In this document: positions 1 through 64,000 of the stretch, in pieces
Position numbering within the stretch: position 1 is the first letter of the stretch
Layout: every line of letters starts with the position of its first letter
IMG/VR virus record: IMGVR_UViG_3300009034_000007
Coordinates: 1-64,000 of that record
Source: a virus
Length of the DNA: 64,000 nt
Reading direction: 5' to 3' (one strand)
The notes under the pieces: model-generated
Told to the model about the DNA's origin: nothing
What the model saw: only the letters and a program-made list of their open reading frames with translations
The model's database searches: none
Made by a program: the position numbers and the translations under genes

Positions 1-396
1 ATAATTATAACTTAATTCACGACCTCTATATTTACTCGGTATAGGCATCACTTTATATTTACGCCATTCACGTAAAAAATTATAAGCAAAATCACGATAG
101 ATATTTATATCTTGTACGTACTTACTATTCTTTTTATTAAACCTAAATATGACTACTGCAAAAGACCAACTACGATTAAGCGTTTTATGCATTTGAAAAA
201 ATCCCTGTAGTTTATTTACTACTATTTCTCTACAACCGTGCCAGGAATCTTTAACTGCCACAAGTTTATTATCAAGTATTTGCGTTTCAAAATGATTAAT
301 TGAATTATATTGAGATAAAACATATTCTCTTGCAAGATTAATAAATGATTCCTTTAGATTAAATGTTGCTCTAGGATAAAAATACATCAAATTCAT
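1..396 (-). CDS. hypothetical protein, partial (runs off window start)
   Basis: Manual translation from ATG at 396 (MNLMYFYPRATF...) stays open to base 1; abuts the stop of the 398..1432 ORF. Confidence 0.65.
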   Translation of the reverse strand, partial: MNLMYFYPRATFNLKESFINLAREYVLSQYNSINHFETQILDNKLVAVKDSWHGCREIVVNKLQGFFQMHKTLNRSWSFAVVIFRFNKKNSKYVQDINIYRDFAYNFLREWRKYKVMPIPSKYRGRELSYNY

Positions 397-397
397 T

Positions 398-1432
398 TCA
401 GTCATTGAATAATTCCTCGTAACTTTTAATTGGTGTTCTTAACTGTCTCCCAAAATTATCAATTAAATCCATAGATGGATAACCTAACTGTTTGAGAATA
501 CGTTTTCTTTTATTCACTCCTCGAATACCTTTTAGTCGCTCTCCAATTAAATTATATACATGTGATATTAAAGATAGAGGTCCATCTGAGTCTAATACAG
601 TTTCATTCCTTGCTTGATTAAATTCTGTAGGTGCAATATAATAATGTATTGGTTTCAATCTAAAATATCCCTTGAATAGATCATTATAATACGAAACGCA
701 CCAGAATAAAAATGACCTATTACATATTGCATCTATCCATATAAATGATTCATAATCATCTTCATAAAGATCATCCATAGGTGCATCATCATAACTTTTT
801 CCACTTATTGTTCCATTCATTATAAAGTCTCTTATACTATTAATTATCCCACGAAAAGTTTTAAATCCAGTAGGTTTTTTTGATATAATTAAAATTGGCT
901 CTCTAAGAAGTAATAAAAAAGCCGACGCACTTGTAAAAGCAGTTATATTATCATGATAAGTAATAACAAATGAATAATAAATATCATTCATATTACAAAA
1001 TCGATCCATTAATTCAGTAGGAATATTTGAGTGTTTAAAATAATCTTTAGCTAATTTTCTATAGTTATCAGGTGTAACAAAACTTCTAGAAGTCTCAGAA
1101 ATTTTATATACTTCTCGATAATATGAATCATTTAGAGTATATAAAAATTCATCACTTTTAATAAAAATAATTATATTCTCACAAGGAGGTTTATAATGAT
1201 CTGCCTCGCCACCATAATTAATCCACTCACGTATCAGGCTAACTATTACCTCTCTACATTCTATATTAAAACTAGTACGAACCTTAATATTAAAACGTTC
1301 TTCTAACTCTTTATAATTAGAGTCATCATAAAACGTATGCTGACTGTTAAAAAAGTGATCATATAATGTCTTCAAAGCTGGACAATCATAATTAATTTCA
1401 TCGTTAAATTTTATACCTAGCATACTAATCAT
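398..1432 (-). CDS. hypothetical protein
   Basis: 344-aa ORF, start overlaps upstream stop; no motif recognised. Confidence 0.75.
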   Translation of the reverse strand: MISMLGIKFNDEINYDCPALKTLYDHFFNSQHTFYDDSNYKELEERFNIKVRTSFNIECREVIVSLIREWINYGGEADHYKPPCENIIIFIKSDEFLYTLNDSYYREVYKISETSRSFVTPDNYRKLAKDYFKHSNIPTELMDRFCNMNDIYYSFVITYHDNITAFTSASAFLLLLREPILIISKKPTGFKTFRGIINSIRDFIMNGTISGKSYDDAPMDDLYEDDYESFIWIDAICNRSFLFWCVSYYNDLFKGYFRLKPIHYYIAPTEFNQARNETVLDSDGPLSLISHVYNLIGERLKGIRGVNKRKRILKQLGYPSMDLIDNFGRQLRTPIKSYEELFND

Positions 1433-2217
1433 TAAAATCTCCTTCGTATATTTTCAAATTCATCTATCATTTTTTCCGTGATAGTAGATACATTAAATTC
1501 TTTAGCTTTTTCTAACGCGTCAGAAAATGAATTTCTACGATTGAGAATCGATGTTATCATTTCTAGATCAGATTTAACTGATCGAGGTAGTTCAAAATGA
1601 TAATCTGTTGGACTTCTTCTTTCGCGTCTTTCGCGATTATTATTACTTTCATTATTTTTTATGGCAAGGAATTTAAGTAATTTAGCCATTCCATCGTGAA
1701 TAAAAAAACCAGGCTCAAAAGCAGAAATACAACATTCCTTCAGTAAAAAATAAACGTAATATGCTATAGTTAAATCATCATTACTTTGTGCTATGTGGAG
1801 AGATTTCGCGGGACAAGATGGGTAATCTATTAAACAAATTACACGAAGCGTATAAAAAATTAAATAGGAAAGTAATTTATCAGACCAAACTGTAGGTTTT
1901 AATAGTCTGAATTCTGCATTATAAGCACTGCATAAAAATCTAGTATCATCATCTATTAATCTAATAGATTCATTAATAAGCGTAACCTCATAATTATAAA
2001 TACGCCCCAAATTAGATAGGAAAAAATGTTCAACCATCCAACTTTCCAATGTAGTTCTTATTATTATTTGAAAAGATTCAATTGGAAAGTTAAAAAGATG
2101 CATCATTTCTTCTACTGACTCTACCTCAAAAATTTCATCACCATATCCTATATACTTACACTTAGGATTAGTATAAAGAACTTGATCAAGACATTCACTT
2201 TCATCATAAATTTTCAT
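1432..2217 (-). CDS. hypothetical protein
   Basis: 261-aa ORF, translationally coupled to neighbours. Confidence 0.75.
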   Translation of the reverse strand: MKIYDESECLDQVLYTNPKCKYIGYGDEIFEVESVEEMMHLFNFPIESFQIIIRTTLESWMVEHFFLSNLGRIYNYEVTLINESIRLIDDDTRFLCSAYNAEFRLLKPTVWSDKLLSYLIFYTLRVICLIDYPSCPAKSLHIAQSNDDLTIAYYVYFLLKECCISAFEPGFFIHDGMAKLLKFLAIKNNESNNNRERRERRSPTDYHFELPRSVKSDLEMITSILNRRNSFSDALEKAKEFNVSTITEKMIDEFENIRRRF

Positions 2218-3152
2218 GTTATTAGCTCCAATATATTAACATAATCGTCATAATTAATATATCTCAAATGAGCAAGTCGATCCATTATATAATGAGCTGT
2301 TGATTTAGCACGTTTAGTATCAAAAGTTAATATATTTTTAGGAATATTATCTACATCTCCACTATTCAATATTTCACTAGCGTCACTAGGATTTAAGCAT
2401 AAATTATAGACACTGTTCATTAGCGTTAATAATGCATTACCTATCTTATCGTCAGTGATCCAAAAATTACTCGGAACACGATATTCAATACCTCGTAAAT
2501 TATTACCATAGTCCTGTAGTCTTATCTTTCCAGGTCTACCGTAGTATTTTAATCTACTTTTTTCAGCCTCAACCCAATCATTACTAGGTCTATTAATTGC
2601 TACACCAGTATTACCTACTAAAATATCCATTAATCTAGTAGCATGATAAAAAATTTCCTCAAATAGTGTTGGATTATTTAATGGAGCTTGCATATGTATA
2701 TGACCACCACCATATCTCTCAGGAATTTTACTTGAATCCGTTTCTACACTATATTCTCCTGAGTAAATATCCAGATCAGGATCACATCCAAAACGCACAC
2801 AATCTCTGAAATTTTCACCACGCTTTTGCCAGTATTTTTTCAGATCAAAAGGCACAGTGGGATAGACAACAGCTTTTAATTTAAATGATTCTGCTAGTTT
2901 TTGAACAGCATTATAAGCTCTACCGAGCCTATCAAAAATTTCACTAACATTATCAGACGGGGCGATATTAATTTCAGTAGCCGCCCCGTCTTCAATAATT
3001 TTCCAGTCTTCATCCTCAAGAAGCGTTTTAGCTCTTAAATAATCTAAATTATAATCTTCCTTTAATGCTACTGGTGGAATACACCAACCACCATCATTAA
3101 CAATAAAAACCTCTGGATCAGTTCCAAAAACTGTGTCAAACATTTTATTCAT
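2214..3152 (-). CDS. phiEco32-like COOH-NH2 ligase type 2
   Basis: Motifs GTDPEVF, EDGAATEINI, FGCDPD, GGGHIH, YYGRPG, GIEYRVPSNFW. Confidence 0.85.
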   Translation of the reverse strand: MNKMFDTVFGTDPEVFIVNDGGWCIPPVALKEDYNLDYLRAKTLLEDEDWKIIEDGAATEINIAPSDNVSEIFDRLGRAYNAVQKLAESFKLKAVVYPTVPFDLKKYWQKRGENFRDCVRFGCDPDLDIYSGEYSVETDSSKIPERYGGGHIHMQAPLNNPTLFEEIFYHATRLMDILVGNTGVAINRPSNDWVEAEKSRLKYYGRPGKIRLQDYGNNLRGIEYRVPSNFWITDDKIGNALLTLMNSVYNLCLNPSDASEILNSGDVDNIPKNILTFDTKRAKSTAHYIMDRLAHLRYINYDDYVNILELIT

Positions 3153-3636
3153 CTCCTACAAACCAAGCATTTTCGGTGCTAAATTGATCATTTTGTGAAA
3201 GAGGCAATGGATTTAATCTAAGCACCCTTCGTGCGTTACTTATTTCAGCCTCGGCAATATTTACTCGTTCGGCTGGTCGCTTATTTCGATCACCAAATAT
3301 GGTAAATTGATCATAAGATGTATCTTTATCTAAACACGCTGGACAAATTACTAATGTCTTTCCCACATGTATTTTTTCACTAAGAGGGGTAATATTTTCG
3401 CAATCATCACACTTAAAATTAGCATTATCAAGATTATTAACTTCATTATGGCATCGAGCACAATAAATTACTGTAGTATCAGTGATTTTATCAAATTGCT
3501 TAAGAAAATCACTTTCCATTATTCGATGTTTAAAAAATGTAGCATTTCCTTCGTTAAAATCAAAAAATGATTCTACTAAAACTTGAATTGAATGACGAAT
3601 AACTAATGCCCCACCACATTCATGATAAAGTCTCAT
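3145..3636 (-). CDS. hypothetical Cys-rich (zinc-binding) protein
   Basis: HxC plus CARC, CDDC and CPAC pairs. Confidence 0.6.
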   Translation of the reverse strand: MRLYHECGGALVIRHSIQVLVESFFDFNEGNATFFKHRIMESDFLKQFDKITDTTVIYCARCHNEVNNLDNANFKCDDCENITPLSEKIHVGKTLVICPACLDKDTSYDQFTIFGDRNKRPAERVNIAEAEISNARRVLRLNPLPLSQNDQFSTENAWFVGDE

Positions 3637-4799
3637 TGTTTTACCTCCGTATACGAGAATTTAACATTGGTAATGCTTAAGAATTTTGAACAGTAATCGG
3701 AAATATTTTTAATCATTTCTGGAGGAGCACTTTTTCCTTTAAATTTAATTTCAAGAGAATTTTTAAATTGTAGTAAAGTAAAAGCTGGTCCGAAATATTT
3801 AATCCCCGCAATTATTGGTGAATAAAAAACTATTTTGCCTTCAGGATTTAACACAACTTCATCCTCTCCTAAAACAATATTACATTGTGTGTTGAATAAA
3901 CCTTTACAGTGATAAAAAACAACAAATGATACTTTTGCCATTTCTGTTGGTTTTTCAGTCATTTCAATATCAGTAAGAACATCCTCATTGTAAATATTAT
4001 ATACTTTGCCATCTCTATTAGTAGGATGTATAGGTTCTCTAGATACTCCTACACTTTTAGGTAAATTTTTAATCTGTTCTTTAGACAATTCGACACCTAC
4101 ACAAATATCTTTTATAACTTCTGGATTAAGTCTATAATTATTATCAGTGGGAAGCGTAATATTAATTGCATTAGCTCTACTACCTATAGAATTTAAAAAT
4201 AACTGAAACATTAGTTTAAGAATTTTTGAATCGAATTCTGATCCTTCATGTGATAATAAACCTGGATATTTAAGCTCTATCCAGTCATCAAAAAACGGTA
4301 AATATAACTTTGCTTCATATGTTGTAGATATATATTTAGCATCGTTATCTAAAGTAATTAAACAAATTTTATCTCTAATATCATTTTTGTGTTTATCTAT
4401 TAAAGCATTTAATCCTTCAATAGTAACTACAGGTAATTTGCTATAAATTTCTTCACAGCAAGACATACAAGATTTATCACCAACAAACCATTCTCTATAT
4501 TTATCGTCAAGTATTATAATAACATCTTCGTTAGGAAGATAATACTTATTAGCTATTTCAATAATTTTATTTTTAGGTAGAGTTTTTCCTGTTGAGTAAA
4601 CAAACTTAGCCTCATGCACTTTAATAGTAGATTTATCCTTTTTTGATAACTCCACTTTATAACGTACATCAGGATACGGCATTAACCTAAATGGATGTTG
4701 AAAAGCCTCTGTTGGTGCAAAAGTTAATGTAGCAGGTGGAGTTAATTTTACTGAGCTAGTAATATAACTTACACATGTTGAATAAGAGTAAGCGGCCAC
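3633..4799 (-). CDS. hypothetical protein
   Basis: 388-aa ORF coupled within the operon; no motif recognised. Confidence 0.7.
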   Translation of the reverse strand: MAAYSYSTCVSYITSSVKLTPPATLTFAPTEAFQHPFRLMPYPDVRYKVELSKKDKSTIKVHEAKFVYSTGKTLPKNKIIEIANKYYLPNEDVIIILDDKYREWFVGDKSCMSCCEEIYSKLPVVTIEGLNALIDKHKNDIRDKICLITLDNDAKYISTTYEAKLYLPFFDDWIELKYPGLLSHEGSEFDSKILKLMFQLFLNSIGSRANAINITLPTDNNYRLNPEVIKDICVGVELSKEQIKNLPKSVGVSREPIHPTNRDGKVYNIYNEDVLTDIEMTEKPTEMAKVSFVVFYHCKGLFNTQCNIVLGEDEVVLNPEGKIVFYSPIIAGIKYFGPAFTLLQFKNSLEIKFKGKSAPPEMIKNISDYCSKFLSITNVKFSYTEVKQ

Positions 4800-5578
4800 T
4801 TTAAAAACTTCCTTCCTCTTGGGGTAATTGCTATGTTGCCATTTTCAATTAACCAAGGCTCGATTTCTTTCATTAGTGTATTCCGATCTATTTGCAATGC
4901 TCTTGATAAATTAGTTAAACTAGATATTTCAATATCTCTCAAAAATGTAAGATAACGTACATCTTCTCTAGTATATCCTTCATCATGAATCCCCAATTGA
5001 TTTAACACTTCATGGACGTATTCAAAAGTAGAAGGATAACCATAATAAGTTAGCATCATTTTTACACGATCAAACCTTTGTTTAACTAATCGCGGACTAC
5101 CTCTTGATGCTTCAGCCAGTAATAAATAACTCTCAGTATCTTTAAGAATAAAGCGTCTTCGCTGAGAGTAATCTTTGGCAATCTTAGCCAATTCTTTAAT
5201 AGAATAGGGTTCAAAAGTTAATCTAATGCAACGTGTTAAAAATGGATCAGGAACATTACCATATTCAGTAGTGCAAAAAAGAAAGACTTTTTCTTTACTA
5301 TCCATATAGGGATAAAGAGGCTCATGATGTCTTAATTCATGAATTTCATCAATAAAGTTAACCCTCTTCTTTTTTATCCAGGATATATTTATCTTTCCCT
5401 TGTCAGGAATTTGAAAACAGTAGTATTTATCAATACGTTTAGCAATTAAAGTAGCTAGAGTAGTTTTACCACAACCAGCACTACCTTGTAATAATAAATT
5501 AACTGAGCCTCCCTCTTTAAGAGAGGCTATTAATGGAGCAACTTCGTTCATTATTGTTTTTTGACCTATGAAAGACAT
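4769..5578 (-). CDS. ruvB: RuvB-like AAA+ ATPase (short form)
   Basis: FIGQ, Walker A GSAGCGKTT, Walker B FIDEIH, SRGSPR sensor II, C-terminal IEP.LI..G.I..TPRGR winged-helix signature. Confidence 0.8.
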   Translation of the reverse strand: MSFIGQKTIMNEVAPLIASLKEGGSVNLLLQGSAGCGKTTLATLIAKRIDKYYCFQIPDKGKINISWIKKKRVNFIDEIHELRHHEPLYPYMDSKEKVFLFCTTEYGNVPDPFLTRCIRLTFEPYSIKELAKIAKDYSQRRRFILKDTESYLLLAEASRGSPRLVKQRFDRVKMMLTYYGYPSTFEYVHEVLNQLGIHDEGYTREDVRYLTFLRDIEISSLTNLSRALQIDRNTLMKEIEPWLIENGNIAITPRGRKFLKWPLTLIQHV

Positions 5579-6347
5579 TTGTTGCCTCCCTGTTCTCTTG
5601 GAAAAAGTTTCTAAACAACTCTGCGTATAATTCCAGAGAGGAGCTATTTAGTGATGGAGCTGAATTAACTTCCCAAATTATCCATCTATTCAGCTCTTTT
5701 TTAATTGACCACGCCATATCAATTCCACAGAATACTACGCCAAGAATATCAGCTACTTTAACAGCCGTTTTTATTAATGATTTAGCACACAATACTTTAC
5801 TTAAATTAGATCGAACGTATTTCCATCCATGATGGGATGATCTAATAAGCGGATCCGCATTATCATCAATAGGATATTTTCTAAACACCTTTACTACTTC
5901 TCCATTAAACACATGAACACGATATTCTCTAGAGGTAGGATAAATATCTACTAAATAATTTGCATCTGAAGGAATATCATCATATTTATTACATATTACA
6001 ATATCATTTCCTGCTTTATGATGACGTTTTCTAGCCATAACAGGAAAAGTTAAATTATTTGGTAATATGTTATTATAACAATATGGATAATAAATCGGTG
6101 ATAGTAACTCTGGATCAACTGCTAAAAATTTCGATAACAAATGTTTAGCCGAGCATTTTAAAATAGCATCCACGGAATTAATACAAGTATCTTTAACTAT
6201 CCTACCAGAGTCCTGATAATTACCGTATCTAATTAAAATTTCACTTTGATCTTTAATTTTATTCACATTACTGTGAAATTTTAAGTTGAGTAACTTAGCA
6301 AGTGCTTTGCCTGAATTAAAACCTGCTTTAGATGCTAGTAAGTACAC
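5517..6347 (-). CDS. ATP-grasp peptide ligase (RimK/YheCD-like)
   Basis: LIRYG, FPVMAR, EYRVHVFNG, CGIDMA, IWEVNSAPSL. Confidence 0.85.
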   Translation of the reverse strand: MYLLASKAGFNSGKALAKLLNLKFHSNVNKIKDQSEILIRYGNYQDSGRIVKDTCINSVDAILKCSAKHLLSKFLAVDPELLSPIYYPYCYNNILPNNLTFPVMARKRHHKAGNDIVICNKYDDIPSDANYLVDIYPTSREYRVHVFNGEVVKVFRKYPIDDNADPLIRSSHHGWKYVRSNLSKVLCAKSLIKTAVKVADILGVVFCGIDMAWSIKKELNRWIIWEVNSAPSLNSSSLELYAELFRNFFQENREATNVFHRSKNNNERSCSINSLS

Positions 6348-7518
6348 GTTTTAATCCTTTTTTAGATTCCATAAACCACGGAAATTGTAATTTTAATTCA
6401 TCATAAATTTTCATGTGAGTAGCGTCAGCATGTTTACCATAATAACCTTTTACTAAAGCTTCCCATGTCCCAAGTTTTTTCTGACCTTTTGTATTTTTAT
6501 AAATATTTGAAAGTTGTGTTAAAACTTGCTCGATAAATGTTGCTAATTCGCTACTATATTTAATATCAAATAAGCTTTTGCCGAAAGTTATGTAATACAA
6601 GTAATTCAATTCCTCAAAAGTTAAGTGCATTTCTTTAGCATGAGATACAACGTTAAATATTACAGTTTCGCTATAATCTACGCGTGAGTAATAACCTCTA
6701 CCTGTTCTATGTGTGCTATAATACCAATCATCATCATAAATAGTAATAGCAGTGCGTTCTATAATCTCGGTTGAGCTTTTAGAAAGTTTAGCGTTATTAA
6801 TGTTAAATAGATAAATACTATCATCATCTAATGATTTAGGCTGTTCGATTGTTAATTTACCCAAACCAAGTGACCTTATAAAATATGGTAAAACCATATT
6901 TGTAATATTCTCAGGTACAGTATTGATTACATGACATATTACATTCTTTTTATCATCTAAAATTCTGGTTTTAACTAATTCAGGAGTTTTTCCTTTTACA
7001 ATAAAGATATGGTCTTTTTGCAGTTTATCATAAATTAAAAAAGCAAATTTTCCTGAAAATTTTTCATATGCTTTAACAATATGTTTAGCTGTTAACTTTT
7101 TACTGTTCACAATAGTTGCTAAGTGAGCCGCAAACCAAAAACTATCAATTTTATCTTTAATTCTTAATTCTTTCTCATCTGTATCTAAAGTTCCATTATG
7201 CATCAGTAAAATATTATCAATTACATGAGGATGAGAATTATCTACAGATATTACTTTAAAACCTGTGCTTGCTAATCTTGTATGAGCTAATAATGTAACT
7301 TTATTTAACCCCTCGCACATATCATCTAAAGCATCTAAAAATCTATCCGTATAAATAGCATCATGAGCATCCTGAGATGTTTTAAAAAGTTTACCGTTAT
7401 CGACACAAAATACACCAAATCCATCTTTATTACCAGACTGAGCGTTTAATGTACACATATTAATTAAAATGGATTTAGCAATTTTAGTCTCACCGTGTAT
7501 TAATGATAATGTACACAT
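6328..7518 (-). CDS. class II (Ntn) glutamine amidotransferase
   Basis: N-terminal Cys2, DGFG, AHTRLAS, NSHPH, MHNGTL, DS, GKFAF. Confidence 0.85.
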   Translation of the reverse strand: MCTLSLIHGETKIAKSILINMCTLNAQSGNKDGFGVFCVDNGKLFKTSQDAHDAIYTDRFLDALDDMCEGLNKVTLLAHTRLASTGFKVISVDNSHPHVIDNILLMHNGTLDTDEKELRIKDKIDSFWFAAHLATIVNSKKLTAKHIVKAYEKFSGKFAFLIYDKLQKDHIFIVKGKTPELVKTRILDDKKNVICHVINTVPENITNMVLPYFIRSLGLGKLTIEQPKSLDDDSIYLFNINNAKLSKSSTEIIERTAITIYDDDWYYSTHRTGRGYYSRVDYSETVIFNVVSHAKEMHLTFEELNYLYYITFGKSLFDIKYSSELATFIEQVLTQLSNIYKNTKGQKKLGTWEALVKGYYGKHADATHMKIYDELKLQFPWFMESKKGLKRVLTSI

Positions 7519-8688
7519 TTAATCCTCCTCTGGATATACTGACATTCCCATGTTGTTTAAAACATGAATATCAATATAATTTGGCTTACGCACTAATTTA
7601 AACTCTTTACGTGTTAGTATTGATGGAAAGAAATCTGAATAATCATTATTATGAAAAATATGATAGCCATTAGTTAAATGACACATAATTGGGAAGTCAT
7701 CATATTCAGGATCAGGACTTCTATTCCAAATTTTTCGTAATAATAATGAAGCTCTAATTGGGATGCCAAAAAAATTAATCATTTCTTCAAAATGAGCATC
7801 CTGATCTATTATTCCATCGGCTAAAGAATTTACATGTCTTTTTAATTTAGATAATACTTTAGGAGTCGAATATTCATAACAACTTTTAACAAATGCCTTA
7901 CATAATTCTATAATAGCATACAAATAATCCCATCGCATTGTTTTATTAAATAAGCGAAATTCTAAGTCTGGTCGTTCTTTATTATATAAATTACGAAAGT
8001 TAATCCAACAATATCTGCATGGATGATAACGCCCCTCCGAGGCATAAATATCTCCACAACGAACAAAAAATTCATTATGCGTTTTACTTCCCAAAACTTC
8101 ATCATAAACTAATAAAGGTCTGTAAAAACCTCTACCATCTTTAACAATATGAGGTCCATTATCAGTTATTGGACGATAATAAATATAATCCATGTTAATA
8201 CCACGATGTTCTCTACCCATTCCACCAAGTTTAAAAAACGCCCATTCAAAATAACCTGCCATCATCCAGGCACGTCTTAAAATACCTACTGTATGTCTAC
8301 TTCTTCTTAAGTAATCTTGGGGCATATTAACATGAACATGAATACTACCACGCGTTGTTTTGGAACGCTCACCAGCTCTTTTAAGTAAAGAGAATATATC
8401 ATCAAATAAAGATATATATCTATCATCTGAGGTATTAATAATTGGACTAACAATCTCTCCACCAATAGTCTTTACATTTTTTAATAATGCATTTACCGTT
8501 CTATCTAAAGACGCTCCTTTAATTGGTAAATCTTTTAATGTTGGACATGGAGATTCTACTGACGCATCATGAGTAACTTGAAAATCATTTCCACATAAAA
8601 AATTCATTAATTCTTCATGTCTACGTGGAATAATATCAGTATATTCTATCTCTATACCAACATGATTCCAAGGTTCTTTTTTACTCAT
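7519..8688 (-). CDS. putative amidoligase (glutamine-synthetase-like COOH-NH2 ligase)
   Basis: GIEIE, HDASV, GEIVSP, GSIHVHV, RY.WIN, EFRLF. Confidence 0.8.
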   Translation of the reverse strand: MSKKEPWNHVGIEIEYTDIIPRRHEELMNFLCGNDFQVTHDASVESPCPTLKDLPIKGASLDRTVNALLKNVKTIGGEIVSPIINTSDDRYISLFDDIFSLLKRAGERSKTTRGSIHVHVNMPQDYLRRSRHTVGILRRAWMMAGYFEWAFFKLGGMGREHRGINMDYIYYRPITDNGPHIVKDGRGFYRPLLVYDEVLGSKTHNEFFVRCGDIYASEGRYHPCRYCWINFRNLYNKERPDLEFRLFNKTMRWDYLYAIIELCKAFVKSCYEYSTPKVLSKLKRHVNSLADGIIDQDAHFEEMINFFGIPIRASLLLRKIWNRSPDPEYDDFPIMCHLTNGYHIFHNNDYSDFFPSILTRKEFKLVRKPNYIDIHVLNNMGMSVYPEED

Positions 8689-8897
8689 TATGTAATTTCT
8701 TTATCTGCTACAAGCCACATTACTCTAGAAAGTAATGTAAGTAATTGAGCTAAATAAAACTGTTTTTCTACTAATCCACAGTTTTTCCAATTTACAATGG
8801 CTGTTTCAGCATACATAGATAAATCCCATAAAATTTGATATTGATTTGCTTTTAATAATTTATCATTATCTATAATCCCCTGTCTTATTGTATACAT
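8688..8897 (-). CDS. hypothetical protein
   Basis: 69-aa ORF coupled to the amidoligase. Confidence 0.6.
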   Translation of the reverse strand: MYTIRQGIIDNDKLLKANQYQILWDLSMYAETAIVNWKNCGLVEKQFYLAQLLTLLSRVMWLVADKEIT

Positions 8898-8902
8898 TTT
8901 TA

Positions 8903-9106
8903 TTACTCCTTTTCGGTTTTTCGATTATTAGCAACAGCAATTACAATATGTGCGTCACTTAATGCAGACCCAAAACAATCAAAACAAATATTTGCATTTA
9001 AAATATTTGGGTCATTACTAATTTCTGGCGTAAATTCATATGGTGCTGGTAATATATAAGTAAAAACCATTTCTGAATCATTTTTTAAACATACTTCGCA
9101 TTTCAT
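8903..9106 (-). CDS. small zinc-finger protein
   Basis: CEVC...CFDC; AGGAG RBS. Confidence 0.6.
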   Translation of the reverse strand: MKCEVCLKNDSEMVFTYILPAPYEFTPEISNDPNILNANICFDCFGSALSDAHIVIAVANNRKTEKE

Positions 9107-9115
9107 TTGTTTCTC

Positions 9116-9469
9116 CTATTGTATTAAATCATCTTGCGAACGTGCTTCATCTAAATATTTAAGATATCTTTCGTCCGCTTCTTTAAGAAGTTCAGGTGTA
9201 AGTTCTTTAACTTTTAGATAAGCTTTATCTATGCAGTCTATAATTACTTTTTTCTTTTCCTCTTCGTCCAAAATATAGATAGCCTTACCACATTTATTGC
9301 ACATAGCAACTACTAAAACTAATCCAGGATGATCATCACTAAAAGCTACAAAAGGTGTGCGATTTTCAACATTAGTTTTTTCATCACAATGAATGCACGG
9401 TAAATCTTGATTCCTTGTTCTTATAATAAAATCAGTAATCATATTTTGAACTACGGTCTGGAAGGTCAT
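9116..9469 (-). CDS. zinc-ribbon hypothetical protein, first gene of left operon
   Basis: CIHC...CNKC; GAGGTG RBS. Confidence 0.65.
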   Translation of the reverse strand: MTFQTVVQNMITDFIIRTRNQDLPCIHCDEKTNVENRTPFVAFSDDHPGLVLVVAMCNKCGKAIYILDEEEKKKVIIDCIDKAYLKVKELTPELLKEADERYLKYLDEARSQDDLIQ

Positions 9470-9492
9470 TATTTTTCACCTCTTTTTTAAAT

Positions 9493-9542
9493 AAAAAATA
9501 CCCAAAATTAAATCAAGTTTCAATTAATTTAATTTTTGAGTA
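9493..9542 (-). terminator. terminator/attenuator-like hairpin in operon leader
   Basis: About 18-bp stem TACTCAAAA(A)TTAAATTAA / TTGATTTAATTTTGGGTA followed by T6 on the minus strand. Confidence 0.45.
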
Positions 9543-9589
9543 CTCTTTTTTAATAAAATAGTGGCTTGTGAAGCGTTTATGTACACCTT

Positions 9590-9618
9590 ATTCTACCATA
9601 GATTCAGGAGTACCACAA
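9590..9618 (-). promoter_or_regulatory. sigma70-type promoter for left operon
   Basis: TTGTGG-N17-TAGAAT with extended -10 TG (ATGGTAGAAT). Confidence 0.45.
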
Positions 9619-9720
9619 CCGAGTAGCCAAAGTGAGTTGTTGCCACATTTCCATGTACATGCACAAATGTACTCTCAGAAAAAATGCTACGCTAATGAGT
9701 AAAAGTTCTACGCCAATCAC

Positions 9721-9801
9721 AGTTATCACAGTTATCCAAGTTATCGTGGTTATCCGAGTTATCACAGTTATTAAAGTTGTATCAGTTATCTGAGTTGTAC
9801 T
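9721..9801. repeat. nine tandem 9-bp repeats, consensus AGTTATCNN
   Basis: AGTTATCAC AGTTATCCA AGTTATCGT GGTTATCCG AGTTATCAC AGTTATTAA AGTTGTATC AGTTATCTG AGTTGTACT. Confidence 0.9.
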
Positions 9802-10079
9802 ACGCGTGTACGCGTGCGCGTACGTTAATTAAAAGGAAAGACCCAAATCCAAGCATAGTACAGAGTACTTGCATAGAACTTGGGTTTTTGGTACTTCTAA
9901 ATAGAACTCCGTTTTTGAGTACCCGCTACTTATACATTTAGGTACTTAGTAATTTGTACAATGTAGATGGTTCTTATCCACTATATTCCCCAAATAAGGT
10001 CTAATTAGTCCGAATATTTCGGCGTTTTTCAATTCCATCCAAAACTCGTATGTAACAGGCCAATGGTCAAAATTGAAAA

Positions 10080-10685
10080 TTAGGCCATAAATTCAAGTTG
10101 ATTAATAAAATCTTCCCAATCCGTATTCAGTAAGTTGATACAAAGACAGTTATTTCCCTCCCTTGCTAGTATCTTGGTAGAAGTACCAGGAATGTTATCT
10201 CCTTTCTTTCGATACTCACACTTTTTCATTAGATTATCATGATCAATAAAGCCACTTATGTCAAACTCAACATCGTTTTTAAGCCATTTTAAACTTTGCT
10301 TATAATTTGAGGGTAGGTTTAATCTAGAACAAATGTACAAATCAGAGGTACATTGACTAGGATATAATAATAAACTTCTAGCATTATATCTAACAGATTT
10401 TATATTAACAATTTGCTTTACATTTTTAATATCCCGTCCATCATCAGCACGATTAACATAAATATCAAAATCCAATTCGATTTCTATTCCGAATAGAGAC
10501 CGTAGGAAATTTTGAAAAGCTAATTCACCCAATTTTCCCATAGCAACATCAGCTAATTTTTTAGTGAGAGGTCTTTGTAAATCATCTCTACAAAAATCTC
10601 TACCATCTTTTTTATTCTCCCAAAATTTTAAGGCGAATTCAAAAGCTTTTTTTCTATCGTCTAGGGATAACACGTTATTCATCAT
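10080..10685 (-). CDS. putative PD-(D/E)xK restriction-endonuclease-fold protein
   Basis: GKLGELAF...DDGRD...VNIKS pattern. Confidence 0.5.
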   Translation of the reverse strand: MMNNVLSLDDRKKAFEFALKFWENKKDGRDFCRDDLQRPLTKKLADVAMGKLGELAFQNFLRSLFGIEIELDFDIYVNRADDGRDIKNVKQIVNIKSVRYNARSLLLYPSQCTSDLYICSRLNLPSNYKQSLKWLKNDVEFDISGFIDHDNLMKKCEYRKKGDNIPGTSTKILAREGNNCLCINLLNTDWEDFINQLEFMA

Positions 10686-10907
10686 TTAAGTCCGATTTAA
10701 TGGCTGGTATTTACCATCATATACTGCTCCAACTATCTTCATCATATCCTCACCTAAGTAAACTACGGTAGCACATGTAGGACAATTCGTTTTATACCAC
10801 GCCCTACCAATCTTATCAGTTGATTTCCACATTCTTCCACTCAATAGTGTATTACAACGTGGGCATCTTGGTCTTACACTAACTATATGTTCGCTACCTT
10901 TTCCCAT
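10686..10907 (-). CDS. zinc-ribbon protein
   Basis: CPRC...CPTC; start moved to MGKGSE. Confidence 0.55.
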   Translation of the reverse strand: MGKGSEHIVSVRPRCPRCNTLLSGRMWKSTDKIGRAWYKTNCPTCATVVYLGEDMMKIVGAVYDGKYQPLNRT

Positions 10908-11368
10908 TTCACACTTCCTTTGCCTAAACTTGCTGGACCAAAAGCACAAGGTAGAAGGTCTTTTAGTAACCATCTATTTTTTATCTCACCAGTTTCATCG
11001 ATGGCCATAATATCCATACGAGGTCCACCAAATTCATACTCAACCTGCCGACAAGCCCCACAAGATGTGACATCCCCTTTATTTCCCTCTGTACAAATAA
11101 CCATTGTCTCAATCCAAGTATACCCGTTACTCACAGCTTTAAAAATTGCTACTCTCTCAGCACATATTGTCAATCCATAGGAAGCATTTTCAATATTACA
11201 TCCTGAGTATACCGCCCTTTTTCGTGTGTCTGGATTAATAGCAATAACAGCACAACCCACTTTATACTTAGAGTATGGGGCATAAGCAAACTTTCTTGAT
11301 CTTAAGGCCATACCAATAGCCATACTTAGTTGATCCATTATTGACTCCTTTCTATCCTTAAAATTCAA
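10883..11368 (-). CDS. cdd: cytidine deaminase
   Basis: AYAPYS.YKVG, GCNIENASYGLTICAER, CGACRQ. Confidence 0.93.
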   Translation of the reverse strand: MNFKDRKESIMDQLSMAIGMALRSRKFAYAPYSKYKVGCAVIAINPDTRKRAVYSGCNIENASYGLTICAERVAIFKAVSNGYTWIETMVICTEGNKGDVTSCGACRQVEYEFGGPRMDIMAIDETGEIKNRWLLKDLLPCAFGPASLGKGSVKWEKVANI

Positions 11369-11820
11369 TCTCGGCTACAGGTGTACGTTTCATATCCTAT
11401 CTCCGCTAGATATAGAGCCTTCTCGATCTTTAGAGGCCATAGATTTGTGGGAGTAACAAAAGTTCCATTTCCTCGTGTGTCAGTAATCCACCAGAACTCC
11501 TGTAAGGCTTCATGTAACGCTCTGTACCCTGAACACCCATCTACCCCTAGATTATCATCCAAGACTGATGCACGTTTCTCAATAGTTCTCATGACAAAAA
11601 ATTGATCAGCATCTTCGATATCATCCATCACTAATGCGACAGCCTCATCAAGAAGATCGGCTATCTTTCCTTCCATAAAGGCTTCATAATCAGCCCATGC
11701 ATCGGGTGTTGGCTCTACAAAATTAGCATTAAGAACTTGATTACGACCTGCCACAAAACCAGTCACAAAACCTATTATTGTCCAAATCAAGACAGCTATT
11801 AACAACCTCGTACTCTTCAT
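11365..11820 (-). CDS. membrane-anchored hypothetical protein
   Basis: N-terminal hydrophobic helix. Confidence 0.65.
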   Translation of the reverse strand: MKSTRLLIAVLIWTIIGFVTGFVAGRNQVLNANFVEPTPDAWADYEAFMEGKIADLLDEAVALVMDDIEDADQFFVMRTIEKRASVLDDNLGVDGCSGYRALHEALQEFWWITDTRGNGTFVTPTNLWPLKIEKALYLAEIGYETYTCSRD

Positions 11821-12569
11821 TGTATATCCTCCATCCTTAGAATTCGTATCTCCATTTCATCCGCGTATTCCTTTACATCAATATATTTTTCCTCTGGAAT
11901 GTCAAAGACTGTACACTCTACTGGCCCATCAATCCAATTCTGCCACGCGGCACACATGTTAATTTTTTCCAGATAATGTATACCAACATGGCTCTTTGGC
12001 TCGATACCAGGAGTTGCCTCAGCTATGTCAGCAATCTCTAAATCAGGTTTAATATAAGTAATCTCACTAAAACGAATAGGTCTACGTCTTATTTTAAACT
12101 TATCAATAAAATCCCAATCTATATTATCTGAGTAACCTACATACGGACCTCGCTCATTAGCCAAATCCATAGCGGCTTTCCATGACATCCAACCTATATT
12201 AAACGCTACATCGTCACCAAAGTCTACACTTTTATCAGCTATATATTTCATTTTTAGAACTTCTAACATATCAGCAAAACCAAGAACATTGACACGTAAA
12301 CCCGAACTTCTATCGTTTTTCTGTAGTTTAAGGTTGTCTAAAGCCCTTATTCCTACACGGAGGACAGCTTCCATGTAGTCCCAATCGATTGTATACTCAT
12401 CATAAGTAAAACCTGCCAAGTTTAGATAACCTCTACCCTCATGAATGATAAATGCCTTCTCACCCATGATTTTTGTAACTTGTTTGATTACTTCCTCCTG
12501 AGTAGCACTATTGACTTCGTTCTTGGCTACTTGGATTGCTGTCTGTGCTGAGTGCCTTAACCAATTCAT
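11817..12569 (-). CDS. truncated, degenerate ribonucleotide reductase large-subunit-like protein (C-terminal half barrel)
   Basis: GYLNL, IRALDN, LGFADML, LANERGPY, ATPGIEP, AAWQNWID match NrdJ/NrdA C-terminal motifs in order; catalytic NPCxE and the CNL cysteine are absent. Confidence 0.7.
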   Translation of the reverse strand: MNWLRHSAQTAIQVAKNEVNSATQEEVIKQVTKIMGEKAFIIHEGRGYLNLAGFTYDEYTIDWDYMEAVLRVGIRALDNLKLQKNDRSSGLRVNVLGFADMLEVLKMKYIADKSVDFGDDVAFNIGWMSWKAAMDLANERGPYVGYSDNIDWDFIDKFKIRRRPIRFSEITYIKPDLEIADIAEATPGIEPKSHVGIHYLEKINMCAAWQNWIDGPVECTVFDIPEEKYIDVKEYADEMEIRILRMEDIQ

Positions 12570-12981
12570 CGTCTACCCTCACTAAACGTTGTGGTAATGA
12601 CATCGGAATAATATGTAGCGTAGCTACCGTGGCTCCTATTGGCATGATAACCCGATCATCGGTAGAATTCATTAAAAATAAACGAACTTCAAGATCGATA
12701 TCAGGAAACATAAGCCCATCTCCCATCAATACTGTTAATTCATGATTTGGCTTAAAAAGACCTAAGTATCCTGGAGGTATGTAAAATTTCAAACCAGGAA
12801 ATATCACTTTCCAGTCTCCAGATTTTATGAAAATATCATGAAACGTCCGAATTAAAATACTATCCTGAAGTATAATCGGATCAAAAGCACGTTCGTCAGT
12901 CTTTACGTAAGTTATTTCTTCAATTGTTGGCCATACAGTAAAATTAATATTGCCACCAAAATACTGCGGCTTGTTATCCAT
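12508..12981 (-). CDS. degenerate trimeric dUTPase-like protein
   Basis: GLKFYIPPGYLGLF..., LFLMNS...IGATVATLHIIP fold pattern; AGxDL, RSG, GxIDxDY and motif V lost. Confidence 0.6.
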   Translation of the reverse strand: MDNKPQYFGGNINFTVWPTIEEITYVKTDERAFDPIILQDSILIRTFHDIFIKSGDWKVIFPGLKFYIPPGYLGLFKPNHELTVLMGDGLMFPDIDLEVRLFLMNSTDDRVIMPIGATVATLHIIPMSLPQRLVRVDDELVKALSTDSNPSSQERSQ

Positions 12982-12982
12982 T

Positions 12983-13183
12983 TTATTCCTCCACTTTACC
13001 GATCCTGACTTTTGCTACCTTATCAACAGGTAAAAATTCCTCCTCGTCCAAAAGGCTACCAGGAACTTTATACCATAACCCTTCCATAACAATACGTTTA
13101 GCATACTCCCTGGCTTTTTCAACGGTTACTACTGTCCATTCAAATGTAGTATTCCATATTGTATACGCCCTCACATAAAACAT
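12983..13183 (-). CDS. hypothetical protein
   Basis: 66-aa ORF with AGGAG RBS. Confidence 0.6.
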   Translation of the reverse strand: MFYVRAYTIWNTTFEWTVVTVEKAREYAKRIVMEGLWYKVPGSLLDEEEFLPVDKVAKVRIGKVEE

Positions 13184-13184
13184 T

Positions 13185-13517
13185 TTATTTCTCCTTTAAC
13201 AATTCATACAGATATCCTTGTGCGTTGAAAATTATGGCGCATAAAATTTTTTCCAAGTCCTGTTCTACAGCCTTCTTAGAAAAACCTCGATGATGTAACC
13301 ATAAATCTAAAACATGTCGCAACTCAGATTTCATGTATTGATCTTTTGGTATTCCTTTTTGCCAGTTGTCACTATCTCTTAATCCTCCATCAGTTTGCAA
13401 CCGATGTTCATGCATGTACTCTCCAAATCTTTCTACTACTAATGGAGAATAAAAGCCCTCATAATCATATTTATCCAGATCATCATCACGTGTTGCACCA
13501 GTTTCAAATTTTCTCAT
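13185..13517 (-). CDS. dATP/dGTP diphosphohydrolase N-terminal domain (DUF5664-like) protein
   Basis: FETGATRD, DNWQKGIP, S.LRH, A.IFNA. Confidence 0.7.
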   Translation of the reverse strand: MRKFETGATRDDDLDKYDYEGFYSPLVVERFGEYMHEHRLQTDGGLRDSDNWQKGIPKDQYMKSELRHVLDLWLHHRGFSKKAVEQDLEKILCAIIFNAQGYLYELLKEK

Positions 13518-13526
13518 GAATCTCTC

Positions 13527-14090
13527 CTATTTAATTATGTCCAGTAATTGTTTTATATTTTCAATTCTAATTACATCATCATCATAATAATCTACACTCC
13601 ACTCTCTTACTAGATGAATCATTTGGGTAATATCTTTTAATTCTTCTATAACTCCCACTCGATCATCTACATAATATGACGGTTTCAAAAGTGATATTAT
13701 ATCACGCTTCCCACCATTTGTAGTAAAAATACGATCTGGCGTGTTACTTGGAAGCTCTGACCATGCAAACCAATCGTATGTGGTTGGAATAAGATCATCT
13801 TTTCGGGCTGTTAAATAGAAAATATCACAATATTCCGCAAGTTTCCACAGAACATCATAGGCATCTGGAAGTAGCTCTTCAACCGCATAAAGAGTTCGTT
13901 TTCCTACCAACATTTCTTTGAAAGGCTCAGAGCAACCATAAAAGAATCCCTCTGGCCAGCCCCAAAATTGTGACATTGTGAAATCCTCTGGCACTAAATT
14001 AGCATCTTTAGCAAACGCCAAGACTAGTTCATGCCAGCCGTATATCACTCCGTCAACATCAAATCCGACTTTAAACCTTTGTTCAACCAT
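13527..14090 (-). CDS. HAD 5'(3')-deoxyribonucleotidase (NT5C-like)
   Basis: FDVDGV, LTAR, K, VDDR. Confidence 0.8.
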   Translation of the reverse strand: MVEQRFKVGFDVDGVIYGWHELVLAFAKDANLVPEDFTMSQFWGWPEGFFYGCSEPFKEMLVGKRTLYAVEELLPDAYDVLWKLAEYCDIFYLTARKDDLIPTTYDWFAWSELPSNTPDRIFTTNGGKRDIISLLKPSYYVDDRVGVIEELKDITQMIHLVREWSVDYYDDDVIRIENIKQLLDIIK

Positions 14091-14269
14091 TCGTTCAATA
14101 CCCTCGTTACAGTAATCTCTATACTTTCCTCTACTTGCGTACTTAATATCTCTATCGGCTCGTCACCATCTTGCAAAAAAAGTACAAGCATTTCATCAGT
14201 TACATCACTAACTATTTCTTCAATAACCTGATCTATAGTTTCTTCAAGATATGTCTGCAACATCTTCAT
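14045..14269 (-). CDS. acidic hypothetical protein
   Basis: 74-aa ORF in operon. Confidence 0.5.
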   Translation of the reverse strand: MKMLQTYLEETIDQVIEEIVSDVTDEMLVLFLQDGDEPIEILSTQVEESIEITVTRVLNEWLNKGLKSDLMLTE

Positions 14270-14555
14270 CTTCTCCAGTGGGTAAAATTGTTTGACCTTT
14301 TTCCCAATCTGCCCAATAGGTTTCTCCTGTCATTATATGAAGTGGTGGCTTATAATCTCCTTCACCACCATACTTATAATCAGGGAAGAAAATACGATAT
14401 TCTAGATCAATTTCAGGTTGTTTCAAAAGCCAATCAAGCAATCTATCAAATTTCGGAGGGGCTAAATCATCAGTGACACTCTCATGAATAAGTTCACCAT
14501 TAATATAGACCTCTTCCCAATCATCAACTCCTCTGAATAAAACTTGCATCTTCAT
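14244..14555 (-). CDS. hypothetical protein
   Basis: 103-aa ORF, GGAGG RBS. Confidence 0.65.
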   Translation of the reverse strand: MKMQVLFRGVDDWEEVYINGELIHESVTDDLAPPKFDRLLDWLLKQPEIDLEYRIFFPDYKYGGEGDYKPPLHIMTGETYWADWEKGQTILPTGEDEDVADIS

Positions 14556-14566
14556 TTCCGACCTCC

Positions 14567-14782
14567 TTATATTGAGCTTCCTATTACAGCAGGATTAAAG
14601 TATTCATATAATTTATTAAACCATAACAACCACTCCCAACCACCATAAATAAAATCGCTAATTGTCGATAGAAGTATTCCAAACGTAAATAACGCTAATA
14701 TCAAATACCCAATAAATCTAACAAATTTACGTTTACGACCAGTAAGAAATAATCCCCAAAGTATCACGACAATTTCCTTCAT
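14567..14782 (-). CDS. small membrane protein
   Basis: Hydrophobic segments, GGAGG RBS. Confidence 0.6.
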   Translation of the reverse strand: MKEIVVILWGLFLTGRKRKFVRFIGYLILALFTFGILLSTISDFIYGGWEWLLWFNKLYEYFNPAVIGSSI

Positions 14783-14791
14783 TCTAACCTC

Positions 14792-15160
14792 CTAGTGTCC
14801 TAGCTTTTGTTTGATATACTTGTTTGGCATATAACCTAATTCAAAGTAATCAAACTGTGCTACAAGATCAATTGCTTTAGCGTGCAACAACCTCAATATT
14901 CTATCTCTGCACTCTGAATCTCCATTTACTTGATCAATTGTTAACTTTGAATCCATCATCACAACAATATTTAACATGTTACGATTCAAACACCATGTCA
15001 AAGCCATAAGCAAAGATCGATATTCGGCCTGATTGCTTGTACCCAAGCCAAAGATATGTTGTTTATGTCCCACTAAATTTCCTCTGTCATCATACACTTT
15101 AAATGAGCCATAAGCTAATCCATCTCGCTTACCACCATCAGCTATTACTAGATGATACAT
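14792..15160 (-). CDS. rnhA: ribonuclease HI family protein
   Basis: ADGG, TSNQAEY, MDSKL. Confidence 0.8.
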   Translation of the reverse strand: MYHLVIADGGKRDGLAYGSFKVYDDRGNLVGHKQHIFGLGTSNQAEYRSLLMALTWCLNRNMLNIVVMMDSKLTIDQVNGDSECRDRILRLLHAKAIDLVAQFDYFELGYMPNKYIKQKLGH

Positions 15161-15959
15161 CCTCTAATACCTTTCTAGCCTCATCTACATATGCCTCGTT
15201 TATATCGAAGCCCAAATAATTTCTCCCTAACTTCTTTGCCTCAACTAGCGTTGTTCCTATTCCACACATCGGGTCTAATACCAAGTCATCCTCTCGACTG
15301 TACGCTCTTATGGCCCAATTAGCTAAACCATGTGCCATAGGTGCTGGATGATCTCTTTTAGTATCCTTATTTAAAATCAAGTAATTTGGTGGAACTTTCC
15401 CATCAGGATGAGGCGTAACCATCTTCCTCTCAGGAAACTCACCATCTTCCGTTGCTTGCATCTTATTGATTGGATACTTCATTCGTTTCAAACTTGATTC
15501 AGCATAAGATGTACGTACAGCATCCCGATAAAACTGTACAAGTTTTGGGTCACGACCAAAGACGAGATTATGTTCATACGCCGCGGGCGGTCGATTTTGA
15601 AACGCCTTTGGTAGATAAGAAGTCTTAAGCCACGGAAAATCCTCAATCAGAAATAAACTTTCATCAGCCTCTAATGCTAAAATTAGTTTATAGATGACGG
15701 TCATCTTTCTACCATCTTTATAACCTGACCCCGTATTCCACCAAATAACGCCTGTATCCTTCAACACAAATGATAAAGTCATAAGCATTGATATACAAAA
15801 TTCATACCAATCTTTCGGTGATTTAAAATAATCCCAAGCCTTTCCATATTTTCTAGCGTTATAATACGGAGGCGAGGTTACAACAAGATCGACGGCTTCA
15901 ACATTAGGAAATATAGTTAGCCAATCTTCAACATAAACATTATTAAGTTTGTACGCCAT
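15138..15959 (-). CDS. DNA N4-cytosine/N6-adenine methyltransferase (beta class)
   Basis: VTSPPY, HPAP, LDPMCGIGTT; start at MAYK. Confidence 0.9.
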   Translation of the reverse strand: MAYKLNNVYVEDWLTIFPNVEAVDLVVTSPPYYNARKYGKAWDYFKSPKDWYEFCISMLMTLSFVLKDTGVIWWNTGSGYKDGRKMTVIYKLILALEADESLFLIEDFPWLKTSYLPKAFQNRPPAAYEHNLVFGRDPKLVQFYRDAVRTSYAESSLKRMKYPINKMQATEDGEFPERKMVTPHPDGKVPPNYLILNKDTKRDHPAPMAHGLANWAIRAYSREDDLVLDPMCGIGTTLVEAKKLGRNYLGFDINEAYVDEARKVLEDVSSSNS

Positions 15960-16968
15960 AGTGCTTAATCCTTTCCGTTGCGTATTCAATTTGTTCTTCT
16001 GATGCATCAAACCCCATCCAGTCTACTCCATATTTTATAGCTGATACCGCTGTTGTTCCACTACCCATAAATGGGTCTAGGACTAAACCTGGATTCAACC
16101 AAAAATCCCAATGTCCTGACGGTGTTGGATGTTCACAGTGAGAAAAACTTTTAAAGTGTGGTAACATAGGTCTAGGTTTTCCGCACACAGGACAAACAAA
16201 TCGTGGACATGCCGCTTTAATCACCATATCAGTTAAACTTACAGGATATACAGCGAAGTTCTTTCTCCCATAAGACTTCATAAACGGCTCTGCCCCTTTA
16301 GGTGGAATAATAAACCATACATTCGCTCCCATCTTCGTCCCACTTCTAGTCTTAGCAGGTATCTTAGCCTCTTTATGATTGAAATAACCATATTTATCTT
16401 TAGTCATAAGATAAAGATATTCCCAAGATGTCATATATCTGTCTAGAATGGGTGACGGAGTCGCACCACCCATTGAATCCCCATCAGGCATTTGAATACC
16501 CTTAGCCCATATAATTTTGTCTCGAATAATAAATCCTTCATCCATAGCCAGAAACATCATCATTTCTGGAATACCAATAAAACTTTTTGGTGGCACGTCA
16601 ACATCCACATCAATAAACGCGAGATCACCATCCCAATCAGCATAACCACCAAAATTCGGTCCCTTGTTACTATCTAATGTATCCCGCCTCCCACGCTGTC
16701 GCCTCTTACCTTGTGAACGGCAGTCTCCAATGTTAAACCAAAAACTCCCTGTTGGTTTCATCACCCTCTTTATTCCTCTAAAAATAGGACGAAATTTCTC
16801 TACATAATCACGCGGCGATTTCTCAAACCCAAGATCAGAAACAAAATCATAATCTCTAGCTTGCCAATATGGGGGTGATGTAACGATAACATCAACCGAA
16901 TTGTCAGCTAATTCAGCCAAGCCATCTAAGACATCTATGCGGTAAAAATTATTCCGTTCTAAAGTCAT
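15943..16968 (-). CDS. DNA N4-cytosine/N6-adenine methyltransferase (beta class) with Cys-rich insert
   Basis: VTSPPYW, FNIGD, CPVCG, LDPFMGSGTT. Confidence 0.9.
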   Translation of the reverse strand: MTLERNNFYRIDVLDGLAELADNSVDVIVTSPPYWQARDYDFVSDLGFEKSPRDYVEKFRPIFRGIKRVMKPTGSFWFNIGDCRSQGKRRQRGRRDTLDSNKGPNFGGYADWDGDLAFIDVDVDVPPKSFIGIPEMMMFLAMDEGFIIRDKIIWAKGIQMPDGDSMGGATPSPILDRYMTSWEYLYLMTKDKYGYFNHKEAKIPAKTRSGTKMGANVWFIIPPKGAEPFMKSYGRKNFAVYPVSLTDMVIKAACPRFVCPVCGKPRPMLPHFKSFSHCEHPTPSGHWDFWLNPGLVLDPFMGSGTTAVSAIKYGVDWMGFDASEEQIEYATERIKHYGVQT

Positions 16969-17338
16969 TCAACTTCTCCCTAATTTCGGCAGTTTGCTTC
17001 TTTGAAAGCTGTCGCCATGTGGGATGGGGTGCATAAATGTGTTCGAGTTTAGCATCCACTAGACCAGCGTGTGCTACTGTTCCGCAAGCTAGTATCACAT
17101 CGGGTTTGATTCTGTAATACCATCTTTTGATATGTGCTGGATCAGCAGGAAAAGTAGCATTAGCATGATTACCAGTCTGAGGACTAGCATTTATTACACA
17201 TACCTCCATATCGTCAGGAATCATTTCGGCTAAACGTCTACCAGTCTGTGAATTCCATAAATCTTTCAGCCAACGCTTCCTCTTTCTAGGTTGCCCATCC
17301 CTATACCATGCACATTGAAGCACAACCAAAAGTTTCAT
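16949..17338 (-). CDS. uracil-DNA-glycosylase-superfamily-like small protein
   Basis: LVVLQ, SQTGRRL, IKPDVILACG.VA, APHP. Confidence 0.5.
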   Translation of the reverse strand: MKLLVVLQCAWYRDGQPRKRKRWLKDLWNSQTGRRLAEMIPDDMEVCVINASPQTGNHANATFPADPAHIKRWYYRIKPDVILACGTVAHAGLVDAKLEHIYAPHPTWRQLSKKQTAEIREKLNDFRTE

Positions 17339-17472
17339 TTTTCTTTTCTTCCCTTCTTACCTATAGTCCGAAGTATTGTAAAGATAGAACGTCCATCAAT
17401 CACCATTCTATCCCATGATTTTCGTTTCCTGTCACGTCGTTGCCAGCGTTTCTTGTCACGTTTTCTCGGCAT
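17335..17472 (-). CDS. small highly basic protein (45 aa)
   Basis: Manual translation MPRKRDKKRWQRRDRKRKSW...; fills the gap and couples to the next gene. Confidence 0.5.
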   Translation of the reverse strand: MPRKRDKKRWQRRDRKRKSWDRMVIDGRSIFTILRTIGKKGRKEK

Positions 17473-18178
17473 ATAAAATTTCTACTCTCTCTACTGCTAT
17501 ATTATAAATATCTTGATCAATCTCACTCCCAATAAATAGTCGATTGGTCTTGATACAAACTGCGGCAGTTGTCCCACTACCCATAAAAGGATCAAATACT
17601 AAATCGCCTTCCTCTGTGGTAGCTAAGACAATTCTTCGTATAAGTCTTTCGGGTTTTTGCCACTTAACCTCGCTAATTCGTTCAGACGACATAGTATGAA
17701 AATTGCCGATGTCGGTCCAAACATCCGTGGGCAACTTCTTACCCGTACCCTTAACATCAAGAGCCGTTCCAGCAGTTTTCTTTGGAATTTCGACATTTGT
17801 GGGATAAAATTTATAAGACTTAGCTTTTGCATACCAAAGAACATCATCGTGTTTCCTTCCGAAAGCATTTTTAGGCCTCCCGCCCCAATCATAGGGCCAG
17901 ATTATCCAGTTAATAAATTTATCTCTACCGAACAAATGATCCATATATAATTTCAATTCGGCTACACTTCGTTGATCAGTCTGAACAAAGATACTACCAG
18001 TATCAGATAAATTGTCTCGACATAAGGGTAGCCATCGTGCAAAATCGAAATCATCATACACCATATCAGCATAAATAGTATCGGCTGATCTAAACCACCT
18101 TTCATTCATTATCTTAAGAAGATCGATACAATCAGCCCTATATAATTCTATTTCTGGTCTTACCCATACTTGAGTCAT
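17456..18178 (-). CDS. DNA methyltransferase (beta class) with atypical motif IV
   Basis: ADMVY in place of DPPY; QKPERL; FDPFMGSGTT. Confidence 0.85.
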   Translation of the reverse strand: MTQVWVRPEIELYRADCIDLLKIMNERWFRSADTIYADMVYDDFDFARWLPLCRDNLSDTGSIFVQTDQRSVAELKLYMDHLFGRDKFINWIIWPYDWGGRPKNAFGRKHDDVLWYAKAKSYKFYPTNVEIPKKTAGTALDVKGTGKKLPTDVWTDIGNFHTMSSERISEVKWQKPERLIRRIVLATTEEGDLVFDPFMGSGTTAAVCIKTNRLFIGSEIDQDIYNIAVERVEILYAEKT

Positions 18179-19035
18179 TATACAACTATCCTTGCTTTCT
18201 CTTGAAGTAAATCCATAAACTCCTCTTTTGTCCATCCAGCCTTGAAGAAATCACTGACATCATATCCCTCGTCAAATCCTTCAAAAGTATAGCCTCGAAT
18301 TAAAAAGCCTAAAATCTTACCAATTCGCCGTAAACCCTGTCTACCTCCAGCATCATTATCAAAGACGACATACATTCGGTCCAAGTGCATAAGCTTATGC
18401 ATCCAGAGAGGGTTGAAATGTCCTGCCCCCACACTAGAGGCTATAGCTGGAATGTTATTCTGTATACACATTATAGCATCTACTGGTCCTTCTGTCAAGA
18501 CCGTCCAATTAGTATTTTTGATACCATCCAAGTTGAAGGGAAGATTACCCAACCCACGATACCAATATTTCACCCTTTTTACACCATCTACAATTTTCCT
18601 ACATTGAAAGTTAGCTAACTTCCCTTCAACAATAATCGGGATGGTATACCACTCCCCCGTATAGCCTAGTTTAAACATATCAACTGTGCTATGAGTATAA
18701 CCCCTATTAGTAATCCAGTAATCTCGATGCTGTTTACCCAATTCGTAGAAAGAATCTAGTAATTGTCTACTGATTACATGGTGACGAACAGGAGGACGAT
18801 CAATATATAATCGTCTAGCAATAGGCTGACCTAAAATTTTTCTAGCCTCACCATATGACAATTCTTTAACTTTCGTCAACCATGTAAAAGCGTCACCATA
18901 AATACCTTTTGAATTCCAATAAAAGATATTTCTTTCGATATCAATAACTAAACTATCATGTTCAATAGTTTTAAGATATCGACCAGACCCCGTAATCGTA
19001 AAGTCCTCGGCAACAAGATCAATCACATCAACCAT
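18178..19035 (-). CDS. DNA primase (TOPRIM)
   Basis: LTEGPVDA, VFDNDAGG, YDVSD. Confidence 0.88.
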   Translation of the reverse strand: MVDVIDLVAEDFTITGSGRYLKTIEHDSLVIDIERNIFYWNSKGIYGDAFTWLTKVKELSYGEARKILGQPIARRLYIDRPPVRHHVISRQLLDSFYELGKQHRDYWITNRGYTHSTVDMFKLGYTGEWYTIPIIVEGKLANFQCRKIVDGVKRVKYWYRGLGNLPFNLDGIKNTNWTVLTEGPVDAIMCIQNNIPAIASSVGAGHFNPLWMHKLMHLDRMYVVFDNDAGGRQGLRRIGKILGFLIRGYTFEGFDEGYDVSDFFKAGWTKEEFMDLLQEKARIVV

Positions 19036-19342
19036 TACTGTCCTCTTTCTCAAGAATGTATTCTGCAAGTGTTATCCACATCAATAACCAGCCAGCTTTT
19101 TGACTACCGACTTCAACACGAACAGCCACACCGCTCCCTTCATGTATGACAATACCACATGCGTCCTTAGATAAACCTTTACCGAGCGCACGATAAAGTG
19201 TAACAAGTTTCTCTCGTATTTCCCACCAGCGAGGGACTGCTACCTTTTTACGGGCCTCGTATTCTTCCTTCTCTTTAAGAAGGTCTTCCTTAATGATGCC
19301 ATCCATCGCAAGTCCCATCCTCGCTCCAATAATCCCATTCAT
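19028..19342 (-). CDS. hypothetical protein
   Basis: 104-aa ORF in operon. Confidence 0.55.
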   Translation of the reverse strand: MNGIIGARMGLAMDGIIKEDLLKEKEEYEARKKVAVPRWWEIREKLVTLYRALGKGLSKDACGIVIHEGSGVAVRVEVGSQKAGWLLMWITLAEYILEKEDSNG

Positions 19343-19835
19343 GGTTAGCGTGACCGTTATTGTACTTCACTGGATGACAATTCTTCCTATCCTCTGCACC
19401 CTCGCCTTCTCCCTGTTCACAATGACAAAATACCGCCTCCACTGTTGGAGTTGGCGGTATTAATGTATTAGTAGGAACAACAACTGTTACTGTCGGTGTC
19501 GGCGTCGCCTCGACTGGTGGCGTGACCGTCCCTTTCGGGGTCGGACTCGGCCCTTGTTCTGTTTCCGTAGCCGTCGGTCCTTCCGTAACTGTCGGTGTTT
19601 GCGTAGGGACTTCGCCATCACATACACACTCCTTAATTTCTACTAGTAATTTAATAATTTCAAGATGGGTATGTTGTGCAATAGTATCTTTTAATGTATC
19701 ACAACTACCCGAACATAATTTATAATCAACAACGTAAGCATTTTTCTTTGTTGCTAGATTGTAACCCATACCAAACATCCCACCAGCAAAAAGTATTACA
19801 ATCACTGCTCCAGCAATTATCCTTAAAATCTTCAT
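19290..19835 (-). CDS. membrane-anchored Pro/Thr-rich protein
   Basis: N-terminal TM/signal, PTxTP linker, Cys/His-rich C-terminus. Confidence 0.7.
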   Translation of the reverse strand: MKILRIIAGAVIVILFAGGMFGMGYNLATKKNAYVVDYKLCSGSCDTLKDTIAQHTHLEIIKLLVEIKECVCDGEVPTQTPTVTEGPTATETEQGPSPTPKGTVTPPVEATPTPTVTVVVPTNTLIPPTPTVEAVFCHCEQGEGEGAEDRKNCHPVKYNNGHANHEWDYWSEDGTCDGWHH

Positions 19836-20413
19836 TTCCTTGCCTCCAATTCTATGTCTGATTGGACTTCATTCCCCCAAGAATCCCAACCGCTTACTTT
19901 TTGTCTTGCGAATAATTCAACCCTCGGTAAATCACCAAATAGTTGCACGATTCTGTCTCTGACCTCTCCAGGTTTTTCAGAATGGCGACCTCTTGGTGTG
20001 ATAACCAAATTTCTAACGCTTCTATCAAGTCTTTCCAGTATTTTTCCTCGTGTTCCGAGGAGACAGATTTCAGGGTTTGCACGCGTATAATATCCCAGGC
20101 CCATATGAAAATCTTTATCGAGATTAACTATTGGACCTCGTGATTTAGGCCACAGCTTTACCCATGTAAAAGCTACAGTCTTATATTTGAATTTCCACGC
20201 TTTCATAACTTTCAAAGCGTCTAATAAATTTGGATACGTAGCCCACAAGAATAGCATAGCATTATCAGCCGCAATATCCTTGATGGGTAGTTTACAAATA
20301 TCCTCTACATTCATAGTAGGATATTTATGGCTGACGTGTCGATCCGACTTAGCTACATTCCAGACTGAGAAGTGCCAGGGCGGGTCTGCGTAGATGATGT
20401 TGTACATTCCCAT
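19832..20413 (-). CDS. MT-A70 family adenine methyltransferase
   Basis: IYADPPW, LFLWAT, FTWVK, HSEKP, ELFAR. Confidence 0.92.
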   Translation of the reverse strand: MGMYNIIYADPPWHFSVWNVAKSDRHVSHKYPTMNVEDICKLPIKDIAADNAMLFLWATYPNLLDALKVMKAWKFKYKTVAFTWVKLWPKSRGPIVNLDKDFHMGLGYYTRANPEICLLGTRGKILERLDRSVRNLVITPRGRHSEKPGEVRDRIVQLFGDLPRVELFARQKVSGWDSWGNEVQSDIELEARK

Positions 20414-20544
20414 ATTCCTTTCCGCGAGTCAAAATACCACGCCTTCTTACAGAACTCGCAATAATATAGATTAGGTCTTCGTCCGTCTAGTAATGCTATT
20501 CGACCACGAATTTTTGTACATCCATTACAATCAGGACATCTCAT
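20353..20544 (-). CDS. zinc-ribbon protein
   Basis: CPDC...CEFC. Confidence 0.5.
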   Translation of the reverse strand: MRCPDCNGCTKIRGRIALLDGRRPNLYYCEFCKKAWYFDSRKGIWECTTSSTQTRPGTSQSGM

Positions 20545-20706
20545 GGTAGTTTACTCATTGTAACTAGAAAATAAACTATCCAGGCAGTTATCAAGAAGAT
20601 AACAGCATTAATCATTGCCCTTCGTAATTTCTTTTCCTCATCCATATTATACCTTTCCGCACCCTCTCCGCCCACCCCTACCGTTGGCCGTAGTCACCGT
20701 AATAAT

Positions 20707-21009
20707 CTAAGGTGTACTTAGATCGATACCTAATTTATCAAAGAAAGGTTTAGCAATATAGTTATAGAATAATCCCGCGGTCATTACACCTAAGAACATC
20801 TGATTCACTTTGACAATGTAAGGTGCAACCACAGGGAATAATTCACTTGCTAACCAGCCTAACCCAAACACTGCGGCAATTGCTACAGCCGCCTTCGGTG
20901 CGGATTCACTATCAACGAACTTGAATACTTTCAAGCCTTGTACACCAAGTAAAACGTTTACTGCGATAGGAATTCCACCAAGCAATAATACAAGAACTTC
21001 CTCTTCCAT
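20707..21009 (-). CDS. holin-like membrane protein
   Basis: 100 aa with three hydrophobic helices, GGAGG RBS; holin role is inference only. Confidence 0.45.
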   Translation of the reverse strand: MEEEVLVLLLGGIPIAVNVLLGVQGLKVFKFVDSESAPKAAVAIAAVFGLGWLASELFPVVAPYIVKVNQMFLGVMTAGLFYNYIAKPFFDKLGIDLSTP

Positions 21010-21019
21010 CGTACGCCTC

Positions 21020-21349
21020 CTATGCGTCTAAGTTACGGGGCGGTTTTAGCCCTCGTTGTTCATACCACTGATCACTTCTAGCTGGCCCTGGAGTATCATC
21101 CTCTGCTACAGCTTCTTCCTCATCTATAAAATCAAACGAAGAAACAAATTCAACACTCGCTCTCTCTGGAAGTGAAGGCTGTGCTAACACATCCTTCTCA
21201 GCCTCAGCCTCTAGAAGCTGTCTCACGGCCTCTCTTAAAGTACGGATGGGAATATATCCGCCTCCAAGATTACTTAACTTGTAACCGTGTACATTGGTAT
21301 AAAGTTCTATTAATTCCTTCCGTGTCATCTCGTCAACTAATTTTTCCAT
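21020..21349 (-). CDS. hypothetical protein
   Basis: 109-aa ORF with RBS. Confidence 0.65.
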   Translation of the reverse strand: MEKLVDEMTRKELIELYTNVHGYKLSNLGGGYIPIRTLREAVRQLLEAEAEKDVLAQPSLPERASVEFVSSFDFIDEEEAVAEDDTPGPARSDQWYEQRGLKPPRNLDA

Positions 21350-21359
21350 TGTACTCCCT

Positions 21360-21557
21360 CTAACATGTATTTATATCCTCCAATACTCCTTCAATAATCT
21401 TCGGAGAAATATATCCTTCTTTAAGCATAGCAAAAAGAATTTGTATAAAGATATCTCTGTCAAAAATTACAGCATCCTTTGTTGTCAGAAAAGCCTTATC
21501 CTTCCCCTTGATAATAATAGAATTAACAACGGGAAGAAATGTGACAGAAATCTCCAT
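21360..21557 (-). CDS. hypothetical protein
   Basis: 65-aa coupled ORF. Confidence 0.6.
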   Translation of the reverse strand: MEISVTFLPVVNSIIIKGKDKAFLTTKDAVIFDRDIFIQILFAMLKEGYISPKIIEGVLEDINTC

Positions 21558-21922
21558 TAATTAACCTTTGCACCTGCGTTAAGAATTTCCTCAAAGTCAT
21601 CTTCAAAAATCATATCACCGAATTCCATAGGAATTGAATTCATATGCATCAAAATTGATGCAATAGCATTTTCCTCTGTATCATCAAGAATCATCAGTGA
21701 GAAATCCTTTTCAATCCATGATTCGGGGTCGTCTGGTGTTTCGCTAACAGCTACGCACAATTTTCCAACTACTTTGTACAGACTATCATCCTCATTTTGT
21801 GACATAGATTCAATACTAACCGTCATCCTACGACCTCGATAGTTACGCTCTTGTGATCTTTGAAGAATTTCTTCTACTTTAAGTTCTAACTCAGTCTTTT
21901 CTAATTCCTTTTTCTTACCCAT
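21557..21922 (-). CDS. hypothetical protein
   Basis: Acidic ORF; AGGAG RBS before MGKKK. Confidence 0.6.
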   Translation of the reverse strand: MGKKKELEKTELELKVEEILQRSQERNYRGRRMTVSIESMSQNEDDSLYKVVGKLCVAVSETPDDPESWIEKDFSLMILDDTEENAIASILMHMNSIPMEFGDMIFEDDFEEILNAGAKVN

Positions 21923-22647
21923 TATATTGATCTCCTTGTCCACTTTGAGAACGGCTCTAAAATAGTAAACAAATCTTCTAGAATTTCTACATCAGCTATA
22001 TTATGGTCTAATACTTCCTTTAATATTTTTGCATCTCCATATCTAGCGGCAAACCATTCGTCTATGTGAAGATGTGTCTTACCATCTATTCCCAAGAAAC
22101 GAGTCACAGCGTCTAAGGTGTTTTTATGAATTTGCAACAATGCCCTGGCTCTATAATATGCATCAAAATGATATATAGACCCATAAGCAGGGAATATGTA
22201 TCCCCAATACAACGCTCTACTCCGCATATATGGAACATCAAACCGCGTCCCATAGTAAGTGACAATAATATCTAAATTATGTAACTCGTTTATTAATTCT
22301 CGAACAAGCCTCTTATCAAATGTTCCATTTAAAATTTCCCGCCGAGTAATTACGGCTGACTTGACTGGACCATTACGATATTTGATTGCCCAAGAAGTCA
22401 TAAAACCAGCATTAGCTTTGAAATCCGAAGTTTCAATATCTATAAAACCCATCGTCAAACCTTCATACCAAAGCTGTTGGTTTTTTAGTAAGAATTTCTC
22501 GCCCCGTCTAAAGCAATTCGGGTGCGTCTTCTTCGTATGTCGGTGGATGCATCTTTCTTCGCCGCGACGTTTTATTGATGCCTGAATTTCGCGACCTTTT
22601 GGCCCCTTTAATGCATCCTTGACTTCCTTTAATAATTTGATTCTCAT
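21922..22647 (-). CDS. DEDD 3'-5' exonuclease (RNase H-like fold)
   Basis: IDIETS, YGTRFDVPY, HNIADV. Confidence 0.85.
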   Translation of the reverse strand: MRIKLLKEVKDALKGPKGREIQASIKRRGEERCIHRHTKKTHPNCFRRGEKFLLKNQQLWYEGLTMGFIDIETSDFKANAGFMTSWAIKYRNGPVKSAVITRREILNGTFDKRLVRELINELHNLDIIVTYYGTRFDVPYMRSRALYWGYIFPAYGSIYHFDAYYRARALLQIHKNTLDAVTRFLGIDGKTHLHIDEWFAARYGDAKILKEVLDHNIADVEILEDLFTILEPFSKWTRRSI

Positions 22648-22734
22648 AACACTCCTCGCAGTTTGCACAAATCTCGATTTCGTCGTCTGTTAATTCCTCA
22701 AAACAAAATGCACAAATTCTAATTCTAACTGTCA

Positions 22735-23115
22735 TTATCGTTTCCTTGCTAAAAACTTATCAAGTTTTGCAATTGCTTTTTCACTCAGTAGACGTTTTGA
22801 TGCTACGTCATATGCAAAACCTACGTCTGTAAATTTTCCTCCTAATATGTAGCCTAGTATTCCACAAGTTTTCTTGAATTTCTTGGCTACACGTTTTCGA
22901 GTTACGTTCATCATATCTCCTACTTCCGCAAAACTGTAGCCTGAAGCAATTTTGTCGATAATAGTTACCTCCTCATTTGAAATCAATCCTTCCCCATATA
23001 ATCGCTTTATAAGTATCTGAATACTCAAAGCGTTGTTATACACATCGTTATTGATGTCTCCAGATTCTAGTATAATGTATAGTGACCTAACATATTCTTC
23101 AACGATTCTAGACAT
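22735..23115 (-). CDS. sigma region-4-like helix-turn-helix protein
   Basis: GYSFAEVGDMMNVTRKRVAK. Confidence 0.6.
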   Translation of the reverse strand: MSRIVEEYVRSLYIILESGDINNDVYNNALSIQILIKRLYGEGLISNEEVTIIDKIASGYSFAEVGDMMNVTRKRVAKKFKKTCGILGYILGGKFTDVGFAYDVASKRLLSEKAIAKLDKFLARKR

Positions 23116-23877
23116 CTAAATTTCCCTATCACATATTCCTCGATAAATACAATTTTCGCACTTTCCCCACCCACCTATTCTACCAAACTCCTTACTGATA
23201 CTTGCTTCATCTTCCTTGTTTCTCATATTATACACTATTTCTGCTGTTTTGTCAAGTATCAATTCTGCATCCCGTAACAAGGTTTCCCTCATATCTATAT
23301 TATAACACGTTCCGCTTAGTAAATGGCCAAAATAGATTCCATCTGGATCAGTATCAAACAGTTTCCTGTAAGCCCACCAGTAAAGCATAAACTGAATATC
23401 TCGTAACTCCCAACGACTAGGAGGCTTTTGACTTGTCTTCCAGTCATAGACAATATTACTATCAATTCGGTCCATTTTACCTATAAGATACACATCATTT
23501 CCATTCACAGGATCATATACCACAGGAATTCTGAATGAATGTTCTATCAAAACCTGTTCTGATAGGTCTAATCGAGGACGTATCTTCTCAATATAATTAG
23601 TCATCAACTTGACGATACTCTTAGGAGGATGCTTCGATTTCCATCGTTTTGATAGAAATTTTGTTCTACGATACCAATCTTCATTAGCCCAATCTATTAT
23701 TTCATCTAGAGGAATCTCATTTTTATCCAGTTTTTCAATAGCTTTATGAATAACTGTCCCTAAGATCATATGTTCTGAGGGAATCGAAGCCTTTGAGTGA
23801 TAGACGCGATAATAGTATCGTCGCGGACACGCCCAAAAATCCTTAATGCTTGATGCTGATAACAGTATTTTTCCCAT
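23116..23877 (-). CDS. RecB/Cas4-like PD-(D/E)xK exonuclease
   Basis: SASSI...CPRRYY, GTVIH, GKMDRI, DWKT, Q..LY, C..C.Y..IC. Confidence 0.85.
   Translation of the reverse strand: MGKILLSASSIKDFWACPRRYYYRVYHSKASIPSEHMILGTVIHKAIEKLDKNEIPLDEIIDWANEDWYRRTKFLSKRWKSKHPPKSIVKLMTNYIEKIRPRLDLSEQVLIEHSFRIPVVYDPVNGNDVYLIGKMDRIDSNIVYDWKTSQKPPSRWELRDIQFMLYWWAYRKLFDTDPDGIYFGHLLSGTCYNIDMRETLLRDAELILDKTAEIVYNMRNKEDEASISKEFGRIGGWGKCENCIYRGICDREI
23227..23255 (-). promoter_or_regulatory. consensus sigma70 promoter embedded in CDS
   Basis: TTGACA-N17-TATAAT. Confidence 0.65.
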
Positions 23878-24260
23878 TAGTATTCCGTCATATTCCGATT
23901 GAATTGTTTTGTCTTCCATACATCTATCATATCACGCATTACTTGAAATGTTAACTTAAGTTGTTCAAGTCTTCCCAACTTTACCGATATATGATTTCGG
24001 ATATGATTAAGTTGTTCATAGGTTTCATCATCATAACCAACCTTATGATAAGTTGATTCGATAAAATTAAACGCAGGAGGTTTGAAGTTCCCCTTGCTGT
24101 CTGGTCCAACCCAATAATCCTCAACTTTCATAACCACGCCCGTAATTTTAGCTTGAACTTCGCTTAGGGCATTTTTATATACCGCTACTTCGGTAGTCAA
24201 TACTCCAACCTCATTAGCAATCTTCAACATTTCCTCGAAGTCTGGTAAGTTATCCGTCAT
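23877..24260 (-). CDS. coiled-coil hypothetical protein
   Basis: 127-aa ORF, GGAGG RBS. Confidence 0.65.
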   Translation of the reverse strand: MTDNLPDFEEMLKIANEVGVLTTEVAVYKNALSEVQAKITGVVMKVEDYWVGPDSKGNFKPPAFNFIESTYHKVGYDDETYEQLNHIRNHISVKLGRLEQLKLTFQVMRDMIDVWKTKQFNRNMTEY

Positions 24261-24723
24261 GTTGTTCCTCCTTGTAATCTAAATAATCTCTAATCTGTAT
24301 GTATTTCTCGACATTTGCTAGGCTCTTAGCCAATACATCATCATCTGGCATCATAGAATTTAAGATAGGTTGTAGCTTTCTCCTAAGATCATCCACAGTC
24401 ATTCCCTCCGTATAAGTCTCCACAGGATCAAAATCTAAAGTCTCATCAAATAAATGAATACCCCACAATGTACATATAGACTGAATAACAATGGGAGAAG
24501 TTTCCTGTACATCACTGATATATTGTACACTATAACCCTTGGTAGCCATTTCAACAATAGGGAAATCCGAAAGAATATAAACACAGGCCCGTTCCACGTT
24601 AGATTTACGGCACAAAAGTTCTACAATAACATCCCATAACGTAGCATTCGGATTCTTGTTATATACTTCCTCTGCTATCTCAGCCAATTCTTCATCGTGT
24701 TCAAATAAATTATTCATTCGCAT
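24250..24723 (-). CDS. hypothetical protein
   Basis: 157-aa coupled ORF. Confidence 0.65.
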   Translation of the reverse strand: MRMNNLFEHDEELAEIAEEVYNKNPNATLWDVIVELLCRKSNVERACVYILSDFPIVEMATKGYSVQYISDVQETSPIVIQSICTLWGIHLFDETLDFDPVETYTEGMTVDDLRRKLQPILNSMMPDDDVLAKSLANVEKYIQIRDYLDYKEEQHDG

Positions 24724-25147
24724 TTAACTTCTCCCGTAAATCTATGTTCTCTCGATCTAAATCCTCCATTTCCTGTAATAAGCTATGAAAAGCGTCAAAA
24801 TCAAAAACTATAAAATATCGAACATCTGTTCTAGACCCTGAAAATTTACATATCAAACAAGGAATATCATTAAAATTAGCCTCTGCCTCTTCCCGAATTT
24901 TCTCCAGCCACTCCCTTTTTAATGCCAGTTGAGTAGCACCACCATACCCTGTCTTTGCGTCGGCTCGTAATCGTCTAGATAGAAAACGATATACACCAAT
25001 CAAGTCTCCTCGTAGATTATCCCAATCCATAATTGTTCCAAGAGAACCTGATCCTGGTATCCTTCTCCAAGATTCGGGATATTTTTTATTTAGGATTTTT
25101 ATGGCATCATTTTCCCAACGTATACCTTTATCTTTTGATCTAACCAT
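24710..25147 (-). CDS. Holliday junction resolvase (Hjc-like)
   Basis: KGIRWE, RRIPGSG, GDL, ADAK. Confidence 0.7.
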   Translation of the reverse strand: MVRSKDKGIRWENDAIKILNKKYPESWRRIPGSGSLGTIMDWDNLRGDLIGVYRFLSRRLRADAKTGYGGATQLALKREWLEKIREEAEANFNDIPCLICKFSGSRTDVRYFIVFDFDAFHSLLQEMEDLDRENIDLREKLNANE

Positions 25148-26504
25148 TTTTATAGTCAACCTTCTTGAAATCGATACTTTCAGGATTGGTATTATCGATG
25201 ATACAAAATGTGCTACTGTCTACTCTAAATTGTAAACGTGCTGTTGGTCCATTTCTCTGTTTCAAAATATGCATCTCAAGTGGTGGACGGACTTTTTCAC
25301 TATCAGGAAGCAATTCATATTGATCTGGACGATAAAGCCCTAGCACTACATCAGCATCTTCTTCGATATTTCCACTCTGCCGAATATCAGACAGAATAGG
25401 TCGTTTATCTTCACGATCTTCTACCTTCCTATTTAACTGTGATGCTATCAGCATCGTAATATCTAAGTCAACAGCCAATAATTTCAACATACGTGAAATC
25501 CTACCAAGTTCTGCTGTTTGATCATCGGACCTTTCAGCAAGAAGCTGAATATAATCAATAACAACTACAGCCAGTTGTGGAAATTGACGTTTATATTTCC
25601 GTATGATACCAGCCGCATAATAAATATCACCAGTAATATTTGTATCAAACCACATTGGTAGCTCGGATAAAGTCTTCTTAGCACGTTTCAAATCGTTAAT
25701 TTTACCTGCTAAATTTCCAAATTTGATATCAGTGTGATCTATTTCAGCTAAGTGAGCAAACATGCGTTCTATAACATTTTGTAGACTCATTTCTTTCTGG
25801 AAAAATAAAACTCCATGTCCTTCCTTGGCTACTGCAAGACCCATCTGACTCATTGTAGCGGATTTACCGTGTCCTGGTCTGGACATCACAATCCACGACT
25901 CACCACCAAACATACCACCAGTATGATAATCCAATAACGGTAAACCAGTAGCAAGTCCAGGTTGTTTCTTATCATCTTGTCTAAAACGTTCGTCAACTAC
26001 CTTATAAGCTTGTTCTGCCGCCTCTGCCGCACTTACTACACCGTTAGTAGAAACTTTACCCTCAATATTATCAACTTCTTCTCGTACTTTATTTAGCAAG
26101 TCCTCGGTATTAGAAAATGAACCCAACCAACCAGGGATTTGCTCTCCAATACGGATTACCTGACTCGCTCTATAAGCATCAATAACGGCTTTACGATAAA
26201 GTTCAAAACTGGCATTTATTTGAAATTCTTTCAAGCGAGTAATATACGATTCTCCGCCTGAAAAATCTAATTTATTTGTAGCACTAAGACGCCTCAACAC
26301 AGCTTCGGCTGTTACAATAGGCTCATTTTCTTCGCGAACAACGCCAAGCATAGCCTCATAAATATTTCTATGTAGACCCGATGAAAGCATATAGGGTCTA
26401 ACTGTTACTTGTGCCGATTCAAAATTCTCAGGTTGTTGAATAATAAGTGCTAAAAAATTAAATTCATTATCATGACTAAATCTTTCAACGTGAGCCACAT
26501 CCAT
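25140..26504 (-). CDS. dnaB: replicative DNA helicase
   Basis: SRPGHGKS, KEMS, IDYIQL, SQLNR, DIRQSGNIEEDAD, KQRNGPT. Confidence 0.95.
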   Translation of the reverse strand: MDVAHVERFSHDNEFNFLALIIQQPENFESAQVTVRPYMLSSGLHRNIYEAMLGVVREENEPIVTAEAVLRRLSATNKLDFSGGESYITRLKEFQINASFELYRKAVIDAYRASQVIRIGEQIPGWLGSFSNTEDLLNKVREEVDNIEGKVSTNGVVSAAEAAEQAYKVVDERFRQDDKKQPGLATGLPLLDYHTGGMFGGESWIVMSRPGHGKSATMSQMGLAVAKEGHGVLFFQKEMSLQNVIERMFAHLAEIDHTDIKFGNLAGKINDLKRAKKTLSELPMWFDTNITGDIYYAAGIIRKYKRQFPQLAVVVIDYIQLLAERSDDQTAELGRISRMLKLLAVDLDITMLIASQLNRKVEDREDKRPILSDIRQSGNIEEDADVVLGLYRPDQYELLPDSEKVRPPLEMHILKQRNGPTARLQFRVDSSTFCIIDNTNPESIDFKKVDYKNG

Positions 26505-26674
26505 GTCTTACTCCATAATTGTAAGAATTTAACACCATTACATTTTCGACGGAAAGGATACCAGTATACTATGAAAAAGTCTGAAGGATTCTCAACGCCA
26601 TGCAAGAAACCGACAGTCTCAGCCATAGTCCCAAGGAAACGTAACCAACCGTTCTCTAAAACAATAGCGTCAAA

Positions 26675-26745
26675 CAGGGGTTGAGAGGCTCGAACTCCCG
26701 AATACAGTTTTGGAGACTGCTGTTTTTCCACTAAACTAAACCCCT
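26675..26745 (-). tRNA. tRNA-Trp (CCA)
   Basis: Cloverleaf AGGGGTT TA GTTT AGTGGAA AAAC A GCAGT CTCCAAA ACTGT ATTC GGGAG TTCGAGC CTCTC AACCCCT G; 3' CCA not encoded. Confidence 0.9.
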
Positions 26746-26756
26746 GTTATGAAGGT

Positions 26757-27623
26757 CTACTCTGCTGATCCTTCATGAGTAAATAAGTCTTGCACCAATT
26801 CACCTGCCGTATCACTTAAAGCTTCCTGAAGTTCGGACGAAATTTCAGCTTCCTCTTGTGCTCGTCTGGCCGCAAAAATATCAGCCAACGACACCCCTTC
26901 TGTAGCCCTTACCATTTCTTCAGGACTTAACTGAACGCCAATACTGGACAAGACGTATTTCTCCAATTCAAACTCATCTAAAATTGGAGTTATATCATCA
27001 ACATTCTGATACAACGGAACAACCGATATGGTCATACTCTGCTTTTTGCCAAGCGTTACCAGTTTAATATCAAACGTATTGATACCACCTGATTCCTCAC
27101 CAGTGTCATCATCAATAGCCAAAGATTCTAGATGGAACGTCTTGATTAACTCAAATAGTCGTTTTCCACGTTCAAGAACTTTGATCGTATTGGATGGTGC
27201 TGGTTGCTGATCAACCAAGCTTCGTAAACCATCAGATGTTACAGTCGGAAATGTTACTGCCTTACCAGAAACCACTCCATAATATTCCTCTCCAGTCTCA
27301 GGGTCTTTTACTACTGGAGTACGATCTAGAACATTAACCATCCAACGATACTGTCGAGGGAGATAACCCTTGACATCACCAAAATCGTCAGGATATTGTG
27401 CTCGAATTTCTGCATTCTTTTTACAAATTGGGCATTCATCACCTAGACACATAATAGGAAATGGTTTCCCTATTCTAATCCAGTGTCGCATGATGCCATA
27501 AGCATTTTCATCTAGAATTCGGACGATTCGAGGAGAACCTTCAAGAAACGATACAAATTTGGGTCTTTTATAAGGAATGAAATCCTCACTAAACCCTTCT
27601 GGAAATGTTACAAAATCACCCAT
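26757..27623 (-). CDS. single-stranded DNA-binding protein (gp32-like)
   Basis: VRIL, RHWI, C....CPIC, WMVNVLDR, acidic C-terminus; located next to RecA and DnaB. Confidence 0.75.
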   Translation of the reverse strand: MGDFVTFPEGFSEDFIPYKRPKFVSFLEGSPRIVRILDENAYGIMRHWIRIGKPFPIMCLGDECPICKKNAEIRAQYPDDFGDVKGYLPRQYRWMVNVLDRTPVVKDPETGEEYYGVVSGKAVTFPTVTSDGLRSLVDQQPAPSNTIKVLERGKRLFELIKTFHLESLAIDDDTGEESGGINTFDIKLVTLGKKQSMTISVVPLYQNVDDITPILDEFELEKYVLSSIGVQLSPEEMVRATEGVSLADIFAARRAQEEAEISSELQEALSDTAGELVQDLFTHEGSAE

Positions 27624-27624
27624 T

Positions 27625-27933
27625 TTAAACCTCCTGTTCTGAGTCTTCTAAGTCGCCATTCAAGAGCTGTTGTAGTTCATCGTAGGCATCTGATCGGATT
27701 TGCTGTAAAGCCCCTATAGCTTCTCCGAGATTAAACCCATGAAGACGAGTATTAAGCTCAATGTATTTGCGATATTCTAGCTCTATAGTTACCATGAGAA
27801 TATAGTACAACTTTGCTATGATGTCTGGATTTGTAGCATGTTCCTCTGGCACTTCTAGAAACCGATCCGCGAAACGAATATTCTTAAACTCACCTAGAAA
27901 GTACAACCTATCAATCCCTATTTCTCTTTTCAT
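27625..27933 (-). CDS. hypothetical protein
   Basis: 102-aa coupled ORF. Confidence 0.65.
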   Translation of the reverse strand: MKREIGIDRLYFLGEFKNIRFADRFLEVPEEHATNPDIIAKLYYILMVTIELEYRKYIELNTRLHGFNLGEAIGALQQIRSDAYDELQQLLNGDLEDSEQEV

Positions 27934-28970
27934 TCGGCCTCCTTTTCTTCTTTTTCCTCGTTTTCGTCCTGCCCAATTAAAGGCAGAGGTCTAACACCGA
28001 CTACATTATAACACATTTCTATGATTTTGTCAAGTACTTCTTTGTTGGCTTTCAAGTACTCAATAGACTTCAATATACCCTGACCAAGTGTTTCATCCTT
28101 AAAGACTTTGTAAGCCCCTCGGCTCTTTACAATACCCAACGAACCTGCAAATATAATTATATCTCTATAGTAATCTATTCCTTCACCCCAAATTATCGGA
28201 AATTTTGCAGAACGATATGGAATTCCAATCTTGGATTTTTGGATAGAAAAATTAACCATATTACCAATTTTTGTATCATCATTAGTTTTAATATAAGAGG
28301 ATTTAAATAATGAAATACCAATAGAGGAGTAATGTTTTAAAGCATGACCCCCTGGCATTTCATATTCTTTAATGAAACTGCCGATCTTTGCACGTACCTG
28401 ATTCAAGAACAAGAATGCCACCTTGTTTACTCGGACCGCAAACGCATTTCGTTTCAAGAAACGTGTTAATACTCGCGATAAAGGTGCGTAGTGTTGATCT
28501 TCAAAATCAGCTTCAAGTTCTGTATCAGTTACCAATGCTCCAACCGAGTCAAAAATAACTAGATCAATGTCCTTACTACGGACAGCCATTTCTGCAATCT
28601 TGAAAGAATCCTCAGCCACTTCAGGTCTAATTATAATGAAATCTCTAGAGTTTATTCTAGTCTTGCCTAAAATACTAGTTAGCAATACACTATCCAATGT
28701 TTGTTCTATATCTATATATAAAACTTTACCCTTACGATCTAAACATTCCCTGGCAATATGAATTCCTAATGTTGTTTTTCCACTTGACTCTGGTCCCCAT
28801 ATGTGTGAGTATCTAGCCATAGGAATTCCTCCAATGGTTGTTGATACATCCAGAGAAAAAGAGCCTGTAGGAATAACACTCGGAATTTCTGCCGTCGTTT
28901 CTAGCACATCATCACCAAATTCTTTTGTAATTTGTGCTACAATCTCTGATTCAGTTTTTTTCTTTGCCAT
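27930..28970 (-). CDS. recA: RecA/UvsX recombinase
   Basis: PTGS.SLD, GPESSGKTT, FDSVGAL, NQVR, PGG.ALKHYSS. Confidence 0.95.
   Translation of the reverse strand: MAKKKTESEIVAQITKEFGDDVLETTAEIPSVIPTGSFSLDVSTTIGGIPMARYSHIWGPESSGKTTLGIHIARECLDRKGKVLYIDIEQTLDSVLLTSILGKTRINSRDFIIIRPEVAEDSFKIAEMAVRSKDIDLVIFDSVGALVTDTELEADFEDQHYAPLSRVLTRFLKRNAFAVRVNKVAFLFLNQVRAKIGSFIKEYEMPGGHALKHYSSIGISLFKSSYIKTNDDTKIGNMVNFSIQKSKIGIPYRSAKFPIIWGEGIDYYRDIIIFAGSLGIVKSRGAYKVFKDETLGQGILKSIEYLKANKEVLDKIIEMCYNVVGVRPLPLIGQDENEEKEEKEAE
28005..28033 (-). promoter_or_regulatory. consensus sigma70 promoter embedded in recA 3' end
   Basis: TTGACA-N17-TATAAT with extended TG. Confidence 0.7.
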
Positions 28971-28971
28971 A

Positions 28972-30882
28972 TTATTTACTCCAATAAGATGAAACAGTAG
29001 TGTTTACTTTAACAGGTATGCTTCTAATAAATCTCTCACCAGCCTCTATCATCCTGGCTTCCACAAACTTAGCCGCCTCCTCTGAAACGCTCTTGTGCGC
29101 CTCATACACAACTTCGTCATGAACGGTCAAAATAATTCTTAGTAAATCCCCAAAAGGATTTTTATTACTAATATCAATCATGGCTAATTTAATCATGTCC
29201 GCGGATCCGCCTTGGATAATATGATTAAAACCTTCTCGCCAAATTTTAAATTTCTCTTGAATATTATGTGCCTCAAAAAATGGTCTACCATGTAGAGCAG
29301 GTATTCTAAAATAACGCTTACGCCCAAACGGAGTAATAGAATAACCTCGTTTAATTATCTCACTTTTGACAGCTTCAATAAAATACATTAATTGAGGATA
29401 AGTATCACCAAAATCTTTAAGCATCTGCAATCCCTCTGAATGAGGGATACCAAAGTTATAAGCAAGACCTTTGGCTGATGTGCCATATAGAATAGCATAG
29501 TTAGCAGACTTTCCTTTTGTAATAGTATCCAAATCAAGTTCATCAATGGGCATATGAAAAATTCTCGATGCTGTCAACTCATGTAGCTCAATATCATTAA
29601 GGAAGGCATCCCGCATTGTTGGGTCTTGGCTGGCCTCGGCTACAATTCGTAACTCAATTTGTGAGTAGTCTGCTGTGATCAAATCCCATCCTTCGGGTGC
29701 GATAAAACAATTACGATAACCGCCGCCGCGAAGAATGTTTTGAAGATTTGGGTCACGTGACGCAAACCTACCTGAGTTTGTAGCCAGTTGATCAAACGTA
29801 CCAAATATTCTTCCCGTAGCAGGGTCTACTTCCTCAAGAAAATTCTCACCAAACGATGTAACTTTCTTTGTCCACTCTCGATACTCAATCAAAGTCTTGA
29901 CAAATGGATGTTCTCTAAATTCTCGTTTCAAATACTTAGAATTTGTATTATCTACAGGAAGCCCCATCAAAAAAAGCAAACGTTTCATTTGATGTGGGCT
30001 ATTTAGATTCACATTTACCTTGAAAATCTCCATCCATTCTTCCAAAGTTATAGCTTCTTCACACATGCGTTTGTAAGCTACTTTCTTATCCCTACACTTG
30101 ACCAAATAAAAATCCATCATTTCTATAGCATTAGCAAATGACGATTCATTTAGTTTATTGAAATGCTCTGCTATCTTATAAACATCCTCCAACATTAAAC
30201 TGTAGTAGTTCATCTGGTTTTCTTCGGCCAGGATGACCAATTCTTTCCATTTATCCTTATCCAATAGAACGCCATTAAGTTCCATCTCTATGACGACAGG
30301 TAGAAGGTCCATTTCCATATCAAAAATATGAAGTAATCGATTATTCTTTAAATGAATTAGTTGTTCTGCACTAAGATACGCCAAATACTTCACATCATTT
30401 ACTGCGTATTCTAAAATATCATCAGTAACAATGATGTCGGGGTTATCGACAAATGTTTTTCCTGTTTCCTTCTCTAAACTAAAACCATAATACTTATCAA
30501 CCAGCTTTATTAATGAAAGATAATGTGACTCCAGACCATTAGATATAATTACCTCTGCCAACATAGTATCATGGAACTTCGTTGGCAAAAAATCATAATG
30601 ATGCTTTAAGAACTTAAAATCGAACTTCGCGTTATGAGCAACTAGCTTCTTAGACGAGATAACATCTAATAGCTGGTCAATCAACTCCATTGAGAGGTAT
30701 CTAACGTCATAGACGTTTACCCACTCTAGCTCCCCAATACTCAATAGAGTTATTTGATCATTTTTTGAATCTAGACCAGTTGTTTCAATATCTATACCAA
30801 GAACTTCGATATCATCTTTGATTCTTTTTAAGTTGTCAAAAAAAGTATGCTCGCTCGCTATATATGAAACCTCAACTTCCAT
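28972..30882 (-). CDS. polA: family A DNA polymerase with 3'-5' exonuclease
   Basis: DIETTGL, HNAKFD, ADYSQIELR, KSANYAILYG, TVHDE. Confidence 0.95.
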   Translation of the reverse strand: MEVEVSYIASEHTFFDNLKRIKDDIEVLGIDIETTGLDSKNDQITLLSIGELEWVNVYDVRYLSMELIDQLLDVISSKKLVAHNAKFDFKFLKHHYDFLPTKFHDTMLAEVIISNGLESHYLSLIKLVDKYYGFSLEKETGKTFVDNPDIIVTDDILEYAVNDVKYLAYLSAEQLIHLKNNRLLHIFDMEMDLLPVVIEMELNGVLLDKDKWKELVILAEENQMNYYSLMLEDVYKIAEHFNKLNESSFANAIEMMDFYLVKCRDKKVAYKRMCEEAITLEEWMEIFKVNVNLNSPHQMKRLLFLMGLPVDNTNSKYLKREFREHPFVKTLIEYREWTKKVTSFGENFLEEVDPATGRIFGTFDQLATNSGRFASRDPNLQNILRGGGYRNCFIAPEGWDLITADYSQIELRIVAEASQDPTMRDAFLNDIELHELTASRIFHMPIDELDLDTITKGKSANYAILYGTSAKGLAYNFGIPHSEGLQMLKDFGDTYPQLMYFIEAVKSEIIKRGYSITPFGRKRYFRIPALHGRPFFEAHNIQEKFKIWREGFNHIIQGGSADMIKLAMIDISNKNPFGDLLRIILTVHDEVVYEAHKSVSEEAAKFVEARMIEAGERFIRSIPVKVNTTVSSYWSK

Positions 30883-31055
30883 TTGATTCTCCTTTAATGA
30901 ATCTATTTCATTTAATTCATAAGAACTTTATAATACTGAATTAACTTTTACAATTAAGTAGTACTATTAAGTACTTAAACAGAGTGTACTTAATTAAGTA
31001 TTGTTAAAGGAAGAAGAATTTCTCTGAGAAGGAAAGACTTCTACCAACTTGTTAC

Positions 31056-31084
31056 ATTATACCATAAAAACGAGTGTTTGTCAA
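31056..31084 (-). promoter_or_regulatory. sigma70 promoter driving replication arm
   Basis: TTGACA-N17-TATAAT, extended -10 ATGGTATAAT. Confidence 0.85.
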
Positions 31085-31110
31085 TAGAGCAAGTGTTCTA
31101 AATTTGGGGC

Positions 31111-31139
31111 TTGACAAAAACTCAAAAGTATGGTATAAT
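31111..31139 (+). promoter_or_regulatory. divergent sigma70 promoter driving right arm
   Basis: TTGACA-N17-TATAAT, extended -10 ATGGTATAAT. Confidence 0.85.
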
Positions 31140-31160
31140 ATAGCAAGATTGGAGGTAGAT

Positions 31161-31352
31161 ATGACCAACCTAACATTGTTAGACGATCTTAGACGTTATC
31201 TAAAAGTCTTGGAAGATCGGCGTACGTATGATGAAGAAATTGCTGTTACATTGCACCAGCCTGACGTTGAAACTTTTCTGGCTAGAATTGATCTTTTAGA
31301 TAACATTATACCAGAAATTCGGGATATTGTCAAGAGGTATTCGGATGGCTAA
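31161..31352 (+). CDS. hypothetical protein
   Basis: GGAGGT RBS before ATG 31161. Confidence 0.65.
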   Translation: MTNLTLLDDLRRYLKVLEDRRTYDEEIAVTLHQPDVETFLARIDLLDNIIPEIRDIVKRYSDG

Positions 31353-31602
31353 AGTTATACGATGCATTTATTGTGAGAAGCAATTTAAGACTCAAACCGA
31401 GGCTAGGAAATGTAGGGACAGTCACAATCTGCTTTATGTTCCATTTGCACCAGAAGATTTAAATCGAATAGTAAACTATATGTATAATCCTGATATGAGA
31501 ATACTACAAGGTACTCCTATTGTTAGAGTACTTCAACGATACCTGAGGGTAGCTTATGAGAAAGCGCGGAAGACCTCGGAAGAAGATATGTCTAATTTGT
31601 GA
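31345..31602 (+). CDS. zinc-finger protein
   Basis: CIYC.K.F......C...H. Confidence 0.6.
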   Translation: MAKVIRCIYCEKQFKTQTEARKCRDSHNLLYVPFAPEDLNRIVNYMYNPDMRILQGTPIVRVLQRYLRVAYEKARKTSEEDMSNL

Positions 31603-31774
31603 CAAAGAAATCCGAAAAGGACAGCCTCAACGTTTAATCCCTCTTGATAGACCATATGGTAACTTAATAGCCCATCGAAAATGCTGGAATGAATTCGATA
31701 TAATTAAGGCTATAGACGATAAAAAAGATGCAATTTTAAGCGGAAAATATGGAATTTTAACGTTTTTTGATTAA
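31556..31774 (+). CDS. AT-hook plus zinc-finger small protein
   Basis: RKRGRPRKK, CLIC...HRKC. Confidence 0.55.
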   Translation: MRKRGRPRKKICLICDKEIRKGQPQRLIPLDRPYGNLIAHRKCWNEFDIIKAIDDKKDAILSGKYGILTFFD

Positions 31775-31779
31775 AAACG

Positions 31780-31811
31780 CCCATTTTTCTGTCATTTGTG
31801 GTATAATTAAG
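31780..31811 (+). promoter_or_regulatory. putative late promoter, copy 1
   Basis: CCCAT-N4-CTGT-N2-TTT-N-TGGTATAATTAAG, shared with 54045..54076. Confidence 0.65.
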
Positions 31812-31830
31812 TTAAATAATGGAGGATTGC

Positions 31831-32499
31831 GTGAGTAAGACTCGGATGTACGGTCATAACAAGAAACAATTACGAAACCTCAAGCAGTTTGCTGATATGA
31901 CTGATGAGGAGTTTGAGGAATATTGGAATGAACAAGGGGAAGAAGTTTTTATAGATTTACAAGTTATTGATGAGGAGATTGACAAGAAATGGGTGGAGTT
32001 TGAGGAAGATTATGATCTATCTGATCTTAAGATCAATGATAGATTAGTGCTTCGGAATCTCATTCGGGCAATTATATCCCTCGAAGAGCTTGAGAATGAC
32101 TTCTATTTTTTAAGACAACAAATATCAGATGGGAACATTCTCCTTTTAGATAGGCTATCAAAGGTTATGAATAATCTCCGTAAAGATATTTCGGAGATGC
32201 AAAACGATCTGAAACTTACTAGACGAATTCGTAAGGATAGTCAAGAGGAGAATTTTGCTACCTATCTAAATAACATTCAAGAAAAAGCTAGGAAATTTTA
32301 TAAAGAAAAGATGGTGTATGTTTTCTGTCCTAAGTGCCGTATGTTGTTAGCTACAATATGGTTGCTCTACTCAGGAGATGAAACAGCCAATCTTCATTTA
32401 ACCTGTAATCGTGAGAAATGTGGTTACAGTTTCACCACTAACCTAATTAAACTTTATAGTACTGACAATAGAAATTTACAAGATGTAAAATTACCGTAG
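31831..32499 (+). CDS. coiled-coil/zinc-ribbon protein, possible terminase small subunit
   Basis: GGAGG-GTG start; helical core; CPKC..C....C; first gene after the late-type promoter (TerS role inferred). Confidence 0.45.
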   Translation: MSKTRMYGHNKKQLRNLKQFADMTDEEFEEYWNEQGEEVFIDLQVIDEEIDKKWVEFEEDYDLSDLKINDRLVLRNLIRAIISLEELENDFYFLRQQISDGNILLLDRLSKVMNNLRKDISEMQNDLKLTRRIRKDSQEENFATYLNNIQEKARKFYKEKMVYVFCPKCRMLLATIWLLYSGDETANLHLTCNREKCGYSFTTNLIKLYSTDNRNLQDVKLP

Positions 32500-32508
32500 G
32501 AGGTAAAA

Positions 32509-32829
32509 ATGACGCAGAGATTTGAAAATGAAGGCCCTCCAGTTTTACTTTATACTGATTATCTTAGACCTGTAACGGGCCATCATGACGGAACAACCAT
32601 TACATCTGCTACAATATTAACTCCACCCGCAGGAGCAACGAAACTTCTCATGCAAGCTATAGGTCAAGATATACGTTATACACTTGATGGGACTACACCT
32701 ACAGCTACCTGCGGGTTTCAGCTTAAGGCTGATGATCCCCCTCTGTTGATATTGGTTGCTGACGATATGGTTATTACTGTAATTGAAGAAGCCGCTACTG
32801 CTGATATTCAATATCAATGGGGCAAATAA
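32509..32829 (+). CDS. hypothetical (probable virion) protein
   Basis: IRYTLDGTTPTA..G pattern; strong RBS. Confidence 0.55.
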   Translation: MTQRFENEGPPVLLYTDYLRPVTGHHDGTTITSATILTPPAGATKLLMQAIGQDIRYTLDGTTPTATCGFQLKADDPPLLILVADDMVITVIEEAATADIQYQWGK

Positions 32830-32830
32830 A

Positions 32831-33466
32831 ATGTCTTGGATTAAATTTGGTCGTTTAGGTACATTTAGAGTCAAAAAGGGAGGCCAAGATATATACGCCG
32901 CTTACGCGGCTTTTGATTCATTTATCGATGATGATGATACGATTATCACAGCCCATGTGCCAGAGAAGGGTGGTGCATGGATTCAAGGTGGGGCTGGATC
33001 AAACATTACAATTCAAAGTAATGAGGCTGATCTTGATGGCGCTAGTGAGAAGCACGCTTTATTAACTTCGAGTTATCATGTCCAGGCTAATGTAAAGGGA
33101 CAGAGTGCAGGGGCTTATGGTGGAATGGGTCTTCTCTTTCGAGGCGACTCCTCAGTTGGTAATGGTCTGATAGTAGCACTGTGTAAAGGGGCAAAATCTC
33201 AAGATGTACTTGTTACTAGGGTGACTAATTGGGCCAACGTAGCGGGTGGACTTGCTATGTCAGCCGTTACATTACCTGCGGCGGGTACATGGGTTAAGAT
33301 CGAAGTTATTTACACTGATACCCATATAACTGTTAAAATAGACGATGCTACTGCCATCGATAATGTACCAGAAACTACTTATGGAGGACAGACGGAAATT
33401 GGCATTGGTCATTATTTATGGGGTGATACAACTAGTATACAATGGGATGACTTACGTGCATGGTAA
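32831..33466 (+). CDS. beta-sandwich (ConA/lectin-like) probable virion protein
   Basis: Gly-rich beta pattern, W.KIEV...I.VKID, WDDLR terminus. Confidence 0.45.
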   Translation: MSWIKFGRLGTFRVKKGGQDIYAAYAAFDSFIDDDDTIITAHVPEKGGAWIQGGAGSNITIQSNEADLDGASEKHALLTSSYHVQANVKGQSAGAYGGMGLLFRGDSSVGNGLIVALCKGAKSQDVLVTRVTNWANVAGGLAMSAVTLPAAGTWVKIEVIYTDTHITVKIDDATAIDNVPETTYGGQTEIGIGHYLWGDTTSIQWDDLRAW

Positions 33467-33666
33467 TTCGCAAGGGCAAATGTAATCGGTGTGGTAAATG
33501 TTGTGATTATGGGGGTAAATGGCCGTGTGAATATTTAAGATTTGATGGGGATATTGCTATATGTAATATCTATGAAAATCGACCTAAAGTGTGTAGATTA
33601 TATCCACAAAGACTCGAAGATGTGTTTGAAGGGTGCGGATTTTATTTTGAAGAGGAGGGTATATGA
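33460..33666 (+). CDS. YkgJ-like CxxCxxCC metal-cluster protein
   Basis: [28 protein letters not shown]. Confidence 0.8.
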
Positions 33667-34721
33667 GTAAGATAGCTTTGATTACTGGTATAACGGGTCA
33701 GGATGGTAGTTATTTAGCTGAGTTACTGCTTCACAAAGGATATGAAGTTCATGGCGTGATGCGTAGGTCTAGTACTTTTAGCACGGAACGTATTGAACAT
33801 ATATTTCCGAAACTAAAGTTACATTATGGTGATCTGTCAGACGGGACCAATTTAGTTAATCTATTAAATAATATTATGCCTGATGAGATTTATCATCTAG
33901 GTGCTATGTCTCATGTCAGAGCATCATTTGATATTCCTGTCTATACTGGCGAAATCACAGGTTTGGGTACGACTAGGCTTCTGGAGGCTATTAGACATAT
34001 TGGATTTCGTCCTCGTTTCTATCAAGCTTCAAGTTCGGAAATGTTTGGGGCTAGTCCTCCACCACAGGATGAAGAAACTCCATTTCGTCCTCAAAGTCCA
34101 TATGCCGTAGCAAAAGTGTATGCTTATTGGACTGCTAGAAACTATCGTGATGGCTATGGATTGTACATTACCAATGGAATATTATTCAATCATGAAAGTC
34201 CACGTAGAGGAAAAACTTTTGTAACTCGAAAGATTACAAGAGCTGTAGCACGAATTAAAGCAGGGTTTCAAAAGGATTTATACTTAGGTAATTTAGATTC
34301 TAAACGCGATTGGGGATATACTCCAGAGTATGTTGAAGCTATGTGGAAAATGGTGCAAGAAGATATTCCAGATGACTATGTACTAGGGACAGGAGAAACT
34401 CATACTGTAAGAGAGTTTGTACGAGAAGCTTTTAGCTACGCCGAATTAGATTGGAAGAAGTATGTAAAGTTTGATAAGCGATATCTGCGACCCACAGAAG
34501 TTGATGTTTTACAGGCTAATCCTACTAAGGCTAAGTATAAGTTAGGTTGGGAGCCTCAAATTAGTTTTTATGATCTTGTGAAAATTATGGTTGACGCTGA
34601 TCTACAAGCCACTGGTCTAAATCCCATAGGTAAAGGTGTGGACATTGTTGATGGGCGATTTAAATTTGGTTGGCATACATGGGATAATAGCGTGACAGCC
34701 TTATTAAGGGAGGCACGATAA
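33663..34721 (+). CDS. gmd: GDP-mannose 4,6-dehydratase
   Basis: [42 protein letters not shown]. Confidence 0.97.
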
Positions 34722-34722
34722 T

Positions 34723-36663
34723 ATGTGTATCGTTATCTTCGGACATGTCATTTGTATAGAGTGGCCAGTTTTAATTGCTGTTATATCCTTTGTTCTAAGT
34801 GCATGGGGCTACGTAAAAATGAAGTCCCAAAAAGTATTGAATAAAGGTAGTACTATGGTTGGACGGTTGATTGACAGAATAACAGCACCACCTAAGAAAT
34901 TGATTGACAAAATTACCATGCCACTTATTAAGCTAACTGCTTTTTTCCTTTGGCAATGGGAATTCATGCGAAGGCATAAAATACTTAGATGGATATTTTT
35001 AAGTATAGCTATAATCGTAGCCCTAATTTATAAGGCGGCAGGTGGCGAGGCAGTTCTTCAAGTGGCTATGATGGTTTTGCAATTATTGTACGGTCTTGCT
35101 TTCATGTTAATGCAGTTTATTGGACTATTCTGGTTTTTGGCTAAACCGAAAACTATTGAAATTTTACCAATTGATAAAAATGTGACTACGTGGGATGACT
35201 ATTGGGGTCAACCACAAGTAGTTGAACTTATTACACAATGGGGCGAACTTATTAAAGGTCGGAAAGATTTTGATGAAATGGGAGGCGAAGCTGTAAGAGG
35301 TATTCTACTTATTGGTCCTCCAGGAACGGGGAAAACTCATCTTGCTCGATGTATGGCTGGTTCAACTGGTGTAGCATTTTATGGTATGGATGGTTCTGGT
35401 TTTAGAGCTATGTTTTGGGGTGTAGATATTCTTCGTATGATGGCCTTCGTTAATAAAGGAAGGAAATTAGCAAAAGAGTGGGGTGCTTGCTGGCTCTACA
35501 TTGATGAAGTTGACGCTTTAGGTAGTAGAGGAGCACCTGGACAAGCAGGAATGGGCATGTTTGGTGGTCGAATGATGGGACAAGGTGCATTAAATCGACT
35601 ACTAACGGAAATGGATGGTATTACCAAAATTTCTCTTTATGATGAATGTCAAAATAGAATACGTAGAAAGTTAGGTTATTCTGATATTGATCAGGGTACA
35701 GTAATGTTTGTAGCCGCCACAAATCAACCAGATTTACTTGATCCAGCTTTGCGGCGAGCGGGACGTTTCGATAAGACTATTGAAGTCGGTATGCCAGATA
35801 AAGCAAGTCGGCGTGCTGTGATTGAAGGTTATCTCGGTAAAATTCATGTAAAAGCTCAGAAGTGTCCATATTGCGATACTACAATTCTTGACAGAACTTA
35901 TCGTGATCGACGGGGAAATTGTGGAGCGTGTGGTGGTATGCTAACCGATATAGATATAGATGCTCTTGTACAAGATACCGCGGGACGTACGCCAGCCGAT
36001 ATCGAATCTGCTATTGTTTCTGATGCATGTAGATTAGCCTATTTTGATAACCGTAATACTGTCACCTTTATGGATATAGAAAACGCAATCCAGGAACAAA
36101 TGCTTGGGCTTCAAAATCCAATTTCTGATTTTGAACCTGAACAAAGACGTACAGTGGCAATACATGAAGCTGGACATGCACTTGTTCAGCACTTCTTGAT
36201 GGATGATGTTCGTTTAGTAAGAGTATCAATTATTCGTCGTGGTGATTCTTTGGGTTACTTAGACGCAAGAGCCAAAGAAGATATCTATGTTATACCTTTG
36301 GATAAACTTGTACGATCTATTAAAGTGGCTTTGGCTGGACATGTGGCTGTTGCTCTTGTGACTGGTGAAGAGTGGAGTGGTGCATTAAGTGATTTTGCTG
36401 GTATTCACAACAGGCTCATGGCGTTAGCGGCTCATGGTTATTTTGGTGTTTTTCCAATGGGGCCTGAAATTTGGAAAGACCACAAGATGAATGAAAGAAT
36501 TCAAAAGAAGGTGCGGCAATGGATTAATGAAACTTCAGAGTTATTGTATGAACACGGAGAAGCATTGGAAGCGTTAGTTAATGCTCTCTTAGAACATGAG
36601 GATATATCAGGCAAAGACGCTGTGGCTATCATTGAGGCACATGAAAAAGGCGGTGTCGAATGA
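34723..36663 (+). CDS. ftsH: FtsH-like membrane AAA+ zinc metalloprotease (M41)
   Basis: N-terminal TMs, GPPGTGKT, YIDEVD, AATN.PD.LDPAL.R.GRFD, HEAGH. Confidence 0.88.
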   Translation: MCIVIFGHVICIEWPVLIAVISFVLSAWGYVKMKSQKVLNKGSTMVGRLIDRITAPPKKLIDKITMPLIKLTAFFLWQWEFMRRHKILRWIFLSIAIIVALIYKAAGGEAVLQVAMMVLQLLYGLAFMLMQFIGLFWFLAKPKTIEILPIDKNVTTWDDYWGQPQVVELITQWGELIKGRKDFDEMGGEAVRGILLIGPPGTGKTHLARCMAGSTGVAFYGMDGSGFRAMFWGVDILRMMAFVNKGRKLAKEWGACWLYIDEVDALGSRGAPGQAGMGMFGGRMMGQGALNRLLTEMDGITKISLYDECQNRIRRKLGYSDIDQGTVMFVAATNQPDLLDPALRRAGRFDKTIEVGMPDKASRRAVIEGYLGKIHVKAQKCPYCDTTILDRTYRDRRGNCGACGGMLTDIDIDALVQDTAGRTPADIESAIVSDACRLAYFDNRNTVTFMDIENAIQEQMLGLQNPISDFEPEQRRTVAIHEAGHALVQHFLMDDVRLVRVSIIRRGDSLGYLDARAKEDIYVIPLDKLVRSIKVALAGHVAVALVTGEEWSGALSDFAGIHNRLMALAAHGYFGVFPMGPEIWKDHKMNERIQKKVRQWINETSELLYEHGEALEALVNALLEHEDISGKDAVAIIEAHEKGGVE

Positions 36664-37205
36664 GAAAATTTTATTTTTTACGTATAATGTTTATTCTAGT
36701 ATGGGCTATGATTTTTTACTTTGGTTATATAATAGGTGATAAAGTCATGGATAATATAGCGGCTTCTCAGGTTCCAATGATACCACATGAATTATCTACT
36801 GGAATAAATGTTTCTGCTGTTGGTGATGTTGTAGACCCTAGTACAGTGCTTGTCTTTGAAGTTATTTTCAATACAAAGTGTAAAGGATGTGTGTCTCAAT
36901 TGACATTTATGAAAGGAATTCATAATCCACCAGAAATTTTTGTAGTAGGGGTGAACTATGGGGAGAGTGATGAAGCTGTACAAAAACTGGTAAATAAATT
37001 AGATTTAGAATATCCCATCATCACGGGAATTGAAGAAGGCACTTTGAGTGTATCAAGTATTCCATATACCACTGTTTATGTTCCAAATCTCGACACAGGA
37101 CAATGGATGGTATTTGATGAATGGCCTGGATTTACTGGAGGACTTAGTAGTAAGAGTCAAGGTGCGTTAGATCGTTTACATGCTTATTTGGAGGAGCAAA
37201 AATGA
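36660..37205 (+). CDS. membrane-anchored TlpA-like thioredoxin-fold protein
   Basis: N-terminal TM, CKGC, VGVN.GE, IPYT. Confidence 0.7.
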   Translation: MRKFYFLRIMFILVWAMIFYFGYIIGDKVMDNIAASQVPMIPHELSTGINVSAVGDVVDPSTVLVFEVIFNTKCKGCVSQLTFMKGIHNPPEIFVVGVNYGESDEAVQKLVNKLDLEYPIITGIEEGTLSVSSIPYTTVYVPNLDTGQWMVFDEWPGFTGGLSSKSQGALDRLHAYLEEQK

Positions 37206-37849
37206 AAAGATTAAAGGTTTATGTAAGAGCTGTATTGGTTTTACTTATTGCTGGTGTTGTTGGTGTAGGAATTTGGCCTCTGTCACAACCTTGGTTTAAA
37301 TCTGAGTTTCATCAAGACCTTGTAAAATGGGGTGACTCTAATTTCTACGTAGCTGAAGGTCTTGGCTGTGATTATTTTGGTGACGTTTTCCAGGATGCTG
37401 TGGAAAAAGGGGAGCCAGAATTGTGTCTTGACCCTGGATTTATTTATGCCTATGCAGGTGGTTATGATTGGGATGATCCGTTTTTTATGATGGCGTTGAA
37501 GTTTGAAAGAGATCATCCAGAATGGGACATTCTACATATTGAAAGAGAGCCATTTGATATTAGGGCTGAACCAGATGATGAGCTACATAGCGAGGACTTC
37601 CTGATTGTTGTCTTCAATGTAGAAGGGCTAAAGCGACTCGAAATCACGGAGTACATTCAGGAATGGGGAGCCAATCAAAATGATTATGTTATCCTGCTAT
37701 GGGCCGAATACTCCGCACAGAAGGGGTACTGGGTCATGAGATACTACATGGAATATTGGGTTTCTGATGGAGTGTGGTATGAAGCATTCTTGAGCACTCC
37801 TCTGAAGAGTATATTTGCAAAGTGGGTTGGAAATCCCTACGCAGACTAA
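37202..37849 (+). CDS. membrane-anchored hypothetical protein
   Basis: N-terminal TM, acidic/aromatic body. Confidence 0.65.
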   Translation: MKRLKVYVRAVLVLLIAGVVGVGIWPLSQPWFKSEFHQDLVKWGDSNFYVAEGLGCDYFGDVFQDAVEKGEPELCLDPGFIYAYAGGYDWDDPFFMMALKFERDHPEWDILHIEREPFDIRAEPDDELHSEDFLIVVFNVEGLKRLEITEYIQEWGANQNDYVILLWAEYSAQKGYWVMRYYMEYWVSDGVWYEAFLSTPLKSIFAKWVGNPYAD

Positions 37850-38085
37850 TGAAAGTAGGAACAACGAATTGGTTATTTGTTATAGGATTCTTCCTGTCTT
37901 TAATAGGATTCATCCTATTGATAATGGGAATGGGTGGTATGTCGTTGCCAGTTTTGGGTACTGCTGATAACGTAGTAATTTGTGGAATTTTTGTACTGGT
38001 GTATGCTACAATGTTTGTTTGGTCAAGTAATTACGTAATAGTAATTTGCCCCAAATGCGGCTTTAAAGGAGATATAAACGGATGA
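37849..38085 (+). CDS. two-TM membrane protein with C-terminal CPKC
   Basis: Hydrophobic helices, coupled start. Confidence 0.55.
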   Translation: MKVGTTNWLFVIGFFLSLIGFILLIMGMGGMSLPVLGTADNVVICGIFVLVYATMFVWSSNYVIVICPKCGFKGDING

Positions 38086-38288
38086 TCAAAATTATTGATG
38101 TTAATGGAAAAGAAAGAAATATTCTTTCGTATAAGCGAATTCTTCATGCTTCGCAGAATGGTATCACTGGCGAGGCTATTGATGAAGAATACGTAGAGGT
38201 CATGATTAAAGGAAAGTCAGGACGGGAGTGGAAAGAATGGTATCCGCTCTCAGATTTTGTTGAGAAAAATCCTGGTTTAGATGTCTAA
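38082..38288 (+). CDS. hypothetical protein
   Basis: 68-aa coupled ORF. Confidence 0.65.
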   Translation: MIKIIDVNGKERNILSYKRILHASQNGITGEAIDEEYVEVMIKGKSGREWKEWYPLSDFVEKNPGLDV

Positions 38289-38547
38289 ATTACGTTATAA
38301 GAGACAAGGACAATGTATTAGATGTGGCGTATGTTGTTTAACAGAAGGTAAAGATGGGGGGCCTTGTAAATATTTGAAACTGGCTGGTGGTGGTAAGCAA
38401 GCTAGTTGTTTACTTATCAATCATCCAGAACGTCCTCAAAAATGCAAAATATTCCCTCAAGCACCCCCAATATTAATAGATACCTGTGGCTATTATTTTC
38501 TTGATACGTGGGAAGAAGATAGAATAGTCAGAGTGAGGGAAGTCTAA
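38281..38547 (+). CDS. YkgJ-like CxxCxxCC metal-cluster protein (second copy)
   Basis: CIRCGVCC, PCKYL, RPQKCKIFP, CGYYF. Confidence 0.75.
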   Translation: MSKLRYKRQGQCIRCGVCCLTEGKDGGPCKYLKLAGGGKQASCLLINHPERPQKCKIFPQAPPILIDTCGYYFLDTWEEDRIVRVREV

Positions 38548-38548
38548 T

Positions 38549-40102
38549 ATGACAGTTACAGCAAGTGTTGATGGTTATAATTTTATAAATGGTTGTGAAG
38601 CGGCGGCAGATTGGACAGGTGAATCTCCTGCCGATGTAGCAGATTTCTTTAAATATGGAACTCAATGTGTAGGATTTGTATTTCGTGGTGTCGGTGATAA
38701 TGATTCATATATTACTGTTGCTGAGGATTTATCAGGAACAGCTCATCTTCGTTTTTGGTTTATGACAACTGCTATAAATGAACTAAATACGGACGCTAAT
38801 GGTGGAATTCAGGTTTATCTTAGTGATGGAGCTAATACTGGTTATTGGTATGTAGGCGGTAGTACGACTTATCCTGGTGGTTGGTATAATATTGTTGTTG
38901 ATTTATCAAGAGATGTAGATTCTGGTACTAAACCTACCATGACTGCTATTACTACTCTTGGGATTAGAATTAATCAAACAGCGGCTCCTAAAAACGTTCA
39001 AAATACCTGGATTGATCATATCTATGCAGGTAACGGTATTATATCTTACGGAGATGATGGGGGAAGTGCATATGATCTTGATGATATCTTAGCAATTGAT
39101 CAAAATACAACCTACGGATGGGGAATACTTAGAAAAATTAGTGGTATTTACTATCTCAATGGTAAGCTTATTTTTGGAGATGCGTCTGGTACAAATTCAT
39201 GTGAGTTTGCTGATGCAAGTGAAATTATTATTTTTGAAGATCGTAAGGTTAATGATGCTTTATATTCAATTACGGTGGTAGGAAATGGTACTGGTACAAC
39301 TAATTTTAAATTAGGGACTAAAGCAGGTACGGCTGGTGTTGAGGGATGTGTTATTAAAGCTGAAGGAACAAAAAAATACGATGTAATTTGTACGGATACT
39401 GATGTAGCTTATTTCAAACTGTACGGTTGTACATTCTTGGATGCCGATGTAATTCAATTACCGTTATATAGTTCTGGTAATCGAGAGATGTTAAACTGTA
39501 ACGTTGAAGCTTCGGCTCAGATTGAAGCATCGACATGTACAATTACAAATTTAAATATTATTACTGCGGATACGCGTGGAGTTCTTATTACGGGTGAAAC
39601 GTTCTATATGACGGATTCTGCATTAATAAACTGTCCGTCAGGAATTCACATTAATACATCAGGTACTTTTAATCTCGATGCCATACAATTTATTAACTGT
39701 GTGTGGGATATCGAAAATTCAAGTGCTGGTAATGTAATTATCAATAACTTACCTGGTTCTAATGCCAGTACTTATGTAAATACAGGTGGGGGTACAGTAA
39801 CAATTCAAACATCCGTTTATATTACTATCGATGTGGAAGATACGGATGGAAATCCGATTGTAAGTGGAAGGGTAGCAGTTTATAAAACTTCTGACGACTC
39901 TGAATTAATGCGGGAGTATACAACTGCGGCTGGACAGGCTCAAGAAGTATTTAATTATGTTGAAGATACAGATATCTATGTACGAATTCGGAAATCATCT
40001 GTAGGGGAAACGAGATATTATCCTTATAATACAACGGGTGAAATAACAGATGGTGGATATACCTTGACAGCCGTAATGATTGAAGATACAATCGTACAAT
40101 AA
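38549..40102 (+). CDS. probable virion fibre/spike protein (beta-rich)
   Basis: 517 aa, G/T/N/D-rich, beta-helix-like central part. Confidence 0.55.
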   Translation: MTVTASVDGYNFINGCEAAADWTGESPADVADFFKYGTQCVGFVFRGVGDNDSYITVAEDLSGTAHLRFWFMTTAINELNTDANGGIQVYLSDGANTGYWYVGGSTTYPGGWYNIVVDLSRDVDSGTKPTMTAITTLGIRINQTAAPKNVQNTWIDHIYAGNGIISYGDDGGSAYDLDDILAIDQNTTYGWGILRKISGIYYLNGKLIFGDASGTNSCEFADASEIIIFEDRKVNDALYSITVVGNGTGTTNFKLGTKAGTAGVEGCVIKAEGTKKYDVICTDTDVAYFKLYGCTFLDADVIQLPLYSSGNREMLNCNVEASAQIEASTCTITNLNIITADTRGVLITGETFYMTDSALINCPSGIHINTSGTFNLDAIQFINCVWDIENSSAGNVIINNLPGSNASTYVNTGGGTVTIQTSVYITIDVEDTDGNPIVSGRVAVYKTSDDSELMREYTTAAGQAQEVFNYVEDTDIYVRIRKSSVGETRYYPYNTTGEITDGGYTLTAVMIEDTIVQ

Positions 40103-40118
40103 TTAGGAGAAAAGAAAT

Positions 40119-41804
40119 ATGGCAATACAAGATGATTTTTCTATTGATTATGTGAATCTTAGAATTCACCACTCAGCGGGAGCTACTGTTTATACAAGTA
40201 ACCAGTTATATTCTTGGCTAATGAATGAATTCGATGAACTTGATCAAATGGATGATGTTGTTCCTATGAGTGCGGCTACTCCAACTGCTTACTCACTAAT
40301 CAATGGATGGTTCCTTGATTATGGAGATGGTAGTGAAGCACATAAATACCTAAGTGGTGGTGCTATTGAGTCCGTAGGTTGGAACAATGTTATTCTTCGT
40401 CTAGAGCTACAGTCAGGTGGCTATGTTAACTGTACATCTGGTGATAGAGGTAAAGAAGTAACCGACGATGCCGTGGCTGTTGGACCACTCGTAGCCTATG
40501 ATAATACAAACCGTGTTTGGTGGATTCGAGACACTGAAAGTCATGGGCAGATTGCTGATACATCAACTATGGATATTCCAACAGGTGATGGTAGTGGTAC
40601 TGCGGATGAGAACTCAGAGACAGGTGAAAACCTCTGGACAAACCTCTATACCCTTGGTACTCTTGAAGATAATCCAACGCTCTATATTACCAGGGATGAT
40701 ACCCGTATTACGGGTTGGTGGGGTGCAGATCAGATTGACATTATTATGCTTATCAAAGAAGCTGGTGTAGAACTTGGTGATAAACTGGCTGGTGGAGACA
40801 CTGGTTGGGTACAAGTTTTTGACCGTCAATGGACTGATCTTTGGGACTGGTTTGAAGTTGATCTCGGTCCTGGTGGTCGTCAGGCTGTACCTATGGCTAC
40901 GTTTGAGGACTTGAATAATACTACCGCAGAAGGTACTGTTGCTGGATGGACAGATGTTGTAATTAGTGTGGCTGGTCCATATTCCAAAGATATTGGTGAT
41001 GGTGGCGGCGCACAAAACTATGATTATAGTATTAACTGTGGTGGTCGTATTCTTAGTCAAGTTTATGAGCGTCTAAAGTATGTTACCAGAGATGGGGAAA
41101 CAACTCTTATCGATGGAGTTCAAGGTCAGCAATACGTGACTGTTGCTGGACAAGAAGGTACATATGCTCCAGTGAAACAGGCTCCGTTTGGAACCTTTGC
41201 TGGTGGTATTTTCTTCGGTGCAAGAGGTATTTGGATTGAAAATATGTCTGGTGGTGATACCGAGAATTATCAGTTGATTGATAGTAACGGCGTTACCCGA
41301 AGTCCTCCAACCCAAGCACCGATTACAGTTGTGTCCATTGTAGCTGGAGATCGAGTTCTAGTCGCCGAATCTACTGGTGAAGGTTTGACAGCAATTAAGA
41401 AAGACCAATATACAGTATCAGGGACAATTATAACTGGCTCGAACTTTATTCATATTACTGTACCAATTCCAGCCGATACTCCTGCATCTGGTTTCATTCG
41501 CGTAGTTGATGTGGGTGTTAGTGAAGAACGCTATCAATACTCTGGTTGGGCAAATTGGACTTTTGGTTTGCTTGAAAACACAACGAAAGAATACGTTGGT
41601 CCAATAGACACATGTTATGTTCCATATGTTGATAATGAAGCCATAAGTACAACTATAGTTCAGTCTCTTACCTATGATGATAACGCGTGGCTCGTTGCAC
41701 GAGTACGCAAATACGGTATTATTCCGTGGGAAGGTACTGGACAGCTAGTAACTGGTGGAGTAACCATCACAGCAAGTCGCATAACTGACTCTATAGCTGA
41801 ATAA
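40119..41804 (+). CDS. probable virion structural protein
   Basis: 561 aa, G/T/D-rich composition; late-region context. Confidence 0.55.
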   Translation: MAIQDDFSIDYVNLRIHHSAGATVYTSNQLYSWLMNEFDELDQMDDVVPMSAATPTAYSLINGWFLDYGDGSEAHKYLSGGAIESVGWNNVILRLELQSGGYVNCTSGDRGKEVTDDAVAVGPLVAYDNTNRVWWIRDTESHGQIADTSTMDIPTGDGSGTADENSETGENLWTNLYTLGTLEDNPTLYITRDDTRITGWWGADQIDIIMLIKEAGVELGDKLAGGDTGWVQVFDRQWTDLWDWFEVDLGPGGRQAVPMATFEDLNNTTAEGTVAGWTDVVISVAGPYSKDIGDGGGAQNYDYSINCGGRILSQVYERLKYVTRDGETTLIDGVQGQQYVTVAGQEGTYAPVKQAPFGTFAGGIFFGARGIWIENMSGGDTENYQLIDSNGVTRSPPTQAPITVVSIVAGDRVLVAESTGEGLTAIKKDQYTVSGTIITGSNFIHITVPIPADTPASGFIRVVDVGVSEERYQYSGWANWTFGLLENTTKEYVGPIDTCYVPYVDNEAISTTIVQSLTYDDNAWLVARVRKYGIIPWEGTGQLVTGGVTITASRITDSIAE

Positions 41805-41827
41805 TATTCTGAGAAGGGAGGAAAATC

Positions 41828-42535
41828 ATGGCTCTTAGTTTTGACTTCCAGAATACTATCATTGATATTAGTTCTCCGCAAGTTGAACTTGATGTTCAAG
41901 ACTTAGTAAATGCAATAAGAACTGTTGAAGCAACAGTTGAAGGTATTGCTTACCCTCACATACTCAATGCCTCTGGAAAAGAGGTTCTTGCAGACCCCGC
42001 TGGTGGGACTGTGAGGGTAAGTATTACCGCTGATATCCAGGGCGATTGGCAATTAAGATTTTGGGTAGGAGACTATACCGCAACCATTTATGGTGGAAAC
42101 TTGGTTGGTGGTCTTGGTGATGACCCTGTTGCTTATAGTGCTGGTGTTCAAGTTTTGCTAATTCAGTCGGCGTATGCTACTCTTGTTTCAACAGGTGAAA
42201 GTGGTTTGACTAGTGAAGAAAGTACGAAATTGTTATCGCTCGATACAAGTGGTATTGCTTCAGTTCAATCTGATGTGACAGATGTACTAACGGATATTGC
42301 GGCCTTGCAAGTTGACATAGATGCTCTGATAGTTTCTATTGAAGATGCTCTTGGTTTGATTGGTGAAAATGTTAAATGGAGTGGTATGGCATTTGACTCA
42401 AATAAAAACTTGATCTCGGCTGTCATAACACAGTATACGGATAACACATTAGTTACACCGCGTAAAGTATGGCAATTAACAGCTACATATGATGGTCAAA
42501 GTCGTATAACAAGTTATCAACTGAAGGAATACTAA
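41828..42535 (+). CDS. probable virion structural protein
   Basis: 235 aa with short coiled coil. Confidence 0.55.
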   Translation: MALSFDFQNTIIDISSPQVELDVQDLVNAIRTVEATVEGIAYPHILNASGKEVLADPAGGTVRVSITADIQGDWQLRFWVGDYTATIYGGNLVGGLGDDPVAYSAGVQVLLIQSAYATLVSTGESGLTSEESTKLLSLDTSGIASVQSDVTDVLTDIAALQVDIDALIVSIEDALGLIGENVKWSGMAFDSNKNLISAVITQYTDNTLVTPRKVWQLTATYDGQSRITSYQLKEY

Positions 42536-42708
42536 TGACCAGAGCAGATAATATTGCATCACATGGTCGAATTGGACGAGCCTCAGCCGTGACAATAATT
42601 TCATTTGGACGGCTCATTGAATCATGGCGAATAACTGTCATTGTTGAAGTTATGAGGCTTATGTCAGAAATTAAACGAACAATGGAACTTGTATCAAGGA
42701 TCAAATAA
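42535..42708 (+). CDS. small hypothetical protein (57 aa)
   Basis: Manual translation MTRADNIASHG...; TAATG coupling at both ends. Confidence 0.55.
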   Translation: MTRADNIASHGRIGRASAVTIISFGRLIESWRITVIVEVMRLMSEIKRTMELVSRIK

Positions 42709-42881
42709 TGGAACCTGAAGTTTTAGAAATGATATCACAGATAGATTTCACTATCGCAGGGCTATCAGCAGTAGACATGGAAATAGATGGGATGTCACAA
42801 ATTGACTCTCAGATTAACCTTGTCAGTAGTGTTGATACAACTGTTGAAATAGAATCTAGACTGGATTTGGAAGAGGTTTAA
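42708..42881 (+). CDS. small acidic hypothetical protein (57 aa)
   Basis: Manual translation MEPEVLEMISQID...; coupled. Confidence 0.55.
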   Translation: MEPEVLEMISQIDFTIAGLSAVDMEIDGMSQIDSQINLVSSVDTTVEIESRLDLEEV

Positions 42882-43160
42882 ATGAGCAAATTTTATGTAG
42901 GAGATGAACCACTTATCTATATCGATTGTGTAAATGATATCTCTGCGGCCAGCGAAGTCAAGATTCGGTATGAACGTTCTGATGGAACATCGGGTTATTG
43001 GGATGGTACTCCATTAGGTGCAACTCATATTACATATCAATGTCTAGCTACTGATCTTGACATAGGTGGTACGTGGAAATTCCAGGCTTATGTTGTAGTT
43101 GGTGGTCGAGTTTATCATGGAGATACAGTTGAACAACTGATAAGTACATTAGGCAAGTAA
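42882..43160 (+). CDS. BppU N-terminal-like Ig-fold virion protein
   Basis: YVGD...DIS.A..V.I.Y...DG..G.W...DLD..G.WKFQA. Confidence 0.55.
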   Translation: MSKFYVGDEPLIYIDCVNDISAASEVKIRYERSDGTSGYWDGTPLGATHITYQCLATDLDIGGTWKFQAYVVVGGRVYHGDTVEQLISTLGK

Positions 43161-43170
43161 AGGAGGACGT

Positions 43171-44082
43171 ATGAACGTTCTATTTGTGGGCGGGGGTAGA
43201 AGGATTGAATTAGCCAAACGATTCATAGCAAGGGGCTACAAGATATTTGCTTATGAGTTACATTCCAATGTTCCTATTAGTTCTGTTGCACGAATCGTTG
43301 AAGGTTGCAAATGGACAGATGAAGGACTTTCCGATCATCTTCTTGCAACTATACAAGAACATAATATTGATTTAGTGTTTCCCCTACAAGATGAAGCTAT
43401 TAGACTTTGTGCTGAATTATCTGATGTAGGAGCTAAAGTTGTAGCATCCAATCCTGAAACGGCTGATATCTGTTTTGATAAATTTGAATTTGAAGACTTT
43501 ATAATGGGAGTTCTTCCTAATGTCTATCCAGTAGATATTAGCCAGTATCCAAAGATTATAAAACCTCGGTTTGGCTTTGGGTCGCGAAATGTAAGAATTG
43601 CCAACAGTCTTACGGATATTATGAGATGGGAAAAGGAGTTAGGAGATAGATTATACCTTGATAATGTTATTCAAAGAAAAATAGAGGGCGTGGAATATTC
43701 GGTAGATTCATATTTTGATCGTGATTGTAAATGGGTACAATCTGTTCCTAGAACTAGAATACGAGTGGGAAGCGGAGAAGTAATTACTAGTAAAACAGTT
43801 TACAATCCAAAATTAAGATCGCTTACAGCACTGGTTGGTGAAAAATTAGGAATTCGTGGACCATCAAATACGCAATGGATTGTTGATAAACACGGACATC
43901 CATATATTGTAGAGGTAAATGCGAGATTTGGTGGTGGATACACACTCAGCATGGAAGCAGGCATGGATACAATTTCCTTTATTGAGTATGATTATTTTGG
44001 AATAGGAAAATCTAGAGTTATTCATCCAATTACCTATAATCTGCTCTTAGAAAGGAGCTATAGGGATCATTATTATGGATAA
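43171..44082 (+). CDS. carbamoyl-phosphate-synthase-like ATP-grasp protein (capsule-locus type)
   Basis: GGGRR, CFDKF, IKPRFGFGSR, EYSVD, EVNARFGGG. Confidence 0.85.
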   Translation: MNVLFVGGGRRIELAKRFIARGYKIFAYELHSNVPISSVARIVEGCKWTDEGLSDHLLATIQEHNIDLVFPLQDEAIRLCAELSDVGAKVVASNPETADICFDKFEFEDFIMGVLPNVYPVDISQYPKIIKPRFGFGSRNVRIANSLTDIMRWEKELGDRLYLDNVIQRKIEGVEYSVDSYFDRDCKWVQSVPRTRIRVGSGEVITSKTVYNPKLRSLTALVGEKLGIRGPSNTQWIVDKHGHPYIVEVNARFGGGYTLSMEAGMDTISFIEYDYFGIGKSRVIHPITYNLLLERSYRDHYYG

Positions 44083-44368
44083 TAAAAGGGTTGTATTTGA
44101 TATGGATGGAGTAATTTGTGAGGAAGTTCCTACATTTGATCGATCACTAGCTGAACCAAATTGGAATGTGATACATAAGATGCAGGACTTACGAGAGGCG
44201 GGATGGTTTATCATCATTTATACAGGCAGAGGATGGGCTGAATATAATATGACACAGGATTGGTTAGCTTGTCATGGTGTGCCGTATGATCTGTTGATAT
44301 GTGGAAAACCGCTTTATGATTATTGGATTGATGATCGAGCGTTTAGACCAAAGGATTTAACTTTATGA
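44075..44368 (+). CDS. HAD phosphatase (capsule biosynthesis BcbF-like)
   Basis: FDMDGVIC, YTGRG, GKP...IDDRA. Confidence 0.85.
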   Translation: MDNKRVVFDMDGVICEEVPTFDRSLAEPNWNVIHKMQDLREAGWFIIIYTGRGWAEYNMTQDWLACHGVPYDLLICGKPLYDYWIDDRAFRPKDLTL

Positions 44369-44883
44369 CGAGTCAGGAAAAAATACGGGAGATATTATTG
44401 GAAATTCTACCAATCTTGAACTTTAACAATATTAAATATTGGGTTGATTGTGGTACTTTACTAGGTATTATACGAGATGGTGATATCATTGAGTGGGATG
44501 ATGATGCTGATCTTGGTGTTTTGTACACTTCTGAGAATTGGAAAAAATTATTAATATGTATCAAATCTATTGATAAATTTATATTTGCACCAATGAACGG
44601 TATTCGTCCACGATTTTATTATACTGAACCTCGTTCACATGAGCCGTGGATAGATTTCTATGGATGGGTAGATAAAGAAACAGCAAACATGCAAGGACGA
44701 TATTCTAGTATAGAAACTGGTTTTCATCGAGGATTGTGGCCTTATAAAAACCATATAGGAACACCAGTAAAAATTCAGTGGAAAGGAATAGACATATTTA
44801 TACCACAAAATCCTGAAGAACGATTGATTCATTTATATGGCAAAAGCTGGAAAAATCCTATAAAAAAGATTCCTTACTGGTGA
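44365..44883 (+). CDS. LicD-family nucleotidyl/phosphotransferase
   Basis: YWVDCGTLLG.IRDG.II.WDDDAD, P.N.E..L...YG..W..P. Confidence 0.88.
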   Translation: MTSQEKIREILLEILPILNFNNIKYWVDCGTLLGIIRDGDIIEWDDDADLGVLYTSENWKKLLICIKSIDKFIFAPMNGIRPRFYYTEPRSHEPWIDFYGWVDKETANMQGRYSSIETGFHRGLWPYKNHIGTPVKIQWKGIDIFIPQNPEERLIHLYGKSWKNPIKKIPYW

Positions 44884-44887
44884 TTAC

Positions 44888-46168
44888 ATGGATAATTGGC
44901 AAGAGCATGTCAAAATTTTAACTGTCAATAAAACCTATCAAGTTCCTACACGTGGGGAATCCATTCTAGACCCTGCTGGTCGTGTATTTGAATTTGAAGA
45001 CGGAATTTATCGAGCTATTACGAAAGGATATGTTCCAACCGCTAAAGCTATTTTAGCTTCACCTGTGATAGATAAAATATTTGAGGTAGGATTAATTGAA
45101 ACTGAATTTTGTGACTTACAAGTAGACGGTTACGCCGCAGTTTTGAAGCATCGGAAGATTGATTTTCAATCACTTTCTTACGAGTGGTCGCCTTCTACGA
45201 TTAGGGATGGAGCTAAAATGGTAGCCGCTTTAGGGCGGATCCTCTATGAAAATGGATATAGTTATCGAGATGGGAATATGCCCAATGTTTTAATTGATTA
45301 TACTAATCCTAAATTTATAGATTTCACATCACTTTTAGCCATTGGAAGTCTTCCTAACAGTAGACGCTTAGAACCTCTAGATTTTCCGTGGGAATTCAGT
45401 GGAATTTATATTCACAATTGGTTTAGTTTACTATCAAAATATACATCAAACATAACAAAAGATGGAGCCTACTCTATACGAAAAGATTATATAAATGACG
45501 CTCTTAGTTTTTTTGACGCTATTGTTGATTATCTAGATAGTGCTGAATTTGAATATGAAACTACGGAGTGGCGAGGATATGGAGGAAGCAAATTTAATTT
45601 TCAAGATTTGAACCCAAAGCATCAAGCTTTTTATGATTTTCTTGTTACAATACAATCTGATCATGTTAATACTTTATTGGATATAGGAGGGAATAAGGGA
45701 TTATATAGTCTTGTGGCACAAGACTTAGGTTGGAAAGTGGTAAATTTTGATATTGATATTTATTCAATTATGCAGTTATATGAATATCTTAAAGGAACAG
45801 ATAAACAAATTTTACCGCTGGTTATAAATTTTCTAAGTCCAATGAAACGCATACGAGGGCTTCCATCCGCTGTCGAGCGATTAAAGTGTGATGTAACTGT
45901 ATTCTTAGCTCTAATACATCATCTATGTTTACGGCAAGGTATTATATTTGAGCAGATTATTGATCAACTTGATGCGTTTACTAAATACTATTGTATAGTA
46001 GAGTTTATTCCGCTTGGCGATAAGCATGTAGGGAACTGGGCTAAACCAAGTTGGTATCGGCAACAAAATTTTGTTGTAAAAATGAAGGAACGGGGATTTC
46101 AATTGATCAACCAAGCACCATCGTCACCATCACCACGAACAATGTTATTATTTGCAAGGAGTATATAA
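44888..46168 (+). CDS. NoeA-like SAM-dependent methyltransferase with kinase-like N-terminus
   Basis: DPAGRVF, SYEW, D....NV...P.FIDF, LDIGGNKG, LALIHH. Confidence 0.7.
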   Translation: MDNWQEHVKILTVNKTYQVPTRGESILDPAGRVFEFEDGIYRAITKGYVPTAKAILASPVIDKIFEVGLIETEFCDLQVDGYAAVLKHRKIDFQSLSYEWSPSTIRDGAKMVAALGRILYENGYSYRDGNMPNVLIDYTNPKFIDFTSLLAIGSLPNSRRLEPLDFPWEFSGIYIHNWFSLLSKYTSNITKDGAYSIRKDYINDALSFFDAIVDYLDSAEFEYETTEWRGYGGSKFNFQDLNPKHQAFYDFLVTIQSDHVNTLLDIGGNKGLYSLVAQDLGWKVVNFDIDIYSIMQLYEYLKGTDKQILPLVINFLSPMKRIRGLPSAVERLKCDVTVFLALIHHLCLRQGIIFEQIIDQLDAFTKYYCIVEFIPLGDKHVGNWAKPSWYRQQNFVVKMKERGFQLINQAPSSPSPRTMLLFARSI

Positions 46169-46467
46169 TGGATACGATAGGCGGGCTAATCGATAAGTTG
46201 ATTACAGTCGATATGAAAACGTGGTATGCTCAAGAGGATTTTTATAAAATCCGAAAGATGTCATACGATGAATTTAGAAATATTTATTTCAATGAAAAGG
46301 GAATGAAGGAATTATGGGAACAATTCCAAACAGGGATTGATCTCAATCTTCAACGTAATGTTATCATCGATGAGCTTGATCAAACTTTACATGAAATGAT
46401 GAAGGCCGTAAAGGAAGGAAAGCAGGTTGAGGGTAAATTCATTCAAAAGAAACATAAAACATACTAG
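46168..46467 (+). CDS. helical hypothetical protein (DUF4254-like)
   Basis: MDTIGGLIDKL...LNLQRN..IDELD; start at 46168. Confidence 0.55.
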   Translation: MDTIGGLIDKLITVDMKTWYAQEDFYKIRKMSYDEFRNIYFNEKGMKELWEQFQTGIDLNLQRNVIIDELDQTLHEMMKAVKEGKQVEGKFIQKKHKTY

Positions 46468-46478
46468 GAGAGGTAATT

Positions 46479-47042
46479 ATGTCACTGAGCTTAACTGCGG
46501 AAAATTTAAAAAATCACGTCCACACTCGAATTTTCTTTGAGACTGGAACTTTTACAGGGGGAGGAGTATCCGTTGCTAGGGCGGTAGGTTTTGAGAGGAT
46601 CATCAGTATAGAAATATACGAGCCTTATCAAAAAGCTAACATAAAACGATTTGCGGGTCTTCCTGGTATAGAGTTACATACTGGAGATTCTGAAGAACTT
46701 TTATGGCCTATTATAAAAGATATTAATGAACCAATTACGTTTTTTTTGGACAGTCATATAGTTGTACAAACAGGAAATGTGTCAGGTATTAGGGAGATTC
46801 CGTTACTTCAAGAACTTGAAATAATTAGCCGACACCCAATAAAATCACATGTCCTTTTGATCGATGATCGTAGAATGATGGGACATGAGACACATCCTGG
46901 TGGCTGGATTTCGCAGGAATGGACGGATATTTTGGAGGAGCATGTTATGAAATCTATTTATACCATTAATCCTGATTATAATATTTATTATGAGGATACG
47001 GTAAACGGTAAACAAGATTTGATAATTGCTAAAGTTCAATGA
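46479..47042 (+). CDS. class I SAM-dependent methyltransferase-like protein
   Basis: FFETGT..G.G, SIEI, GDS, FFLDSH, LIDD. Confidence 0.75.
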   Translation: MSLSLTAENLKNHVHTRIFFETGTFTGGGVSVARAVGFERIISIEIYEPYQKANIKRFAGLPGIELHTGDSEELLWPIIKDINEPITFFLDSHIVVQTGNVSGIREIPLLQELEIISRHPIKSHVLLIDDRRMMGHETHPGGWISQEWTDILEEHVMKSIYTINPDYNIYYEDTVNGKQDLIIAKVQ

Positions 47043-47671
47043 AACGAGCATACTTTGTGGTAGGACCAGAGAGTGCGGGAAATCGTATGATGACTCAAGC
47101 ACTTCTTGAAGCTAAAGATTTTGGGGCTGGAGGAATACCAATTGAACATTATGAAGATGGTAACATAGCCTATGAGTGGAATCCTTGGTGGGTAAAGAAA
47201 ACCGAAGAAGGATTTGTACAGGATATATTAAATAGCTTACTAACAGCTCCCGACGAAATTATTTTCTTTTTGAGTGTACCAAGAAAAGCTTGGCCTAACA
47301 AGGAATGGGTTCCAATAGCTCAAATTGTTCAGGCTATGCTGGATAAGAGTTATAAAGTTTATCCAATTGTAATGTCACGATTTTGGAAGTATGTAGCACG
47401 ATCACAGGTTACTAGAGGCCATGTTCCTACTTATGATTTAGCTAAAAGGTATGTCCGTAGAGCTTATCGTTATATACTTGATGAATTAGATTTAGTTAAT
47501 GTACCAATGTATTTAGTGGAGTACGAACAATTTGTTACAGAACCCGATTATCGTAGAGCTGTACTAAAAACGCTTGATGTTGATGGAGAACCACAAATGG
47601 AGTTCTTCAATGCAAATCTGAAGTATAAGGAAGGCGAGGATGATATCAATATACAGACCATATCTACCTAA
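47039..47671 (+). CDS. sulfotransferase-like P-loop protein
   Basis: VVGPESAGNRM, MSR......SQ, VEYEQFV..P. Confidence 0.5.
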   Translation: MKRAYFVVGPESAGNRMMTQALLEAKDFGAGGIPIEHYEDGNIAYEWNPWWVKKTEEGFVQDILNSLLTAPDEIIFFLSVPRKAWPNKEWVPIAQIVQAMLDKSYKVYPIVMSRFWKYVARSQVTRGHVPTYDLAKRYVRRAYRYILDELDLVNVPMYLVEYEQFVTEPDYRRAVLKTLDVDGEPQMEFFNANLKYKEGEDDINIQTIST

Positions 47672-48749
47672 AGGTATGTTTAAATATGCTTATGATGCGT
47701 TGGAATCTACATGGATTTCATCACAAGGTAAGTATATGAACCAAGTACCAGAAATGTTAGAAGAGGCATTGGGAGTAAAATATGCCTTGCTATGCAATAA
47801 TGGTACATCAGCTATGCATCTTGTAGCAAGAACCTTAAAATATAAATATCCTGATATCAAGGGAATCCTAGTTCCAAATAATGTATATGTTGCGGCATGG
47901 AACGCTTTTCTGTTTGATAAAGAATTTACTTTATATCCGATTGATGCTGATGTTTACACATGGAATGTAGACATATCAAAATTACAAGCTAATGCTGATA
48001 AGGCATATGCGATCTTATGGGTACATAATCTAGGAAATACAATCGATGCTCCACAAATGCGACGGTATTTTCCTGAACATGTGTTTGTTGAGGATGCATG
48101 TGAGGCTTTTGGTGGAACTTATCTAAATCGAGCGCTCCATGCAGGAACAGCATCATTCTGTTCAGGGTTATCATTTTTTGCCAATAAAAACATAACTTGT
48201 GGTGAAGGTGGAGCCTTTCTTACTAATAGTTTAGAGGCATATAAATATGCTAGATTGTTATGGGGGCAGGGTCAGTCGGCTACAAAGTTTATTCATGATG
48301 ATCTTGGTTACAATTATAGAATGACAAACGTACAAGCGGCAATTTTGCGTGGTCAGTTGGAATATGCTGTTGAGATCATGGAGATGAAAACCGAGGTTTT
48401 TAATCGATACTTTGAAGCATTTACGAAAGAACCTACTCTGCGAGTACAACAGACAATTGATGGTGGTACTCATTCATTATGGATGTATGGGGTGCGGATA
48501 CCTGGAAATCCTGGATATGATCGAGCTAAGGAGTTCTTTGACCGACATCATATTGAAACACGACCAATGTTCTATCCAATTACGCGTCATAAACATCTTA
48601 GTCACATTGAATGTGAAACGGACGTAGCAGAACTTCTAGCTCAGGAATGTATTGTTATCCCATCATATCCAGAACTTGCAATGGAAAAAGAAATACAAGA
48701 TTATATCATTAAAAAGGTGATAGAATATAGTAGGGAGGGATGGAGATGA
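47640..48749 (+). CDS. DegT/DnrJ/EryC1/StrS sugar aminotransferase (perosamine-synthase-like)
   Basis: WISSQG, NGTSAMHL, EDACEA, SFFANKNITCGEGG, GYNYRMTN. Confidence 0.92.
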   Translation: MISIYRPYLPKGMFKYAYDALESTWISSQGKYMNQVPEMLEEALGVKYALLCNNGTSAMHLVARTLKYKYPDIKGILVPNNVYVAAWNAFLFDKEFTLYPIDADVYTWNVDISKLQANADKAYAILWVHNLGNTIDAPQMRRYFPEHVFVEDACEAFGGTYLNRALHAGTASFCSGLSFFANKNITCGEGGAFLTNSLEAYKYARLLWGQGQSATKFIHDDLGYNYRMTNVQAAILRGQLEYAVEIMEMKTEVFNRYFEAFTKEPTLRVQQTIDGGTHSLWMYGVRIPGNPGYDRAKEFFDRHHIETRPMFYPITRHKHLSHIECETDVAELLAQECIVIPSYPELAMEKEIQDYIIKKVIEYSREGWR

Positions 48750-48916
48750 CTCAAGAGGAAAAAATAGAAATTGTGGAAGCAAAACTACCTGTGTATAGAT
48801 GGAAAGTTAGGGTTTTACCTGCAATTGATATTTGTACAGAAAAACGACCTAGTAGATGGGTACGGTTTTGGCAACGATTTTTTTTGAATTGGGTATGGGA
48901 GGAACTGGATGTTTAG
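48746..48916 (+). CDS. small hypothetical protein (56 aa)
   Basis: Manual translation MTQEEKIE...; RBS and overlaps at both ends. Confidence 0.5.
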   Translation: MTQEEKIEIVEAKLPVYRWKVRVLPAIDICTEKRPSRWVRFWQRFFLNWVWEELDV

Positions 48917-49808
48917 GAGATGTGTCTTCTATAACTGGTATGGAAACGGCGATCTGTTCAATTCTAGAGAATTCGTCAAAGATATCATGATGCAATTTCG
49001 TGATTTAGGTGTCAATGAATTTTATTATGCACATGGTAAAGTGCCACGATTTTTTGAGGATATCGATGACCTACAGTATATGCGTATCAATGAATTTTGT
49101 GATAACTCAAAACATTACAATTTTGCTGGTACAGATGCGTATGTGGATATATATATTAATACATGGATTGGCTTAGAAGCTAAATATGTCTTACCTGGAA
49201 TTGGGTGTACTATTCGTAAGAATCGTGAAATGTACAATGATATGTTTGCTGAGATGAACCTTTCCATTCATCTAGATAAAGATTATCTGGATTATCTCCC
49301 ACAAATTGATTTTTCCAAGATTAATCCAGACGCTATTAATCGAATGAACCTGTGGTTGTCTCAGCATCTAACTAAGAAAATTATAATTGCCAATGGACCA
49401 GTTCATTCAGGGCAAGCTGAAAACTTTGATATGAATCCGATTGTAGATATGATAGCGACTGAGTATCCAAATCGTTTGATTTTATATACTCAACGATTTG
49501 ATGCTGTACAGAAAAACGCAATTTATACAGGGGATATTACTCAAACTGAGGATGATTTTGACCTAAATGAGATTGCTTATCTGAGTTTAAATGCTGAGGC
49601 TGTGATTAGTCGAGCATCTGGACCTGCTACTTTTACTCAAGTTAAAGAAAATTGTCTAGATAAGCACATGAAATACATAGTATTTTCATACGGTCCCGCA
49701 GTTACATATTTTGCGTATCCTGACCATATACCAGCACAAATTCATTGGTCGGAGGCTACGGATAAGGATGAAATTATGGAAGTGATAAGGGAGGTATTAG
49801 ATGAGTAA
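48909..49808 (+). CDS. putative GT-B glycosyltransferase-like protein
   Basis: GNGDL near N-terminus, ISRASGP near C-terminus (GT9-like); cluster context. Confidence 0.45.
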   Translation: MFRRCVFYNWYGNGDLFNSREFVKDIMMQFRDLGVNEFYYAHGKVPRFFEDIDDLQYMRINEFCDNSKHYNFAGTDAYVDIYINTWIGLEAKYVLPGIGCTIRKNREMYNDMFAEMNLSIHLDKDYLDYLPQIDFSKINPDAINRMNLWLSQHLTKKIIIANGPVHSGQAENFDMNPIVDMIATEYPNRLILYTQRFDAVQKNAIYTGDITQTEDDFDLNEIAYLSLNAEAVISRASGPATFTQVKENCLDKHMKYIVFSYGPAVTYFAYPDHIPAQIHWSEATDKDEIMEVIREVLDE

Positions 49809-50700
49809 AACAGTTGTTGGTATAGTGACTTTCGGTAATTTACCTTTTACTAAATTGGCTATTGAGGGAGTACAAGCTACAGTTAAAAAGCCGTATGAAA
49901 TTTTCGTGGTGGTTGGTAAGCCAGGAGATATCGAAACTGCCTCGTACTTAGCGGAAAAAGGAATCAAACATGTTGTTCATGATGAGAATTGGGGATTTCC
50001 ATATTCATTGAATGATATTTATGATTTCACATGGAAGGATAATGATAATGACTATTTGGTTATCATGGGAAATGATGTAATCCCATACCCTAAAGCCATT
50101 GATGCATTGATTGAAACAGCAGATAGTCGGGAGTTTGAATGGGTATGTGCTAGTCAATATGATGTTCGAGACTTGTTGAAAACTCATCCAGAATTTCGAC
50201 CTTATTTCAATGCTAGTTGTAACGTGACAGATTTCAGCCATAGATGTTGGGAAACATTTACAAATTGGGATAGACCCATGAATGTTATTGGGCCTGGAAT
50301 GAGTGATGTTCATAACTTGGCTTTATATAAAAGATCAGTTTTCGAGAAGGTTGGTTATATTGATGTGAATTTCTATCCAGCATATTTTTCGGATAATGAT
50401 TATTGTCGTAGAAGTGCAAATCTTGGTATATCATCGTGTACTTTAACAAATGCTATGTATTTTCACTTCTGGAGTAGAACTATTTATCAAGAAACGGGTG
50501 GTTCAAACCATGAATTTTTTAGGGCAAACGCTTCATTTTATAATATTAAGTGGGGTGGCCCATTTGGAAGTGAACGTTTTACTGTTCCGTTCAATGGTAT
50601 TGAATATCCACTTTGTCCTGGAGTTAATTTGAAACCTGAAACAGAAATTTTTGACAGGGGACGTGAAAAGGATATTATTAAATATTGGATGTATAGATAA
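49801..50700 (+). CDS. GT2 family glycosyltransferase
   Basis: IVTFG, NWGF..S.N, MGNDV, VGYID.NF.PAYFSDNDYCRR. Confidence 0.85.
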   Translation: MSKTVVGIVTFGNLPFTKLAIEGVQATVKKPYEIFVVVGKPGDIETASYLAEKGIKHVVHDENWGFPYSLNDIYDFTWKDNDNDYLVIMGNDVIPYPKAIDALIETADSREFEWVCASQYDVRDLLKTHPEFRPYFNASCNVTDFSHRCWETFTNWDRPMNVIGPGMSDVHNLALYKRSVFEKVGYIDVNFYPAYFSDNDYCRRSANLGISSCTLTNAMYFHFWSRTIYQETGGSNHEFFRANASFYNIKWGGPFGSERFTVPFNGIEYPLCPGVNLKPETEIFDRGREKDIIKYWMYR

Positions 50701-52271
50701 TGCCTCCTATTGAAAAAATTACTCATGAAGATTTAATACTCTATGAAATAGTAAGACATCCAGTTCTTTTTGGTGAGTTTTTCAGAAATATTGACTTAAG
50801 ACCGCATGAGGAACCTTGGGAATTTACTATCTACCAAAAGGAATTCATATGTGATTTTGCAAATTATGTGAGTATTTGCTGTGGTCGTACCGTCGGGAAG
50901 ACGGAAGCCCTTGTAAGTGTTCTAATTTGGATTTTGGTAAATAATGTTTATAGAGGTGATTATGTAGTTTACACTGTACCCAATAAAGTCCACCTAGACC
51001 CTGTATGGGATGGCTTAGTAAAGTTCTTTCGAGGTAACTCGATCATATCTCAGTTTGTTGAGAAACGAAGTGGTATCAACTCATCTGATCATAATATTAA
51101 ATGTAACAATTATGCGTCACTTGATTGCCGAATTGCTGGCACGACTGGTACTGGAGCCTCAGTTGTAGGTATGCACACTCCTTTCGAGGTTTTGGATGAG
51201 GCGGGATTCTATCCGTGGGGGACTTGGATTGAATTACAACCTACTTTGAATACATGGGAACAGGGTTATCGACAAGTTGTATCAGGAGTTCCTACGGGTG
51301 TACGAGAGCAAAATGTACTTTACTATACAGATGAGATGGATGATGACTTTACCAAACATCGTATCTCAGCACACCAGAACCCTCGATACACTGAGGAAGA
51401 TGAGGCTAGAAACTTAGAGAAATATGGTGGTGTAGATGGACAAGACTATATCCATCACGTCTTAGGACGGCATGGAACACCTGTTTTTGCTGTATTTGAC
51501 CGAACATTAATGTCAATTGTGGAATATCCTGTATATAAAATTAAGATTGATGGTATCAAAATTACAGATGTGTCAGAAATTTATAGCAAAATCTCAAATG
51601 TTCCTCCGATTGAAAAACGGCATGATTATGTAATAATGGGAATTGACTTAGGTTACACTGACCCAACAGCCATTCATATTTTATATAATTCTGGTGGAAC
51701 TATAAAATATCATGCTCGGATTCAGCTAACAAAGGTTCCCTATCCTTTACAAAAACAAGTAATTAGTTTCATTGATGAACGATTTCAAAGACCTGACGTA
51801 ATTGGTATAGATGCTGGTGGTCCTGGTAAACCTGTTGTTCAGGATTTCTTAGAAGCTGAAGAATTTTTACATAAAGACTTCGTGAAGCGAATGATTCCTG
51901 TAGAGTTTGGTTCACAGCTAATTTTAGGACAGGATAATGATGGAAATGATATCAAGGTACGAATGAAACCATTTGCAGTTTCGTTAACTCAGGAATATGC
52001 AAACTCACATCGGATAGTGTTTTCATCCACAGATTATGAATTTATATCAGAACTAGAACGAACAACTTATACTAAGAATCCGAGTGGGGAAATTGTTTAT
52101 CGAACTCTTACGCCTAAAGGTGGACAGAGAGGTGATGATCACCATACAACTGCACTATTATGTGCAATGATAGCACAGTATCAATTGAAAGATGCTATAA
52201 CAAGACAACAGAAGAAACCGAGATTGTATACACCAACTTGGTTACAGAGGAGTAAGTGGATATATGACTGA
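50700..52271 (+). CDS. terminase large subunit
   Basis: CGRTVGKT, VLDEA, SGVP, GIDLG..DPT, DDH; located before portal. Confidence 0.88.
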   Translation: MPPIEKITHEDLILYEIVRHPVLFGEFFRNIDLRPHEEPWEFTIYQKEFICDFANYVSICCGRTVGKTEALVSVLIWILVNNVYRGDYVVYTVPNKVHLDPVWDGLVKFFRGNSIISQFVEKRSGINSSDHNIKCNNYASLDCRIAGTTGTGASVVGMHTPFEVLDEAGFYPWGTWIELQPTLNTWEQGYRQVVSGVPTGVREQNVLYYTDEMDDDFTKHRISAHQNPRYTEEDEARNLEKYGGVDGQDYIHHVLGRHGTPVFAVFDRTLMSIVEYPVYKIKIDGIKITDVSEIYSKISNVPPIEKRHDYVIMGIDLGYTDPTAIHILYNSGGTIKYHARIQLTKVPYPLQKQVISFIDERFQRPDVIGIDAGGPGKPVVQDFLEAEEFLHKDFVKRMIPVEFGSQLILGQDNDGNDIKVRMKPFAVSLTQEYANSHRIVFSSTDYEFISELERTTYTKNPSGEIVYRTLTPKGGQRGDDHHTTALLCAMIAQYQLKDAITRQQKKPRLYTPTWLQRSKWIYD

Positions 52272-53793
52272 AAAAGAAGATAACGTAGTTGTCGAAATGA
52301 CAGCAGAGGAAGAACCAAAAAAGCTTGCTAAAGCCTCGCATCAATATACGATTCTTCAGCCACAAAGGAAAACATCAACTCCGTGGTCCGCACGTGATAT
52401 TGATAAATTAACATTTGATGACAAGAAATGGAAAAATGTTGTTAAGGAATGTAGATATTACTATAAACGTGATCCTTTTGCTTCTACAGTTATCAATAAA
52501 ATGGTCGATTTATCAATTAATAATATTATTGTACGGGAAAAGACAGCACGGAAATCTATTAAGCTTGTTCTGGAGGCCATTAAAGGTGACTTATTGGTAT
52601 TCTTACGGAATGCCGCCTTAGAATATTTGCTTAGTGGATTAGTGGTACCAGAAATTTCGTTTGATGCTTATAACAAGACACAGCTACATGAATTAGGTAT
52701 AAAACGCTTTGAAAGATTAGTGTTACCTTCTGATATGTGGATTCGTGATCCTGGAACTATTGTTGTTAAAGACCCCGTCCTTGGAAGTAAAAAGTCTTAT
52801 TTAGTTGAAATTCCAGATGCATTTAGAACTTTTATTCTAAATAAGGGAGTGTATAGTGATGGTACAAAGGATAAAGAACTTTATAAACAATTAGTACAGG
52901 ATATGCCTGATTTCGTAAAGGCTGTCAGAAAAGGTGAAACAACGCTTCTATTGGATAACCCATTGGTAGTGCAATATCGAACTTTAGCTGGAGAAACATA
53001 TCCAACGCCATATTTATTCTCAGTATTAGAATCTCTAAAACATAAGCGGAATCTTAGGCGAATGGATTATTCTATTGCGGCTCGAATCATTACAGCTATT
53101 ATGCTTGTTCGATTAGGTAATGATGAATATCCTCTAACTGAGGATAACGAAGATCAGTTGGAAGCTTTGAAATTAGAAATGAGATGGCGAGAAACTCAGT
53201 CATCTAGAGAAATGGAACGAATTTTCCAGTTATTCGGAAATCATACATTAGATATTGAATGGGTTTTTCCTGATGTAAAGCCGTTACTTGATGATGTAAA
53301 ATATAAAAATATCAATCAAGATATTGCTGTAGGATTGGGATTTCCTAGAATTTTAATCACTGGAGAAACGGAACGGTCTTTCGCATCTGATCCAGAAATT
53401 GCTACAGTTTCACCAGTTTTAACAATGAATAGGATGCAAGATGCTATTACTCCAATTATGCGACGTATTGTTGATGAAATAGTAGCAGAAAATAATTTTG
53501 GTGGAAATCCAGAAGTAATGTTTGCTCCTATCAATTTAATGGCAGTTTCATCCTTTGTTGAAGGACTTCAAAATCTATATGACACTGGCAACTTATCTAG
53601 GGAAGATTATGCTAGAATATTTGGTTTTGATATATTTGAACAACTACTAAAACGTGAAGTAGAAAATAAACTCCTAGAGAAATTAGATTTAGAGGAGTTT
53701 GCTCCTGTTCCTCATAGTAATGAACCTGAAGTACCAGGAACAAATAAGAGTAAAACTAAACCTAAAAAGAAAAAGAAGAAGGAGGGTGAATAA
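52264..53793 (+). CDS. portal protein
   Basis: 509 aa after TerL; helical, I..GLGFP..L..G, basic tail. Confidence 0.8.
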   Translation: MTEKEDNVVVEMTAEEEPKKLAKASHQYTILQPQRKTSTPWSARDIDKLTFDDKKWKNVVKECRYYYKRDPFASTVINKMVDLSINNIIVREKTARKSIKLVLEAIKGDLLVFLRNAALEYLLSGLVVPEISFDAYNKTQLHELGIKRFERLVLPSDMWIRDPGTIVVKDPVLGSKKSYLVEIPDAFRTFILNKGVYSDGTKDKELYKQLVQDMPDFVKAVRKGETTLLLDNPLVVQYRTLAGETYPTPYLFSVLESLKHKRNLRRMDYSIAARIITAIMLVRLGNDEYPLTEDNEDQLEALKLEMRWRETQSSREMERIFQLFGNHTLDIEWVFPDVKPLLDDVKYKNINQDIAVGLGFPRILITGETERSFASDPEIATVSPVLTMNRMQDAITPIMRRIVDEIVAENNFGGNPEVMFAPINLMAVSSFVEGLQNLYDTGNLSREDYARIFGFDIFEQLLKREVENKLLEKLDLEEFAPVPHSNEPEVPGTNKSKTKPKKKKKKEGE

Positions 53794-54008
53794 TGCCCGC
53801 TGAATACGAAAATTGTGTAAAGAGTTATACAGCTAAAGGGAAGCCATTAAAGGATGCTAAACGGATTTGTGCAATTAGGTATTACAAGCTACATGGTAAA
53901 CGTCCTCAAGATGTACATAGTACTTTAGACCCTGAATCTATTGCTTTATTTGATATGATTGAGGTTATAGATAAAGCGGTAGGGAGTAGGTCTGAAAAAG
54001 AGGACTAA
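53793..54008 (+). CDS. hypothetical protein
   Basis: 71-aa coupled ORF. Confidence 0.6.
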   Translation: MPAEYENCVKSYTAKGKPLKDAKRICAIRYYKLHGKRPQDVHSTLDPESIALFDMIEVIDKAVGSRSEKED

Positions 54009-54044
54009 AAAGGTACAAAAAATAGCAAATTTGTTCTAATTTTA

Positions 54045-54076
54045 CCCATGAACCTGTTGTTTATGGTATAATTAAG
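54045..54076 (+). promoter_or_regulatory. putative late promoter, copy 2
   Basis: CCCATGAACCTGTTGTTTATGGTATAATTAAG, matches 31780..31811. Confidence 0.65.
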
Positions 54077-54092
54077 ATAATGAGGAAAGTTT

Positions 54093-55175
54093 ATGGAAAA
54101 ATTACAGATTACAACTGATATTTTAGCGTTCTTGGATAAGGATACGGATAACCTCCCGAAGGAGGTTGTCGCGGCTATTTCTCTTAATCCTACCTTACGG
54201 TGGATTAAATTTATCTTAACCGATGATAAACCCAACGCGAATCGACAACGCATCCCTCAAAGTGAATTCGCCAATCTTGTAAAGACTGGTCTACACATGC
54301 CTATTAAAATGGCCCAGGGATTTATTCGCGAAGGACACGAGTTTTCTGTTCCCATCGGTGCTATAACTAGTTTAAATATAAAAGAAGCTCTTGTAGAAGG
54401 TATTGCCGCTTTATGGGGAAAGGAATTTCCTAGTGAAGTCGATCTTCTAAAAGATATGCATACGACAGGTGAAAAACCTCAACTTTCTTGGGAGATTTTA
54501 TATGTAAATTCGGATATAGAAGATGAGACAGGAGTAGAAACATTTCAGGACGTTGCTCTCTCGGCGGCTACCATTGTTGGTATGCCAGCATACGAGGGCA
54601 GAACTCCGATTGTAAGCATGGCCGCGAAGGAAGCTTACAGAATTAAACAGGAGGCTATAGACGAAATGGAAGAGAAAATCAAAGAGCTAGAAGATTTGGT
54701 CAAGACTATGGAAAGTGAGAAGGCCGAACTTCAGATAAGCTTTGATGCTCTTAAAGAGGAACTGGAAGCCCTCAAAATTGAACATGCTGAGTTAACAACC
54801 TTCAAAGAGGAAGTTGAAGCGGCAGAAGCACGAGTAGAGCGCGTAAAAGCTTTGACAGAGTTATTCTCCAATACAGGAGTGCCTCTCCCTGAAGATTTCT
54901 TCGAGGATGAGGAAAAGGCAGAAAAATTACTCTCTATGGACCTCGATCAACTTACGTTTGTGGTTCAAGACCTTGCACTTTTCTCCAAAGATGAAACCAT
55001 CGAAGAAATTGAGGAAGCAAGCGAAGAAGATGATCCAGAAACGGAAGAAGCTGGCAAAAAGCATCTTGGCTCTAAGAACAAAATTCCAAATGTATCGAGC
55101 GAAGATGTAGACGATGAAGATTGGACTCCGTCCCGCATCGCTAAAAAGCTAAAAGAAGACCGTAAAAAGTCTTAA
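54093..55175 (+). CDS. prohead protease / scaffold fusion
   Basis: N.N.Q.I, GH, LSWEI, PAY protease-like N-half; acidic coiled-coil C-half. Confidence 0.7.
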   Translation: MEKLQITTDILAFLDKDTDNLPKEVVAAISLNPTLRWIKFILTDDKPNANRQRIPQSEFANLVKTGLHMPIKMAQGFIREGHEFSVPIGAITSLNIKEALVEGIAALWGKEFPSEVDLLKDMHTTGEKPQLSWEILYVNSDIEDETGVETFQDVALSAATIVGMPAYEGRTPIVSMAAKEAYRIKQEAIDEMEEKIKELEDLVKTMESEKAELQISFDALKEELEALKIEHAELTTFKEEVEAAEARVERVKALTELFSNTGVPLPEDFFEDEEKAEKLLSMDLDQLTFVVQDLALFSKDETIEEIEEASEEDDPETEEAGKKHLGSKNKIPNVSSEDVDDEDWTPSRIAKKLKEDRKKS

Positions 55176-55205
55176 TAATTGGCAATATTCTAGGAGGAAT
55201 GTTCG

Positions 55206-55784
55206 ATGGAAATCAATAAGATGACCGATGTTAGAGGCGTAGTTGCCGTTCAAGACATCACTGAAGGCCGTTTTGTCATGATTACCCCCAATATTGCGGG
55301 TACTATTGACTTCGGTTCAAGAAGTGATCTTGCTGGCGTGAAACTACCCGCTAATGCAACTGAAGCGGCTTTGGCTAGGTTCATTGTAACGTGGCCAGTT
55401 CCTTATCAGTCATTGCCAATGTATATTCCCACACCCGAACTCGCATTTTCATTGCGACGTGGTGGATTTGATCAAGCAGGAAACTTACCCATGACAGGTA
55501 CTACGATCCACCTGACTTGGCCAGGACAAAAACACGGGATTACGATTCCGTCTGGTTACTTGGCCCTTGCGTTTGGTGGTGGCGTATTTACTCTGCCTTC
55601 GGGCTATTGGGTAGACTCTGCGGACATCAGACTTGCTGGTAATCCGTTCACTATTTCTAACATTGCAGACCACGGTGCAACTGACGCAGGTAAACCACGC
55701 TACTCCGTAACAAACGTTGTGGGATACGTTGAGCGATACGATTCTTCAAACGACGATCTAGAAGTAAGAACTTTAGTTCCCTAA
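55206..55784 (+). CDS. capsid decoration/cement protein
   Basis: 192 aa between scaffold and major capsid protein. Confidence 0.55.
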   Translation: MEINKMTDVRGVVAVQDITEGRFVMITPNIAGTIDFGSRSDLAGVKLPANATEAALARFIVTWPVPYQSLPMYIPTPELAFSLRRGGFDQAGNLPMTGTTIHLTWPGQKHGITIPSGYLALAFGGGVFTLPSGYWVDSADIRLAGNPFTISNIADHGATDAGKPRYSVTNVVGYVERYDSSNDDLEVRTLVP

Positions 55785-55823
55785 AATTGTGAGCTGAAGT
55801 AATTCGGAGGTTTTAAACTAACC

Positions 55824-56732
55824 ATGAGCGATAAAGAATTTAAGGAAGCCTTGGCGGAATATATGCGTGATCCCGATCAGCGGGACGCGTTTGCTCAGAT
55901 TTTGGTGGAGTTTTTGGAGCCAAGCCATCTTACTACCGAAGTACTTAGCCTACTCTTAGATACACGTTCCTTGGAAGCAGGGGACTTGCTGGTGAAGAAA
56001 GTTCGCAAGGGGATTGAGGTTCGCACCTTAGTTCCTGGTGCTGTCCATTTAGCAAGTGAGATCACGATCTCTGATCGTATCAACTTCATTCTGGACGGTG
56101 CAGATGTGAAAGTCACCTATAATGAGTGGGAACTTGAACGTGGTGAGATTGGTACTGTCGAGAGCATTTCTGAGGAAATGCGAGACAAATTGCGGGATTA
56201 TTTTGTGAATAAAGTTTTCACAGCCCTTACTACAATTTGGAACGCCACTAATACCCCTGACAACTATACGGCTGTTGGTGGGCCTATTACTGGTGCGGCT
56301 CTCGAAAACGCCATTAATCGTATTAACTTAACAAGCCCTGGTGCAAAACTAATCGTAGGCGCACGTGCGTCTGTCACCCCGATTACCAAATTTGGTGCAT
56401 TCTGGAGTGATGGTACGACCACAGGCTACGCAGAAGAGCTAATCATGAAGATTTTCCAAGATGGTTGGCTTGGACGCTACTACGGTGTTCCCGTTCTTGC
56501 GTTAGAGCAGGTTTATGACAACCCTGAAGATTATCAGGCATTGATCCCCACTGACAAAGTGCTAGTGATTGGAGAAAAAGTTGGCGAGTTTATTAATTAC
56601 GGCGACGTAAAGACTAAACAATGGACCGACATGAACCCAACACCGCCACAGTGGTACCTGGAACTCTATCAGCAATTCGGTATGATTATCGATAATGCTA
56701 ATGGGATTTACGTACTAGGCAATATTGGCTAA
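55824..56732 (+). CDS. major capsid protein
   Basis: 302 aa, strong RBS, G.LGRYYGVPV pattern, followed by terminator. Confidence 0.8.
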   Translation: MSDKEFKEALAEYMRDPDQRDAFAQILVEFLEPSHLTTEVLSLLLDTRSLEAGDLLVKKVRKGIEVRTLVPGAVHLASEITISDRINFILDGADVKVTYNEWELERGEIGTVESISEEMRDKLRDYFVNKVFTALTTIWNATNTPDNYTAVGGPITGAALENAINRINLTSPGAKLIVGARASVTPITKFGAFWSDGTTTGYAEELIMKIFQDGWLGRYYGVPVLALEQVYDNPEDYQALIPTDKVLVIGEKVGEFINYGDVKTKQWTDMNPTPPQWYLELYQQFGMIIDNANGIYVLGNIG

Positions 56733-56758
56733 AGTTATTAAATAAACAGAGCAATTAC

Positions 56759-56790
56759 GAGGGGGAGAAAATCCCTTCTCCCCCTCTTTA
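56759..56790 (+). terminator. intrinsic terminator after major capsid gene
   Basis: GAGGGGGAGAA / TTCTCCCCTC hairpin followed by TTT. Confidence 0.6.
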
Positions 56791-56807
56791 AAAAATAGGA
56801 GGATATT

Positions 56808-57329
56808 ATGGTTAAGGAAGGTTTGACTCACGAGGTTTATTCAGCAATGCAGGTTGGTAAACCGTTCTGCACATACATTAAAACAATATTGGGTAAGGTC
56901 GCAGTTACGGTATTGAATCCCTTTTCGGGCGTACCAGAAGGGGTTATTCTAGAAGGGAATCCTAACGACCTCGATGCTTTTGAAACAATTACAGTACAAG
57001 TGTGGTCGTTACAAGAGGATGAATTCTTCAAACGTACAAATGCGTCACATTTCAAGTCGGGTAATGTCAGAGTTCTTAAAGAAGTTGAAGTACCAGTAAA
57101 AGAGCGATCTGTCAATGATATTACTGATGAGGAAATCGTGACGGTTTTAAATAAACCATTCCTAGCGTTGAAAAATAAACTCAATGCCTTTACATCAGTG
57201 GCTCCAGTCTATCGAGTGCTGAAACGAGCCGAGGACATGGAGAAATCCGAAAAGATTCTCAATTCTATACGAGCTAGATTAGCTGAATTAGAGCTTGAAG
57301 GAATACCACAACCTGAAGAAAACGAGTAA
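56808..57329 (+). CDS. hypothetical head-associated protein
   Basis: 173 aa, AGGAGG RBS. Confidence 0.65.
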   Translation: MVKEGLTHEVYSAMQVGKPFCTYIKTILGKVAVTVLNPFSGVPEGVILEGNPNDLDAFETITVQVWSLQEDEFFKRTNASHFKSGNVRVLKEVEVPVKERSVNDITDEEIVTVLNKPFLALKNKLNAFTSVAPVYRVLKRAEDMEKSEKILNSIRARLAELELEGIPQPEENE

Positions 57330-57332
57330 TAA

Positions 57333-57830
57333 ATGTCAATTACAGGTACTAACCTCAGTTACCTAATTCCGCGATTGCGGTTACATCTAGGCGATTTTAC
57401 TATGCCTTATAGATATTTAGATGAGTGGCTTGAAACCTCTCTAGTGGCGGCTGTTGAACTATTAATGCCCCGATGGAATTATAAATATCTATTGAATGAA
57501 ACTACACATGATGTAGAACGCAATCTAACGATTAGATTTTTATTCCAATCGCCCCCAATTGTGGAGCGAGGGGATATTTGGCCCATTGTGCTACAAGCGG
57601 CTATTATTATCAAGGAAGGTTCATTAGAAGGTCAATCATGGAACTTCGCATCCTGGCGTGACGCTGAAATCGCTTATTCTAACTTAGAATCAGCACGTTC
57701 AAAAGATGCATCTCTACAGCGGGATATCGAACTATTAGATACAATGCTTCCGTGGAGATCAAAGAGACTGGCTTTACCAATTAAAGGTCATTTACCTGGA
57801 TACCTTGATAATTTGTACGAGCATGATTAG
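57333..57830 (+). CDS. head-tail adaptor
   Basis: LI..LRL.LGD...PY.Y.DE.L pattern; position. Confidence 0.6.
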   Translation: MSITGTNLSYLIPRLRLHLGDFTMPYRYLDEWLETSLVAAVELLMPRWNYKYLLNETTHDVERNLTIRFLFQSPPIVERGDIWPIVLQAAIIIKEGSLEGQSWNFASWRDAEIAYSNLESARSKDASLQRDIELLDTMLPWRSKRLALPIKGHLPGYLDNLYEHD

Positions 57831-57955
57831 CAAAAGAGTGTAAAAAGGTTACAAGCGAACGCGGATATTCTCTTTTGCTATGAGGTTCTGAACCTGCCGC
57901 CTCGTATCATATTATAAACCGAGGCGGCCATAGAAATTTATAGGGAGAGGATGGT

Positions 57956-59278
57956 ATGGGCAGATCACAAGCAAAAAGGCGTAAGACTGTGGAAGACATA
58001 GAAGACGTGGAAAATAAAGAGCAACCCAAACCAACAATTTTAATTATTGGAGATGGTGTTGCAACAACTGGTTTTGCTAGGGTTTTACATAGTGTATTTC
58101 AACATCTTACTGACCAGTACCACATTCATCACCTTGCCATAAATTACCGAGGCGATCCCCACGGATATGATTGGAAAATCTATCCCGCAATGTTAGGAGG
58201 GGATATCTACGGATTAGGCAGACTTCCAGAGATGATGAACGTTCTAAAACCTGATCTTGTATTTATCTTGAACGATTTATGGGTGCATCCAATGTACCTA
58301 GATAAATTACAAGAATATAAAGATGTAACGAAAGTTATTCTTTATATGCCTATTGATGGTGGACCAGTTGATCCTATATGGGTGAAACAAATCCGTGGGG
58401 CTGATAGATTAATTTTCTATACAAGATTTGGAAAAGGTGTTGTTGAGGATGCTATTGCCAAGCTTCAAGCCGATGAGTGGGAAGAAATAACTGATACTAC
58501 GGCTACAAAAGTTTTACGCAAAAGAAAAGTTCCTTTGCGATTTCCTAAAATCCATATTGTCCCACATGGGATTGATACACGGTTATTTCATCCCGTAGAT
58601 AAAGAAAAAGCAAAAGCAGAAATTTATCCTGAGAATCCAGATTTCAAGGGTGATGCTTTCATTGTATTAAATTCTAATCGAAATCAACCCCGAAAACGAA
58701 TCGATATTACAATGAAAGGGTTTGCTCAATTTGCGGAAGATAAACCATCAAATGTAAAATTATATCTTCACATGGGCGTTGAGGATATGGGTTGGAACGT
58801 TATCAATTTAGCGAAACTCATTGGTATTGAAAATCGATTGGTTTTGTCAAGTACACAAAATACGATTCCAGGTATTCCTGACGATAGACTAAATCTTATT
58901 TACAATGCATGTAATGTCGGTATAAATACATCGGTAGGCGAAGGATGGGGTCTATGTAACTTTGAACATGCCGCGACTTTTGCGGCTCAAATTGTACCCG
59001 ATCATTCGGCATGTAGCGAAGTCTGGAGAATAGATGGGAAAGAAATGGCAGAATTTCTACCCGTTGAGTACTGGCTTACAAATGAACGAGTCTTGACTGA
59101 GGGAGGGATTGTTACGCCTCAAGGGGTTGCAGAGGCTTTAGAACATCTGTACTCAGATCGGGAGTACTTAGATGAAATGGCTCAACGAGCTTTTGATCTG
59201 ACACGATCACCCGAATATCAATGGCAAAGTGTGGCTAAACAATTTAATGACATTTTTATGGATGTATTAGCAGAATGA
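57956..59278 (+). CDS. GT4 family glycosyltransferase
   Basis: TGFARV, VPHGID...F.P, NRNQPRKRID, YNA..V....S.GEGWGL..FE. Confidence 0.9.
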   Translation: MGRSQAKRRKTVEDIEDVENKEQPKPTILIIGDGVATTGFARVLHSVFQHLTDQYHIHHLAINYRGDPHGYDWKIYPAMLGGDIYGLGRLPEMMNVLKPDLVFILNDLWVHPMYLDKLQEYKDVTKVILYMPIDGGPVDPIWVKQIRGADRLIFYTRFGKGVVEDAIAKLQADEWEEITDTTATKVLRKRKVPLRFPKIHIVPHGIDTRLFHPVDKEKAKAEIYPENPDFKGDAFIVLNSNRNQPRKRIDITMKGFAQFAEDKPSNVKLYLHMGVEDMGWNVINLAKLIGIENRLVLSSTQNTIPGIPDDRLNLIYNACNVGINTSVGEGWGLCNFEHAATFAAQIVPDHSACSEVWRIDGKEMAEFLPVEYWLTNERVLTEGGIVTPQGVAEALEHLYSDREYLDEMAQRAFDLTRSPEYQWQSVAKQFNDIFMDVLAE

Positions 59279-59721
59279 CTACTATAACTTGGCCAACTAA
59301 CACCGCTGATATAATTGATGATATACGCGGAGCTATTGGTAGAAATATTGCAATTTATATAAATGTATCTGGAATTCCATGTACAGCATCAGGTTGTCTT
59401 TTAGACCCTGTTACTAATTTATCTGTGAATCAGTTTTGTCAAGTTTGTCATGGAGAATATTGGCTTTCAGCAGTTTCAGGAGTGCTGGTCGAAGCCCATG
59501 TAACATGGAAAGGTGCAGATATACCTGTATGGATGCCTGGAGGTCAAGTTCCTGAAGGCGATTGTAGAATACAGATCAAATATACAGTAGCAAATGTTGG
59601 CTATGTAGAAGCCGCTGAATATTATATTGTAGATGGAAAAACGCTTATTCAGGATGATGTAACTTTAAGAGGAGTACCAGAAATTAATAGAATTATTATT
59701 AGTCTGGTTCAAAAGGAGTAG
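59275..59721 (+). CDS. head closure protein
   Basis: C...C..DP......FCQVC.G pattern; position. Confidence 0.5.
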   Translation: MTTITWPTNTADIIDDIRGAIGRNIAIYINVSGIPCTASGCLLDPVTNLSVNQFCQVCHGEYWLSAVSGVLVEAHVTWKGADIPVWMPGGQVPEGDCRIQIKYTVANVGYVEAAEYYIVDGKTLIQDDVTLRGVPEINRIIISLVQKE

Positions 59722-59725
59722 GGAT

Positions 59726-59968
59726 ATGAATGGTGAAAATAGGATGGGGCAGGTAGTAATTGATGGTCTGAATATGTTTGACATCATTACTATCTTAGAT
59801 AAAAAGAAAAGACGCTATATTAAGATAGCATTAGATGATTTGGAACGAATTGTTCCGAATGATTCTGAACAATTTATTCGGGCTAGGAAATTGTTTTTAG
59901 ATACATTTAATGACTATCACCGATCAATTTTGATTACTTTGTTTGGAAATATTGAAGGCTTGTTTTAA
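59726..59968 (+). CDS. hypothetical protein
   Basis: 80-aa coupled ORF. Confidence 0.6.
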   Translation: MNGENRMGQVVIDGLNMFDIITILDKKKRRYIKIALDDLERIVPNDSEQFIRARKLFLDTFNDYHRSILITLFGNIEGLF

Positions 59969-60849
59969 TGGCCGATGATTTCATAACAGATTTAATGTTG
60001 CTAAGTAAAAACGCAACCAAATTAGCACGAAAATTGGGGGAGTTTGAAGGAACACCAGATGCATTTGCCGCTAAAGTTTTAAAAGGCATAGAAGTTGAGG
60101 GGCAAGCGATAATCCAAGGTCATATTACCGAAGCATTATTGTTAGCTAAGGAATATGCTATACCCGAATTTGAAGAACCTTTACGTATGGCTTTCGCTAA
60201 ACCAGACATACTTATAACCAAGCGTGCGGGTATTAAGATTGACGCTGTGAAGAAGGTGGGAAGTTGGGCTGAGTTAGGAGCTGGCATTAAAGCGGCCAGA
60301 TTAGCTCTTGGAATTACAGGTAGGCTTAGTGCAAAAAAGGCATCTGATTTTTGGCGGGAACGTATTTATCGTCCTGCAAGAGAGGGTTTACAACGCCCTA
60401 GAGTATTCAAAAAGCTTTCCAAATGGAGTTATTATAAAGGATATAAAGGTAGGAGAACTCAATCAACATTTGATTATCGAACATACGGTATCAAAAAATA
60501 TTATGAAACTATTCGTACTCGATTGAGAATGTGGCATGGAAAAGCTCCTTATTGGCTTTGGATAGAACATGGAAACCATAGTGGGGAAGGAGGTACATCA
60601 TACCCTGCTTGTGGTCCTACAAATTTTGTGGCACGTGCTGAGGTAAGCTTAAATAGACTTTATGAGCAGAAAATGTTTGCTCTAATAGAACAATTTACAG
60701 AAGCGGTAGGCGAAGAAATAAAAGCATTTTTACAGAATCCACAAGGTTATGAACCAGGAACATACCTTGCTGACTTCGAGTACTTAGGTACTCGCTTCCA
60801 GATATCAGCAGGTAAACAAGGAGAAATAAGCGTAACGAAAGTATCCTAA
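59968..60849 (+). CDS. neck/tail-completion protein
   Basis: APYW.WIEHG motif; position. Confidence 0.5.
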   Translation: MADDFITDLMLLSKNATKLARKLGEFEGTPDAFAAKVLKGIEVEGQAIIQGHITEALLLAKEYAIPEFEEPLRMAFAKPDILITKRAGIKIDAVKKVGSWAELGAGIKAARLALGITGRLSAKKASDFWRERIYRPAREGLQRPRVFKKLSKWSYYKGYKGRRTQSTFDYRTYGIKKYYETIRTRLRMWHGKAPYWLWIEHGNHSGEGGTSYPACGPTNFVARAEVSLNRLYEQKMFALIEQFTEAVGEEIKAFLQNPQGYEPGTYLADFEYLGTRFQISAGKQGEISVTKVS

Positions 60850-60859
60850 AGGGGATAAT

Positions 60860-61309
60860 ATGCATTTACTAAGAAAACAAGATCGAAGTATATTTTACTG
60901 GTTATTGGATTTGTTTAGTGCATATCCCTCAGTTAATGTAGTAGATGGGTTTCCCGACGAAGATATGACACTTCCTACTCTTTCCGTAGAAACTCAAGAC
61001 ATATATCCTTATCCTCTTGAGTTAGGAAATAGATTAGGGGTAAATGATCGTTACTGGACTATTGATATTTTTGCTCTGAATAAAGACATGCGAGATGAAT
61101 TTGCATATCTAATTATGACTCAAATGCAATATACTATTCCAGTGTATGATTATGATGAGGGTTTTCCACCTCATGTGTCTCCGACACATATAGGGACACT
61201 TCATTGTGAAAACATTAATATGTCTCCGATTAGAGTCTTTGGATCAATGCAAGAAAAGCTCTATTGGAGAGCAACAATCTTTTTTAGAACTGACTATCAC
61301 AGTCATTAA
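60860..61309 (+). CDS. tail terminator protein
   Basis: GFP......P.LSV, ELG, IDIFA....RD; directly before major tail protein. Confidence 0.6.
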   Translation: MHLLRKQDRSIFYWLLDLFSAYPSVNVVDGFPDEDMTLPTLSVETQDIYPYPLELGNRLGVNDRYWTIDIFALNKDMRDEFAYLIMTQMQYTIPVYDYDEGFPPHVSPTHIGTLHCENINMSPIRVFGSMQEKLYWRATIFFRTDYHSH

Positions 61310-61329
61310 GCTAGGAGGAAAAAGAAATC

Positions 61330-62526
61330 ATGGCGAAGCGATTAGCAATTCCTTCTAAATATGTAGAGCTAGAGATTGTTGGGCCTCTTGGTAGCTATTT
61401 TGCTTCCAGAGTCCAGCGTGTAACAGCTAATGCTGATATGCCAACCAATACGGTTGACGAGTTAGGTAACTCAGATCATGCTGGTACGTCTAAAGATATC
61501 CCGACTGTAACGGTAACGTTTCAGGCAATGGATGTCGGTATTAACCTTATAGCATCCTTAACGGGTGTTAGTCAGGACGCATTTCCAGCCGCAGGGGTGG
61601 AACTGAATACTGAATTAGATAGGGCTATTGATGCCGTCCTCCGAGTTCGGGATGATCAAGTTGCTCAATACGTAAAAGCGTGTCACCTTCGTAGATGCCA
61701 AATTCAGAACTTTACGTTTAACTATTCTGTTGATGGCGATTCTACCGAGGAGTTTACTATCATTGGTTCCGACAAACGTTGGTTTACTAATGACGTAATG
61801 GTTGAGACATTCACTACGGGAACAACTACCTTTGTGATAAGTGAATCCGCTACACAACTTAAGAATGGTGAATGGATTCTGACAGTTGTTTTGGATGAGG
61901 AATACTTGGAAGAAGTAAGTGGTGCTCCTGCTTCTGGTGAATATAGTTTCAACGATGGCACAGACACTATTACAACGAGCGATAGCCGTACAGCTCAACT
62001 TGTAGTCGTTTATCAATCAACGGCTTCGGGTGATGCTTGGTCTGATATTGCCGAATCTGAACAGCCAGCCGCTATTCGCGGTAAAGATGTAGATGTTGAG
62101 ATCGGAGCTAACGATATCCGTCGTGTTCAGTCGATTACCGTCAATGGTACATTCAATCCACAACCCGTTAGGGAAATGGGTACTCGAAAGATCGTTGGTT
62201 ATCAGGGTCAAGTTCTTGAAGTTACTGGTACTGTTACTGTGCTGGATACAGATACCGAGTTAGTAAGATTGTTCACTGGTGCAGAAGTAGGCGACACTGA
62301 GTTTGAGATTGGTGCATGTGCGGCTTCAGGTGTTTCACTTGAAATCACGCTGTTCGATCCTTACGATTGTGCGGCTCCTCTCAATGTGTTGAAGACTGTC
62401 TATCTAGATGAAATCTCAATTACGAGCGAGGGGTATACTTCTAACGTGAACGATAATGCCACACAAACATTTGATTGGAGATCAGATACAGGCTCCATTA
62501 TCATTTATAGTGGTGCAAAGCCCTAA
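61330..62526 (+). CDS. major tail (tube) protein
   Basis: 398 aa, beta-rich with an internally repeated RVQ...ELG/EMG motif; strong RBS; downstream terminator. Confidence 0.7.
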   Translation: MAKRLAIPSKYVELEIVGPLGSYFASRVQRVTANADMPTNTVDELGNSDHAGTSKDIPTVTVTFQAMDVGINLIASLTGVSQDAFPAAGVELNTELDRAIDAVLRVRDDQVAQYVKACHLRRCQIQNFTFNYSVDGDSTEEFTIIGSDKRWFTNDVMVETFTTGTTTFVISESATQLKNGEWILTVVLDEEYLEEVSGAPASGEYSFNDGTDTITTSDSRTAQLVVVYQSTASGDAWSDIAESEQPAAIRGKDVDVEIGANDIRRVQSITVNGTFNPQPVREMGTRKIVGYQGQVLEVTGTVTVLDTDTELVRLFTGAEVGDTEFEIGACAASGVSLEITLFDPYDCAAPLNVLKTVYLDEISITSEGYTSNVNDNATQTFDWRSDTGSIIIYSGAKP

Positions 62527-62574
62527 TAATAACTAAACAAACTAGCTAGTTTTTGACGAGAAGGATGTAAATAA

Positions 62575-62612
62575 AGGGGTCATACCATGAAATGTGGTGT
62601 GGCCCCTATTTA
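62575..62612 (+). terminator. hairpin terminator after major tail gene
   Basis: AGGGGTCATACCAT-GAAAT-GTGGTGTGGCCCCT then ATTT. Confidence 0.55.
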
Positions 62613-62629
62613 ATTATGGAGGGATTACG

Positions 62630-63343
62630 ATGGAAATAGAAAGGAATGATGTTGACCTAAGTTCGTTATTCAAATGGAAAGCTGATGTAAACATCAAAGA
62701 TGACACGGGTGAATCTGTCGCCACTGTGTACATGAGGTTGGTTGGAGATGCTGATATCAACAAAGCCAGAGTTTTTGCCTTGCGGCGAAGCGGGGCTTTA
62801 CGACATCAATTAAGAACGCCTGGAACAAATGAATATGAGGCTTTTGTAGCTCCAATTGATACTATAGAAGACATTCAGAGATTAATAATTGGTATCAAGA
62901 TGTTATTGCTTCCTGAATTGGCAAATAAAGCAAGACAGGACATAGATTTACCGTTGCCAACACCACCAAAATCTGATGCTTCGTTGGAAGAACAGGAAAA
63001 ATACCAAGATGAAATTGATAACTATCCTACAGTTTTCAACGGAATGGTACAGGAAAAAATAACTGATTATTTAGATGCTGAACAACTACGACTGGAAAAA
63101 CTTTCGTTTGAGAAGTTACAAAAGGAATATGTAGAAGCATTGATTGGAAGTACGTGTAATCGAGAAATGCTTCAGGCTTTTCAAGATATGTGTATTTATC
63201 ATGCTACTTTCCAAGATGCAGATTTCACTCAACCAGCATTTAAATCCTTTGAAGACTTTGAAAATGCCTCATTAACTGTGAAGCGACAATTACGTGATGC
63301 TTATTCAGATTTTGAGATTAGTATGGATTCACTAAAAAAATAG
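62630..63343 (+). CDS. tail assembly chaperone (G)
   Basis: GGAGG RBS, acidic helical protein ending at slippery A7 followed by TAG. Confidence 0.7.
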   Translation: MEIERNDVDLSSLFKWKADVNIKDDTGESVATVYMRLVGDADINKARVFALRRSGALRHQLRTPGTNEYEAFVAPIDTIEDIQRLIIGIKMLLLPELANKARQDIDLPLPTPPKSDASLEEQEKYQDEIDNYPTVFNGMVQEKITDYLDAEQLRLEKLSFEKLQKEYVEALIGSTCNREMLQAFQDMCIYHATFQDADFTQPAFKSFEDFENASLTVKRQLRDAYSDFEISMDSLKK

Positions 63344-63633
63344 TCCGTAGCAACGCCGTAGCAAGTGCCTGGGCTGTTGCTGGAGGAGATTGGCACAAGT
63401 TATTTCTTGAGTTTAAAAACTCTTTTGAGCTTCCTTGGCCAATGACTTATTTGGTGAAGAAGCGTCAACAGCTCGATAATCTATTAGAACTACCTAAAGA
63501 AAAGCGACCACCTGATCTAATGATTTGGTGGGGGACACCTGAAGATATAGAAGACTGGTTAGATAAAGTCTACAGTCGCAAACCAAAAGATGATAAAATT
63601 GAATTTATCATTAGAGAAGAGGAAATTGGATAA
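63334..63633 (+). CDS. tail assembly chaperone -1 frameshift extension (GT)
   Basis: A AAA AAA at 63334-63340; the -1 frame is open (IVRSNAVASAW...) into the 63442..63633 ORF. Confidence 0.75.
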   Translation, partial: KKIVRSNAVASAWAVAGGDWHKLFLEFKNSFELPWPMTYLVKKRQQLDNLLELPKEKRPPDLMIWWGTPEDIEDWLDKVYSRKPKDDKIEFIIREEEIG

Positions 63634-64000
63634 TGGCAGAATTCAGTAAAGGAATTGTAACTACACTTAAAAAAATAAGAGATTTGCTTGAGGATGTTGG
63701 AAGAACATCTAAAACCACAACTGGTGATATGAAAATATTGGCTGAGGCGGCTAATGCGTTATCAAAACACATTGCTATGCAGAGGCCATTAGGACAATAT
63801 TTACGCGCTCTTGCTGAGGTAGGTAAACAATCTACATGGACCTCTCAAGAGCTTGTTAAATTAGCTAAATCTTTGGAGTATTTATATCCACGAGGCGATC
63901 AAGAACGTGGATTACTTATGCTTCGGAAGTATTTTCAAGATATTGGTGGACAAGCTATTTTTACTAGTGATGATATTAATTATCTAAGAACGGCATTTAT
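63633..64000 (+). CDS. tape measure protein, N-terminal part (runs off window)
   Basis: TAATG-coupled ATG, open helical frame MAEFSKGIV... to window end, directly after the chaperones. Confidence 0.65.
   Translation, partial: MAEFSKGIVTTLKKIRDLLEDVGRTSKTTTGDMKILAEAANALSKHIAMQRPLGQYLRALAEVGKQSTWTSQELVKLAKSLEYLYPRGDQERGLLMLRKYFQDIGGQAIFTSDDINYLRTAF

Follow-up and report, generated by a model that had tools for sequence, protein, structure and literature searches.

A catalytically dead ribonucleotide reductase half-barrel, probably retained as a non-enzyme, in the genome of an orphan phage

Our results indicate that a minus-strand gene at 11817..12569 of the analysed window (64,000 nt, positions 1 to 64,000 of IMG/VR record IMGVR_UViG_3300009034_000007) encodes a 250-aa protein, here called mini-RNR, which judging from its sequence descends from a class II-like ribonucleotide reductase (RNR) and cannot be a reductase. 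We consider it probable that this protein is an RNR remnant kept as a folded, non-catalytic half-barrel, and that its 157-aa neighbour on the same strand (12508..12981), a putative dUTPase-fold protein, is non-hydrolytic and not a conserved partner. The original prediction had described two overlapping, uninterrupted ORFs at this place, and this was exact: the ORFs encode 157 and 250 aa and share 62 nt (12508..12569, minus strand). The virus genome measures 96.7 kb, is complete according to its CheckV rating and belongs to an orphan phage, with a PolA that is ~27% identical to those of cultured phages.

The relationship to RNRs was recovered at the level of both family profiles and predicted structure. 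Mini-RNR matched PF02867 with E=2.6e-11 (bit score 43.3, with the cut-off at 23.9; the match spans positions 231-342 of the 523-position profile), and its top NCBIfam match was the B12-dependent NrdJ. All RNR motifs that had been quoted for this ORF are present in it, namely GYLNL (residues 47-51), IRALDN (74-79), LGFADML (96-102), LANERGPY (136-143), ATPGIEP (185-191), and AAWQNWID (207-214). Searching full RNRs against the genome by tblastn gave E values down to 2.6e-24, with alignment only from RNR residue ~270-300 onward. The protein covers only the part from the radical finger loop to the C-terminus (matched from profile position ~215-231 onward), and the ten-stranded barrel is incomplete. 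The AF2 model had a pLDDT of 86.7 and a pTM of 0.85, a confidence that partly reflects an MSA built of full RNRs; an ESMFold-type Atlas model of the stand-alone protein reached a pTM of 0.86. The structural match to RNRs that the original prediction depended on was found with Foldseek (PDB 1xje, E=1.5e-9), and VIA-align superposed the model on RNR structures with Z of 20-23 over ~240 residues, with PDB 7rw6 among these matches.

With regard to catalysis, mini-RNR keeps 30 of the 63 RNR-conserved positions, as compared with a mean of 58 and a minimum of 42 in true RNRs. The column of the thiyl-radical Cys, which is 94% conserved among RNRs, holds Met35, and this residue sits in a finger-loop relic that reads KIMGE for NPCGE in the alignments (12459..12473, minus strand), with the Glu kept. 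The conserved-column table and the alignment place KPDL (residues 174-177; 12039..12050, minus strand) where the substrate-phosphate loop APTG is expected. At the second redox Cys (CxLGSxNL), a column that is 100% conserved among RNRs, mini-RNR has a gap next to an Arg; the first Cys of the redox pair belongs to the N-half, which is absent, and the SKTIN and YRD motifs are gone from the alignments as well. The N-half, the radical loop, the CNL cysteine, and APTG had all been reported as missing, and the alignments bear out these losses, except that the radical loop persists as the KIMGE relic. The phosphate-binding loops that a nucleotide sponge would need are destroyed in mini-RNR.

Functional split RNRs are common in phages (e.g., Aeromonas phage Aeh1 NrdA-a/NrdA-b and Thermus phage phiYS40 NrdJ-a/b; PMC3045599, PMC3653736), and the break point of mini-RNR lies at a typical mobile-element insertion site, so that the protein could be read as the b-piece of an active enzyme complemented in trans. 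However, the other piece was not found. In the 96.7-kb record there was no PF00317 match, and no second place matching PF02867, and residues 1-270 of 13 RNRs likewise found nothing by tblastn, which answers the call for a genome search for a separate N-half; the small subunit (PF00268), a class III RNR (PF13597), and ThyA/ThyX were likewise not detected in this CheckV-complete genome. These results exclude a split enzyme, and a partner could not make mini-RNR active again, given that the fragment itself has lost the phosphate loop and both the thiyl and the redox Cys. We regard this explanation as effectively refuted.

The two ORFs are part of a string of overlapping genes on the minus strand. 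On the same strand, the genes before them encode a 187-aa HAD protein resembling NT5C-like 5'-deoxynucleotidases (13527..14090; PF06941, E=6.7e-4; phrog_420), a 110-aa protein with a weak DUF550 or dATP-dGTP diphosphohydrolase-like match (13185..13517; PF18909, E=0.0089, below cut-off; phrog_18716), and a 66-aa ORF with a good Shine-Dalgarno (SD) site and no family match (12983..13183), located between the NTP-PPase-like and dUTPase-like genes. By its weak match, the 110-aa protein is of the all-alpha NTP pyrophosphohydrolase type. On the other side of mini-RNR, a 151-aa ORF with a hydrophobic N-terminus and no family match (11365..11820) has a start that overlaps the mini-RNR stop by 4 nt (ATGA), and the final gene of the string encodes a cytidine deaminase of the tetrameric cdd type and CDA fold (10883..11368; PF00383, E=1.6e-14; TIGR01354, E=8e-36, above cut-off). 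Scanning for promoters and terminators gave nothing above shuffled expectation. A programmed frameshift fusing mini-RNR to the dUTPase-like ORF was considered and rejected: a TAG stop lies in the RNR frame two codons upstream of the ATG, and no slippery heptamer occurs within the 62-nt overlap.

Several features are those of a real gene. The chance of a random open frame at the local base composition was ~1e-9 for the 250-aa ORF and ~1e-5 for the 157-aa ORF, and both ORFs have normal codon usage (mini-RNR scores 0.34 bits per codon, where the genome reference is 0.29 +/- 0.06) and SD sites. Genome-wide, SD sites precede 36 of 55 ORFs (65%), compared with a background of 9%. The SD core of mini-RNR, GAGG, lies within the dUTPase-like gene just upstream of ATG-12569; a public gene call (P0001) begins instead at Met35, giving 216 aa, and no SD precedes that ATG, a pattern that favours the start giving 250 aa. 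The identical protein is recorded on 2 contigs. Among 1.8 billion representatives no orthologue exceeded 42% identity, and therefore selection on mini-RNR is not directly measurable. Word-based homologue searches with either ORF returned only the proteins themselves, and IMG/VR scans with both ORFs, two flanking genes, P0008 (see below), and a P0008-family profile recovered no relatives.

A family of short, free-standing proteins is comparable to mini-RNR. Its members (P0008, P0147, P0148, and P0149; mutual identity 47-66%; 201 aa each except the shorter-called P0149) are likewise dead fragments of the second RNR half that carry a helical extension at the N-terminus and a relic of the finger loop with the Glu retained. 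BLASTP between this type and mini-RNR gave E=1e-11 at an identity of only ~25%. Their loci (L003-L005) also have a HAD gene and an NTP-PPase gene upstream, the former homologous to our 187-aa HAD gene (BLASTP E=2e-6 to L004:3-539). The only annotation of one member, from a Ca. Kariarchaeaceae MAG, is "hypothetical protein". P0008 (NCBI protein MHA2274238.1) is encoded on a contig of 96,023 bp and P0149 on one of 90,598 bp. The family is under purifying selection, with a pN/pS of ~0.10 (P=2.5e-4) compared with 0.22 for the flanking MazG gene and 0.33 for the HAD gene. In contrast to mini-RNR, the P0008-type proteins terminate ahead of the GIEP motif, ~65 residues sooner, and of the 63 RNR-conserved positions they retain only 9-14. 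Unlike ours, their loci also have no dUTPase-like neighbour. The original prediction had proposed that the two proteins act as a pair, possibly in a complex; this finds no support, because the dUTPase-like gene is absent from the only related cassette recovered.

The phylogenetic placement of mini-RNR needs to be interpreted with caution. Mini-RNR and the P0008 type formed one clade (SH-aLRT 94), while mini-RNR was unplaced when the P0008 family was left out, and the link could be a case of long-branch attraction. NT5C/MazG cassettes are common around viral RNRs, and for this reason the shared cassette context could be convergent. A full RNR occupies the same slot of an NT5C-kinase-RNR-MazG cassette in viral contig L002. 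P0008 was not found in GTDB genome contigs, where the family profile gave only distant matches (26-28% identity) in CPR/Aminicenantes MAGs; by tblastn against phage records, P0008 had no match and P0046 recovered full RNRs only. Two further candidates for short forms were set aside: match H13 sits inside a 1,172-aa protein, and a 1,330-member viral cluster of the ESM Atlas labelled "putative RNR (fragment)" is probably made up of amplicon-derived or incomplete sequences, as the BFVD entries named "Fragment [uncultured virus]" suggest.

It is possible, but in our judgement unlikely, that mini-RNR is a decaying remnant. A cassette RNR would have been truncated, e.g., through a mobile element acting at its finger loop, which is a known intein and endonuclease hot spot, leaving a functionless C-terminal piece beside a dUTPase-like ORF that is itself a drifting relic. 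Such decay would be in line with mini-RNR being a singleton without a close orthologue, with the loss of half of the RNR-conserved positions, with the lack of other RNR parts in the phage, and with inteins that lie exactly between NPC and GE in relatives such as P0006. Nonetheless, a divergence that replaced all catalytic motifs should also have brought stops into a frame whose random opening is so improbable. The codon usage and SD site are typical for the genes of this genome, and the overlaps couple mini-RNR translationally to the genes on both sides. Furthermore, the related truncated family is under purifying selection, and 750 nt of junk are seldom kept in phage genomes. Given the intact frames, the normal codon usage, the SD sites, and a pN/pS of ~0.1 in the related dead-RNR family, retention of mini-RNR under selection as a non-enzyme is plausible.

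Comparison of the 157-aa protein with PDB dUTPases by phmmer gave E=0.0023 for 8y1q and E=0.11 for the second match, and its ESM Atlas model (pTM 0.65) matched dUTPase families at TM 0.70-0.75 with features at 0.96. A single weak sequence match and a language-model library are the basis for the putative dUTPase-like fold. A single-sequence AF2 model had a pLDDT of 41, and PF00692 (trimeric dUTPase) found no match at E<=1, either in the protein or in the genome in six frames. Against the dUTPase motif set (I AGxD, II PRS, III GxIDxxYxG, IV RIAQ, V RGxxGFGS), motif II reads PNH and motif IV TVAT, motif V is absent, and the motif III Tyr is lost in both PDB alignments, while the Asp of motif I and possibly that of motif III may survive. 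The proposal of a dUTPase fold stripped of its catalytic motifs agrees with these losses in motifs II, IV, V, and the Tyr of III. A dCTP-deaminase identity was rejected, with the position of the catalytic Glu being Phe in the alignment. We interpret the protein as probably non-hydrolytic: it would have a dUTPase fold that has diverged very far, and the residues needed to hydrolyse dUTP are gone, although it may have a novel catalytic arrangement.

Alternatively, only the RNR piece would be dead, and the 157-aa protein would be an active enzyme of the nucleotide cassette that belongs to the dUTPase/dCTP-deaminase superfamily but has diverged extremely. Its neighbours are nucleotide-pool enzymes, the motif I Asp and possibly the motif III Asp are kept, and the closest Atlas clusters are large and made up of divergent dUTPase-like proteins from phages. 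However, neither PDB alignment shows the Arg/Ser of motif II, the Tyr of III, the Arg/Gln of IV, or any of the motif V arm. A Glu of the dCTP-deaminase type is absent as well, and the protein is invisible to the PF00692 model even at E=1. We find an active enzyme improbable here.

For the non-catalytic half-barrel, we propose that an ancestral class II-like RNR was seated in a viral NT5C/MazG nucleotide-metabolism cassette and would have lost the first half of its barrel together with all residues that radical chemistry, thiol redox, and binding of the substrate phosphate require. The remainder would have persisted as an alpha/beta half-barrel that is folded and stands on its own; its role would be non-catalytic, most likely that of a binder or adaptor. 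Full RNRs are hubs of nucleotide-synthesis complexes, and herpesvirus R1 proteins bind other proteins; on these grounds, the partner of mini-RNR would probably be a neighbouring nucleotide-pool enzyme (the HAD nucleotidase, the NTP pyrophosphohydrolase, or the cytidine deaminase) or a host nucleotide enzyme. The inhibitor, sponge, and decoy roles named in the original prediction are speculation.

A more specific suggestion is that the dead half-RNR, the dead dUTPase-fold protein, or both neutralise a host protein in anti-defence or host takeover, with host RNR or dUTPase (as dominant-negative targets), a CDA-fold dCTP-deaminase defence enzyme, or a sensor of phage nucleotide enzymes as candidates. 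Herpesvirus precedents (PMC11772975, PMC5469499, PMC12282084) are in its favour, as are the presence of 7rw6 among the structural matches and the CDA-fold deaminase at the end of the gene string, and trimeric dUTPases could in principle form mixed trimers. However, neither ORF matched PADLOC or another defence family. The dimer interface of class II RNRs lies in the N-half, and because mini-RNR is missing this half, classical subunit poisoning of host NrdJ is unlikely. Overall, we hold such a binder to be rather doubtful. A bolder version, which we would put forward only as a long shot, is that free-standing RNR half-barrels form a small selected viral class that is self-folding, perhaps with two halves paired into a pseudo ten-stranded barrel, and that binds CDA-fold deaminases or other nucleotide enzymes. 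This would be a phage counterpart of the herpesvirus R1-APOBEC3B interaction and of immune evasion by dead R1, e.g., against host dCTP-deaminase or dNTP-depletion defences.

Should mini-RNR be a functional non-enzyme, then a highly conserved enzyme of DNA-precursor synthesis can be reduced to a half-barrel and reused, and the pseudoenzyme strategy of herpesvirus R1 extends to phages. It would also be relevant to the long-standing proposal that two half-barrels gave rise to the RNR/PFL barrel, and would flag the unannotated P0008-type family ("hypothetical protein") for catalogues of viral auxiliary metabolic genes. Surveys that use RNR as a marker gene could miscount such fragments as reductases. 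Should it be only a relic, it would amount to an unremarkable instance of a decaying gene in an orphan phage.

When compared with known systems, mini-RNR is 29-36% identical over the shared part to viral class II NrdJ-type RNRs of 570-660 aa (P0003, L002:4789-6771). It has in common with class II RNRs (reference T. maritima NrdJ, PDB 1xje) the predicted structure of the second barrel half, the scaffold motifs RxLDN, GxxxLGFAD, LAxERG, and GIEP, and the same kind of NT5C/MazG cassette, but is without the N-terminal half, the specificity site, and the dimer helices. The 157-aa protein would share with trimeric dUTPases (PF00692) the all-beta fold, which is putative here, and the beta-strand pattern around motifs II-IV, and differs in having no Pfam-level match, no catalytic motifs, and no motif V arm; for some viral dUTPases, functions other than catalysis have been described (PMC8961515, PMC5608427, PMC10815766). 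In the literature searched we found no truncated, dead RNR half-barrel in a phage, whereas dead viral R1 proteins are known in herpesviruses. The statement in the original prediction that no system like this had been described was too strong, given the non-canonical functions of viral dUTPases (PMC8961515) and the betaherpesvirus R1 homologues (HCMV UL45, MCMV M45, and HHV-6B U28), which are catalytically dead, block signalling in the host, and have thus acquired new functions (PMC11772975, PMC5469499). In gammaherpesviruses, R1 binds APOBEC3B, a deaminase with the CDA fold (PMC12282084). Similar to mini-RNR, the dead R1 proteins are viral homologues of the RNR large subunit without catalysis, and R1 is kept for protein binding; however, they are full-length, occur in animal viruses, and have known host targets, whereas mini-RNR is a half-barrel fragment of independent origin in a phage-like virus. 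The phage RNRs encoded as genes in pieces also resemble mini-RNR in being large-subunit fragments that probably arose from a mobile-element event near the active-site loop, but they keep both pieces and intact catalytic residues and reassemble into an enzyme, whereas in mini-RNR the other piece is absent and the residues are lost.

The two ORFs were confirmed as originally described, and both lie on the minus strand: a 250-aa RNR-like ORF (mini-RNR) at 11817–12569 and a 157-aa dUTPase-like ORF at 12508–12981. The Pfam RNR barrel model matched mini-RNR at profile positions 231–342 of 523 with E=2.6e-11, which passes the curated cut-off, and the top NCBIfam models were those of B12-dependent NrdJ. 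Searched exhaustively with HMMER, 1.8 billion representatives yielded 145 matches, nearly all full RNRs, and no orthologue; the best were P0002, P0003 and P0004, small class II-like proteins with 34–42% identity. Mini-RNR was collinear with RNRs of this type from the finger loop through the extreme C-terminus. It keeps 30 of the 63 columns that are each at least 80% conserved across 53 bona fide RNR segments, as compared with a mean of 58 and a minimum of 42 in true RNRs. Specifically, the thiyl Cys is replaced by Met35 (NPCGE to KIMGE), the substrate loop APTG reads KPDL, and the redox Cys, the Asn of RN, SKTxN and KGxTxYRD are also gone; LDN, G..LGFAD, Tyr109, LA.ERG, Arg166 and GIEP are retained. 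Judging from the alignment, the residues lost are functional and those kept are scaffold.

Structure prediction agreed with this homology. AF2 with an 85-row alignment gave a pLDDT of 86.7 and a pTM of 0.85, and the ESM Atlas single-sequence model of the stand-alone protein had a pTM of 0.86. The top Foldseek match was Thermotoga maritima NrdJ (E=1.5e-9), 7rw6 was among the structural matches, and VIA-align against R1 and NrdJ structures gave Z of 20–23 over ~240 aligned residues. The observation of a dead half-RNR is itself solid. NPCGE and APTG are both missing from two more short RNR-like proteins, P0083 (317 aa; a weak N-terminal all-alpha RNR domain and the second barrel half only) and P0046 (301 aa; profile positions 230–487), which may be independent cut-down RNRs or gene-call fragments. 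With regard to the start codon, Shine-Dalgarno sequences precede 36 of 55 ORFs in this virus (background 9%); a properly spaced GAGG core precedes ATG-12569 whereas none was found before Met35, the start of the public 216-aa gene call (P0001), which favours the 250-aa form at the sequence level.

Could the fragment be half of a split reductase? Six-frame searches of the whole genome detected no RNR N-domain, small subunit, class III enzyme or second barrel match. When 13 full RNRs were compared with the genome by tblastn, the only match was at nt 11820–12521 and the remaining alignments were noise (all E>0.1). The separate N-half for which a search had been proposed is thus absent, and since the radical Cys is missing from the fragment itself, reductase activity could not be restored by any partner. 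Mini-RNR is neither a reductase nor half of one.

The virus record (96,729 bp, its first 64 kb being the window) is complete by CheckV. Replication and nucleotide genes lie on its minus-strand arm between ~31 and 0.4 kb: PolA, RecA, DnaB, a primase-like Toprim protein, a PD-(D/E)XK nuclease and four methylases, three of N6/N4 type and one MT-A70. Structural genes occupy the plus-strand arm. A phage-encoded FtsH-like AAA+/M41 protease lies at 34723–36663 (plus strand). PolA is only ~27% identical to that of any cultured phage, and searches of IMG/VR yielded no relatives of mini-RNR, the dUTPase-like ORF or the flanking genes; by these comparisons the virus is an orphan. The whole genome contains no RNR of any class, ThyA, ThyX or canonical dUTPase, yet encodes a cytidine deaminase, an NT5C-like nucleotidase, a DUF550-like NTP-PPase and four DNA methyltransferases, which suggests that the virus may depend on salvage or on remodelling host nucleotide pools.

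Several of these genes form an uninterrupted minus-strand string from 14090 to 10883. Family models identified an NT5C-like HAD nucleotidase (13527–14090), a weakly DUF550-like NTP pyrophosphohydrolase-type protein (13185–13517) and, at the far end, a bona fide cytidine deaminase (10883–11368). A 66-aa ORF precedes the dUTPase-like ORF, and a 151-aa ORF with a hydrophobic N-terminus follows mini-RNR; overlaps of 62, 4 and 4 nt join the last four genes. A promoter and terminator scan of the string gave no signal above shuffled expectation. A zinc-ribbon-like 95-aa ORF (10686–10973, minus strand) overlaps the 3' end of the deaminase gene by ~90 nt as listed, so the true start of one of the two probably lies further downstream. 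Downstream of the cassette, a 201-aa ORF (10080–10685, minus strand) matched a type II restriction enzyme model of PADLOC weakly (E=0.0065) and no other family.

None of the Pfam, PHROG or NCBIfam models matched the dUTPase-like ORF, and its single-sequence AF2 model had a pLDDT of 41. By phmmer against PDB sequences it matched two dUTPases (8y1q, E=0.0023; 4gk6, E=0.11), in the ESM Atlas it lay next to divergent phage dUTPase-like clusters with a feature score of 0.96, and its Atlas model aligned to dUTPase families with a TM of 0.70–0.75. Both PDB alignments show PNH in place of PRS at motif II, along with a loss of six residues, and TVAT in place of RIAQ at motif IV; both also lack the motif III Tyr and the motif V arm, and the catalytic Asp of motif III is kept in only one of the two. 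Given these fold matches and motif losses, a dUTPase fold without hydrolytic motifs is a fair description, which we hold with moderate confidence.

Since mini-RNR is a singleton, direct dN/dS was precluded and indirect tests of selection were used. The chance of an open frame at this composition is ~1e-9 for 250 codons and ~1e-5 for 157. Had mini-RNR drifted as a relic, stops would be expected, as its divergence is deep enough to erase all catalytic motifs. Codon-usage log-likelihoods were 0.34 (250-aa ORF) and 0.23 (157-aa ORF) bits per codon, compared with 0.29 ± 0.06 over the genome's 47 long ORFs and about -1 for the two wrong frames. The originally suggested selection for a non-catalytic role is plausible, given lost catalysis, open frames and normal codon usage; retention as a non-enzyme is probable, with pN/pS evidence coming from the P0008 type.

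These P0008-type proteins are short dead RNR fragments (P0008, P0147, P0148, P0149; 47–66% mutual identity; 201 aa each except the shorter-called P0149) that align to mini-RNR residues ~30–185; the Glu of the finger loop is kept, but not the Cys residues or APTG. P0008, annotated only as hypothetical, comes from a Ca. Kariarchaeaceae (Asgard) MAG on a 96,023-bp contig and P0149 lies on one of 90,598 bp, sizes near that of the virus; these contigs may be distant relatives of the virus that were mis-binned or integrated. Three metagenome contigs (L003–L005) share the order HAD, MazG, small ORF, P0008-type gene and HNH endonuclease gene, with the HAD gene homologous to that of the mini-RNR string (E=2e-6). 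As this cassette has no dUTPase-like gene, an obligate pair is unsupported. Mini-RNR is very probably not a dUTPase partner enzyme. Of the codon differences between the P0008-type genes of L003 and L005, 8 are synonymous and 3 non-synonymous (pN/pS ~0.10; binomial P=2.5e-4), as under purifying selection; pN/pS was 0.22 for MazG and 0.33 for HAD. Over L003 1–1927 and L005 1–1906, the gene is 97.9% identical and the upstream HAD/MazG region 83.8%, with indels and an additional 62-aa ORF in L003, a pattern that resembles a recombination mosaic, the P0008-type gene being on the conserved side. The HNH-type ORF of L004 (1757–2116; 119 aa, Cys-rich, no Pfam match at E<=0.1), directly downstream of the gene, fits a mobile-element history of truncation.

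The viral contig L002 carries a full 660-aa class II-type RNR in the matching slot (NT5C, nucleotide kinase, RNR, MazG), probably the ancestral arrangement. In the ML tree, mini-RNR and the P0008 family formed one clade (SH-aLRT 94), which lay inside a fully supported group that also contains P0002, P0003, P0004 and P0040. Long-branch attraction is a possible source of this clade, as mini-RNR had no supported position once the P0008 family was removed. Considering also that viral RNRs often have an NT5C/MazG context, the two types may belong to a single old family or have been reduced in parallel; under either origin, selection can maintain a truncated dead RNR piece.

Mini-RNR has a fixed place among coupled genes for pool-editing enzymes, and there are R1 proteins of viruses that bind other proteins; together these points suggest a stand-alone half-barrel that would bind, without catalysis, within or against nucleotide-pool metabolism. 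Among the roles originally offered, a nucleotide sponge is made less likely by the destroyed phosphate-binding loop. The dimer helices of NrdJ lie in the RNR half that mini-RNR lacks, so a host NrdJ dimer is unlikely to be poisoned in the classical way. It is attractive to consider a putative homodimeric pseudo-barrel, which would bury the exposed face of the half-barrel.

The original view that no such system had been described holds in part: animal viruses are already known to have dead RNR homologues and non-canonical dUTPases, but in the literature searched no phage was reported to carry an RNR half-barrel that is both truncated and catalytically dead. Split phage RNRs have been described only with both halves and catalytic residues kept (PMC3045599, PMC3653736), unlike mini-RNR, which has no N-half and has lost these residues. 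Gammaherpesvirus R1s bind the CDA-fold deaminase APOBEC3B (PMC12282084; compare the structural match 7rw6), and the mini-RNR string ends in a cytidine deaminase gene. The inactive R1s of betaherpesviruses bind other proteins (PMC11772975, PMC5469499); they are RNR homologues of animal viruses, whereas mini-RNR would be their analogue as a truncated half-barrel of a phage-like virus for which we infer a binding role.

Follow-up and report, generated by a model that had tools for sequence, protein, structure and literature searches.

The complete genome of an uncultured phage (~97 kb; 96.7 kb) carries a run of sugar genes chained to its packaging and head genes, and we put at about one in two the probability that they serve the late, cytoplasmic glycosylation of virion proteins. 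This reading is built on gene identities, synteny and operon layout within a window of 64,000 nucleotides (positions 1 to 64,000 of IMG/VR record IMGVR_UViG_3300009034_000007; Table 1). The system would have three tiers, expressed with the packaging and head genes and decorating virion proteins before lysis. A GT4 glycosyltransferase would start the chain by adding a sugar to a conserved structural protein, a GT9-like protein and a GT2 glycosyltransferase would extend the chain, and a swappable tailoring cassette, sited between a TerS-like gene and the large terminase gene (TerL), would supply and modify the sugar.

The phage belongs to an uncultured clade defined with its putative major capsid protein as marker. 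The capsid assignment was made because the gene follows the portal gene and a coiled-coil gene, and because a hairpin with a T-run comes after it. In IMG/VR, 108 capsid relatives were confirmed by tblastn, and 80 relatives, 57-81% identical, were kept. No integrase is encoded in the phage genome, nor was a tyrosine or serine recombinase or a resolvase found there; the phage is best explained as virulent and long-tailed.

Table 1. Features of the sugar, packaging and head gene region (window coordinates)
Feature	Position	Strand	Match or remark
Promoter-like motif CCCAT-N14-TGGTATAATTAAG	31780..31811	+	5' of gene run with sugar genes and TerL/portal
226-aa gene	31819..32499	+	5' edge of variable island; possibly small terminase, by position
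68-aa CxxCxxCC ORF	33460..33666	+	from ORF list; overlaps Gmd start by 4 bases
Gmd, GDP-mannose 4,6-dehydratase	33663..34721	+	PF16363, E 1.5e-130, profile positions 1-332 of 332
ATP-grasp ligase, PRK12767 / PDB 2pn1 type	43171..44082	+	PF02655/PF15632, E 1e-12
Minimal HAD phosphatase, 97 aa	44075..44368	+	TIGR01689, E 3e-12; phrog_1238, E 2e-21
LicD-family phosphotransferase, 172 aa, short form	44365..44883	+	PF04991, E 8e-12, N-terminal motif only
Kinase-like domain + class I SAM methyltransferase, 426 aa	44888..46168	+	AF2 pLDDT 94.8
99-aa helical protein, DUF4254-like	46168..46467	+	partner of ATP-grasp, HAD and DegT; ATG overlaps upstream stop
p187, 187 aa	46479..47042	+	homologues in related cassettes
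210-aa P-loop protein, sulfotransferase-like	47039..47671	+	ESM Atlas look-alikes, a lead
DegT aminotransferase, GDP-perosamine-synthase-like	47640..48749	+	PF01041, E 6e-59
58-aa ORF bridging DegT and GT-B genes	48740..48916	+	overlaps both; may not be a real gene
Compact GT-B-fold protein, GT9-like	48909..49808	+	AF2 pLDDT 90.2; 27 invariant columns
GT2 glycosyltransferase	49801..50700	+	PF00535, 27.8 bits (cut-off 23.3)
Large terminase (weak match) and portal	50700..53793	+	phrog_675, E 2e-4; phrog_2739, E 1e-13
Promoter-like motif, second copy	54045..54076	+	precedes scaffold-capsid operon
Putative major capsid protein	55824..56732	+	phrog_16565, E 4e-16 (family of unknown function)
Core GT4 (GT-B) glycosyltransferase	57956..59278	+	phrog_2170, E 8e-38

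Gene content and layout

Profile searches bore out the identities and positions that a preliminary description had given for the ATP-grasp ligase, the HAD phosphatase and the LicD protein. Gmd, the perosamine-synthase-type aminotransferase, the GT2, whose Pfam match is above cut-off, and the GT4 were likewise found at the coordinates it had listed, and its GT-B-like protein has a full-length GT-B fold in the AF2 model, GT9 being nearest. Two methyltransferases had been listed. The first does contain a class I domain, joined to a kinase-like domain that had not been noted, but for the second, p187, Pfam, NCBIfam, PHROGs and the PDB yielded no match, so that this assignment is unverified. Three ORFs of 99, 58 and 68 amino acids had been left out. 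The 58-aa ORF gave no family match and the 68-aa ORF no PHROG match; from its motif we take the latter to resemble the YkgJ/FliB cysteine-cluster family.

The 13 genes from the ATP-grasp ligase to the portal are spaced by -32 to +11 bases, that is, from a 32-base overlap to an 11-base gap. The stop codon of GT2 overlaps the ATG of TerL, and by these gene overlaps the sugar genes are translationally coupled to TerL and portal. The strict promoter-like motif, a candidate promoter, occurs just twice in the 96.7-kb genome, before the sugar/TerL/portal run and before the scaffold-capsid operon; perfect sigma-70 consensus promoters are found only in the divergent early region. The late expression previously proposed for the sugar genes is thus supported indirectly, by the tight ATP-grasp-to-portal run and by a motif shared only with the scaffold-capsid operon. 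The 226-aa gene had no PHROG match. Its homologue in relatives lies immediately 5' of the ATP-grasp or Gmd gene and, in one of them (L110), immediately 5' of TerL.

In a hydropathy scan most cassette enzymes were free of TM-like segments; only a single borderline window was seen, within the methyltransferase domain of the 426-aa protein. In the 96.7-kb genome no ORF has at least five TM-like segments except that of an FtsH-like protease, which the phage also encodes. Both results agree with the earlier statement that TM segments, a flippase and Wzy are absent, and they lend indirect support to a cytoplasmic location.

The core GT4

All 41 non-redundant relatives whose sequence extends to this site carry the GT4 gene in the head-tail block, and in 39 of 39 it has the same two neighbours, with conserved gene order. 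The flanking genes (57333-57830 and 59275-59721), which the preliminary description had called head-tail adaptor and closure genes, gave no family match; where relatives have insertions in this block, these mostly carry homing-endonuclease or fibre-like genes. Since the GT4 sits among the head-tail genes of every relative examined, the virion is the likeliest target. Residues E329 and E337, with E-x7-E spacing, and an NRNQPRKR block are invariant or nearly so.

Run against the PDB, the GT4 clade profile gave a full-length match to chlorovirus B736L (E 2.6e-37); no T4 DNA glucosyltransferase was among its matches at E <= 0.01. The protein is best explained as a retaining-type enzyme akin to B736L of NY-2A and A546L of PBCV-1 (PDB 3oy2/3oy7). 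Chloroviruses also encode Gmd. However, their hosts are eukaryotic algae and their capsid glycans are N-linked; what they share with the phage is a GT4 subfamily and not a pathway. B736L binds GDP-mannose best (PMC9614988), which fits a GDP-sugar pathway in the phage. Chloroviruses glycosylate their own capsid with their own enzymes; the function of B736L itself is unproven, its acceptor and activity not being established (PMC9614988).

Among phages, the GT4 has a homologue in gp014 of Synechococcus phage S-CBS4 (35% identity over 99% of the length). The gp014 gene is followed by a GT2-like gene and then a methyltransferase gene, all between portal and capsid, and S-EIVl is named with S-CBS4 as carrying comparable genes. 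In Tetrasphaera phage TJE1, genes for a nucleotidyltransferase, an epimerase, a methyltransferase and a glycosyltransferase precede TerS/TerL. These phages belong to other lineages; their cassettes are far smaller and lack a Gmd/Per module. Our literature search found no paper on the function of genes of the S-CBS4 gp014-gp016 type.

Proposed chain extension and the swappable cassette

The GT-B protein preceding GT2 had no sequence family in profile searches. Over residues 1-299, its model is closest to 3tov (Z 15.5), WaaF (14.2), WaaC (13.7) and TibC (13.2). The C-terminal part of GT2 is homologous to cyanophage S-CBS4 gp015 (E 5e-8). Of the relatives, 29 of 34 carry GT2 and 16 of 25 the GT9-like gene, which is never seen without GT2; in most relatives the two are coupled to the gene of the large terminase. 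The genes upstream of this pair are a swappable sugar-tailoring cassette: across 30 relatives, the 5 kb preceding TerL vary in make-up, with methyltransferases, sugar C-methyltransferases, DegT, Gmd/epimerases, B12-radical SAM, GNAT, sulfotransferases, GT25 and MptE-like genes in different combinations.

In the phage, the soluble cassette enzymes should make a decorated perosamine-type sugar chain. Host GDP-mannose would be converted to GDP-perosamine by Gmd, which is intact, and the Per-like DegT aminotransferase, as in the Gmd and Per pathway of Caulobacter, E. coli O157 and Vibrio cholerae O1. The best PDB matches of DegT are the Per structures 3bn1/3dr4/3dr7 (E 4e-45, compared to 3e-31 for the next family), and its catalytic lysine lies in a motif, SFFANK, that lines up with SFFGNK. 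Several other viral loci also pair a Gmd gene with the DegT module. The top-ranked NCBIfam model for DegT, below cut-off, is LegC-type, which makes the exact GDP-keto-sugar substrate tentative. Moreover, the phage has no PerB-type acetyltransferase and carries the ATP-grasp/HAD/DUF4254-like trio in its place.

By analogy, this trio would probably couple a phosphorylated acid to the 4-amino group, acylating it, and dephosphorylate the product. The ATP-grasp ligase is PRK12767-type in NCBIfam (E 3e-38, below cut-off), with 31 invariant columns in its family alignment, and the HAD phosphatase keeps the DxDG (DMDGV) and K...DD motifs. The two genes overlap by 8 bases and recur together; the set of ATP-grasp, HAD, 99-aa gene and DegT, often with Gmd, is recurrent in 35 viral contigs, the 99-aa gene being detected by tblastn in 22 of the 35 ATP-grasp loci (42-68% identity). 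An Atlas link is a lead that the 99-aa protein may be related to DUF4254. According to work reportedly from the Raushel laboratory, capsule amidation in Campylobacter jejuni HS:2 is performed by the ATP-grasp amidoligase Cj1438 with the HAD phosphatase Cj1435. The logic would be similar, an ATP-grasp enzyme joining a phosphorylated partner through an amide before a HAD phosphatase acts, the likeness being one of scheme. In C. jejuni the sugar carries the carboxylate and a small molecule supplies the amine, whereas in the phage the amine is probably on the sugar.

The LicD protein would attach a phospho-linked substituent, with a host CDP compound as donor. It contains a DDDAD motif and matches NF045866 (E 8e-19, below cut-off) and, over nearly its full length, phrog_36020 (E 4e-10). 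In E. coli O9a, WbdD is the methyl-phosphate capper of an O-antigen made at the cytoplasmic face. The 426-aa protein consists of a kinase-like domain (approximately residues 1-220) and a methyltransferase domain (223-426; Z 18). A search of the PDB with its family profile ranked WbdD first (4azs/4azw/4ax8; E 5e-9), matching the methyltransferase domain and, in a second stretch, the kinase catalytic loop; taken by itself, the match to the kinase is weak (i-Evalue 0.41), and the activity is a prediction. The catalytic-loop Asp and Asn (D128, N133) and the metal-binding Asp (D145) are invariant. The protein is of the NoeA-type family, WbdD-like with swapped domain order, kinase then methyltransferase, and, unlike WbdD, it has neither the coiled-coil ruler nor the membrane-binding C-terminus. 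The likeness points to a methyl-phosphate group, which would be placed on a sugar hydroxyl. Finally, the 210-aa protein may add sulfate. The sulfotransferase-like character already suggested for it finds its sole support, as a lead, in ESM Atlas look-alikes (score 0.95 to Sulfotransfer_1/3 clusters, TM 0.73 to a Sulfotransfer_3 cluster); a viral cluster of 9,886 members lies nearest.

The glycan chemistry outlined in the preliminary description is largely supported, and made more precise, by Gmd, the Per-like DegT, the kinase-methyltransferase, LicD and the sulfotransferase-like protein, while N-acylation by the ATP-grasp enzyme is still inferred. We also infer the order of steps, the acyl donor and the acceptor.

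Target of the proposed glycosylation

The virion, which had been proposed as the target, is favoured by the core GT4 gene, the absence of an integrase and the absence of DNA-modification hooks, although soluble enzymes could reach host polymers. There is a precedent in the glycosylation of mycobacteriophage capsid and tail-tube proteins by phage-encoded transferases (Freeman 2023, via PMC11256854, PMC12619734). In Che8, Corndog and others, virion O-glycosylation is reported by soluble transferases expressed with the late genes, giving a glycan coat on capsid and tail proteins (Freeman et al. 2023, via PMC11256854, PMC12619734, PMC10877033); a similar coat is the product proposed for our phage. 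Unlike the mycobacteriophages, the phage would make and tailor its own nucleotide sugar, and its GT4 belongs to the core genes of the head-tail block. The earlier view that the pathway is more elaborate than glycosyltransferase-only virion glycosylation is fair as to gene content. Two results count against the virion: tblastn of GT4 and GT2 gave no mycobacteriophage match among 50,697 phage records, and the capsid and putative tail-tube proteins have no Ser/Thr-rich C-terminal extension as acceptor tail. Also counting against it, all enzyme families found here are typical of ABC-transporter-type O-antigen or teichoic-acid assembly at the cytoplasmic face.

The main alternative, possible but less probable, is that the soluble enzymes remodel the host envelope. 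They would alter lipid-linked O-antigen, capsule or teichoic-acid intermediates at the cytoplasmic face, and a host transporter would export the altered polymer, masking receptors against superinfection or keeping progeny from adhering to debris. Gmd/Per, GT4, GT2, the GT9-like protein, LicD and the HAD 'capsule phosphatase' are classic cell-surface glycan enzymes, and the WbdD-like protein strengthens this reading. The soluble prophage enzyme TarP modifies S. aureus wall teichoic acid without a flippase or transporter of its own; therefore the absence of TM segments is compatible with a host surface target. Metagenomic papers usually class such genes as auxiliary metabolic genes. However, the phage encodes neither integrase nor resolvase and so is not a seroconverting temperate phage, and no Bac_transf (lipid-carrier initiating phosphoglycosyl transferase) was found in its genome. 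Moreover, a GT4 that is core to the head-tail block is unlike a typical moron, translational coupling links the sugar genes to TerL and portal, and lysis would leave late-made products little time to get to the surface.

It is unlikely that the enzymes act on another cytoplasmic target (a phage protein outside the virion, a host protein, a small molecule or a secreted product) or that the GT4 has a non-catalytic role in assembly. The GT9-like fold does match TibC, a cytoplasmic protein heptosyltransferase for adhesins, B736L is without a proven acceptor (PMC9614988), and no acceptor motif was found in the virion proteins. However, the invariant E-x7-E and phosphate-binding blocks argue that the GT4 is a working enzyme, and its conserved place among structural genes, together with the TerL coupling, points to morphogenesis.

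DNA hypermodification, with the transferases glycosylating a modified base of the phage genome near packaging as in T-even phages, RB69/DLP3 or 5mYOX-dependent clusters, is very improbable: the whole genome contains no thymidylate-synthase homologue, C5 cytosine methyltransferase or ParB_N, appears to encode no known route to DNA glycosylation, and the GT4 profile finds B736L and not the T4 enzymes. A Tet_JBP search of the genome gave no match, but its control was equally silent. We know of no DNA precedent for tailoring of the kinase-methyltransferase, LicD and sulfotransferase type. There are phage GT-A/GT-B enzymes, related to those of LPS and teichoic acid, that glycosylate DNA, and their clusters can adjoin terminase and structural genes (bioRxiv 10.1101/2023.12.21.572611; PMC13326640). 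The phage also encodes a dCMP deaminase, as would suit such a route; its DNA methylases, however, are of the N6/N4 and MT-A70 types.

Genome organization and placement of the sugar genes

The IMG/VR record is 96,729 bp long, the window being its first 64 kb, and is rated complete by CheckV; the first 30 bases of the genome are seen again 100 bases before its end. Minus-strand genes fill 1-30.9 kb and include those for DNA polymerase A, DnaB, RecA, three N6/N4 DNA methylases, MT-A70, a dCMP deaminase and an amidoligase/GATase/ATP-grasp set. The plus strand carries a single long gene run, from about 31 kb to beyond 80 kb, with a weak TerL match, a portal, a coiled-coil scaffold-like gene, a putative capsid gene, large fibre-like genes and a 1,525-aa gene, the presumed tape measure. 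A search of the genome found no tyrosine or serine recombinase, which makes a virulent phage probable. No match to the TerL-portal region was obtained by blastn against GenBank phages.

The preliminary description had located genes for Gmd, an ATP-grasp enzyme, a HAD phosphatase, LicD, DegT, GT2 and GT4 in this run and had read them as a pathway that attaches a modified amino-sugar glycan to capsid or fibre proteins. Profile searches recovered all of these genes in the same places, Gmd as a full-length match to PF16363 far over the cut-off (E 1.5e-130; 435.9 bits, with the cut-off at 27; all 332 profile positions covered). The observation is thus confirmed, with the corrections described below, and the interpretation is supported in part. 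PHROGs and Pfam returned nothing for the genes flanking GT4, for three genes (517, 561 and 235 aa) that precede the cassette or for ten small ORFs, so that the labels 'adaptor', 'closure' and 'TerS' are positional guesses. In relatives, the 226-aa TerS-like gene forms the 5′ edge of the sugar island, and in one of them it adjoins TerL. It thus looks as if the island had been inserted between TerL and this gene, which is named from its position only.

Coordinates of the features discussed in the text.
Feature	Position	Strand	Remark
Sigma-70 consensus promoters	31056-31333	one +, two -	three copies
TerS-like gene	31819-32499	+	226 aa
Lectin/LamG-like protein (by eye)	32783-33466		227 aa, TTG start
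CxxCxxCC ORF	33460-33666		68 aa
Gmd	33663 (start)		PF16363
Ser/Thr-rich proteins	38549-42535		517, 561 and 235 aa
ATP-grasp to GT2 cassette	43171-50700		directly before TerL
Two-domain, WbdD-like protein	44888-46168		426 aa
Helical protein	46168-46467		99 aa
p187	46479-47042		187 aa
P-loop protein	47039-47671		210 aa
GT9-like GT-B protein	48909-49808		299 aa
Putative capsid gene	55824-56732		
Hairpin and T-run	56757-56795		directly 3′ of capsid gene
Inverted repeat	57870-57925		5′ of GT4
GT4	57956-59278		
TTGACA-N17-TGGTATAAT promoter	76206-76265 of the genome		beyond the window

The 227-aa protein just 5′ of the CxxCxxCC ORF and Gmd has no family match and a beta-rich, lectin- or LamG-like look by eye. 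Three Ser/Thr-rich proteins (16-18% S+T), also without family match, are encoded between an FtsH module and the sugar cassette; the largest has the look of a parallel beta-helix by eye. Homologues of the 517- and 561-aa genes lie between the TerS-like gene and ATP-grasp in one relative (L088). All three proteins could be fibres or spikes, and as such possible glycan acceptors.

Expression signals

The 13 genes from ATP-grasp to portal are spaced by -8, -4, +4, -1, +11, -4, -32, -10, -8, -8, -1 and -8 bases, and on these spacings would amount to one translationally coupled chain that includes TerL and portal. Genome-wide, there are exactly two copies of the motif CCCAT-N14-TGGTATAAT, one 5′ of the TerS-like gene and one 5′ of the scaffold-capsid operon. 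Together, the predicted chain and the motif common to the scaffold-capsid operon would fit co-expression of the sugar genes with the morphogenesis genes. The divergent region that separates the minus-strand early genes from the plus-strand run holds three promoters that fit the sigma-70 consensus perfectly (TTGACA-17-TATAAT), all of them with an extended TG. A strong, GC-rich hairpin (GAGGGGGAGAA...TTCTCCCCCTC) with the T-run TTTAAAAAA behind it probably works as an attenuating terminator and would set the ratio of capsid to neck expression.

Part of the 125-nt gap immediately 5′ of GT4 is taken up by a GC-rich inverted repeat (GCCGCCTCG ... CGAGGCGGC) of 9 bp, which has an AT-rich loop of 15 nt and lacks a T-run; in most relatives the distance from GT4 to its upstream neighbour is only about 15-30 nt. 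Further along the genome, the short gap behind a 1,082-aa fibre-like gene contains a canonical TTGACA-N17-TGGTATAAT promoter, which heads the following gene block.

Glycosyltransferases and their conservation

Relatives were recognised by the putative capsid protein, which gave 108 tblastn-confirmed IMG/VR relatives; 80 loci, 57-81% identical, were kept, and 68 remained after removal of duplicates. By tblastn synteny, GT4 is present in all 41 loci that reach its site, and its neighbours are the same pair of small genes in 39 of 39. GT2 immediately precedes TerL in 29 of 34 loci. Of 25 loci, 16 have the GT9-like gene, always together with GT2, and the gene content upstream of this pair differs among phages. 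When the 144 ORFs within 5 kb before TerL in 30 relatives were tallied by Pfam, they gave class I (16) and FkbM (11) methyltransferases, GT2 (13), GT25 (2), DegT (7), Gmd (4), epimerases (5), sugar C-methyltransferases (6 and 4), B12-radical SAM proteins (3), and GNAT, Sulfotransfer_1 and MptE-like proteins (2 each). Most insertions adjoining GT4 in relatives are HNH or LAGLIDADG endonucleases or fibre-like genes; a gene of the NKWYS capsule type occurs once. An apparent fusion of GT4 to its upstream neighbour in two relatives was an artefact of tblastn matches that read through a stop codon.

GT4 matches phrog_2170 (E 8e-38), and its clade profile matches the chlorovirus NY-2A protein B736L (3oy2/3oy7) over its full length (E 2.6e-37, positions 10-394). 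E329 and E337 (E-x7-E) and the basic NRNQPRKR stretch, predicted to bind phosphate, are invariant or nearly so among 36 sequences. These features place GT4, as judged from sequence, in the retaining GT-B B736L/A546L subgroup of family GT4. The same profile retrieved no T4 DNA glucosyltransferase at E <= 0.01. B736L binds GDP-mannose best, and its acceptor is not known (PMC9614988).

GT2 scores just over the PF00535 cut-off. The 299-aa protein had been called GT-B-like, which is right by fold: its AF2 model (pLDDT 90) superposes over the whole length on GT9 enzymes, with Z scores of 15.5 (3tov), 14.2 (1psw, WaaF), 13.7 (6dfe, WaaC) and 13.2 (4rap, TibC, a protein heptosyltransferase) for 234-246 aligned residues. 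No match to CAZy GT9 or Glyco_transf_9 was found in Pfam, NCBIfam, PHROGs or a PDB sequence search, and we file the protein as one predicted to work like GT9, not as a sequence member. It is a candidate new enzyme, a compact GT-B protein without a family. Full-length homologues with 29-30% identity are present in GenBank records LR756501, LR756503 and LR756504, uncultured huge phages of 636-735 kb; the first two carry two copies each.

A GT4 homologue with 35% identity over 99% of the length is encoded by Synechococcus phage S-CBS4. After it come a GT2-like gene, a homologue of the GT2 described here (E 5e-8), and a methyltransferase, all three between portal and capsid. This pair among structural genes makes S-CBS4 a cultured handle on the system. 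Tetrasphaera phage TJE1 has a small sugar cassette, including a GT4 homologue, 5′ of TerS/TerL. The literature offered nothing specific on the function of the S-CBS4 glycosyltransferases or on perosamine pathways in phages.

Target of the glycan

We put the probability that the glycan is attached to virion proteins at about 50%. In favour of this target is the pattern of a conserved initiating enzyme beside conserved structural genes, combined with variable tailoring; GT4, encoded in the head-tail module, would start the chain. The precedents are virion glycosylation in mycobacteriophages (Freeman 2023, as cited in PMC11256854, PMC12619734 and PMC10877033) and, second, glycosylation in chloroviruses (PMC9614988). 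Against it, no acceptor tail or motif is evident in the capsid, the 192-aa protein or the 398-aa tail-tube-like protein. It also counts against this target that the enzymes appear unrelated to those of mycobacteriophages: when GT4, GT2 and the GT9-like protein were compared by tblastn with 50,697 phage records, no mycobacteriophage (Che8/Corndog-type enzymes) was matched. Compared with what is documented for mycobacteriophages, the system is more elaborate and its conservation wider, and its target is a candidate only.

Polymers of the host envelope are a less likely destination but the main rival: every enzyme family found here is also used in the assembly of O-antigen, capsule or teichoic acid at the cytoplasmic face, and TarP, a soluble prophage enzyme, alters host teichoic acid. 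Against this destination, the phage has no lysogeny gene and no initiating transferase (Bac_transf is absent), and its sugar genes are coupled to late genes. The strongest argument against a host target is that every relative has GT4 as a core gene within the structural block; morons that act on the host tend to be sporadic. The preliminary description had noted no evident flippase or Wzy, and indeed the only ORF genome-wide with at least five TM-like segments is the FtsH-like protease. Of the parts of a Wzx/Wzy- or ABC-dependent locus for surface polysaccharide, neither an initiating phosphoglycosyl transferase (no Bac_transf) nor a flippase, polymerase or permease (no other polytopic ORF) was found in the whole genome; proteins of the host could take over these roles. 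The enzymes themselves had been described as free of TM segments; hydropathy finds none in the cassette, but gives one borderline window within a methyltransferase domain.

We leave a small chance to a target that is neither virion, host envelope nor DNA. Glycosylation of DNA is unlikely, and the least probable of these readings, because the complete genome lacks genes typical of a route to a hydroxylated or hydroxymethylated pyrimidine, namely a ThyA homologue (PF00303) and a C5 methyltransferase (PF00145), as well as ParB (PF02195), in searches with positive controls; Tet_JBP (PF12851, 5mYOX) also gave no match, but the control genomes were silent too, which makes that search uninformative. 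Pyle et al. (bioRxiv 10.1101/2023.12.21.572611) note that in about 65% of phage GT contigs no partner for DNA modification lies close by.

With virion proteins as the preferred target, we tentatively propose, at somewhat less than even confidence, that the whole uncultured long-tailed clade coats its particles, that GT4 starts the chain and a swappable inter-terminase cassette diversifies it, and that the coat of this phage is made of N-acylated perosamine with methyl-phosphate. If so, phages would have 'serotypes' of the kind that O-antigen loci give in bacteria, and variable sugar coats could govern adsorption to debris, grazing, recognition by lectins or antibodies, and particle stability. 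The reading of many genes now listed as 'auxiliary metabolic genes' that act on the host would then have to be revised. To our knowledge, virion glycosylation has been demonstrated only for mycobacterial phages and is judged rare elsewhere; on this proposal it would be a general and evolvable property of phages, reaching far beyond the actinobacterial ones in which it was discovered.

Synthesis of the amino sugar

DegT (PF01041, E 6e-59) has as its best solved relatives the structures of Caulobacter GDP-perosamine synthase, Per (E 4e-45, against 3e-31 for the next family), with which its PLP-lysine motif aligns. The context also suits the Per substrate, GDP-4-keto-6-deoxymannose: Gmd lies in the same gene run and, in other viral loci, beside the DegT module. 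GDP-perosamine made from host GDP-mannose is therefore the best reading of the predicted product, given that DegT is nearest to Per and an intact Gmd is present. A related GDP-keto-sugar is also possible, since the top NCBIfam model for DegT is LegC-type, below its cut-off. A genome search found no nucleotidyltransferase of the phage's own; the host must therefore supply GDP-mannose and, for LicD, any CDP donor. LicD (172 aa) scores 46.2 bits against a PF04991 cut-off of 22.6, the match covering only positions 4-35 of the 227-position model, and contains DDDAD as its acidic DxD motif.

The ATP-grasp family profile retrieved 35 IMG/VR loci. DegT joins ATP-grasp in all but one of them, most also have the HAD phosphatase and the 99-aa gene, and Gmd is nearby in six; some are contigs of 120-434 kb unrelated to this phage. 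No tblastn match to ATP-grasp was found among GenBank phages. The 97-aa HAD phosphatase shows DMDGV, YTGR and K...DD motifs in translation and matches TIGR01689 with E 3e-12, below the cut-off of that model. The 99-aa gene is absent from the preliminary description; within the frame 46051-46467 its true start is at 46168, overlapping the upstream stop. Its helical product is found by tblastn, at 42-68% identity, in 22 of the 35 loci, and the ESM Atlas ties it, as a lead only, to DUF4254. The trio of ATP-grasp, HAD and DUF4254-like proteins would act on the amino sugar made by DegT. By analogy, we infer that a phosphorylated acid is most likely used for ATP-dependent N-acylation and that the phosphate is then removed; we take the ATP-grasp/HAD pair to resemble C. 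jejuni Cj1438/Cj1435. The trio is a candidate new module, linked in at least 35 viral contigs to an aminotransferase of perosamine type.

In the large contigs, the module is part of bigger sugar islands with GT2, GT1-type, GT10 fucosyltransferase-like, methyltransferase and UDP-glucose/GDP-mannose dehydrogenase genes. These islands are long and on one strand in the large or jumbo contigs with the ATP-grasp/HAD/DUF4254-like/DegT(/Gmd) module (loci L091-L095, L101, L105-L108 and L118-L120; up to 434 kb), and in two such loci genes for Thg1 (tRNA-His guanylyltransferase) and an RNA ligase are found near the module. In the phage itself, a previously overlooked 68-aa ORF with a CxxCxxCC cysteine cluster, which by its motif we presume to be YkgJ/FliB-like, overlaps the Gmd start codon by 4 bases and on that ground could be part of the sugar pathway or act as a redox partner.

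Tailoring enzymes

Two methyltransferases had been proposed in the cassette. One of them, the 426-aa protein, has a class I methyltransferase domain, whereas the other, p187, matches nothing in Pfam, NCBIfam, PHROGs or PDB. In direct comparisons, p187 showed no similarity to a relative's FkbM methyltransferase or to the S-CBS4 methyltransferase. The 426-aa protein has a second domain that had been overlooked. Its family comprises 43 proteins at E <= 0.001, one of them named NoeA, in which D128, N133 and D145 of the N-terminal half are invariant. The C-terminal half is a class I SAM methyltransferase (VIA, Z 16-18 over residues 223-426), and methyltransferase matches filled the listing in fold searches with the whole model. 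Searched against the PDB, the family profile ranked E. coli WbdD first (E 5e-9). It matched the WbdD methyltransferase stretch (i-Evalue 3e-4), and its positions 109-153 aligned with the kinase catalytic loop, WbdD 354-397, a stretch that is weak alone (i-Evalue 0.41). For that reason we call the protein only WbdD-like in predicted function, with a putative kinase-like domain. The domain order differs, kinase-like then methyltransferase here but methyltransferase then kinase in WbdD, and the protein ends at residue 426 with its methyltransferase domain, without the C-terminal coiled-coil ruler of WbdD. WbdD of E. coli O9a acts on the terminal mannose of the O-antigen, first by phosphorylation and then by methylation; by analogy, the 426-aa protein would add methyl-phosphate. 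It gave no tblastn match among GenBank phages and is a candidate new enzyme, a WbdD-like kinase-methyltransferase without a ruler domain.

The 210-aa P-loop protein had been described as sulfotransferase-like. Look-alikes among sulfotransferases do occur in the ESM Atlas, as a lead only, but neither Pfam nor NCBIfam matched it to the Sulfotransferases (PF00685/PF13469). A further ORF of 58 aa, absent from the preliminary description, spans DegT to the GT-B gene. Finally, the ESM Atlas cluster nearest to the 210-aa protein is unnamed, with proteins of about 185 aa and 9,886 members, 99% of them viral, and looks like a very large uncharacterised phage family.
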